A model generated the notes under the pieces. That model was given only the letters and a program-made list of their open reading frames with translations. It had not been told where the DNA came from and ran no database searches. Below are positions 1 through 64,000 of a stretch of 64,000 bases of DNA, one piece after another; the first letter of the stretch is position 1; each line of letters opens with the position of its first letter. This DNA is from Tubiluchus corallicola. Its lineage: Eukaryota; Animalia; Priapulida. The position numbers were made by a program, and so were the translations under genes. The stretch is taken from assembly GCA_030141605.1 (NCBI GenBank), contig JAQGDQ010000027.1, forward strand, positions 849,847 through 913,846, in the 5' to 3' direction.

Positions 1-66
1 TAAGTTTGAATCAAATTCTAACTAAAAAACTCATTCGACGCTCACCCCCCTGTTATCTACTTAGAT

Positions 67-2933
67 TTAAAAAGGAATGTTTTTCATAGACATACCACAG
101 TTTGTTCGTTCCCGCCACTCTAAAACAAGTCCTTTATTTCTGACAGCACGTGCGTAAGCGGCCATGACGTCGCACGCACTCTGCATACCATTGCTAGCTA
201 CACAGCTGATATACTTGCAAGCGTCCTTGTACGCTGCAGGTGAAATCAGTTCATGAGCAGAAATAAATATCAAACCCTGAAATGTGAGATGAATGATAAA
301 ACTCTATAGTCCAACAAATTTTAGGCTAAAATAACAAATATTCAAAAAATTTTAACCGCCTTTTAGTTTTAAAAACAATTATTCACAAAACTGCAAAAAA
401 AGTTACTACAAATGATGTAAGCAGATTTAGAAATATCTAACAAAACAGCATAAAACTTGTATTTTTCTTTATCAAGACACAAGCCCTTCTTCCTGCGATA
501 TAAAGGATTTAGCATCAAAATTTCAAACTGCACAATAGCATTGAAATGCCCTTGCGAAGAAAAACCAAGTGTTTAATTCGGAATAATGGCATATCGCATT
601 CCTGTATGACTAAACACGAATTATTGTCCAATATGTACTCATTGCAGAAAGTTTGTTTACAAAAGAACAGCAAAAATGTGAACAAAAATTTAGAGTAAGG
701 CACCAGAGTAACTGACAAACAAACAAACTTATTCTTTTCCAATTGCTTAGACGAAGCTTGACTCGTGAGATGATCCAGTTAATAGCAGTTGTCTACAATT
801 GGTATAGCACAATTTTGCTAGTTTTTGTGGCCATCTTTGGTCAAGTGCAGCAAACTTCTTGAAAAACAAGATAGAAAGAAATAAGGCTGCCTCTTTTAAT
901 GTTCATTCAACATGCCCGTTGAAGAGCTGTGGCTTCCCGCTTGACCACAAAAGGATTTCAGAAAAAGGTGACCTGGGTATAGTATTTCATTCAGAATTGC
1001 AGTGTCACTCATATAAACACGTTAACCAATTAATTCAGAATTTTAGAGCTGTCTAGCCTGGTTGAACATCAGCAAATTCTTGATAAACAATCGAGAGGGA
1101 AGGTTTTTTCTAAGCTCCCGCAGGACTGCAATCTCCTCTAATGAGGGGTGTCCCCAAAAAAGTAACCATTATGCTTGATTTCTTAATACGTATATAAAGG
1201 AAATGTTATTGTAAGAAACAGATGTTATATCAAAAAACGTTAAGTTTAAATATATTATTAAGGAAACGAGCGATATTATGCAAGTGAAAAGTACAAATCA
1301 CCTTTTTTAACATATCGCATGCTAATTTGAGTTTCCGCTTAGGTCGACATTTCTGCATTCCTGCAGGTTCACATTCGCCTAGTGATATCTTCTCTCCTTC
1401 CGGAACATACCAACTGTCTGTGTAAATGCTGGAAAACAGAAATAACACCGTAGTCAAAGTGTGAAGTACAAAAGAAGCAGTCTTGCAGTAAGGTCGCCTA
1501 TAAAAAAATCTTATTTCTGTCTTACCTCGTGAGCTTAAAAAATGTCAACAGGTAAGGAGGAAATTTTTTAAAAAAAAGTTTTAAAGCTCTGGGAATGTTT
1601 AAAGCTGAATCGTGGAATATTTAAATTCAGTTGAAATCAAAATTTGTTTATTTCTCACTGATTAGCAGCAATGCTTTAACTTTTTTCAAAGCACATTTTT
1701 CGCCCTTTGGTTTTTACTTTTTTATTTCGCATTACTAAATTATCGTATAATTATTGATTATCGTATAGTCTCTTTTTGTACTTAATGATTCCACTTTATA
1801 TGACTGCACTAGGTAAAGTATAAAAAATAAAATCTCCAGCCGGGTACGCGATCAACAAATTGCTCAGGCAATTAGATGGAAACAGAAGTATTTTTATGAC
1901 AGCCAATGGCAGTTAAGCTTAAAATTATAACTTGATATTTTCAAAACTCATGTATCAGTTTGCAGCCAAGTAATATTTCTAACAATTCTTCATACAATGG
2001 TACACGTCCAGACTTGTCTTTATGAGAAAAAAATAGCTGAAAGATGATATTTGTACGCTGGAGCACAGCATTTCATTTTGAAAGATTACACTTCATAGTA
2101 GTTATGTGCCAGTCTTGCCACAAGCACACCCACCTATATTAAGTAGGTAAGCCCTTGAGTGCTGGATTTTGACTTGCAATGTGCTGAATAAAAATAAGCC
2201 AAAACTGCTTAATGTGAATCCTACTGAGCCAACCACCTCTGCAAATAACTGAACATATTTGCATATTCATACCAGAATTAGGAATCTATCGAAAAATAGA
2301 AAAATAACTTTAATAAATACACGCTTATATGGCAATTAAAGTTAAAATATACCTAGTGCCATCATCTTTTTGAAGTCCATTGAAATTTCCGCACAACCCG
2401 CACATCTTTCCTTTATAATATCCCTCCACAACTGCATCTAAGTAAACTCTTCCGTCCCAGTATAGCTTAACTCCAGGATCCATGTATACCACAAACAAAG
2501 CACCTTCGCGAAATATTCTCAATCCACCCCCGTTGTAAGGAAGTGGCACTGCCCATCCATTTACTAGAACCAGAGAATTCTCCTTTAACAACACAGTGTG
2601 ATTCGAATAAAATATTCGTATGTTCATTTCTGTAAAGGCAGGCACTGCTTGTACCTTCTGTTTCTTCCTTCCCCTCTCTGACCTCCTGAGAACTGCTGAG
2701 TCTTTAAAAAATGATCGAAATATATTCTTCTGCGATCCAAACTCAAGCAAAACTTGAAATCCAGCATAGTTTTCACACGTTTCTGTAAACACTGTAGCAC
2801 ATTTACTGTGTGGCAATGTAGCAAGATGACCATCATAACTTTTGTACTTAAACATTCCAAACGTTGAACAATGACCGCTGTTTGGAATACATACATTGCA
2901 GCATTCACCAGGTATTTTACCTAATGTTTGACC
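67..2933 (-). CDS. C-terminal vWD + C8 domains (exons 28-30)
   Basis: [35 protein letters not shown] (vWD); [30 protein letters not shown] (C8). Confidence 0.85.
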
Positions 2934-5900
2934 CTGAAACAAAATTTTAGAAATAGCACATAAATAGCTGTCAGTTTCTAAAATTGCACATTCAAATCTC
3001 AGATCAGTACTTAGCACACTTGACCAGAAAATGCTTAAAGTAGTCAGTTGCATTTGGTTATAAGTACTTAACTGGTAATGACTGAAAACTTTTTCTAGTA
3101 AAGTCATAATTGCCAAATGTTTGAATACTTCTCATTGTTCTGCATAAGTTTTTTTGCAGATGCCTGCTTACTTGTCCACTGCATTCCTCTCACAGAACAT
3201 GTTGCAAAACCTGGTACTAATAATTAAAAGTAAAACATAGCCAAACGGAGCAGCAACAGCAGCAACAAAAACAACAACAACAACATCAACATCAACTTGT
3301 TGATAATAAATGTTAAACACATTTTTATCAATCAACAGTTGTAGGATTGCTAAATGCTAAAATAACTCGACAAACTGTTTAATTTTTATTTATTACTTGT
3401 GTAATGTGTAGGCTATTGTTTGTGTCATTAGCAATCAAAAAAGTAAAACATTTCAGTACGTTAGGTTTAAAAGTTGCTTGAGCATTTTCTTGTTCACATC
3501 TGACATTTCACAAGTTTATATGCAAAGAACGTAATCAGCCAACTACAGATTAAAAACCTTGCATTTTCAACTGTTTGGGCTGCTAACAGTGCCTGTATCA
3601 AGTCAACTACTGCTCACTGCACTAACTGACAGGTATCTACAGCACACTCTACAGCTGCAGCTTGAATTACTTCACATTGTTTTTATCAGCATATGGTCAG
3701 GTTACCGCTAATTTGTTTAAAATAACTGACTCGTGTTATCATGATATGGGTTTACTGTGGCAGATAAAAGATATCACAATGCATGGATGAATTGTTACAG
3801 GCCTATTGTACACCTTGATCTTACTCCAGTATTTCTAAGATACTTTACCTCCGGGCAACTTAATATAGTTGGACAATCGATTGGTTTACACGCTATCTCC
3901 TCATTCATGCACTGACAGAAGGAGCATTGATTTCCTGGTGGAACAAACTGTTCTCCGTGCTCATATATTAGACCCTGGTAAATGCAGCTACCATCTACAA
4001 AACATAAACTTTGAGAACGTCTCTCAGAAAATACTTATTTGGCAAAACAGAACCAAGTTCATAGCATTTACAGGAGAAAGGTGTATGGAAGGTTAATAAA
4101 TAAGCGAAACAGTGTATTTAATATAGTCATTATAACCAAACATTGGTAAACATGATACACAGGTAGTCATCGACTTACGACCACAATCGGTACCATCGGA
4201 TTGGACGTAAGCTGAATAGGATGCAAGTCGGACCCGTATATTCAAGTGGTGTGCTCCTTACATGGAAGATATTGTGTGTATACTAAGTATGGCAGTGATA
4301 AAGTGAGACATTATCACTTTTATGTAATTAATTAATTAATTTCGTGTCGTAAAATCGAACAGTCGTAAGTTGCATAGATCGTAAAGAGGATGGTCTGTAA
4401 TTATCTTATAGATAACAACCAATGAAATGACAGCAAAGAATTGAAAAACGCCTTTATCCAACATAAACAGATTCAAAGAAGGAAAACTTGTCAACAATTT
4501 CTTCGGTGACAGAATAAGTACGGTATGTCTTGTAATTACAAAGTCCAAATTCAAAACCTACTCAGTGGTAAAATTTTTCACTACCTATTTACATGCTGTG
4601 ATAATAGAAATGGTGCACACAAGCTTATAGAAAATTACTCATTTTTGAGTAACGTAAGTTTCTCACATCCTAATATTCCAAACCTACTGATGCCTGATTA
4701 AACACACATTTTGGACGAGTGTCAACAAGCAATAAGAAATATCCTATAGTAATCAAAATTCAAAAAATGCCAATTTTTGCCTGAATCTTAGTAAAAGTCA
4801 CTCTCAACCTAAATGTGTTTCCTAAAACACTCACAAATTTGATTTTCAATTAACTGACCAAATGCATTCACCTTTGGCAAGCTCTTGTTTAATAACTGAG
4901 AGTTTTTCGAATCTATGTTTGAAATTTTGCATCATTTTATTCTGCCACCATGCTGACTCTAAACAGGTGTAAAATCGCTGCATCACTATATATAAGAGAC
5001 TGTAGTACACAGTTATAAATTAAAATTGGTTTAGTAGTCTTATGACGACAAGTCTGATGCTGCCAAAATTCTGATGAATTGTTGACTTGAGATTTGATAA
5101 TCAAATTTACAATTGGTTCTTGTCATAATTGCTATTTTTCATTTTAAAAATAACTTTTATTAATAATAATTTGTAATAATAAATTAACGAGGAACTTTTG
5201 GAACACCCGTATTACTCAACAGTGAATACATACTCAAGCACTCGGAACAACATTCCTCATGCCAGAGGACCTGCTTCTCCTGAGGACAGTCAAGAGGCGG
5301 ACATTGAACAGTTTCGCATGTCAATTCACCACCCTTAAAAAACAAAGCAAGCACTTCTAGCATTTGTTATAACATGCCCATAACTAAGCAGAATCACCTT
5401 AACAGTTTTCTAGAAATAATGTTGCTAGCCAGTGTTTAGTGCACACCTTTATATAATTATAGCATTTTTATCTTCAATTATTATAGTGAATGATGATACA
5501 AAACTAAGTGCCTAATTGCAACATCACATGCAAAAGAATTCTCAGAATTTATTTTGGATATACATATTTATTTAAGGATACAGAATTGTCAATAAAGCAG
5601 CAAGTTGCTTAACTGAAGATTCTCCTGCATAAGTCTGTTAATAATTATCTGCTTATGTTTAAATCACAGAGAAATCATTAGATCCACAAAAGAGGATGTT
5701 ACATATTTCACTGATGAAGCATAATATATTAAAATTGATGTAAGGTTGAGGTACAGAACCTACTTTAGTCAGAAAAGATAAGCCTATACAATTATACACA
5801 GAGTATATCAGGAAAAAATGCACACTTACCGAACACAGACATGTTGTACAAGCTCCTAGCTGAAACTGTGTACCATCACTGTAAATGAAACCTTCGATTG

Positions 5901-8900
5901 TGCAACTGGAGGCGGCCTCAGCAGAATTAACACAAACAGGGCAGCAAGTACCATTCGGTAGGATACGGTTTTCAGCACTACAACTAAGTGCAGGACAATG
6001 CACTAAACCACAGTGAAGATACCCGACCTGTGAGGAGTGAAAAACACAGTGCTTTAAATTACAAGTACCCGTACAGGCTTTTTAATGCAGTCTGGTGCAA
6101 TGCAAGTTGGAGTATGTGCACACATTGGTGGAGCTACTATTATTGTTGGCTGGTTGTGGGAAACATAAACCTAGTTGTTACCAAGGATAATTCCCCAAGT
6201 TAAAAAGCTGGGTTGGCAGCAGATATCATAGGGTCTATACACACAGAATGCCAAGACAGAACAATAAAAAGATAGAAAAAAATTCTAGCAATAGGAAAAA
6301 AATCTGGCAATCACTCATCTATATACTGACCAAGCCCATCATTGCCAAACAGATGCCAAACAGTCATTCTCTTAACTGCAAATTAAAGAAAAAAATGCTA
6401 AAACAAGAATAATAAAATTAAACCTTGCATGTGCACTGTGTGCAGTCATCGTCTGCATGACGAAACGTGGCTTCTTCAAGGTACGTGATGTCCTCATGGC
6501 TACAACCTTTACACGATGCACAACAAGTTTGATTTCCACCATCTAGAGGATCTCTACATTCTGAAGGACAAGACACTGACTTGCACTGTATGGACGTGTC
6601 CTACAAATGGAAACAAATTAAAATAACTTATTATACTACAGTAGAGTCTATCAATTCAACAGCATGACTGGATAAACCAATAAATTAAATTTGATGCCCA
6701 CATCTTTAACATTGCAATAATTACTACAGTCAGCTTGGTACTAGTCGGCTATAGCAGCGATACCCTTAGTTAATTTTTGTAAGCCGTAAATAAAACATGC
6801 TTGCAAATAGAGTCGAAGTTGAACAACATTTCCTAGGAAACTACTTACTTTTGAGAGTTCAATAAACTGGGGGTTCCTACTGCTGAGGTTTAAGCAATCA
6901 ATCCAGTAAGCAAACAAATACATGAATTAATTACATAACTCATTAATCTAATTTGTTGCTTAGGAACAAAAATATGCCAAAAAACAAAGAAAAACAGGAA
7001 CTTCATATCATATTATTATATTTGAAATGTTTCAATAATGGAACATACTTATTCTTCAAAATGTTCAACTCCACACAGATATACACAAATCACGAATTTA
7101 ATCAGACAAAATTATCAACACACCCAAGTGGGGAAGAGCTTTATTCCATATTAAAATAATTTATAATGACGTCATAAAAGTGTACTTGTAAATGCAGTGA
7201 TTAGTAATCACTGATTACTCAAAACACACAAAACTGAAAAAAAGCAAGTACATTGCAAACACAGAGCGTGCAATCATCCTCCATTGTCCAAATATCTCCA
7301 TGTTCATAATGAACTCCATCAAACTCGCACTTTTGACATTGGGGGCAGCACTGTCCATCTACTGTTTCTGTGACTGAACATGTGACTGCAGGACAGGGCA
7401 TCATGTCACAAAGTACTGAGCCTTGCTGAAAATTGACAAATAAATTTAAAGTAAAAAAAAGTTCAAGAAATTTCAACACATAATCACGAACAGCATTCTA
7501 ACAGGTGGCACAAAAAGAGGTGCTGAACTTTTAATCACGATATTATAAGAAAATGACTGAATTACATGAAAATTACCACAATGATGTAACAGTCGTTTAT
7601 GTACAAACAACAAAAATTTTAGGTCATTCCCTTAGATTTTTCCAAAGATACAGGAGTTTTTTAAACAAGTCAAAAAAATAAATGCCGGAAAACTTTGTAT
7701 CAAGAATACTAAAATTTACAGTAAGTGTTCTGTGAGTCTACCATTTTTACTGCAAACTGACAAAGGCATTTCTTCCAACAGCTGACACAGTTTCTCACTT
7801 GTTTAAGGGGTATTTAGTTCCAACACTCAACAATTTTTGCCTTTAATTCCTTTACATCAAACTGCTCTGTGCAGCCACTGTACATTTTCTCTTTATGGGA
7901 ATTCCAGATAGCATTTAGTCCAAAGGATTCACTCCCATTTCTTCCTTGGTAATAAATCTCTATCAATGCTTCATCTTTTGTGGCGAACACCATGCAAAGG
8001 AACTAGTTGATTGTCAATTTCTTCATTATTTTGCTGCCATTCTACTGAGCTTTTTATACGGCTGTTTTCAATTATGATTACCTAACAATGTACCGGCATT
8101 TAAATTTTTAACATGCAAAAGTTTTTAGGTCATAACTTAAATATCCTGCTGCAAAATTTCAGCTTTGCAGGGCACTTGCTTCTAATATTATTGTAGTCGA
8201 AACCTCGTCACATTTTTTCTGGACCATCTGGTATAAAAAACATGACATCACTGTCTTTCATAAACTTATGAAATAAGAAGAAATATTTGTACACCACTCT
8301 GAACACAGAAAGAAGATGGGTATGATAACAAGTGATAACATCTTTGTTGAATTGTGCACTTAGTTAAATTTTGACAAGAACGATGGATTTGTAATGATAA
8401 TAGCTGTAGCAATGTATTTTGCGACAATAACTTATGAAGACAAAAGTAAACGATGGACATAAATTCTCTAAATAAATACAAAGTAAGTCCATTATTTACT
8501 GAATGAATGAAAGTTAACACATTTATTACACGTCTTCACCGAATGCATTGCAAACTAATCGAAAGTTCACTTTCCTAAAACAGAAACAAAACATTCGTTC
8601 ATTCCTTCATTCATTCATTCACACAACCTCTCTTACCTGACATGTGCAGATATGGCAGGGATCTGCGTCATTTGGAATAAACGTCGCTCCTTCTTTATGT
8701 ACCTTCCCATTGAATTCACAGACAGAACAATCCATACAGCACTGACCAGAAACAGCTAGGCCATGGGTACAAACTGCACCACAGGAACGTGCAGTGCAAT
8801 TTACCGTGCTGTTCTGAAATTAAAAAACGAATGAAACTTACAAATTACAGATGTCTGCGCACTACTAATAAGTATGAAACTCCTCAGCCAATTTTGCTAT

Positions 8901-11900
8901 TTTCAAAGTAAACATATCCATCATGCACAAGATATAAATAATAAAACATTATTACAATGTCAGGTTTACCATTAAATATTTTTTCCTTTAAGAAATATGT
9001 GATCGATCAGCAATTTGGTCAACCGAAAAATTGACTATACAATTTACATGTATAGTATATTGGGGTAATGTCGGCCATATTTAGGTTTTTTCAATGATAT
9101 GCATTAATGCTTTATATAATATATATAGATTATATATTCTAAAAAATGCCAGTCTAGGTCACGTGACCTAATACGTGTACAAAAATATAAAAACCAGATG
9201 GCCGAGTTTAATAAACTATACACTAAATGAGAAAAAAATAATTAGGCGAATACGATTTGCATCATAAGGCATCCACCTGTTAATGAAGTAAGTCACTGCC
9301 ACACCATTATTAATAATTCATATTTCTATGTTTGACTTACAATACGCAAAGTATGATTGCCAAACTATTGGTAAACATAATAAGACGTGTAACATAATAA
9401 ACATGTTTGCAAATGTTTCGTGCAGTTTATAATGTTGCGCATAGTTTTAAGTTTGATACGATTTTTTTCTGTTTGATGACAAGTCTTTATTAAAGATATT
9501 TAACTAATAATTTAAAATCAAAATCACATAGAATTGTTACTATGTTAATCTACAGCAGCTCTATACTATACATTTACCTGACAAGTGCACTCTTGACATT
9601 CACTATCAGCTAATGAGAAGTTTTCACCATCCTTGTATATCTCAGCACCTATTACACAATCACCAGGACATGCAACTGATTTGCACCTTACCTTAGTCAC
9701 CTGTAAAAACATACAAACTTTTACCAACTCTGTCAGCTACATAAACTTTTAATAAGTTCAGTGAACATTCTTACATTATTATACTAAATTCCAAACAGGA
9801 GATATTTATGCAGAAACTAATATCATTAAATCTTGTACGGAAGAAAAGTACCCGGGCCACATTTTAACAACAGATAAAACAGACAATATGGATATTGGCC
9901 GCCAGCATCGTTTGTTCTACATTCAATCAAACAAATTAATTCGATATTTTTCTAACTGCAGTACAGTTAATTTTGTTCAAAGCATATTGCTTTAACTTTT
10001 ATTGTGCCGCATTATGGAATAACTATTACGACTACAGCTTAAAGAATTTAAAAGTTGCTTATAATAAAGGGATCAGAATTTTGTTTAATCTACTTTATGA
10101 CTGCTCGATTAGACAAATGTGTATAGAACTAAATTTACCATATTTTGATTTTATTACTAAAAGATCTATTTATTCACTAAAAATTAGAGCTACTGACACC
10201 TACAATGAATTGATAAATAATATATTTAACAGTGACTGTTTATTTATATCTAGGTTGTATAAGCATTGGAATAAAAGCCTATATACTGTAGCCCAATAAA
10301 GCAAGGTTGTAAATATCGTAAATACTTAATTAACTGCATTTAATTGTGAGAAACTACTAACTGATAATTGTATATTGATTTATATGTATAATATTTGTTT
10401 GTTAACTATAATTTGTATTGTAATATGGACTTTGTTCTGAAATAAAAATATTCAATCAATCAATCAATCAATCATTAAATTATTATTCATAAATTAAAAC
10501 AGGATGATCCAAAAGAACAGTGCACTAAGCTTACCAATATACTACAAATAATATTATTTTAACATCATTATGGTAACATGAGGAACAAGTCAAGGTCATT
10601 TGATCATACTTGTCATCTTTTTAGGGCATTGTTTCTTTTGGAATACCCCATAATATCAGAATTAAAAAGCAAAGAAAATAAAGTAAAATTTGCCACACCT
10701 AACCTGATAATCAACAAAATTTAAAATACCTAAACCTAAGCTTAATTAAAGTAGGTTTGTAAATGATTTATCTGTAAGTATTTTACTAAACTCAAAACAT
10801 CAAAAAATGAATACTTTTTATTTAAGATACAATTATATAAGAAAAAATTAATTAATTATTATTTATTTAAAAAGACGACTATAAATATAGTACTGTTTTG
10901 AATTACAGAATAAGTGTGAGGCCAGAAACAAACCAGAAAAAACACACTAATAGAAACATAACATTGATTAAGCACAAAAGTGCAATTCCTTTGCTTATCT
11001 AATTTATTTAGATTTTTGCTAAATATATTGTGAACTACTAACATAAACTGCAAGTACTTTAAATAAAGCAAGAATCCACTTACTAAACATTTGCATTCTT
11101 GGCAGAGATCCTGAGTTGAATCCTGCAAGTTAATACTTTCACCATGTTCAATAACCCTGTCATTATATATACACTGCATTCCTAACAAAAAAACAATTTC
11201 ATTAAAAATGGCCAAAAAAGGCAGGCCAAACCATTCTTTTTCTAGAGAAAAATTATACAAATATAAATGTATCAGATAACAAGCACCATTAACTATGCCA
11301 GTATGCATTACATGCAACACATTATGCAAGTAATAAATAAAACATATGCAGTTTAACGAAATACGCATTGAATTGTTGGTTTAAAAAACACTAATTTTAT
11401 TGTACACAATATACCTGTTATAGTCTATAAATAATATGAGTATGCGTAAAATCGTTTTACATAACTCTAAAGGCACATTCAGATTGGAGTATTTTCTCAC
11501 AAAGAAATTTCGAATGAATTCACACTAGAGAGTAAAATCTGCTACAAGTTGCTTTCCGACAGCAAGTATAAACAAATGTCGCAGGAGATCTATCTCTGCA
11601 GCAGGTAGAAAAAGATACGAGTTCTCAAGATGAAAAGAGTTTGTCTTCATTTGCATAAAAAGTAACAAGGCCTGCTGACAGTAAATTTGTAGAGCAGTTC
11701 ACACTAGCAAGTTTGCTATCAGACAGAAGTCTCCAGACAAGAACCTCTCCAGTGTGAACACAGCTTTAATGATAACAGTCATTCGAGTTCTTACCACACA
11801 AGACATGGCTGTTGTTTCACTTAGTAATTCCACAAATCCTTAAAAGTGAAATGTAAAACTCCTACAAATAAGAGTTAGGAGTGATACATTAAAAGCAATT

Positions 11901-14900
11901 TTACTCACCTTCATACAAATCATCGTGGCTAAAGATATTTGTACAGTCAGCTCCATCGCTCTGTAGTGGAAGATTATCGCAATCGGGCAAAGCAATTTGT
12001 TTGCGCAATTCAGGCGAATGATGTACCTTGCCATACACAGAACCGCAAGTGTCTTTCTGCAGTTTCTCACAGTCTTCACGGCAAAGATGCTTTTGGTACA
12101 CAACATCCACCTCTCCAGAGCAAACCGGAAATGTGTAATAACACAACGCCTGGTGGAAGTAATTTGAGCACTTGGCATCCATCACGTTACTCAAGTGAGA
12201 GATAATCTTTCGCAAATTAGACGCCATCTGGTTTTCAATTTGGACCAATGAATCGTCGGAAGAATAAACAGCTTCTGTGGACAGGTAACGGTTGCAGATC
12301 TCGCCTCTATATTGCACACAGAGTTCGTTATCGCTGTATGGGTTGTTATTAGCAGGTTTGCTTAGTTCACCTTTAGTGTCCGGGTTAGGTTGAATTTCAC
12401 CTGTACCTTTATTTTCCATGTGAAAGCCCTTTGAAGGAATCCCGTCAGCTAGAAAATACAAAAAAATACATACCGGCTTTTTCATTTAAATTCCTTCCTA
12501 GAGAAAGAAATTTCAATAAACGTCAACAATGGCAGGAGGAAAATAGATTTATAAATTAGTTTAGTAAAAGATACCAAAGCAATACTAAATCAGAGTCTAC
12601 AAAATTTTGCATCTCCACCAAAACTCGCACCAAACACTGTCATTTTTCCAGGCAACTATGCTAACCATTACACTACTTAGGAACTTTGACTTTTCAGAGT
12701 CGGATATTTACAATGTAAGCCACTATCAGATAGGAATCACAGTCTACACTGTATCAAGACATAACTACGAAATCAATCACATACAGTTTTTAAACACACA
12801 AAATAATACAAAAAATTAAAAAGAAACTCAATCAGTTTTCTGAATCAAAATGTCAAAAAATGCCAAACTCGATTCTCCTTATTCTCAGCGAACTTACAAC
12901 AGGTAGTCGTCGACTTATAGCCTATGCAACTTACAACTGTTCAACTTTACGACTCAAGCACAACTTAATTAATTAAACAAAACTAACAATAACTCGTATA
13001 ACAAATTAACTTTCTCTATCTGTTTCGTCTGTTTAATAAATTCATCGGAAGGCGCTGCCATACTTAATGCATGTACACATACAACATTTTACTTGTAGGT
13101 GCACATCATTTTAATATACTGCATCGAGTTTGCCTTGTGACCAATTGACCAGAACTGCAAGCCCTAATTATGTCGATAACTACCTGTATTAGGATGCTGA
13201 TGCTTTTCATTGAGGTAATTGTTAAACTGCTTTAGATGGACGACACATCAATATTAAACGGCAAAAATATGTCACCCAGACATCATCGGTAGAAAGCTGG
13301 ATTGAATTCAGCTGGGCAATTATACAACCAAACTAGTTCGAAATAAGACAGCAAAGCACTAGCTAGAGTTGAGTCCAAAAAAAGTAATTAATTTACAAAG
13401 TACGATGTACAAAATACCATTAAAGAAAAACACCATATCCTCCATATTTTCTTATAATTTCATCAACTCACTCATATTCAAAACTAAAATGGAAGGCACA
13501 GGTTCAAAAATACTGTTAACACAAATTTCCAAACTTTCCTTCAAAGGTTAAAAAGCCAGTGAACAAAGATTACACATCGAAATGAGGTCTAAAAAATTTT
13601 CCCTCCATGGGATTCAAATCCAGAACCTTCTGCTTTCTTAGCAGCTATGCTAACCATTATAACGATCACTTTTTCCAAAAAATTACCATATGGTACAAAA
13701 ACTGCCTTTTAACTGACACACGTATGTAATTAAACACAGCAAGACAACCATAAAACATAATAAATCACCTGTGTCTTTGTGCACTAGGACATGAGCACTA
13801 GTCTCTACATGGTCCCTGCCATTATTAGCAATGCAGGTGTAGAGGCCAGTATCGGACTCCCGAGCCTTTTTAATCCTTAACATGCTTGTTTTCTTTGTGT
13901 TTTTTACAGAAATCCGCTTAGCTTGTACATCAACAACAACGCCATCTTTTGTCCATGAATAATTGGGATGCGGCACACCCACAATGCTGCACTTCAGCCT
14001 AAACTTATTTCCAACCAACACGGCAACGTTACGAAGATGCTCTCTTACGGTCAAAATACCTACAACGATAGAACAAGTAATGTCATAGTTGAATATTAAG
14101 GCGCGTTCTGACTACGGAGCTTTGTGTCGCGAGTTTTCTCTTTGACAGCAACCTCACAAGTGTGAAATGCTTTGGGAATTACTGTTGGAAATGTATAACA
14201 AATTTTCCGACAATTGCTGCAAATTGATTTGCATTCTAGCGTGAAAACCTCAGCATGTTACTCTCTACACTCCTCACAATGAATAGAGAGTACTTACTGT
14301 CGGAGAGTCAACTTGCTGAAAGTTTTGCTCTAGTATGAACATGCTTGAGAGTCACTTGGGGAGTTAACTTGGCAAGAAAACTCGCTAGTCTGTATGTGCC
14401 ATCAGAGACATTAAAATAAGCTCAGCAAAAGGCCACGGCTTGAAAGGTAACATACTACATCACCTGTCCAAGCAAAGGCGTGGATCTGCATAAATTCATC
14501 ACTCCAACTCTGCAAAGGGTCACAGCTGAACAATTAATATACACAGCATATAGTAATTGCTACATGAAAGAGTTTATACAGCTGTATTTTTATTTATCTA
14601 TTTCCACATTTGGGCTGCCAATAATTTCAATAATTTTCCTCGAATAGTTAAATAATAAATTAGTCACAATTTGTATCCCCCTAGCATGGAGCAATATTTC
14701 CAATTTATAATTTCCACAATTAACAAAAAGAAAGATTGTCGCGATTCTAAACCTAGTTTAAAACTGATGGGTACTAAACAAAAAAGGATGCTTACAAAGA
14801 AATTTGTGGTGCCCGTTACAGATTAACAAACTTACCAAAACATATTGGGCAGCACTGACCAGGTGGTATGTAGTTACTGACGCATGGAACATCACATTCA

Positions 14901-17900
14901 TTTCGTTTACAGTGAATACTGCCAGACTGGAACAAACCAGAGACTCCATGTATTTCTCAATGCATCAGTTACAATCTGAAAACTGAGCAAAAGTGGCAGA
15001 AAACTAAGAAGTGTGAACCATACAAAAAAAGAAAAGGTAACAGTAACCTATGATTATCAGGCCATGTTCAAAAATGCTTTAACAGTGGTTCTTAACCAAA
15101 AAACATTTTAAAATAGTGAAAGAAACATCAGAAACTTCACCATATACATAAAACATTATACTTGATAACTGAAAAGCAGATAAAATGACGTATGTTACAG
15201 AAATACTAGGGCAGTGACGCAACAAACCCCTAATTAGTAAAAATCAAGTTACATCAGTATTTGGCAAAATAGTACCAAATTAAGGCAAATCGAGCAAAAA
15301 ATGTACCAAACCATTACCAAGTAGAATCGCGGTGGACAGAGACTATATTTCTATATTTTGTTACTCTATTACTGCTGAATTGGACCAAAAATATTCTGTT
15401 GTTTGCGAAACAGGCTCAGTCACTAAAGAAACCCATTGCTCATCAGGACACTTTAAATTTGTCATACAAAAAAGTTTACAGTGTTACTATGAGCACATGT
15501 ATAGTACCTTGGGCATGTGACATCTCAACTATGGATAGCTCTTGTCCAAGCAACAAAAAGCTCAAATAATGCTTGGCTGCATTAATAAGGTAAATTTATG
15601 AAGTTTTATTGCTAACTGTCTAGAAAATTTCCAACTTAAGCTCTCAAATCACCAATGCATCTTGTGAAGAGAATAACAGCAAGAAGTTTGTCTTACTAAG
15701 CGACAATAACAATGTTATTATATCATTGTGAATTTTTCAGTGTATGATATCTTCAACTTACTGCTGAACTAAATCAAATCGAATGCCGTGGAAAATACAA
15801 AGTGAATGGTTTGTTTCATCACTACTAAAGAATGATAACTACACTAGAAACACATCCAGAGACAACTAGATAAAAAAAGAATCAAAACTTCCTCAGTACT
15901 AAACCAGAAATACTTACCAAACATCTACATTCAGAACACTTGTCTGATGGATCTTCAAAGATCTCTCCATCAGAGTAAATATGGGCCTCAGAAAAACAAG
16001 ACACACAGGAAGAACAACATTCTCCATCCAGAAAAACAGGATGAGAGCAAGACTGAGTGCAAGCTATCCTGGAACAGGATATTGTACCATCATCCTACAA
16101 TTTAGAAAAATATGTGTAATCAAAATGAATTATTCCAGCAATGCAAACTACTAAATATTTCGATTACTGTAATAAATCTACATTGCAGAATACCAGAAAC
16201 TGCTAAATTCTGGTACTTTTCTTTGTTTTAGATGCCAGAAACCAGTTTTGTTTGAAATCAGTTTGCAATAAATTCCATTTTGATTCCATTCCTTATCTAA
16301 ATATGTCATCTAAAAGGTCTGTTTTCAAAATTGTGTACAAAGTTGCAATTATTTAACAATTAGCAGAAAATTACGATAAGTGACAAATTTTAAACGCTCA
16401 CACTGAGATAAAGAAAAAGCTGTGCATGAAACATTGCTGCTAAGCTAGAAGAAAGCAAAAATTGCTTACTGAGCATGTACATGTAGAACAAATAGGTGAA
16501 GACTCATTCCACTCACTACCGACATTATGAGCAATCCCACTGCTGTCAAAACACTGGTGAATCACTACGATGTTCTCAGCTTCAGTCGTACCAATAGTTA
16601 CAGCATACGATGCCCGTTCTTCTGTTGTTTCATGCCTGACATAACCATCAGATGTTGTTTCTATGTCCTCTATAATTACAGTTGTTGGTGACGTCACTAT
16701 AGTCTCATATGATGCCTGTACATGATCAGTATGATCACTATATTCAACAGAAAAGTATGTGTCGCTTGTAGAATATTCTTCTAATTCCTTAAAAGAAGTT
16801 TTCGTTGTCGCTGTAAATTCCTCTGTATAATTTATAGTCACCATATCATTCATGTCACTATTCTCTTCTTCTGATTTATTGGTAACTACGTTTATTTCGG
16901 GATGTTGTACCTTTTCTACAGTTGGTTGCTCTTCGTCCGGTTTATGTTTTCCCTTAGTTTTTGTTTTGCATATAGGGCAGCAATAACCCGTGGGCGAGTA
17001 CCGCTTTTTCTTCTTGCAGTGCAAGGTAGGGCAAGTAGCATTTCGGCATCTCACATCAGCGTTCTGCAAAGAATGGAATAGCATAATTGAAAAGTAAAAC
17101 ACCCTGCCATTAACTTTATGTTAATTTCAACACAACTGTTAATTTTAAAGGCTAATTAACCATAGGCGAGTTGTATACGATGTTTACAGCAAAAATTAAA
17201 GATTCTGAAGAAATAACCACTGAAAACAAAGTCCAAACACTTACCAGACAAGCACAAATTTGACAAGGATCGTCTAAAGGAGTAAACAGTTCTCCATGTA
17301 AATACCAGCCACTATGGTGTTCACAATCTGTTATCAAACATAATGAGCAGAATGAGTCCAAGAAATAGAATTCAGCTTTTCAGGCTCATAAAGTGCAATA
17401 TATTTTTAAGCAAAATACAACATACCCTATAATATAAAGCAATAAAGCAAACATAATGTTATATTTTATAAAATATATGTTGTACTATGCAGCAAAAAGC
17501 TCATAGCAAAAATTTCAACTTAAAAAGGCTAAAGAAAAATTAACACTAACTTATCATTCACTACCTATCACTTTTCTTAGCCCGATTTTATAAAACCAAT
17601 GCCATTCAGTAAATGATTTTAACAAAAAGACACTAAAAACAAAGTTGACAAAAAACTAAAACCAGCCTTTATGACAAACCAAAGCAACCACATCATCAAA
17701 ATAGCTTTGGTGAGAGAAACTATTAAACAATACGTAAGAAAAGCACTTGATCTCAAACAATAACAATATTACTGGATACTAAACAGGTGATAGTATAGAT
17801 ATGCTGGAAATGGTATTCAGTAAAATCAAATATATTTGTTCCTAATAGGTTGCAAAACTGTAACAGTTTCAGTCTTATTACAAATAAAATCTATGTCTGA

Positions 17901-20900
17901 TGATTTTATTTTCTGAAACTGAAATAGAAATAAAAAACCCTGTTATTATGGCCAAAGAACTACATAATTTGAAAAGTAAACAGTAGGCGCCGCTTAATAG
18001 ACTCACGGTTAATAGACTCAATCGCTTAATTGACTCAAAAACGCCTGGAACGGGCCGCTTCTATTCAAATACACATAAAAACTATCAGTAATTGACTCAA
18101 TATTTTTCCTTCACTTAAAATAAGATATTTGTAAGTGCCAAAAGAGCCTTTCCTACTTTTATGTCATTTTTACTCCCCTTTTGTGCACTATGTATGCACA
18201 AACAATCATGTTAAGTACAATTTTGTTTATAAGCAGGTACGTTTATCATGCATTAATATATATGCTAACATAGTGGTTTTGCTTCGAATCTGTTACCCAT
18301 TCGCCCACTGTTACCCAAAGAATTTCTGGAAGCTAAACATTTAATCACTTGCCTACAGTTTCTTTTTGATGCTCTGGCTGCAAATTACGCTTTCAAGCTT
18401 AATGAGTTAACGGTAAAGATGCAAGTACAGTAGTCAGCGGGTATTCCTCGTGACTTACATAAACATTGTACAGCAAATACAGACAACGTAAGTGAGCAGA
18501 TGATTCAGAACTGTGTTTAGTCACACACAACAACAGATTTTCAACGTTTTTATAATTACAACAACTTTGTGCGCCAACTTCTTCGCGAGAAAATGAAGCA
18601 GCCGACCTTGAAGGATTTTTGTAATTTTTGCAAATAAACAGACTTATATGATTTCGAAAAGCATACTTTTAATGTATTGCTAATTCACTTATATAAATTA
18701 ACATTTTAAGATATTTTTTCTAATTTCTAACTGCACAAAAGAATTTAGGCATTACTTCTTTTCTAAAATTCATTAAAAAGCCTTTGCAGTGCATAGCAAG
18801 GTGATGACTCATACTTCATTACCAGTAATACTAGACCCATCGGTTAATAGGTTCAGTCGGTTAATTGGGTCAAAACATGTCGGTCCCAAAGTGAGTCTAT
18901 TAAGCGCCTACTGCAACACCTATTAAATCTGCCTTGCAAATTGGCATACGAGAAAATCAGACGTAATGCAAAATACCAATGCATATAAACCCTTTTCTTT
19001 CCAATGCGATAAAGCAGACTTACCAGCTTCAGCCAACAGTAGCGCCATGTCATATTCACTCACATCAATGGATGACCTTAATCCAACTCGAACTCTCCAT
19101 TCTTTCCTTTCATTAGCAACATCAGATTGGTACTTTTCATCTCCTAACCCATCAACTTCACCAACATCTTTCACAAGATTATCGACATGCCTAGTAACCA
19201 CATCAACAACACGGGCAGCTCTGTAGTTCATTTTCTTCTTACGGCTGTCATCCGGTTTACCGATACCATCGACTATTGGAGTTATATCCGGAATGTCTAA
19301 GAATTTTTTACCATCAGACAGTTTGTTATCATCGGGTAGGTTGCTTTTGTTATCACCTAATTTATTGTCTTCAGTAGTGCCTATCTTTAGCAAAGAGTTT
19401 TGGTTTTCTTCATATATCAGTCTTGTAGAAGTGGATGTGCGAGCAATTTCTTCTGTAGAAATGCTGTCTGTAGCTTGCTCAGTACTATTGTCACTAAAAC
19501 TTTTACCACTACTGTCATTCGTAATACTTTCTTGAAAGTCACTGTGTACAGGATGGGCATGTTTAATGCCATCTGGATAAGCAGGTATCAAGTAAATGCC
19601 AGAAGCTAAAACTTCGACATGTTCAAGTATGGAGTCATTGTGCTGAGTGACGGGAAGTTCACTGCTATTCTTTATTTCCATTGAAAACACATCGTACAAT
19701 ATCTTTAAAATAAATTCTTTAAATTCTTGATCCTTGATGCTAAAAATATAATCGGCAGAATTTGATTTGTTGATGCTGGAGTTGAAATCGCTAGAAAAAA
19801 TGCAATTAAGAGGAACAGAGGTGTTCTGATTTAGGGCATCGTTGGAACTTTGAGCGACACACTTTACGGCAGATTCAGTGGTTGCATTTATTTCACTGAC
19901 AGCTACATCGTCCTTCTTAATTTCACCACGAATTTCTTTCTCTTCACTGAGTGGTAACGTTGTACAAGTCTCCAGATCACTAAAGGCAGAATTTCCCAGT
20001 GCATTATGGGAAACCATAAACATCACATACTTTTCATCATAGAGTAAATCATCGAGAAGATACGATCTAGCATTCCCTTGAATTTTTGTAGTCTTGAAGC
20101 GCTTCTGAGACGCACGTCTAAACCTGTTGAAAAACACACAGAACATGTTAAATATTTTTAGCCATTCAGTGAAAGTGAAAGTTAATAAATGAACAAATAT
20201 TTTTCATTGCAAAACAAATCTTCAATTTTTCACCATGTACCGTCTGACGGCATATATCCCAGGTGGTATTTGAACCCTTACCTACTGCATCAGGATAGTA
20301 TTGTGCAAATGAGAATTGTGTTCGCAGAGCATCACGTCGATGAAATACAGGAAGTTGAAACAAATAAAAATAATTTTTAGCAGGTTTCCAAAATGGTGGC
20401 TAGATCTGCCGCCCAACAGACATGTATGAGCTAATTAAGCTTTAGAATGTCCAGTTTATTCATAATTAACATCAATAATTAGCATCATGCCTCAGGCCAG
20501 TTATCACATAAAATTACAGTGCAATGGAAAGTGTCAAGGTAAAGAAATGTGTAGTAAAATTAAATCATATAAGATTTAAGTAGATTTTAAAATTGACCAT
20601 TGTAAACTGTAATTTAATTTTTGAAAATGCACCCAAGTTTAACTATAACATACAGACTCCAATGACTGCAAAGTATTGTGTAACAAGTACAGTTACTAAT
20701 GCACCAAATATTGATTAAAACATACCAAAGAGTAAAATACTCGGGTTCATTTGCCTTCCTTACATCTTCTACAGTCCAGTTTATCAGAATTCCTCCTTCT
20801 TTGCCCACCAAGGTTAAATTTGTCGGTACTGGAGGACGGGACCCTGCGTTATAAATACAATTTAAACAATTACATAGCTTATAATATGGTTTAAGCACAA

Positions 20901-23900
20901 CACAAAAAACATATATTTTACAATTTTAGCATGTCACTCAGGATAAATTATATAAACATAAAGGAACAAACTTGTAATACCTAAAAATGAAGATACGATA
21001 CATATACCTACATACTCAATATGATTCTGGCCTGAGGCTCGAAAGACTTCGTACAAGATATCTCGTCATCTTCCAATTTGTAACCACGACGACAGTCACA
21101 GTGAAATCCTCCAAACGTGTTCACACATATTTGCTCGCAAATGTTCCATTCTGTCTTACATTCGTTCACATCTATTCAAAAAAATTTAGGTCCCAAGAGA
21201 AATGTAAATACTTTAATCATGATATAAAATATACACTAAAATGTAACAAATTTGCAGCAGAGTATAAAAGCCACATAATGGCACAAATTTGTGAATTTAA
21301 ATAAGGATTCTATAATGAAGGTGTAGCTACTCACTGTTGAGTATAAACCCTTCCTGCAAACCTTCCTTTTATACACCTTCCTACTAAGCACAACTAAACA
21401 GCTCTGGATAAAGCACCTAGACCACAGAGTCCAGTACCAGTGACTGTAGTGAAAGGAATTAACCCTTTTACTACGTAGTTGCTTTTTAACAGGGCCTTTG
21501 TACATTTAACAATAACTTCCTGTGGTGTGTTACTAAAACAAAATCATGTACATAAACAAATAGCCTTTTCTTATTAAACACGAATATTGAACATTAGTTT
21601 TATTTATACACATGCGCACACATCTGCGCACACATACTGCTCTTCACAAGAAAAACTTAGGCGACAGTGTGCCACCTTCCGTAGTGAAAGGGTTAAGAAT
21701 CAATATTGTGGATTCTTCTACACTTATTTCTATCTTTTCTGTGTTATAAATTGATCAAGGTGCAGTACATATTACTTATATTATATACTGCTAATACAAG
21801 TGTGGAACTCTGGCGCTTTTACATATTTTGCAATGTTGCGATGCTGGCATGAATAACTTATGCACACATGTGTAGCATACGCATAAAAAGATGACATGTA
21901 CAACAATAAACCACAAGCAGAATGAGCCACTAAAAATTATAGTGCTAGATTTCCCATGAAAAATGTACTGACATTAAGGTGTGACGTGAACCTGCAAGAT
22001 GTTAACCAACAAGTTTTATAACTTGCATAGGCAGATTCATTAAATTCTACAACCGAGATAAACATAGACGATATAATAGACAGTACAACTTTGCAAGTTT
22101 ACCACTTGCAGCAGTTTACGTTCCAGCACATACAACAGTAATGTTGCCATAAAATGTGCTCAAAAAACTTGAAGGAAGACAGGATGATTTTTCATATACT
22201 ACCCCATTTTCAAGTCCGATAAAAAGTATAAATTTTAACACAATTAATACTGTAAAAGCATTTCTGATAATTAAATAATAGATTGAAAACTTAATTAACG
22301 GCGGGCGAGCTCAACTATTAATGACATCACAAACTAACATAATTTTCAACAGCAAAAATATTCCACTGGTGTGTTGCGCATGTTTGCGAAAGCGAAAATT
22401 GAAGTACAGTGCTACTGTAAGATATCCAGTGTGTTGTACTAAAACTTGGAAAGTTTTAAGATAAAAATTTAATTTTCAAATTTACTGTTGTGCTCACGCA
22501 CGAGCTGTCGAACGTGTGTAGTTAGTCACAAACTAACACATCTGAACTCAGAAGTACAGCACATATTTTGTGTGATTCGTCTAACTAACGAATGGCAAAA
22601 TGCATGTAACAGAGAAGAACTAGTGGCACGAACACGAAATTGTGTTTGTGTGGTAGTAATTCTTTCACGTAAGTCATTTATTGAAAAATATAGTATGTTT
22701 CCTTTCAATATTTTAAAGAGTATATTGTTTTGACCTACAGTTTAAGATTGGGTCTGGCTTTGCTTTAAAGGAAAACTGGACCTAATCTTAAACTACAGCT
22801 CAAATCAATTTACCCTATAAAATATTGAAAGGGAACATACTATTTTTTTAAGAAATTACTTACTTCCAAGTATTATTACCACAGAAACATAATTTCACAT
22901 GACTAGTCCATCGCTGTAACATGCATTTCACCATTCATGGAGAGATTCATAGATGGACACAGGCGCTTCACACCTCAGGAATGCATTGCACAAAAAATAT
23001 GTGCTGAACCTCTCAGTTTAGAGATGTTCGGTTATGACATAGTGCACACATTCAAGAGCTCAAGCGTGAAGACAGCAGTAAACTTGAAATTTGAATTTTA
23101 ACCTCAAAATTTGCCAAGTTTTTGCATATCACACGAAACGTCGTACAGAAGCACTGTACTTCAATTTTTGCTTTCACAAATGCGTACAACACATGCAGAA
23201 AATGTTTGTGCTGTCGAAAAAATCTTCAGTTGTGATAACATCACTAGTTGGGCTCACCCTCCATTAACCAAGGTTTTAACCTATTATATAATTTTCAGAA
23301 AGGCCTTGGCATTTCCTTGTTATACATAATTAGTGCATATTTTCTCTGCTGTAGGCTCTGCCTAAATATAAACTACTTGCTTGTTTGCATATTGTACCAC
23401 TGATGACAGCAGACTGCTGTCGAAACATTTTCAGGTGTTTTTAAACATTTGTAAAGTAAAGTTTTTTAATAAAAGTGTTGTTTCAATAAAGGCCTTGGCA
23501 TTATTGTAAGTGTTAAAATGCATACTTTTACCGTACTTCAAAATGAAAGAGGGTATGAAAAATCATCCTGTCTTCCTTTCAGTCAAAAAGTTTTTTAATT
23601 GCAGGATTATTTTAATAAAACACTATTCTTGTCATTAAGAATAAAAATATGCATTATAACAAAGGATACAGCATAAAAAAATCAATATACCCTCAATGCA
23701 AGAAACACCAGTCACTCCAAATGGGCAAATGCATGTAGCATTGATGCACATCCCACCAAAACAAGGAGGATCACAGTCTCCAGGCCCTGAATTAAATTCA
23801 ATATAAGTTATCAGATGTGCGAATATTCGATGGTTAGACAAATCATCATACACTTTTTACTCACAAATACAAGTTCAAAGCATTTTCGATATGTCTTACA

Positions 23901-26900
23901 ATACAATTTCACATATGTCAAGTGATTTAATAATCAATGACTGATACGTAACGATATTCTCAGTTATTTATTTGTGACCTTCCCCAAATGAATAAATTTA
24001 TAATAAATTTTTAAATACCTTTTAACACAGGTCACAAGGCTAATAGACAAACTGCAAAAAATCTTAGCCTTTGAAACCCTTGAGAATATAAGCTTAGCAC
24101 TTGATTTTTTTTCTGCAGATTAAAAGCATTTTATCAAACTTTCAATTTTAGAGAAATGAATTGCTTAGTAGGTATAATACCATATGAAATGTTTATCTTC
24201 CTTTAATAATTTAAAATTTAAATCGTAATATAGATTTTGCGATATTATAATTTAAACAAGGTAAATAATATAGCTTTTCAGGTTTTGGTTCAAAGAAAAG
24301 TACCTTAAACACGAACACATACCTATGCACGTGTATCCGTCCCGACCAAGCCACATTCCCTCTGGACAAATGCACTGGTATCCGCCCATTAGATTCACAC
24401 ATTTGTGACTGCAAGGACGAAACAACCGACATTCATCATAATCCAACTGACAGTGCGTACCCAGATAACCTGGCAAGCAGTAACATGTACCATTCACACA
24501 TTCGCCACCATTCATGCACTCGGGTTCGCATTTGTTCACGTAGCAGGATTTCTTGTCGTCAGAGAGCGTGTAACCTGGTTCACAGAAGCACTCGTATCCA
24601 CCAAATGTGTTTTTACAAAGCTGTTCACAGCCATGTGTTTTACTGAGACACTCATTCTTATCTGCAATGGCAAATTTTAAACTACATGTAGTTACTCCAT
24701 AAAATAAATAAGATGCTGACATTTGTGTCAATTTATTACTATGTCATGAATTTTCTGCAGTCTAGTAAATTTGGTACTTCTTTATCTTATTATAGCTTTC
24801 TGCACATTTGCTAAATTAAATGTGAAGCACGTTTTGTAAATCTTTAATATTAGGAAAGTATCACGTTTTGAAAAAATTACAATTAAGAAAACAAATGGTT
24901 TAAATTTGTTAATAATCATAAATAATTATAAATGTAATAATTAATACATTTCAATGAAGCACAATAATAGCCATACCAATTTCACATGCATTCCCAGTTA
25001 AACCATCAGGACAAGCACATATCCCATGGTAACATGTGCCACCATTTTGGCACTCTGGTTCACAATACTTGAGCTCAATTTCCACCTTGTGACCAGGTAT
25101 TACAAATATTGCTGAAAAAATATCATAAATACACAACTGATTCTGTTTCACAGGCTATGTTTCACTGCAATCATTAAAAAATGTGGCTAAAACACTAAAA
25201 AATCCCTAAAAAAGATTAATCGAGGCATTGAAGTACAAGAACAAGATCATAATCAAATAACAGTTTTAAAATAGCCCATCACTACACACTAAAATATAGC
25301 TGAAAGAAATGATACCATTACAAGATTTTCCATCGTCTGCTAAAACAAAGCCAGGTAAACAGGAGCAGAAATAACTTCCTTCAGTATTAACACAGTCTTG
25401 CATACAGCCACCCTTATTGTAGCTTGCACATTCATTCTCATCTGAAACACCAAACAGAACAGCCCATGCAAAACGATTAATTACTGAATTTGCAACATTT
25501 TATGATACTCAGTCGTTAAGTAACTATATGTAGTTCGTAATAGGCTTCCTACACGAGAAAATGCAAATTTAACTAGCTGATTTGGTACATTGCAAAGGTG
25601 CCTGGAACCCTACACTATGTTCAACCTGTTTTACATGTGGGTTTGGCAAACTGAAGCTAAAATCCAGGGTTGACAATTAATGTTGAATAGCTGTAGCGAG
25701 ATCAAAATATAGAGAACACTTGGGTGCAAGAATACCACCCAGAAACAAATTTCTTGTCAGTCACTCATCTATTTACTAACCCCACCCAGCACTGCCTAAC
25801 TATAGAACCAAAGATATACTGCAATCACTCAGCTATTCCTCTTTGTCCAAAGTAAATATCACTTAGTGTTTCTAGTGTGTGCACAAACTAAACACATTAT
25901 ACAAATTTAGCATAAAAGCAGACAGCACATTCAGCAATACTTCAGTTTTAAATTTGAATAAGCTTGCATTCAGTTAAAATTGCAGCAGCGCCAGGTGGCA
26001 CATGTGGGTGGCATCACATTTCCCCTACAGTACAACTAAAGCCTCTATAATATCAATTTCGTTATATAGATCTCATTTTAACCTAGATTTAGAAAGTAAA
26101 TACACAGTGAAATGGCAGACAACATTATTATAGTTTAGAAATTTCTAATAAAGAGAATTAAAACATACCAACACAGGCACCACTTCGCAATACATAGCCT
26201 GGATCACATTTGCACAGATAGCTTCCCACCAGATTAACGCATTTGCTCATACAAATCCCGGGATACAGCTGACATTCATTCACATCTGCCAAGCACATTG
26301 AACAAATTTACAACTGAAAATATGGTTTCGAGAAACAACGTCCTCTGTAGCCGAAGCCTCAAGCCTCTCTCACTCTTTCCATTTTCAGCAACATGTGCAA
26401 TAAATTTATTATAATGCAACTGCAATGCTTTCTCGCTGTATTTATTTAATTTATCTACTGTAAAAATAAACGAGAATCAAACAAACAGCTATGACATCAG
26501 GAAGCAAAAACAACAATATATTAACAGAAATGTTTTGCAAATTCATGATCGAGCCATAGGCCTGGGTTCATTAGCCTTTCTGGTTTCACAATATCACCCA
26601 ATGTTAAAGGTCAAATTATCTTCGTTAAAGTCAAAAAACACAAATTACTATACGAGTATTCATGTGCCAAAATTGGACTATTTAACCACTTTTCATTCTT
26701 TTAAAACTAAATTTCATTCAAAAATAATACAGGATCCTTTAATACTGATATGATATAAATACTTTGTCATAAAAAAAATCTATTTAGACTATGCAGTGAT
26801 TTTTTCCCAGAGTGCAAGTGGTATACTACAGTATCAGACTCAGAGTTACTAGAATCAATCGCCTATTTGACTCAAAGACGTCTGGTATGGGCCGCTCCTA

Positions 26901-29900
26901 TTTAAATGTATAACAAAACTGTCCACAATTTACTCAAACAACTCCAGCAAAATTGACTAAATACTTTTGCCTCACATCCATAAAATAAGTGGTGATCAAA
27001 GAGCTTTTGCACTTTTATGTCATCTTTACTTCGCTTTTGTGCACTATAATATGGGTAGAAACTAGAAGCAATCATTTGAAGTACAATTTTGTAAGCAGGT
27101 TTGTTTATCACATGCTTATATGTTAGCGTAGCGTCTTTGCTTGAATGTGCCACCGGTTCCTCTACTGTAATTAACCTCATTGCGAAACAATTTACGGTAG
27201 CTAAACTTTTAAATGCATGCCTAGGTGTTTCATTTTGAAGAGTTTGATGCTTTTCACAAAATGTTTAATCACTGTTGCTGTTATGCCACCGATTCATTTA
27301 CAGTAATCTGCCAGTATTCTTCGTGAGATTATAAACATAAAAATAATATAGCAATTATGAGAGCTTAGCATTAATTTTGAAAAATAAAGCACAAGTGTAA
27401 TTATTTGCATTAAATAGCTCTTACAGCCTTTTCAGTGCACACTAAGCTGGAGAGTGACGACTCATAGTTCTATACCAGTAATACTAACACCCTTTGGCTA
27501 ATAGATTCAGTTGGTTAATTGGGTTAAAACACTTCCATCCAGAAGCGAGTCTATTAAGCAGAGCCTACTGTATTTAAAATTTATTCATTCATTAGTTCAC
27601 AATATTAAGATTTTCCAAGGAACATCACAAATTTGTATCTTTTACGAAAAGAAAGTTTAAATTAGTCAGAAATTCAACAGCTGAATTCACCTCTACATGA
27701 ACGTCCATCTTCTTCAAGCTTGAATCCTTGATGGCACATGCAACGATAACTACCATAAGTGTTCACACAAAGGTGTTGACACGGCAGCCGTGTAGCTCCC
27801 AGAGTATCTTCACACTCATTCTCATCTGTTGAATAATGTAAAAACTTTATTCACTTTGTAGGTATCATATTTGGTGGATTCCTAGTCAAGTTATTTGTTT
27901 TCCTAATTGCAATTAATTAAATGCAATGAAAACAAATTGCTGAAAGAAAATAAATACACTAATGATTAAAGTAAGTATACACAAGAAGGGTTATATATAA
28001 TTAGCAGACATGCATAAAATGTAATACCTGTCAAATCAATAAGTATTTCCTAAATAAAAGTTAGTATACTGTAGATAATCAGTAACTAAAGTAGTATTTT
28101 AAGTTTAATTAATAAGAAATCTACCAGATATAATTAGCAGACACAGGTAAAACATGAAACGTAAAAAAATCAACAAGTACAGTTTAGTTAGAAATTACTA
28201 CATGTTGAAGGTAAAATAAATCTACATGTAATTCATACCAACACAGGATATGCCATTTTTATGCAGAAGAAAACCAGGATCGCATGTGCAAATATAACTT
28301 CCAGGTATGTTGTGACACCTGTGATGGCAAGGTGAAACAACTCCGCTGCACTCGTCAATGTCTGAATATAAAAATAAACATTATATACATTAGCTATCCA
28401 AGAATGCATACAAAAACCACTGCTGGAATGACGAAAAATTCTATAACAACAAATTAATCTCTATTTAGAAGTACATATATGTAGGGATTAAGTGTTGTGT
28501 AATTTTTCAAAGGGAATACACAAAAATGAAGTGAATTAACACATTAGTTTGGTTCAGTTAAGAAAATGTTTCCATCTTATAGAGGTAGTGTAGCATGCTC
28601 CTAGTCCTACCTCAAATAAAACAACTTTTCTGAAGATCCAAATAGTTTTTCTTAATTATCTACTTAATATGGATGGATGTGGTAGAACTGGAACCTACTT
28701 TTTACCAAAGGTAATCCCTTAAACTGGGACACTAAACCAGCTGAGATGTCTTAAACATGTTTGGATAAGAACCAGCCACAATGTTGGTAAACTTTGGTAA
28801 CTAAGCACATGCTCTAACCACTCGACTCAGAATCAGCCTCGGTGCTGCTTAACTTTGGTAGTTAAGTACATACTGTAACCACTCGGCTATGAACCAGCCT
28901 CAATGTTGCTCAACTTTGGTAACTAAGTACATACTGTAACCACATGTCTAAGAGCAAGCCACAAAATTGCTTAACTTTGGAAACTAAGCACATACAGTAA
29001 CCACACAGCTATTAACCAGTCTCAGTGCTGTTTAACTTTGGCACCTAAGGACATACTATAACCACTCAGCTATATCCTCAGTCAGAAAATTAGTTTTTTG
29101 AGCTGTTTATGGGCTCCAATTTTTTAACAAGAACTGAGTGAGTTCCAAGAAGACCCAGTGCCACAATTCTAGACCTCCAACAAAGCTAGAATGTATTTAT
29201 ATAACTACATACACATTGTTATGACTTCCTATGCATTTATCCACATATAGGCCTATCTATCTACTGCATGCATAGCAAAATTAATAACTGTTATATCTAA
29301 ATTTTAACAAACTCATTTACCCTTCAAGCTGAAAGATACAAACAAATTAGTGCAGAGAATGACATCAACTCATTGCAAAAAATTTTTCCCATATCTTCTA
29401 AAAAATAAAGTTAATGAAAAAGAACTTCCTATAGAAAATGATTAGACTTAAACTTACCATAACAGACTTCATCTCGTTTATTATACCAGTACCCTCCTGG
29501 ACAGTGGTCATTTGGTGCTTCTTTGCCGGTGTGACTATATCCTAGAACATCTACCTGAGTGGAATTATCAAACTTTTCCTTCAATTCTGCTATTTTAGCT
29601 GTTATTTTTCTCGTCTTTCCTTGCGTACAAGAAGAGCTCTTGCTGCCATCGGTGCATAAGCAAAGATCTGGAGCAATGCATCGGCCACCTCTGCAGTCTT
29701 GCTTACAAATAGCTACATCATTAAGACAAAACAGATTACAAACAAGAAAAAACACAAATGAATTGCCACAAACAAAGAAGAGGAAAAGTATTCACAACAC
29801 TTGAAAAAGTAATCTTGAACCCCAATTAATCTAGACAGAAAATAATCTATTCGCTCTGTACTTTAGAAATGCTGATCTGAAAACAGTCACACAGGAAGAA

Positions 29901-30172
29901 AAACCACATGCAGGTACTGGACTTTCTGTGACTGCCAGCCGCAGGTGCCACAAGACGTTCTACACAGCCAGGATCCAGATATATTTTGTAAAATGCAAAT
30001 ACGATATGTATACTACCTATGCCTTCAGCTACGCTGAAATAATCCCGCATTTTTCATGTCAAGCTGGCAACATAAATAGTTACTCTTCTGGTAAATTCGG
30101 CAAAAACAAAAGCTAATTTAATTTAGGATCTGACTTAAGTTCCAAAAATTTACAGGTTGCTTTATATATATT

Positions 30173-30205
<33 letters not shown>

Positions 30206-33200
30206 GCAACGTCGTGTCAATAACAAATGTGAAAAGCCTTTTCCTGCAACTTATTACACGAAAATTAAGTGGGCCTGGGCTACGTGCCAGTAATCCTACA
30301 AGATATCGTCATCATCACCTGCGAGTTGCTGTTCCGTGTAAGTTCTCCGGTTGCAGCTTAATTAACGTTTTATCATTTGATGAATTGCACGAAAATAAAA
30401 CTTACGTGTAGAACACAAGGCTGAATCATCACCAACAGAGTGAGTCCAGCCAGGGCAGCAATAGAAGGATGAACGGAAACTGCATACATGAGGACCCCTG
30501 CAAAGTAAAAAGCATTTCGTAAATACTAGTGTAATGATGTATAAATGATGATGGTGATAATACCTCAGTCACATGCAATAACAACAACAAAAACAATCTT
30601 CTGAAACAACCAATCAGAATCGCGAATTACAACTAATAATTGAATGTTAGATTATGACAAAGAACAATGACCTGAAATAGACTGACCCGGGTAATAAAGC
30701 CTTGGAAGACAATTCGGATCAACCAAAAGGTCTTAACTTAGCATGGCCCATAATTTGTATTTTTTTAATTTTATTACATCTATGATCATGTTAGATAGTG
30801 TGGTACAGAACTTTCGTTTTCATTCACTTCCCTATAAGAAATGCAGCATTTCATGGTGTCTAATTACAGTCACACAATCATTATTATATTAGTCATAAAT
30901 ACTAAAAAATGTTGTAAAGTAAATAATAGACTGAACAATATTGCTCCTTCAGCTACTGAAACAGCATTTACTGGTGTTTCAACTATACCATCTACTTTTG
31001 CAGCATTTTTGCTAACAAAGTTTTCAACGTAGTTACATGTATGTAAATTTGTCAACTGTATGAAAAAATAAATTGTTGTTAATACCAAAAACACGTATGT
31101 TTACTCTTGTCGCTTTGTGGATGCTATTTTTTGATTATGGTTACATCATCAATTACCATCGTCATTACCATCAATATCATCATTAGTTTCATCCTCATGG
31201 TTGTAATCACCATTACCACCCCGATTGATCATCAATACCATCACCATTTTCACCGTCATCTCCTTGCTTTTTCTTCTTGATCTTGTTTTTCTTGCTTTTT
31301 TGTTCAAATTCTTCTGCTGTTCTTACACTTCTTCTTTTTGTTTGCCTGTCGTTTTTCTCTGTTGTTGTTTTATGTTTCTTATTTATATTCTCTTTTTCTT
31401 GTTCTTCTTGCTGCTGTCATTCTGCTTGTTCTTGTTCCTCTTCCATATTTGTAGTCCACATCATCATTATTGCCATCACCATCTTATTCTTTTTGTTCTT
31501 GTTCCTTTTCCATATTTGTAATCCACATCATCATTATTACCATCACCATCTTGTTTTTTTGTTCTTGTACTTTGTGCTTCTCTCTGTTCTTGTACTGCTT
31601 GCCTTGTTCCTCTTGTTGTTCTTCTCCTTACTTATCTACTTACCTTTTCTTCCTGCTGTTATTGTTGTTCGTGGTGGCAGCAATACATGGCCACCACAAT
31701 GGTGCTGCAGTACAGAGTGATACAGTTCACCGCAAGACAGTACAAGGTGTGCATCCAGTAATCATTGTCGAGTTGCAGCTCACTCTACTACTAAACAGCT
31801 GTGTGACATCATCTAGTGCATGTGAACACAGAAGTACACAAGTCTTACTTTTTGCTGCTTCCCAATATTTTTTACCTGGAAATTCCTAGACGCAAAATAT
31901 TGCTCATAATTACAAATATTATTATTTTTTACTTAAGCCTATTATGGTTTGTGTTGTGGTCTGATGGGCATGCTATTATCAAGTGACGTGCCATGTACAT
32001 CGTATGGCGTGAGTTGTCGTTGAAGGTTTAGAAGCAGAATTGGTGTCTGGCCAGTAATTTACTATTGATTCGCGATTATAATTCCAAGCTTCATACAAAA
32101 AAGGTTATAAGGCACACATAGCAAGTCTAGTTAATTTGTTGCCCACATTTTGGCGGAAATGCGAATGCGCGAATATTCAATTTTCACAGTTCACACTCAA
32201 TCCGCGGATTTTATGGATGCGGATATTTACAGTTACGGATTTTGCGGTTATGGATAAACGAGAATGTGATAATCGCCCACCTCTGTTCTAGATATTAAGA
32301 AATTAACTATTCAACCAATCCTGAAGTTTACTATTAGTGCACTTCCCACGCCAACACATATGTAATCGACGTAACTAATCGATGTGCTATGCACACGGCA
32401 CTGACAGCGTACATTTCAAATCAAGTGATCCTCATCAAATTAGTATAATAATTGAATGCTGAACGTCGATGCCAAATTGCCAATATTTTGAAAAAAAACG
32501 TCAAGAACTGTTCCATATGTTCGGGTAACTATGTGGTCATGGTTGTGCTCAGCATAAGTGAACAATATCTAGCCTGTTCACTGTGGTCAGCCAAGACAAC
32601 TGCTTTGGTAGTTTAATCAGTCGTTACTCCTCTAGATAATTTGTCCCGTTCAGCAAACTTATATTTCCGTCTACACATACCTAAGGCACTAATCTTTATC
32701 CGAAATCCCTGGTTCAAATCCATGTGCAACCTTTTTTCACATTTCTGTCCGTTTGGAAAAGTTTAGTTTTAAACATTCAATAAATTCTAGTTCTTTCAAC
32801 TACAACTAGCGAGATTCCTTAAAATTAAAATTAACGATCGTTATCAATTATATTAATAAAATAACCACAATTGTTGTTATCCGTTGGTGAGCTATATTAC
32901 TAATTAAAGACTTACCACGATCAAAGCGAGAGACCAGGTGGTTATAGTGGTTAATGTCACTAAAATTGCAATCCGAGGATTTCTAGTTCAAATTTAAATC
33001 CAAAACAAACCCAACTTTGTCATTGTTCTTTCGTTTTAGTCAAATTTGATTTTAGGAATTCAACTGTTGAGTATTCATCTCAACAATAAAATAAAAAATC
33101 TTGAAATTAAGATCAATTAAATTACCCTTACGACTTTTACTGGCTGTAATATACAATCCAAGTGAATTGGAACTTATAAACAATTAAATTTGAATAAGCT

Positions 33201-34253
33201 AAGAATCGAAGCCATTCAGCTAGCCAGACCAACCTCACTGCCTTATAATTATGTGCACTAAAGCTATTTGCAGCAACAAAAATAAAATTTGAAGGCGGAG
33301 GAAGCGGCGGCAACTGTTGCCGTTACTACTGTTGCAGACGTTGTTCTTGCTGCTATTGCTGTTGTTATCAGAGTTTGAGTTAGGAAATCAGATGCTCCGT
33401 CACTTATTTAATCAATGCATCTACAGCCATTAAATAAAAATTAACGATAGTTAACATAATTAATGTTGTGCCAGGTATTCTATATCAATCGGTAAGTTAG
33501 TCAGTTGGTAGGCCATACAGTTGGTACAGCCACTCAGTCAGTATACGTCATTGACCTGAGCAAACTGTGATAAATCAGGCAATTAAAAATGAGCGAGACA
33601 GCCAGTTGGCTGTATATTTGTCAATTATTAGCTAAATATAGCCAGTTAGCCAGAAGCTTTGAAGTTTCATTCCATTAAGGAATTATTTTTCAGTCTATTA
33701 GTTAGTCAGGAACTAAGTCGGCCAGTTTGTCGTTCATTCATGATTCAACTAGTGCTTACAGTTAGGTAAATAGTACAAATAAGCCATGTAGCCACTTCAA
33801 TTCTCAGCGAACGTCCGTTTTAGACAGTAAATTGGTCAGTCAGCACGATGCAATTTGTGGAAAGGTTATTGGATAGACCAAGACCAAAACATAAGAAAAC
33901 ACGCTCTTGAACTCGAAATCCCTCTAAAAAGAAAAACTCACATATTCTATTATGTTCATTAATACAGAAATCCAAGTTGAAACAATAAGAGAACAAACAA
34001 AAACAACCGACCATTTGTAAGCTAAGCTGACGTGCTTCAAGTAACATGTTGGTTTTCAATCAATAAAAACTGCCAAATTAATTAAGATAAATTCCAAACG
34101 TCATTAAATCATTCAATGCGCGAAAAGGAAAACTCACCGTAGCGCTGGTTGGTCGATTTCGCTAGCTTCTACAAAACGTTGCACATAAACGTAAACAGTA
34201 AACGCAAGAACATAGCCAGCAAATATATGAAACTCTTCCTGGCACTTCATCAT
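67..34253 (-). CDS. Secreted multidomain VWCE/Kielin/Crossveinless-2-like protein (EGF x11, FN3, vWC x10, Ig, Fz-CRD, vWD, C8), ~2264 aa, 30 exons
   Basis: Exons in transcription order: 34138-34253, 30406-30497, 29458-29712, 28239-28361, 27691-27825, 26169-26285, 25316-25441, 24977-25111, 24323-24661, 23691-23786, 21016-21171, 20726-20843, 19024-20123, 17245-17327, 16470-17063, 15918-16094, 14836-14926, 13769-14059, 11909-12448, 11084-11181, 9578-9700, 8637-8813, 7252-7425, 6424-6600, 5830-6027, 5234-5333, 3849-3994, 2353-2933, 1302-1428, 67-276. All have GT-AG boundaries with compatible phases; total 6795 nt ending TAA. Exon 1 [30 protein letters not shown] is signal-peptide-like. GPHVC..CCPGW..PIC..CIAPDLC matches the VWCE/fibrillin-type N-terminus. 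Confidence 0.85.
4160..4397. mobile_element. Tigger/pogo-like MITE (family A, copy 1)
   Basis: Starts CAGGTAGTCATCGACTTACGAC; homologous to 12900-13186 in the opposite orientation (shared CTATGCAACTTACRACTGTTC). Confidence 0.6.
7502..8230 (-). mobile_element. Internally deleted Tc1/mariner element
   Basis: The minus strand encodes a decayed transposase C-terminus ([35 protein letters not shown]). Imperfect TIRs CAGGTGGCACAAAAA / CAGATGGTCCAGAAAAA. Confidence 0.6.
9790..10473 (+). mobile_element. 5'-truncated non-LTR retrotransposon 3' end (RTE-X-like)
   Basis: [31 protein letters not shown] / LFKAYC..Y..LW..LKVAYN is a frameshifted RT C-terminal region, followed by AATAAA and a (TCAA)n tail at ~10452-10473. 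The 5' boundary is approximate. Confidence 0.75.
11471..11765. mobile_element. PIF/Harbinger-like MITE
   Basis: Imperfect TIRs AGGCACATTCAGATTGGAG / CTCCAGTGTGAACACAGCT flanked by TAA/TTA; internal TTCACACTAG repeats. Confidence 0.4.
11909..12448 (-). CDS. Frizzled-like cysteine-rich domain (ROR/MuSK-type CRD) exon
   Basis: [56 protein letters not shown] has 10 Cys in ROR-CRD spacing; 540 nt, phase 1-1. Confidence 0.9.
12900..13186. mobile_element. Tigger/pogo-like MITE (family A, copy 2)
   Basis: TIRs CAGGTAGTCGTCGAC..GTCGATAACTACCTG followed by TA. Confidence 0.65.
13769..14059 (-). CDS. Ig I-set domain exon, ROR-type
   Basis: [55 protein letters not shown]; 291 nt, phase 1-1. Confidence 0.9.
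14100..14400. mobile_element. PIF/Harbinger-like MITE
   Basis: Imperfect TIRs GGCGCGTTCTGACTA / TAGTCTGTATGTGCC; resembles 11471-11765. Confidence 0.35.
17981..18913. mobile_element. Tigger/pogo-like non-autonomous DNA transposon (family B, copy 1)
   Basis: TIRs CAGTAGGCGC(CGC)TTAATAGACTCAC..GTGAGTCTATTAAGCGCCTACTG with subterminal repeats; homologous to 26829-27570. Confidence 0.8.
19024..20843 (-). CDS. FN3 domain and ~300 aa Ser/Thr/acidic linker (exons 12-13)
   Basis: [52 protein letters not shown] fits the FN3 consensus. The 1100-nt exon ends at GCTG|gtaagt. Confidence 0.8.
21016..30497 (-). CDS. N-terminal Cys-rich module and EGF array (exons 2-11) of the mosaic gene
   Basis: Exons 3-11 are phase 1-1. 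Seven calcium-binding EGFs (DIDEC, DENEC x2, DVNEC x2, DKNEC, DYDEC, each with C-x-N-x-x-G-x-Y/F-x-C) plus plain EGFs (CQNGGTC, CMNGGEC, CFGGMC). Confidence 0.9.
21463..21692. mobile_element. piggyBac-like MITE
   Basis: TTAA|CCCTTTTACTACG..CGTAGTGAAAGGG|TTAA. A second decayed end (GTAGTGAAAGG) lies just left of it. Confidence 0.8.
22173..23577. mobile_element. Two inverted Kolobok-like MITEs sharing one TTAA (large imperfect palindrome)
   Basis: Arms 22173-22764 and 22769-23577 are reverse-complement homologs; termini AGGAAGACAGG / AGGAAAACTGG; central TTAA at 22765-22768. Confidence 0.7.
23314..23487 (+). mobile_element. Penelope-like/retrozyme insertion with degenerate hammerhead ribozyme
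   Basis: Flanked by a 15-bp direct repeat AAAGGCCTTGGCATT (23299-23313, 23488-23502); contains CTGATGA-CAGCAGACTGCTGTC-GAAAC (23400-23426). Confidence 0.6.
26829..27570. mobile_element. Tigger/pogo-like non-autonomous DNA transposon (family B, copy 2)
   Basis: TA|CAGTA..GAGTCTATTAAGCAGAGCCTACTG|TA; internal sequence homologous to 17981-18913. Confidence 0.75.
28770..29073. repeat. Tandem repeat, 61-bp unit x5
   Basis: Unit approximately AACCAGCCTCAATGTTGCTTAACTTTGGTAACTAAGTACATACTGTAACCACTCGGCTATG. Confidence 0.9.
31140..31670. repeat. Decayed mixed trinucleotide low-complexity region with a ~66-bp internal duplication
   Basis: (CAT/CAC)n and (TTG/TTC)n tracts; TTCCATATTTGTARTCCACATCATCATTATTRCCATCACCATCTT occurs twice. 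Confidence 0.7.
32152..32285 (-). mobile_element. hAT-like terminal fragment
   Basis: Minus strand begins CAGAGGTGGGCGATTAT with several CGGAT/ATCCG subterminal motifs; partner end not found. Confidence 0.35.
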
Positions 34254-36668
34254 AGAGTAACACAGATACAACTGTCACAGAGAAAAATGCATGCTTAACA
34301 CCAAACAGTTACACAGAATAAAATATTCACTTGACAATGATATCGAACTCTAACACACGATAAAATTAATAATAAGGACCATGAACTGATACAGCTCCTT
34401 ATGCCTTGGCACTAAGTTAGCAACACTCAAAGAGCAAACGTTGACAGCAGGAGAAATGCGCAAAGTCGGATGCTGCTACTGGAACAGCGATAGCAATAAA
34501 GCTTTACTCATTTCAACCAGATGTTAAACATACCAAAGAATAGCATCTGGGTGTGCCCATGTAGAACTATCAAAGCCAACTGCACAATAATTTGCACATG
34601 TGTTACAGAAATGTGATATCCAGATAAACAGCGCCGTTGTCTGCCCTCAACATGCCCGCCGTCTGACTTATGCAAACATAACGCCCCTAACATAATACGT
34701 AGTATGCGTTTAAAAATTATTAATTTTTAAAAACCATGAAGCCATATTCACATTGCACTAAGCACACGGACACTGTTTTATTAATACGATTTTTTTAAAA
34801 ACTTAATTATTAGATATTAAGCTAAAGAACGCACGACTGCATCAGAAATCTTCTTTATTCATAAGCATGATTATACATGTACATTAATTACTTTCGTTGA
34901 ACGCCGTTGAATAGCCTAAAAATCGTCATACAATGGCGTTACGTTTTCATTTTTCACCTTTCTTGTGTGAAACATTTGAGAAGACTAATCAAACAAGTAA
35001 ACCCAATAGTCTAAAAATATTGCATTGATGTTTGTGATTAATAAATTGTTATCGTATCGACGATTGATTGCATAGTATGAGCTGCACAGATTGTAGATCT
35101 ATGGTACTGTATCGTAGTGTATTGGTTTAAACTGATTCAATTGTATTAATTGCATTGTATTGAATAAAGACTGCATAAAATGGGAAACAATTTTGCAAAA
35201 CCAATGTACATTGTAAACCTATTGTAAACCTCGCTGAAACAATTTAATTAATCAACGAGTCTTAATTGTGCGATTAGCTTTCGTTTGTTTTGTTCTACGC
35301 ACTATTGAAACTTTAGTTCAGTCAGTATTTTCACGCGCTTTTTGAACAACGCTATTACCAAAAATCAGTTTTTTGGCTACGATAAAATAATTACTAGCAT
35401 GTTAATTAACTGTCTCATCGTTTTAGCATATGTCTACTGTTATTCAGTATAATGGTGAAATAATAAAGGCATTCTAGTCTATTTATCTTGTTGTTAATCT
35501 TGGTAATGCACATGTTCATTTAACGTGGAATTAATGTTTTTGCTTATTTTCACATGATAAAAACGTGGAAGCAAACATGTACATCAAGTTCGGTGTGATT
35601 TCAAATTACAAGCAGTCTTTCCCACCATGGCATTCTTCGCTTCATTAATTTCACATGTGACACTGACTCAACATTAACGACTTCATATTCACATGTTTTC
35701 ATATGTAGGCATATTAATTCGACATGACATTCTGGCATTTGCCATCGCATGCACATTCCCATATAAATGCAAATACAATTACTCTCCTGAGAAGTAGTGA
35801 CACTACCACTGCAATTACTGTTTTTCAAAAAAGAAGCTGTTGGAACTAAAATTATTACTGCATGTAAGTAGTACCAAAGCTTATGAATTACCTCTACTCC
35901 CGTTTTGCAACGACTTCTGGCTTCATTAATGTAATGCACTGAAAACGTGGGTAATGCGTTAAAAGTGCCTCTAAATAGTGAAAATATATAAAAATTATTA
36001 AATTATTAAGTGGCAGCGAAAGAAATCCGAGTACAAACACAATTACAAAATTGTATCAAGGTTGTCACTAAGCAATTTTTTATGATTTTAAACAGACACT
36101 TGCAAATCATTCATACATTGTCAACCTCAGACGCTCAATGAGCCTCAGACACTAACTATCAAGAGGTAAATGTAGTGTTGTACTGCCGTTACAACCCTAC
36201 TTAAAAATAGTGAATTACAATTTTCTGCTATTCATTTTCCATGTAGCGTCGCTATATGTAATGGTACCACAGTAGTGGCGCTTAATACCAAACATTTTAT
36301 ATACCTACTGAAAGTTATAAAGTGTGACTTATAGTGTAAATTCTTTATAACTTAATGACATCATAATCTGTTGAACTAACTGTGACTTCATATGCATGCA
36401 CTGGTAAGATCTAAAATTAAACTTAATACTAGTAATTATGACATCTTTAATATGATCAATAAATTGTTCTGCATGTCTACCTGTTGTTTTTGCACCCTCT
36501 CGGCAAAAGGTTATAATTATTAATGTTACACTCTGTAAAAGTTTAAATACTCTTGGCAGTTGAAAAATTTAAATAAATGCTGACATGCGGAAGCTGTCGT
36601 GATGCTTTACCAACACTATAATCTATACGGTGCGTTAATTTATAAAAATTTAAATAAATAAACGCAAA

Positions 36669-44339
<7,671 letters not shown>

Positions 44340-45410
44340 CACTTTACTACAGGTTTTCACTTGACAAAAGTCAATTTTGGTTGTAGTAAGTAAAATATTG
44401 AACACTTTTTAGAAATGTTCATTTCTAGTTACCTTTGAACATGTATTGTAAAATAGTCATTTATGTAAATGATTGTATAGATATCAATTTTCAGATAGTC
44501 ATTCTTTTCTATAATTACTTCATAAAATCTGTATGTTAAGTGCACGTTAAATTGACTACTAAATTTTGAAATACATTTACAGTTTTCATTGAAAATGCTG
44601 TAAATGATTGTATAAATTTTAAATATTCCTTTATGATATATTTTGTAAAATCTGTATAAGTGCTTGTTGAGTTAGCCATTAAATTTTGAAATAGAATTGC
44701 AAGGTTTTACTTCGTTCCTGCAGAGGTAGAATAAATCATCGGAATTATCAACATTTAAGCAAGAGTAGCTCATTATTATCAGTAATTTTTAGCCAGCTGA
44801 AAAGCTAAAATTGTTTCTTGAGTCAGACTGCATGCACACATTCAAAATTACCAATGCTTACTTACTGTGTATCATTTGTAACACATAGAAAGTCGTTTCC
44901 TGCTTAGACTAGTGTAATTATCATAATACATTCAAAATGCTGTGATTTTAATGATCAACTGTGCCACATTGCTGTTATTTTTCTAGAAACGCAAGTGTAA
45001 AATTGATAGCTTTTTGTTTAAAATTTGTTATAAGTGTAAATAATTACATGTAGTCATGCAAATTATTTATGTTGGAAACTTCTAATAAAAACGTTAAATC
45101 TACAAATACATGTATAATGGAACTGTAATTCTTGTTGTTTACATAGTTATTGGAAAATGTCGGTATATTAGTGCATTTCCATTCTACCTACAATCCAGAA
45201 AATATCAGTTTTTTTTTTTCAAAATACACTCACTGTTTTATTTGCATCACACCATCACGAGAGTGAGCGAATATGAACCACAAACCCAAAAGTTAAGGTG
45301 AAGATTATTGTTTCGAAACTTTACCATAACATTTTTACACAGGTTTCAGTAGTTTAATACCTAGAACCTTGAAACACTATTCACGCAGTTAATAGATGTT
45401 CATGATAATG

Positions 45411-47408
45411 TCACATTTTTTCCACTGGTTTAATTCCTAGAATTTTAAAACATTGTTCCAGGATTCTTGCAGTGGCTTCGCACAGAACGATTCGTCCGAA
45501 GTTAATTTTGACTTCAGTACCAGGTAACTTTTCTATACAGTAACAGTTATCATAAAACTCACTAAAGTGTGTACATAAATCATACATGTACTCACACAGT
45601 GCATGCAGTAAAAGATCATCTGTCATTTTTAAGATTACGTCAGTAAAGCGTAGCAGTGCTTTTCCAAGCTTCCATTCCTTAGGATGATCGAGCGATGCAG
45701 GTGTGGTAGCAAACAGAGCTTTCAGAGAGTCAGCCTCAAGCTTGGCAGTCCTTACTATGGATCGTATTCTTGTATAAGCGTATAGTAAATATACCGCAGT
45801 ATTGCCTTTATCCTCCAGCATTTTGTCAAAAGAGAATACGTAGTCATTGGTTCGGCAATGGGAGAGATCAGCATACTTTATGCATCCGTATGCAACTGAT
45901 TCTTGTGCATCTTTCAGTTCTTGTGGTGTTAAGACTTTGTCTCGTTCTTTTTCCTTTAGCTTGTCCATAGCACGTACCAAGCCTTCGTCTAACAAGTTCC
46001 GCAGTTTTACTGTTTCACCAGAACGCGTCTTGAATTTCTTTTTGTCTTCGCCAAGCACCACGCCAAAGCCAACATGTTCAACTCTAACTAACTCCGGGTT
46101 ATACCAACCAACCTCGCGTGCCGCTGCAAAAATAGTATGGAAATGCGTTGCCTGCCCCATGTCTACTACATAAATTAACCAATCTGCATGCTCATCATAC
46201 AAGCGATTTTTTATCGCAGCCATGTCTGATGTATCATATGTGTAGCCACCATCACTTTTAACTATGGTAAGCGGAATGGTACAATCTCGAGGAAACCATA
46301 TTAGCCGACCGTCATCTTCAGTTAATAGCCCTTTCCGTTTCAAATCACTAACCACCTCATCCATCATGTCCTGATAATAAGACTCACCCCGCTCTACTAG
46401 TGCTACATCTAGCTTCTCATATATGCTATCAAAGTCTTTACGTGACACATCACAAATCAGATTCCATGCTTTTATTGTATCACTCTCTCTACTCTGCAAT
46501 TTGACAACACACTCGTAAGCACGCTTTTTAAAATCTGCTTCACTGTCAAATCTGATCTTCGATTCTTTATAAAATCCCAACAAGTCACTAATATTTGGGG
46601 AGACTTCCAAGTAATTCGGAAATTTTTCCTTTAAATGAGCTATTAGCATACCAAACTGAGTGCCCCAATCTCCTATGTGATTAATTCTCAGAACATCATG
46701 TCCCAGAAATTCTAGAAGACGGCATATGCTATCTCCGATAACAGTTGATCTAAGATGACCCACATGCATTTCCTTTGCCACATTTGGTGATGAGAAATCA
46801 ACACAAACTCTTTTCTTCTCACTAACAACAGGGGGTTTAATGCCACTAACTAACAGATGTGAAAGTAGTTTTGATACAAATGTTTGCTTGAGGTGCACAT
46901 TGATGAATCCTGGACCGGCATTCTCGACCTTGCTCACAATATCATTTTCAGGAAGACTTTCAATTATTTTCTCAGCAATATCTCTGGGGTTACATTTCTC
47001 ATTCTTTTTCTTCAAAGACTGTGCAATTGGCATTGCACTATTACACTGGTAATCACCAAATTTCTCGTTTGTTGCTGCTTGTACTAGAACAGGACAATTT
47101 TCAACATCGGGAAATGCATTTCTAATAGCCACAAAAAATAACTCTTCTACAGATTTCTGAATACTGATCATGCCTCCTCTTGCCTTCTCTTGTTCTCTAG
47201 CCAGTGCTCGTTCAAGTTGAACTAACTGATACTTTAATTTATCATTCTCTGTCTTCAGCTTGCTAAGTTCGACATCAGATTTAGGCCCTTGGTGAGACGT
47301 AACATCTTTAGCGGCTTGTTTTAGATTTAAAAGTTCAGCTTCAAACTTGTCAATGTCTTGTTCAGCTTGCTGTGCTTGCAAGATATATTCTTCAATGGCA
47401 GATTCCAT
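45411..47408 (-). CDS. RARS1: Cytoplasmic arginyl-tRNA synthetase, 665 aa, intronless CDS
   Basis: [36 protein letters not shown] (HIGH-like), [37 protein letters not shown]; N-terminal coiled-coil extension. Confidence 0.98.
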
Positions 47409-49899
47409 CGCCTGAAATTGTTTTTAAACATATTAATAAATGCACATGAAGAGCAACATGTGAGGCTTCGCATATAATCTGTAAGAAACAGATCCTAAGA
47501 AACAGACAGGATTTTGCAGATACTGTTTGGATCAACATAACTCAATTCGCTGGGGAGGTCTATAGTAGATTCTATGCTAAAAAAAAGTAGTTAAGCATGT
47601 AACAGAACATACTTAGACTGCAAGACTTTTACCACAAATAAAATTTATCATCACAAACTTTTTTATAAACAAATTGCATCCAGTGCCAGCAAGCCTAGTT
47701 GCTAATGAACGCAAGATACTACAGTCAGAAATGAAAAACATAAATGTGTTGAAAATTACAGAATTCTTAGGCCCGTTGATCTGTTGATGTTCTCAAAACA
47801 AAATGAGATTGTATTGAAAAACAATTTTCTGGTTAAGAATTGCCACAGAATTAAATACCATCCATGTGTAGAGAAAGACAGCCACCCTGCATATCGAACA
47901 ATACTTCAAAGCGTGTCATTCAAAGGCTGTTTCTACTATACAACCAAGTGCAGTTTTTCTATTGTACAACACGTACAACAGATCTTAGAATTTGTATTGG
48001 AACATGGCCTTCACCTTCCACCTTGGTGTTTTTATGTAACTTCTGTTTTTGGTGAGATAAAACAATCAGTCCAAAGTCTCAAAGAGTAACACTGCAGCTG
48101 GAGAGATGGTAAATGACACCCTTTGTTGCTTCACTTTTCCAAGAGTTTAGCAATTTGTCTCTACACACACATTGTAGTATTGAAATCTACGAGAATTCCA
48201 CAGATAGGAGCCCAGAGAAAAACACCGGATGTGTTCTGCCTCTGCCTCTACAAATGTCAAGCCAAAAGTAATCCAGGATAAAAATTTCAGTAGCACCAAA
48301 ATCAGTGTTCCGAACAAGCATCACCACTTAGGAAACACAAGTTGGAAATGAGAGATTGTGACAGCACCTTTCATAAATGTAGGGATAAAAGAGACTTAAA
48401 TGTAGAAACAGGTCTTCAATATAGCAAGAGATTGCAACCCACAGTTAGCCAAAAATTTTGTTAAGTGGGTTGAAGTAACAAGCTAAGGCAGTAGCTTAGG
48501 TATGGCTGCAGTGCTCCTAAATGAGTTTCAAGGATCTGCAAAACAGTAATATGTTCATTTTAAAACCTGCAAAAATAAAGAGCTTATAAAATGTACCTTT
48601 ATTGAGTTAACAAAGGCTGAAACAGAACTTAAGCCAAACATACTATAACGGGAAATACTACGAAATATGTCAGAATTCAAATGATGTTTAACTTCAAAAA
48701 TACATACAATATGTGAGAAATTTAACATGCTCACTAAGAAGATACAATGGAACATATCATTTATATTTGCAGTTGCTTAAGTCAAGTAAATGGATTTGAT
48801 GGCAATCCTCAGGGGGATTTGATGGCAATTTGACGCCCCAGAGGTACACGATATAATTCATTTAACACTATGATAACATGAAATCCTATAAAATAATTCA
48901 ATTCAATTATCAAATGAAGAGATACAAACATGTACGTTATGAGAAGAATTGTTGAGTGCATGATGGCCATATGGACTATAGAATAAAAATTTAATGTGGA
49001 ATCAAGACAATAAGCTGCATACAGCGCATATAGATCCTGAACTCCTGTAGTGAATCCTCTCGAGTGTTTGCTGGAACTAGCTTACAGTGTGGACAGAGGT
49101 TAAGCATAAATAACTGCTTTTTACCCATCCAATTTTCTCTGGATGCTTTATTTATGTTGAATATTCTAGTGGGTGGTGGCGCTAATGATACGATCCGGAA
49201 GATAGTATTAGTGTGTTCTTTGTATGATGGACAGTGTCAGGTTGCTTCAAAAATCCAAGGGTCTTGCTGCCATTGCGGAAGTCTAGGATCAATATATTTC
49301 TCCGGATCATTGGCCCAGAATACTCAGGAAGCTTGGTTCTAGGTATTTACAACACGGCTGCAAAGAAATTTTGTCTTCTTCCCCATTTTAAGACAGATTT
49401 CTTATTGATTTTAAGTGAATGCCCTCTTGTCTTATGATATATCTGAAGCTCAAACATTTTGTTACTGTCTATCCAGTCAGTACCCTTGAGGATTCTAAAT
49501 ATCTGGATCATATCTTGCCTGTGTCTTCCATATTAAGTGTTGTAAGTCCTAAGTGTCTTAACTTATCAGGATACGGTCTTTCGGCTATACTGAAATTTAA
49601 CTATTCAACTATGATGAAGACTAGAGGTCATTCATGCACTAGAGGTTGCCTATATTAATACTTTTGAGGTATGATAGGAGGCAAAGCACGTTTTTGTAAA
49701 TATCCACCCATAAAGGGCATAATGAATTCTTTACTATCTTGTTTTGTTACATGACTATTCTCACAATGTGCTCACTCTTATGGCAAAACACTATAGAACA
49801 TTTTATTTTCTCCAGCGTTATTTACAACGATAGCGTTAGCTGAGCCATTTAACTGTAAAAAATTCAATGTAAGTTTTATTTAACAACGCTTGAATTAAT

Positions 49900-50220
49900 T
49901 AAGAATAAGACGACTGTGACACCTTAGAGCCTATATTAATAGAGCCTTAGAGCCAATAGAGGTTTATAAAATACTAACTAGAAAAGAAAACATTTTGCCT
50001 GAAAAATTCTTTAATTTAGTTGTTCATTCTAAAACTAGAGGAAATAGTTTAGAACTGTTTAAAGACCGGTCATTCTTGACATTCGCAAATATTCATTTAC
50101 TGCAAGAGCAGTGAATGAATGGTATAATCCGCCGCCACGATGACTGCCGCACCAACCATAGTAAAGTTTAAATCCTTAATCGGCAATTATATCGTGTTTC
50201 TATGAGTGTACTCGCTTATT
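49900..50220 (+). mobile_element. CR1-clade LINE 3' fragment
   Basis: Decayed ORF2 C-terminus IEVYKILT..FFNL..KTRGNSLELFK..DIRKYSFTARAVNEW..APTIVKFK; boundaries approximate. Confidence 0.75.
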
Positions 50221-50426
50221 CCCTAATCATGATAGTAGAACCAAACAACAAAATTCTACAGTATATACTTCAGCTAATGCTAAAATTGACAAATCCTCGA
50301 AAAATGCCTGAGTAAGTGCACAGAACACGTGTTCAGTTCACCGCGTTCCATGAACCAGTAACCGGATGTACATTTTATCGTTAGACTGGGTGTATGTGTA
50401 GTATAACTTTTTAAAGTTACTGCGCA

Positions 50427-50496
50427 AGAGACGATTCTAGAATTTACGTCATATCCGCTCACTATATAAAGGAAACACGCCGCTTTTCTTTCTTTG
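50427..50496 (+). promoter_or_regulatory. HSC70 core promoter: HSE, TATA box, pyrimidine-rich (TOP-like) initiator
   Basis: GAC-ga-TTC-ta-GAA-tt-TAC alternating nGAAn units (~50430-50447), TATATAAA at 50463-50470 and CTTTTCTTTCTTT at 50483-50495. The non-coding exon ends GAATAG|gtaaac at 50607; the acceptor ends at 50794. Confidence 0.7.
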
Positions 50497-50818
50497 ATCA
50501 ATTCCTGAGTGTGACTCATTGGTTGGTGAGGAAAGTTTTCAGTGATCCTTTGTATAACCTCATCGCTGGTTTTCCGCTTACACTTTAACTAATCGCCAGA
50601 AGAATAGGTAAACGATCTGCATATTCGCTTAGTTTTAAAAAATAACACTATTTTAAGTACATTAACTTAGTATGTAAAAGTAAAACACGTGTTCGATTTT
50701 ATAGTGTGGATACAATCAGCATCTTACGGTTAAGTATCACTGAGTGTATAATGGTAAACGAAACAAAATCATTTTTTATTTTTCGTCTTTTTAGACTTGT
50801 CTTCGTTCAACTGATAAG

Positions 50819-55672
<4,854 letters not shown>

Positions 55673-56295
55673 ACATGGCATAGACACCTTACAGACATAG
55701 CCAAGAAAAGTACTAGAAAAGTTGAAATAAAATGTGATGGCCAATATTTCCAGCTTGCAAATAAAAGGCTCATTTTTTGGTTGGTTGGTTTGACCAAATT
55801 TCTTGTGATCATGTGATTCTCAACAGTTCGGAAATGTTTTGTCTTACAAGCAATAGAAACTGACATGGAGTTGACAAAATATTGCGTAAATTTGTTTAAC
55901 TATGTAATTTATTTGATGTCTTGGTTGTACATTGCACGTTATATACACTAACAACGTAAATTTGAAAACCGTAAATGTGATTAAGCACATGTGATATTTC
56001 ATGTTTTGTTAATTAAAGTGTTTATTTGCACTGCCACAATGACTTGTTTGCAGTAGCCCTCACAATAAAACATTATTTCAACAGTTTCTCTATTCAGTTG
56101 TTTTATAGAGACATAAAATAAATCTCTTGGTACACTATTATTAAAATGAAACTTTGTAGGATAAACATATGCTGTCATTCAAATAAGCTTAAATGGTGCC
56201 TTTCTAAGTACGTGTAAGACTAAGTTTCTTAAGACACCTGACCTTGCTATTGCATCACATTTTTTGGCTTGGAGTTGTCAAGCAACAGGAATTTG

Positions 56296-56450
56296 CTTTT
56301 TTAACAAGTTCATCTACGTATACCAATACTGTTTAATCTATGCATATCTAAAAACACAAGCATTATCATGATGTGCTTTTTTAACAAGTTCACTTACGTA
56401 TACTAATACTGTTTAATCTATGCATATCTAAAAACAAGCATTATCGTGAC
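56296..56450. repeat. ~80-bp tandem duplication between the HSC70 and COA3 3' ends
   Basis: GCTTTTTTAACAAGTTCA..TACGTATAC.AATACTGTTTAATCTATGCATATCTAAAAAC..AGCATTATC occurs twice. Confidence 0.9.
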
Positions 56451-56605
56451 ATGTTTACTTGCACATGCTTGCAGTTACTGATAAAATGGTCCGATCTAGA
56501 AGGTGGAAGGTTTGTGCTGTGAATTTTGTTTCTTCATAATTCGATCTATCGAAACTAAACGCTAATTTTAATTGTTCCGCACAAGGACTAAAACATAACT
56601 AGTTG

Positions 56606-57523
56606 TTAGCTCTTATTTTCTTTTGGCATTTCTTCAAAGTCCAAAAATTTTTCCTGTTTGACAGCAAACATTGTGTATAGATCTAGTCTGATGTTAAGAA
56701 AATACAAATGAAATTAGCTAATACGGTTGCACACACTGTTAATTTCTTTTATTGGGTTATGTGCATAAAGGTACGTGGCGCCATCTATTTCCAAATATAA
56801 TTATCCTTTAGCCTAAATCACCCATAAATACTTTGTTGCTCAAATCGTTTACTAGGTACAAATTAGCACCATAAATAATATGACACCGTTTTATTAATTA
56901 CATATAATAATACGTAACAAGAATCTCAATTTATAGTCTTGTTTCAAATCAGGGCCACGGCAAGAAACTAAATGAGAAGTAAGCTAACTTCTATGCAAAA
57001 CAGAAAGTGGTGATTTGTTGGTTAAAAATTAAAACAAGGATCTGTACGAACAACGATTTCTCCATCCACATCATGTATAAACTGAGTCACCAAACAATCG
57101 AAAATGGAAAGTTGTACTCTGACCAGATTATACTTAATACTGCAGATGGATTTTTCGTGCATTATTGATTATAATAATTTGCGTACAAGTGTAACTACTT
57201 ACAAAATGTGTTTCCGGCGCCATTGTCCGTTAAATAACAGTATTATTGGTATCATAGTCACAAGGTATCCCAGGATAAAACTGATCCATAAACACATAAT
57301 AAAAATGTACTCATTCTCTGATACAAAAAAGGATACATATTCCCAATACACCACTTGCAATAGCAATTCCTGTTCCAATGTTGCGCCGCCTAATCTTCTG
57401 AAGTCTTTTTACTCGTTCTAAATTTATCGTTTCGACTTTTCGTATAGAATCCTGCTGAACTTGGTTTAGTTTTGGCAATTCTTTCTCCATATCAATTTTC
57501 TCCATCTTCTCTCCAGACCCCAT
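56606..57523 (-). CDS. COA3: Cytochrome c oxidase assembly factor 3 (CCDC56), 2 coding exons, ~87 aa
   Basis: Exons 57337-57523 and 56606-56682 give ..RRRNIGTGIAIASGVLGIYLYTMFAVKQEKFLDFEE.., matching the COA3 RRN..TG..IY.YT..QE.FLD pattern. An acceptor at 57562 implies an upstream UTR exon. Confidence 0.88.
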
Positions 57524-58513
57524 TGTGTTCAGCAAACGTCAGCTATAGTTTATATTTACACCTAAGAAGGATACTTATTAAACGAGAAACATTTCACTTT
57601 GCTCATGTTAATGCACAACCTCAAACATTAATAAACTGAGATATACCAGACACACTTATAATAGTAAACATTGTCCAACTCACACCTAGAAGTCCACGAG
57701 ATAAAATTTTAGTTGACGTGCAAACAAAATTTCAATACAGACACTCGGACTATCAAAGTTAAAGTGAAGCAATGATAATCTCAAAATTTCTACTTGCATA
57801 GCCACTAGTATTGTATAACTATGCAATTTACTTTGGATACTCAGAACAAGCTCACCTAAAAGCTACGTGAAAGAATGTTGCCAATGATGCACAGCACCTG
57901 CTGCTGGCTACATACACATATTTATTAAATTACCAGTAGACCAAACTTGATAAACAGCTCAATGTTGTATGTATGTAGTTGCCTTTGAGGACCTTGAACC
58001 TGTAGTTGCCTAAATACTCTTATCACTGTCCTTCTAAGTACTTCCTTATTCCTCTGTAATCTTACTCCTTCTATTTTTCTAATAATTTAACTAAACATTA
58101 CTTGCTAAAAATCCCCTTTCTTCATTTTTTTAATTTGCCTGCACATTATTTTACTGCCTAGAACTCTAGATGATATACCCAAAGTATAAAACAGCATTCA
58201 TATGTAAATGTTTCACAAGAGTGCAAAAAATAAACAGTAATTTTTAAGAATCAAGTTCAACCTTTATTATATTGGATCAAAGTTACAGCAAATTTGCAAC
58301 AAAAAAATCCTAAGCCGCTTTCAAGATTACCACTTTACTTTTGCTTTTTACCATGAGTTGGGCGCTGTCTGTCGCACTAACCCACGTGCCGCATTTGCAC
58401 TACACTACGCATGCGAGTCGTTGAATTTTGAGCCATTTGATCTTGAGTAGCCATCAGTGACTGCGACATCAAATTACACTCTTTCACTTCTTCATATCTG
58501 TTTTTCATGCAAC

Positions 58514-58542
58514 TTTCGATATTTAGTTATGGATTAAGTATT

Positions 58543-58625
<83 letters not shown>

Positions 58626-58729
58626 TTCTCACCTTTCTCACCATCCTCCTGGTAGATTTTCATCTGTCAGCCGGCGAACACTTGATAACGTCTCTCCATT
58701 TGTGTTCGCCATGAGTTATTTGAGCAAAA

Positions 58730-58774
<45 letters not shown>

Positions 58775-58813
58775 GCGAGAAAGCTATACTTAATCCATAA
58801 CTGAATATCGAAA
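58514..58813. mobile_element. Inverted-repeat element (MITE-like) enclosing (CT)n and (TA)n microsatellites
   Basis: TTTCGATATTTAGTTATGGATTAAGTATTGCT matches the reverse complement of AGCTATACTTAATCCATAACTGAATATCGAAA with 2 mismatches. Confidence 0.65.
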
Positions 58814-61800
58814 TCAAAATTTTAGGCAACCTTTTTTATTTCTTGTTCCCTTCCTTATTTGTAAAGATTGTTGACTATGTGATGCAAGCCAATGAATGTT
58901 TTCTGAATAAATGATGTAGAGAGGAACATTAATATACTATTATATAAATTGTTGTCATTATGTTAAAAATTTAATTAAAATCGTGAGCAGGGTATAAAGT
59001 CTTTGTCACTGTATCAATGAAGTAAGGCAAAGTGTTAACTGTGGCATTTTAACAAGCTATGTGGACTGTTTCCAACTATATTTCATCTATATGTAAATTG
59101 TACAATTCAATGTTCTAAGAACTTAAATTATTTATCCTGCCTGATTCCTATATAAGCTGACGTAATGTAATGTCTTTATTAATAATATTAAATTGTAACG
59201 AAATAAATTCACTAGCTAAGCCTATTTCTTGCAGACATCTGTTTCTTGCAGAAAACTGCATTATAATTGTTGTTACTTATATGAAACAAAAACTGTATAA
59301 AAGTACATTTGGCCTGCCAAATGAGCCACGAGTTGTAATATTTCCTATCATGCATACATGCACGATTCATACATGAGTCACAATTAAAAATATGGGAGCT
59401 ATAGACAACTCGATCATCAGCCTGCAATGGCAACATAATTTATGACCCATGCAGTTTACAAAAAAGTGCCATGGCATATAATTAGGTGGTCAAAAGTTTA
59501 ACAATTAAAGTAATATTACTTACTTTAGTACATTTAGATTATAAATTTAATTTATTATGTAATATTATTTTAATATGCAATTTATTTTTATTAAATAGAG
59601 ATGGAAAACTGATGTTGCCTGTCTGTGTAAGGCTTGTGTAGATCTCGCGACATTGGGCTGAATGAATTTCCGCATTGTGCGGTGTACGGGCTAGTGCGGT
59701 AAATGGCTTCTAGCGTCATGTTTTGAACCATAACCAGAAATCTTCAGCACTTTTTAAAGGGCACATCCTGCAGTCAAAGGCTTCTTTTATTGCTAATTTC
59801 CCTAATCATAGAAAGCTTTCGACACTACTAAGAGTACTTTGTTATAATCGGGAACGATGATGAGCTCCTTATAGTTAATATCTACCAGAAAACTTTGAAG
59901 TCCAAGTTACCTGTGAAGTCATAAAACCATTGAGCCAACAGTCCAACATTGGCGTAACCTTTGGGTAAGCTTACCAAGGGGTGATTGAGTCACACAGATG
60001 GTTCTGTGTGACTCAATCCCATTTTATTTACTTTCTATGTAGTTGTTGCGTGGATCAATTTCGTAAGGAATCTTTTCACATGCAAGATCACAAATACTTA
60101 GATAAAGTTCCAGGTAACATACAACCAAAACATCAAAAAATGCATAAATTTTACTGTGTGAAGGCAGAACTTGTTAGCATCAAAGGCAGTATGCAGCTGG
60201 TATTTCTTTGGCAAGAAGAGGTTGGCAAAGGACGCTGCCAGCAAAACTCAAAGAAATTACGTATCTTAAAAGTTACCAGAAACAAAACCGATGAGTTTAA
60301 AAATGAATTAAAAAGAAAACGTGTGAATAAAGTGTGAGCATAGCAAGGTGTACTAGAACTTTGGCGAATAGTTGGTCTTCTGAATTATGACTGATTCTTT
60401 CCATTGAAATCTGGTAAAATTCTTGGTCACACTACCTTTGGTCAGTTAGGTAATGAGTATAACTGGATGAATAGTTATAAAAGTGAGAGACCACTGACCG
60501 GAGGTGAGGTAGATTAATTACTCATGCAGATGGATTTCGCACAAAAGTTCTCAGTGCAACATATTAAATTCCGAATGACACTTTATCTTGGATGCCATTT
60601 AAAGACAAATCATGATAGACGATAATTATGATGTGATGCGACATGATATAGTGTAATTTAAATGACAAATTATTACTGCATAAATATGTATAGCAGTCTG
60701 GCATATGATAATGAATATAAAGCATATAAAGCATTCTCCCTTCTCCATAAGGTTACACAACTTCAAATTAGACACATAATTGGAAAAAGTTTACAATAAA
60801 TTTTGGCTAATTGAAACGTAACTGTCACAGCCAACACTGAAACATTTGTCAGTAAAATATACTTGAAAACAACAACAGCATTATTTGAAAAAACATCAGA
60901 TCTGGCAATGTAATCATTTGAAAAGTTGACATCATAAGTTTCATTATACGTTATATATTAAGTATACCAAGTTTTCTAGGCCTGTTTAAATGCGGAAAAA
61001 CTAATAAAATTATTCCTTTTTCCTTCGTTTTCTTTCTAGAACAAAGTGGAGAAGTATGTGAAAGTGATTTCAAGTCAAGGTATTACAGCCACTCTTCACT
61101 TTCTTCAGTATTTTATTGCTTGAATGATTGAGTACCAAGAATTACATGCTGTGGCATATCTAATAGGGGAGCAACCTCTCCCTGAGCACATTTTTCAAAC
61201 TTGGCATGTTTTCAACAGTGCCAAAGCTCATTCATTTTGTTTTCATTTCACATTTAAAATTAAAATAATTAAATTAAACGTGTTTTATTATGTTTTGGTA
61301 TTTATGAACTTACTGTAAAACTTTTTACTGTGTTTTAATAAATAAATAATTATGTACTTCCTTTAAAACTGTATCTTGTGTTTTAATTTTAAACACGAAA
61401 TTAAAATGTATTGTCAATACCTTTAAAATTGTTTGGTATCTGTCACAGCACCTTTTTTATGTGCTTGCTCTGCTTAATTTTAGTACCTAGCTACAACCCT
61501 GATGATTGGTATCTTCTGTTGTGTTGTTTAGAAATAATTGTATTAGAAATCAAATTACCTAATTCTGGCTAAAAATGCATTAGAAATCTAATTGGGGTTA
61601 CAATGAAACAACGAAATTAACAGTCACGTAATGATAACAAAAGCAGCAAGCATAAAACTTTTGAAGCCAACAAATTAATTAAATGAAATGTATTCTTTAA
61701 TTTTAATTTTAATTCTAATTTTAATTTTATTTATTTTCAAAATATTAAAGAGTAACAGCCAAATATGCAACGGTAGTTTCATTGCCCATGCAGCTGCTGC

Positions 61801-62279
61801 ATATTAGGCTTGACCGAAAATGTAGAAAATATGTCAGCTCTACAAAAAGTTGAAGTGTAAAAACTCTTTATAGTTTACTTTCAGCATTACAACAATTTCT
61901 GGGAATAAATATTCTTTGTAGTAAAATCTTATCTGGAGCACTGCATTCATAAATGATTTTTTTCTGACTAATTTTAGTCTCGTGAAGAACTGGCGACATT
62001 TTAGAGAAAAGAGCTACTTTTCCTCATTGAACCTGTTTTATAACATGGCAATACTTATATATGTCTCTTTACCTTATTTATTGTAATTAAACCCCAATGA
62101 ACAACACTATACAGTTTACATGATTTTCACACTCAAGTCTGAATATGTGACAAAGTTGTTTCCCTTTGGCTATACAGGACTGGGACTAAACAGCAGTTAC
62201 TGAGTTGAGTGACGTTTTGCTTTAGGTTATGTAAAGTTTCATTACAATGACAAACAAAGTGAATTTCTACTGTCACTGA

Positions 62280-63774
62280 ATGTTCACTTGTGGAACCAGA
62301 ATACTGCAACGACAGTCTTGGAAATGCTGTGTTGCGGAAAAGCTTGCTCAGGTTTTTCGTTACAGGTAAGCATGAATTGCCTGAAACTGTAGCATTTCAC
62401 TTAACTTTCTTTCATTAACTTAAAATTAAATTTTATTACTGTTTCTTTAGACATCATGGAACACATTTTGCCATTATTTATGAAGGCAAACTTTTTAAAA
62501 ATCTCAAAATAAACAGATATATATATCTGTTTATTATATATATATTGCATGTATTATATGTACATGTACTTTGCCTGTTCACACTGACATCCTCAATGGT
62601 GGATAATTATCTTACCTCACGAGCTCATATTAGTGATAAGTTGCTATGGAAATTCTGTAGTGAATGACTTTTAAAAACGAATTATCGAAACAGAGTTAAT
62701 GGAATAGAGCTTTCCCGAGCGATGAAAAATTGGTTTGCTTTGAAAAATTGCCAAACTTCTCTTGTTTAGAAACTCCGAATTAATTTTTAACAATCCTAAA
62801 TTTATTCTGTTCTATATATCTAAATTGAATTTTCTTAATCATTGTCTGGACTTGTCTTTAGTACCTTGTGAACATGTTAACTAGTACAGTTGTCTTAAAT
62901 CTAAGTGTAGGCAACAAACTATTATAGTTCTTAAGTATTCACTGATTGCTTGCGTTAGCCCGGATATCGGATAAGACGGACGTCATCCGTGGTAAAGGAA
63001 ACTGACCGATTTCCGTCCGAGCCCGAGCGCTAAACACAACACGGCCTACCAACTGTACAATAATTTCTTTATCCTCACAGGTTAACTATTTTAAAGTAAT
63101 ATACAGTATAGTATATAGTGCAATGTATATGGGCCTTATTAAGGTGATTATTCCTGTATAATATAGACCATATATAGGCATATCGGATAAATCGGACAAT
63201 CGGCTAAACCGGACCACCCACCCCCCCAATTAGTCTGGTTTAACGAGGGTTGACTGTACTCGTATATGGTTTTAGAAGAAATCCTTTTTCGATATAGCTG
63301 CTTCATTGTTGTTGTATTGTTTGTTGTTATTGTTATTTTTGTTAACTCTAACAGTTATTATTGGTTATAGGTACTGTCACAGTACCACTATATGCTTTTT
63401 TACTTTTTTAGATATTTGTCTAGAAATATATACCAGTTTAGTAAAATGGCTGCTAAACTACATTCACTCAACTTTGACAATAGAGCTCTGCGGCTGCTTC
63501 CTGTTGATCCCGTGCTGGAAAACGAAACTCGCACTGTACCCAATGCTTGTTTTTCCCGAGTTGATCCGACTCAAGTTGCTCAACCGCAGTTTGTGGCTGT
63601 TTCTAAATCTGCCGTGGGATTGCTGGATTTAGATGAATCTGATCTGGAACACGAAGATGCTGTACAGTATTTTAGCGGAAATAAATTACTACCCGGATCA
63701 GAAACTGCTTCCCATTGTTACTGTGGATATCAGTTTGGCAGTTTTTCTGGACAGCTCGGCGATGGTGCTGCTAT
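62280..63774 (+). CDS. SELENOO: Selenoprotein O / protein adenylyltransferase SelO, first two coding exons (gene continues past the window)
   Basis: Exons 62280-62365 and 63412-63774. [58 protein letters not shown] is the SelO signature; Arg-rich presequence. Confidence 0.9.
62950..63256. mobile_element. Tigger/pogo-like MITE fragment in a SELENOO intron
   Basis: Right end GTCTGGTTTAACGAGGGTTGACTG|TA with TCGGATAA..CGGAC subterminal repeats; left end uncertain. Confidence 0.5.
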
Positions 63775-64000
63775 GTACGTACCAATGTAGATTCACTATA
63801 TTTATATATGAATTACATATATATGGCTTTTTGGGAGATCTATTACTGCGCCAGAAATAACAGAATTCGACTTGATTAATTAAGTAATTATAGCAAGCTG
63901 TAGAATGAAATTAAAGATGCATTTGTTAGCCTGCTTCTTAGGTACAAAATGTGACATCTAAACTATGAAACTTTATTATTAATAATTTTAATAATTTAAG

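Follow-up and report, generated by a model that had tools for sequence, protein, structure and literature searches.

A predicted long VWCE/kielin-like gene with a ROR-type Ig-CRD cassette in the priapulid Tubiluchus corallicola

Gene structure at the locus

We analyzed a window of 64,000 nucleotides from Tubiluchus corallicola (assembly GCA_030141605.1, contig JAQGDQ010000027.1, positions 849,847 to 913,846), in which a reading of the sequence alone had described a secreted protein that joins BMP-binding modules with Ig and CRD domains of ROR type. Rebuilding the gene independently, from splice sites picked in the sequence, gave the same count of 30 exons, all coding and on the minus strand, at 96..34253 as far as the window reaches. 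All 29 introns are GT-AG and phase-compatible, and the coding sequence of 6,766 bases (2,255 codons) is stop-free.

Exon 1 (34138..34253) carries the start codon. A signal peptide is predicted there from hydropathy (1.49 over residues 10–28), and this exon has no match in the RNA contigs or by homology; we infer that the protein is secreted. Exons 2 and 3 (29458..30497; 30497-30406 and 29712-29458) encode a fibrillin/VWCE-type N-terminal module and a first EGF-like domain. The module is matched in exon 2 by Pfam PF18193 (Fibrillin_U_N) and by the N-terminus of a long shark VWCE (43% identity over 61 residues, E 2e-10). Ten further EGF modules, phase 1-1 throughout and seven of them of the calcium-binding type (cbEGF), occupy exons 4–11 (21016..28361), with exons 4–7 at 28361-28239, 27825-27691, 26285-26169, and 25441-25316, and exons 8–11 at 25111-24977, 24661-24323, 23786-23691, and 21171-21016. 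The cysteine pattern gives 11 EGF-like modules in total, the N-terminal one included; Pfam recognizes EGF families in exons 3–9 and 11, and exon 10 is EGF-like with no Pfam match. A probable FN3 domain is split over exons 12 and 13 (19024..20843; 20843-20726 and 20123-19024) and is followed by a linker of ∼310 residues that matches no family. For FN3 we obtained a Pfam E of 0.07 on the second half and Atlas fn3 clusters at 0.89, the latter a lead only, and half of the domain used as a PDB query found no match.

The vWC domains lie in two rows, both recognized by Pfam, with three domains before the Ig-CRD pair and seven after it by cysteine pattern. The first row, in exons 14–17 (14836..17327; 17327-17245, 17063-16470, 16094-15918, and 14926-14836), comprises vWC1, a Thr/Glu-rich spacer, vWC2, and vWC3. 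The second runs from a truncated vWC4 to vWC10 in exons 20–27 (3849..11181), with exons 20–23 at 11181-11084, 9700-9578, 8813-8637, and 7425-7252, and exons 24–27 at 6600-6424, 6027-5830, 5333-5234, and 3994-3849. Exon 28 (2353..2933) holds the end of vWC10 and a vWD domain with a basic insertion (Pfam VWD, E 3e-20), and exons 29 and 30 (96..1428; 1428-1302 and 276-96) hold the vWD-C8 linker and C8 (E 4e-11). Pfam confirms the proposed EGF, vWC, Ig, Fz-CRD, vWD, and C8 domains, with the FN3 of that proposal weakly detected. The protein has 27 N-glycosylation sequons and ∼500 residues of fast-evolving linker, and its vWD lacks the GDPH self-cleavage site. No 19-residue window exceeds a mean hydropathy of 1.6, and queries with ROR proteins match only exons 18 and 19 in the window; the hydropathy scan and the ROR queries thus agree with the earlier statement that TM helix, kringle, and kinase are absent.

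One part of the earlier model probably has to be revised. It ended the gene at a stop at base 67, but base 96 is followed by a strong phase-1 splice donor (90..95, minus strand; 99th percentile among GT sites), and all five relatives inspected run on for 67–96 residues beyond C8 into a TIL-type tail. The stop near base 67 is probably intron read-through. Because the donor sits where the relatives continue, the sequence points to a further exon with a predicted TIL domain that probably lies outside the window, past its start; tblastn of 11 relatives against the window added no exon.

For transcript support we compared the gene with X1, a single run with the same species label and short contigs, whose RNA nature is our guess. 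X1 contigs join exons at six of the 29 predicted introns (6/7, 13/14, 14/15, 23/24, 25/26, and 28/29), some joints being shifted by one or two bases where X1 differs from the window. Junctions 17/18, 18/19, and 19/20 are not bridged by any contig, and at 80%–85% likeness none covers exon 30 or most of the 5′ exons; given how short the contigs are, this is uninformative either way. Exon 1 lay outside both stretches compared with X1.

The Ig-CRD cassette is of ROR type

Between the two vWC rows lie two phase 1-1 exons on the minus strand: exon 18 (13769..14059), which encodes a ROR-like I-set Ig domain (Pfam I-set, E 4e-19), and exon 19 (11909..12448), which encodes a linker and a Frizzled-like CRD (Pfam Fz, E 1e-13). 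The CRD has ten cysteines at a spacing of 7-41-8-6-12-3-7-21, compared with 7-40-8-6-12-3-7-21 in ROR and 7-36-8-6-9-3-6-16 in the Frizzled type; the 21 residues before the ninth cysteine are as in ROR, against 16 in a Frizzled-type CRD. Among solved structures, the human ROR2 CRD matches it best by sequence (E 3e-16), followed by Nrk and MuSK. An AlphaFold model (pLDDT 84) gives the same ranking: Z is 18.5 against ROR2 (rmsd 2.2, 136 residues aligned), 14–15 against MuSK and Nrk, and 10.5 or less against Frizzled CRDs. A gap-free alignment of the exon 18 Ig with the first Ig of P0020, a ROR-like kinase, shows 40% identity. The best two of 87 Ig domains compared with it are the pre-CRD Igs of RORs in a set of which 64 were of ROR type, and general I-set proteins also score well. 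Cysteine spacing, predicted fold, and Ig identity agree with the claim of a ROR-type Ig and CRD, and by sequence and structural model the insert is of ROR type.

An Ig followed by a ten-cysteine CRD is the arrangement found in the ectodomains of ROR1/ROR2, Drosophila Nrk, and MuSK (PDB 9FSE, 7ME4, 3HKL, and 9LGG). Unlike ROR and MuSK, the mosaic protein has no kringle, TM helix, or kinase, and the cassette sits in a predicted secreted protein. Wnt traps of the sFRP/Frizzled type also differ from it: they have a Frizzled-type CRD whose lipid groove is open, whereas the CRD of exon 19 has the ROR spacing and a fold far closer to that of ROR2. We rejected a ROR gene at this locus: only exons 18 and 19 match ROR queries, and there is no kringle, kinase, or TM-like segment.

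A tree of CRDs, built with proteins of at least 280 residues (and the fragment P0001) and CRD matches of at least 100 residues, names no donor ROR lineage. P0001, a fragment found only in Logan, is the sister of the exon 19 CRD (SH-aLRT 99); it shares 47% identity with the CRD exon, and the similarity ends at the same place. The CRD exon is thus present in at least one other, distant source. Reuse of ROR-type CRDs outside a kinase is also seen in crinoid multi-Ig/FN3 proteins (XP_071952165 and XP_033111178), which have three of them; these proteins lack vWC, vWD, and EGF domains and show no supported sister relation to the CRD of exon 19.

The cassette looks to be coding and constrained, as judged from sequence differences. 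In X1, a 166-base contig with 15 differences from the window lies within the Ig exon and a 153-base contig with 10 differences within the CRD exon, both at a depth similar to that of spliced contigs of the same gene. Among the differences listed, synonymous changes make up all seven in the CRD (seven of 10 listed) and six of nine in the Ig (nine of 15 listed), compared with 3/13 in a linker; the corresponding numbers are 10/11 in vWD and 10/12 in a vWC exon. The acceptors of exons 18 and 19 are in the 99th percentile and their donors in the 95th and 99th, respectively. Exons of phase 1-1 are the class that can be shuffled without damage to the frame. Exon 17 can splice to exon 20 in frame and both cassette exons are phase 1-1, so the frame would be kept whether or not an isoform includes the cassette. 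We infer that exons 17, 18, 19, and 20 are spliced into one mRNA.

The backbone belongs to a long VWCE/kielin-like family

A search with profiles of the vWC exons found 86 proteins, mostly Kielins. Only three of them combine EGF, vWC, and vWD: two isoforms of one shark gene, named kielin/chordin-like or VWCE-like by its source, and one sea urchin protein, whose cluster contains further urchin members. When we compared the mosaic protein with 99 vWC/vWD relatives, the best matches were the shark and urchin proteins for EGF and vWC1–3 and urchin proteins for vWC4–10; the shark isoforms were the only matches to the N-terminal module, and FN3, the linker, Ig, and CRD had no match in this set.

The order of the repeats speaks most strongly against two neighboring genes. 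The ten vWC repeats map in order to consecutive repeats 4–13 of the urchin protein (z = 4.2 and 4.1; 0 and 1 of 500 shuffles), with vWC1–3 corresponding to repeats 4, 5, and 6 and vWC4–10 to repeats 7–13, and a z of at most 1.9 is reached by 65 kielin-type proteins in the same test. On the two sides of the Ig-CRD pair, vWC3 corresponds to urchin repeat 6 and vWC5 to repeat 8. Since the repeats run on consecutively across the cassette, we conclude that there was one ancestral gene that received an insertion; this bears out the claim of a single mosaic gene, and we rejected two adjacent genes on this ground. The direct repeat match between the mosaic and shark proteins is weak (z = 1.8; 19 of 500 shuffles), and that between shark and urchin has z = 4.8.

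A vWD-C8 tree with 35 rows places the mosaic protein, like the shark and urchin proteins, outside both the Kielin/KCP clade (85/99) and the BMPER/Crossveinless-2 (CV2) clade (97/91). Its branch is very long (3.67), and it forms no supported group with these proteins; plain BLAST ranks fish Kielins nearest to its vWD-C8. The GDPH motif is found in 59 of 62 relatives picked by vWD motif and is absent from the shark protein. We rejected a Kielin ortholog, as the repeats are not colinear (z = 0.9 and −1.5 against KCP) and vWD lies outside the KCP clade, subject to the long branch; we also rejected a CV2 ortholog, given ten vWC domains rather than five, the missing GDPH, and a vWD outside the BMPER/CV2 clade.

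The closest architectures are the long VWCE/kielin-like gene models of Heptranchias perlo (XP_067849824-826), Strongylocentrotus purpuratus (XP_030834167), and Lytechinus pictus (XP_063959886). With the mosaic protein they have in common an EGF row, a vWC row, a single vWD, and a C8-type region, to which they add a TIL-type tail; the H. perlo protein also has the fibrillin-type N-terminal module and likewise lacks GDPH. Unlike the mosaic protein, these models have no CRD, FN3, or ROR-like Ig, and the urchin proteins keep GDPH and carry unrelated Ig domains among their EGFs. CV2/BMPER and Kielin/KCP resemble the mosaic protein in a vWC row followed by vWD-C8-(TIL) and in basic patches with putative heparan sulfate binding, but have no EGF, Ig, or CRD. 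The N-terminal part of Kielin/KCP consists of vWC only, in ∼18 or more repeats, as opposed to an EGF/FN3 N-terminus and ten repeats here. For CV2/BMPER, excerpts of PMC8377005 describe five vWC domains, a GDPH-bearing vWD, and TIL. Mammalian VWCE (URG11) resembles the mosaic protein in the N-terminal module, EGF, and vWC. It is not known to have vWD or TIL.

On these sequence comparisons, our best reading is that the gene belongs to a long VWCE/kielin-like family and acquired its Ig and CRD exons as a cassette, with exon shuffling out of a ROR receptor gene as the likely route. The backbone itself is already known from the public shark and urchin models, which are seemingly uncharacterized. 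The possible link between VWCE and Kielin that the sequence-only reading raised is not special to this gene, since EGF, vWC, vWD, and a TIL-type tail are combined in those models.

How widespread is the combination?

An exhaustive search with the CRD in a library of 1.84 billion proteins gave 238 matches. Among the best 150 of these, none matches the model of the mosaic protein outside alignments anchored in the Ig or CRD, and none of the 29 that we scanned with Pfam has vWC, vWD, or EGF. Conversely, Fz is listed for 0 of the 86 vWC relatives. Word-index searches in proteins of 315–2000 residues scored 0 of 113 candidates for the CRD exon and 13 of 412 for the vWD exon, all FCGBP-, zonadhesin-, or otogelin-like; these searches end at 2,000 residues, so full-length orthologs would be missed. 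Atlas searches returned only generic Fz and FN3 clusters. The claim that no characterized protein is known to have the full combination is in line with these results for the vWC/vWD relatives and the best-listed CRD relatives. In the largely open-access literature, at the level of titles and the starts of abstracts without supplements, we found no description of the architecture, nor did term searches of PMC6071037, PMC13121700, and PMC7643001 or the introduction of PMC6747125 turn it up.

Invertebrates commonly have mosaic extracellular proteins in which particular lineages gained domains. A ROR cassette inside an EGF-vWC-vWD backbone appears to be lineage-restricted, as seen in proteins of up to 2,000 residues in the word-index searches and in representatives of 50% clusters. 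What appears to be new here is this placement of the cassette, which we did not find elsewhere within the proteins and literature searched.

Discussion

We tentatively propose, at a little less than an even chance, that the protein is a matrix-tethered modulator of BMP/Chordin with an accessory, low-affinity docking module derived from a receptor. It would act like CV2/Kielin and keep BMP or Chordin-type partners close to cell surfaces, one or a few of its vWC domains binding BMP or Chordin. CV2 binds BMP through vWC1 and Chordin through vWC1–4 (passages of PMC2944808). BMP binding is not general among vWC domains: it is reported for one of five in CV2 and not for the CCN3 vWC, and vWC sequence does not reveal it (passages of PMC10326224). 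Anchoring might come from the cbEGF row, for the matrix, and from basic patches located within or close to vWC1 and vWD, for heparan sulfate. The C-terminal part of CV2 binds heparan sulfate, which keeps CV2 at cell surfaces, and GDPH is the self-cleavage motif of BMPER (both from excerpts of PMC8377005). The missing self-cleavage site weakens the earlier comparison with CV2/Kielin, and with no self-cleavage the protein would stay whole and tethered.

Another reading is a structural role, which we consider unlikely but the best placed of the alternatives: a scaffold of matrix, cuticle, or mucus, in which the cbEGF row, long O-glycosylatable linkers, and vWD-C8-TIL build or decorate a polymer and Ig-CRD is a nonsignaling spacer or adhesion module. 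The fibrillin-type N-terminus with seven cbEGF modules, the relationship of the vWD to FCGBP, mucin, and vWF domains, and the long fast-evolving linker with its many sequons would fit such a scaffold, and kielin-like proteins are mentioned in papers on skeletal and adhesive proteomes (PMC5460417, PMC9382459, and PMC6474901). However, the protein has one vWD-C8 unit, as in CV2/Kielin, whereas mucins have tandem D assemblies; its vWD falls in the tree, though weakly (79/86), among the vWC-vWD proteins and not among mucins; and the CRD looks conserved.

For the proposed tethered modulator, the cassette would contribute no more than a surface on which Wnt or a Wnt receptor docks with low affinity. 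In ROR2, an extra helix of the CRD blocks the lipid groove, and WNT5A is bound more weakly than by Frizzled CRDs (passages of PMC11219042); the Nrk CRD buries a nonexchangeable fatty acid, and the MuSK CRD has no cavity (passages of bioRxiv 2021.04.29.442059). By these accounts, CRDs of the ROR/MuSK type are without the lipid groove of high-affinity Frizzled–Wnt binding, and the CRD of exon 19 retains the cysteine spacing of ROR, in which the blocking helix is carried. The protein is therefore unlikely to trap Wnt with high affinity; by analogy with these receptors, a soluble ROR-type CRD would be a poor trap but could offer a low-affinity site that gives specificity. A part in BMP binding is also conceivable for the cassette, since MuSK Ig3, which precedes the MuSK CRD, is required for high-affinity BMP binding (according to parts of PMC10763067).

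The role put forward by the sequence-only reading is that of a BMP–Wnt integrator whose vWC domains bind BMP and whose Ig-CRD traps or presents Wnt5-type ligands, coupling both gradients outside the cell. The mosaic gene and its ROR-type cassette are upheld, and the high-affinity Wnt side is weakened by the type of the CRD; we regard a true integrator as somewhat less probable than the scaffold. According to the cited passages on ROR2, Nrk, and MuSK, their CRDs cannot take the Wnt acyl chain, and the mosaic CRD has both the ROR spacing and the ROR fold. In ROR, the CRD acts next to Frizzled at the membrane and is packed against a kringle, a domain that the mosaic protein lacks. Moreover, a Wnt role is described as unproven for most non-Frizzled CRD proteins (introductory part of PMC6747125).

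A more elaborate possibility, which we hold to be about as improbable as the integrator, follows from the two in-frame isoforms: alternative inclusion of Ig-CRD would determine whether the protein is a simple shuttle for BMP/Chordin or a physical coupler of BMP with Wnt5/ROR–Frizzled signaling, within a third, overlooked bilaterian branch of the CV2/Kielin proteins of which mammalian VWCE would be a truncated remnant. The least probable alternative places the Ig and CRD exons outside the main mRNA altogether, as skipped exons, a nested ROR-derived fragment, or the start of a second downstream transcript: the in-frame splice from exon 17 to exon 20, the three junctions unbridged in short X1 contigs, and an in-frame ATG at 12485, 37 bases upstream of exon 19 and accompanied by a short hydrophobic stretch, would allow it, but we think it very unlikely given flanking repeats that are consecutive in the urchin ortholog (against two genes), the strong splice sites of exons 18 and 19, the lack of any other ROR exon within the window, and the commonness of hydrophobic ATG frames in AT-rich introns (10 found), the one at 12485 overlapping the polypyrimidine tract.

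Exon shuffling has likely carried part of a receptor tyrosine kinase into a predicted secreted protein of BMP-modulator type here, and the case is clean and datable, with the insertion point fixed between two orthologous repeats. If BMP and Wnt both bind to the product, the two chief signals of axis patterning would be linked within one chain, which is rare, and nature would have provided a test of how a ROR CRD behaves in the absence of Frizzled, kringle, and membrane. Beside CV2 and Kielin, shark, sea urchins, and T. corallicola point to a conserved, uncharacterized branch of EGF-vWC-vWD-TIL proteins, and this branch would supply an ancestry for VWCE, a gene that is little understood.

Genomic setting of the gene

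Among the intron-rich genes of the window stands an Arginyl-tRNA synthetase (45411-47423, minus strand) that is read as a single unbroken 670-codon frame and is possibly a retrocopy or a gene without introns. The other neighbors include an Hsp70 gene of several exons (about 50800-55400) and one or more exons each of Pex19 (about 41660-42050) and SelO (approximately 63371-63790), all on the plus strand, and of COA3 (approximately 57311-57538) on the minus strand. Two tracts are of low complexity: long (CT)n/(CTGTCT)n runs occupy about 40130-40800, and intron 1 of the VWCE/kielin-like gene holds a trinucleotide-rich tract (about 31100-31650).

Interspersed repeats occur in introns 13 (about 17980-18900), 10 (about 22200-23070), and 5 (about 26830-27540) of the same gene. 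Many contigs of run X1, a sequencing run presumed to be of RNA, align partially to these repeats, and one of them has an opposite-strand joint there (22578/23072); the repeats look like small transposable elements. In conserved exons of the gene, run X1 differs from the window by ~5-10% despite the same species label, which suggests that the run derives from a divergent population or a cryptic species, or that its label is loose.

Related architectures in other animals

Two crinoid proteins (XP_071952165 and XP_033111178) of 2,000-3,000 residues carry FN3, many Ig domains, and three tandem ROR-type CRDs, with no kinase, and are a second case of the ROR CRD reused outside a receptor. ROR-like kinases of a sea cucumber (XP_071851463) and a sea anemone (XP_031565408) have two CRDs each.

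Mammalian VWCE is not known to have vWD or TIL. Since the shark VWCE-like gene model (Heptranchias perlo, XP_067849824-826) continues into both, the comparison suggests that mammalian VWCE has lost its C-terminal part.
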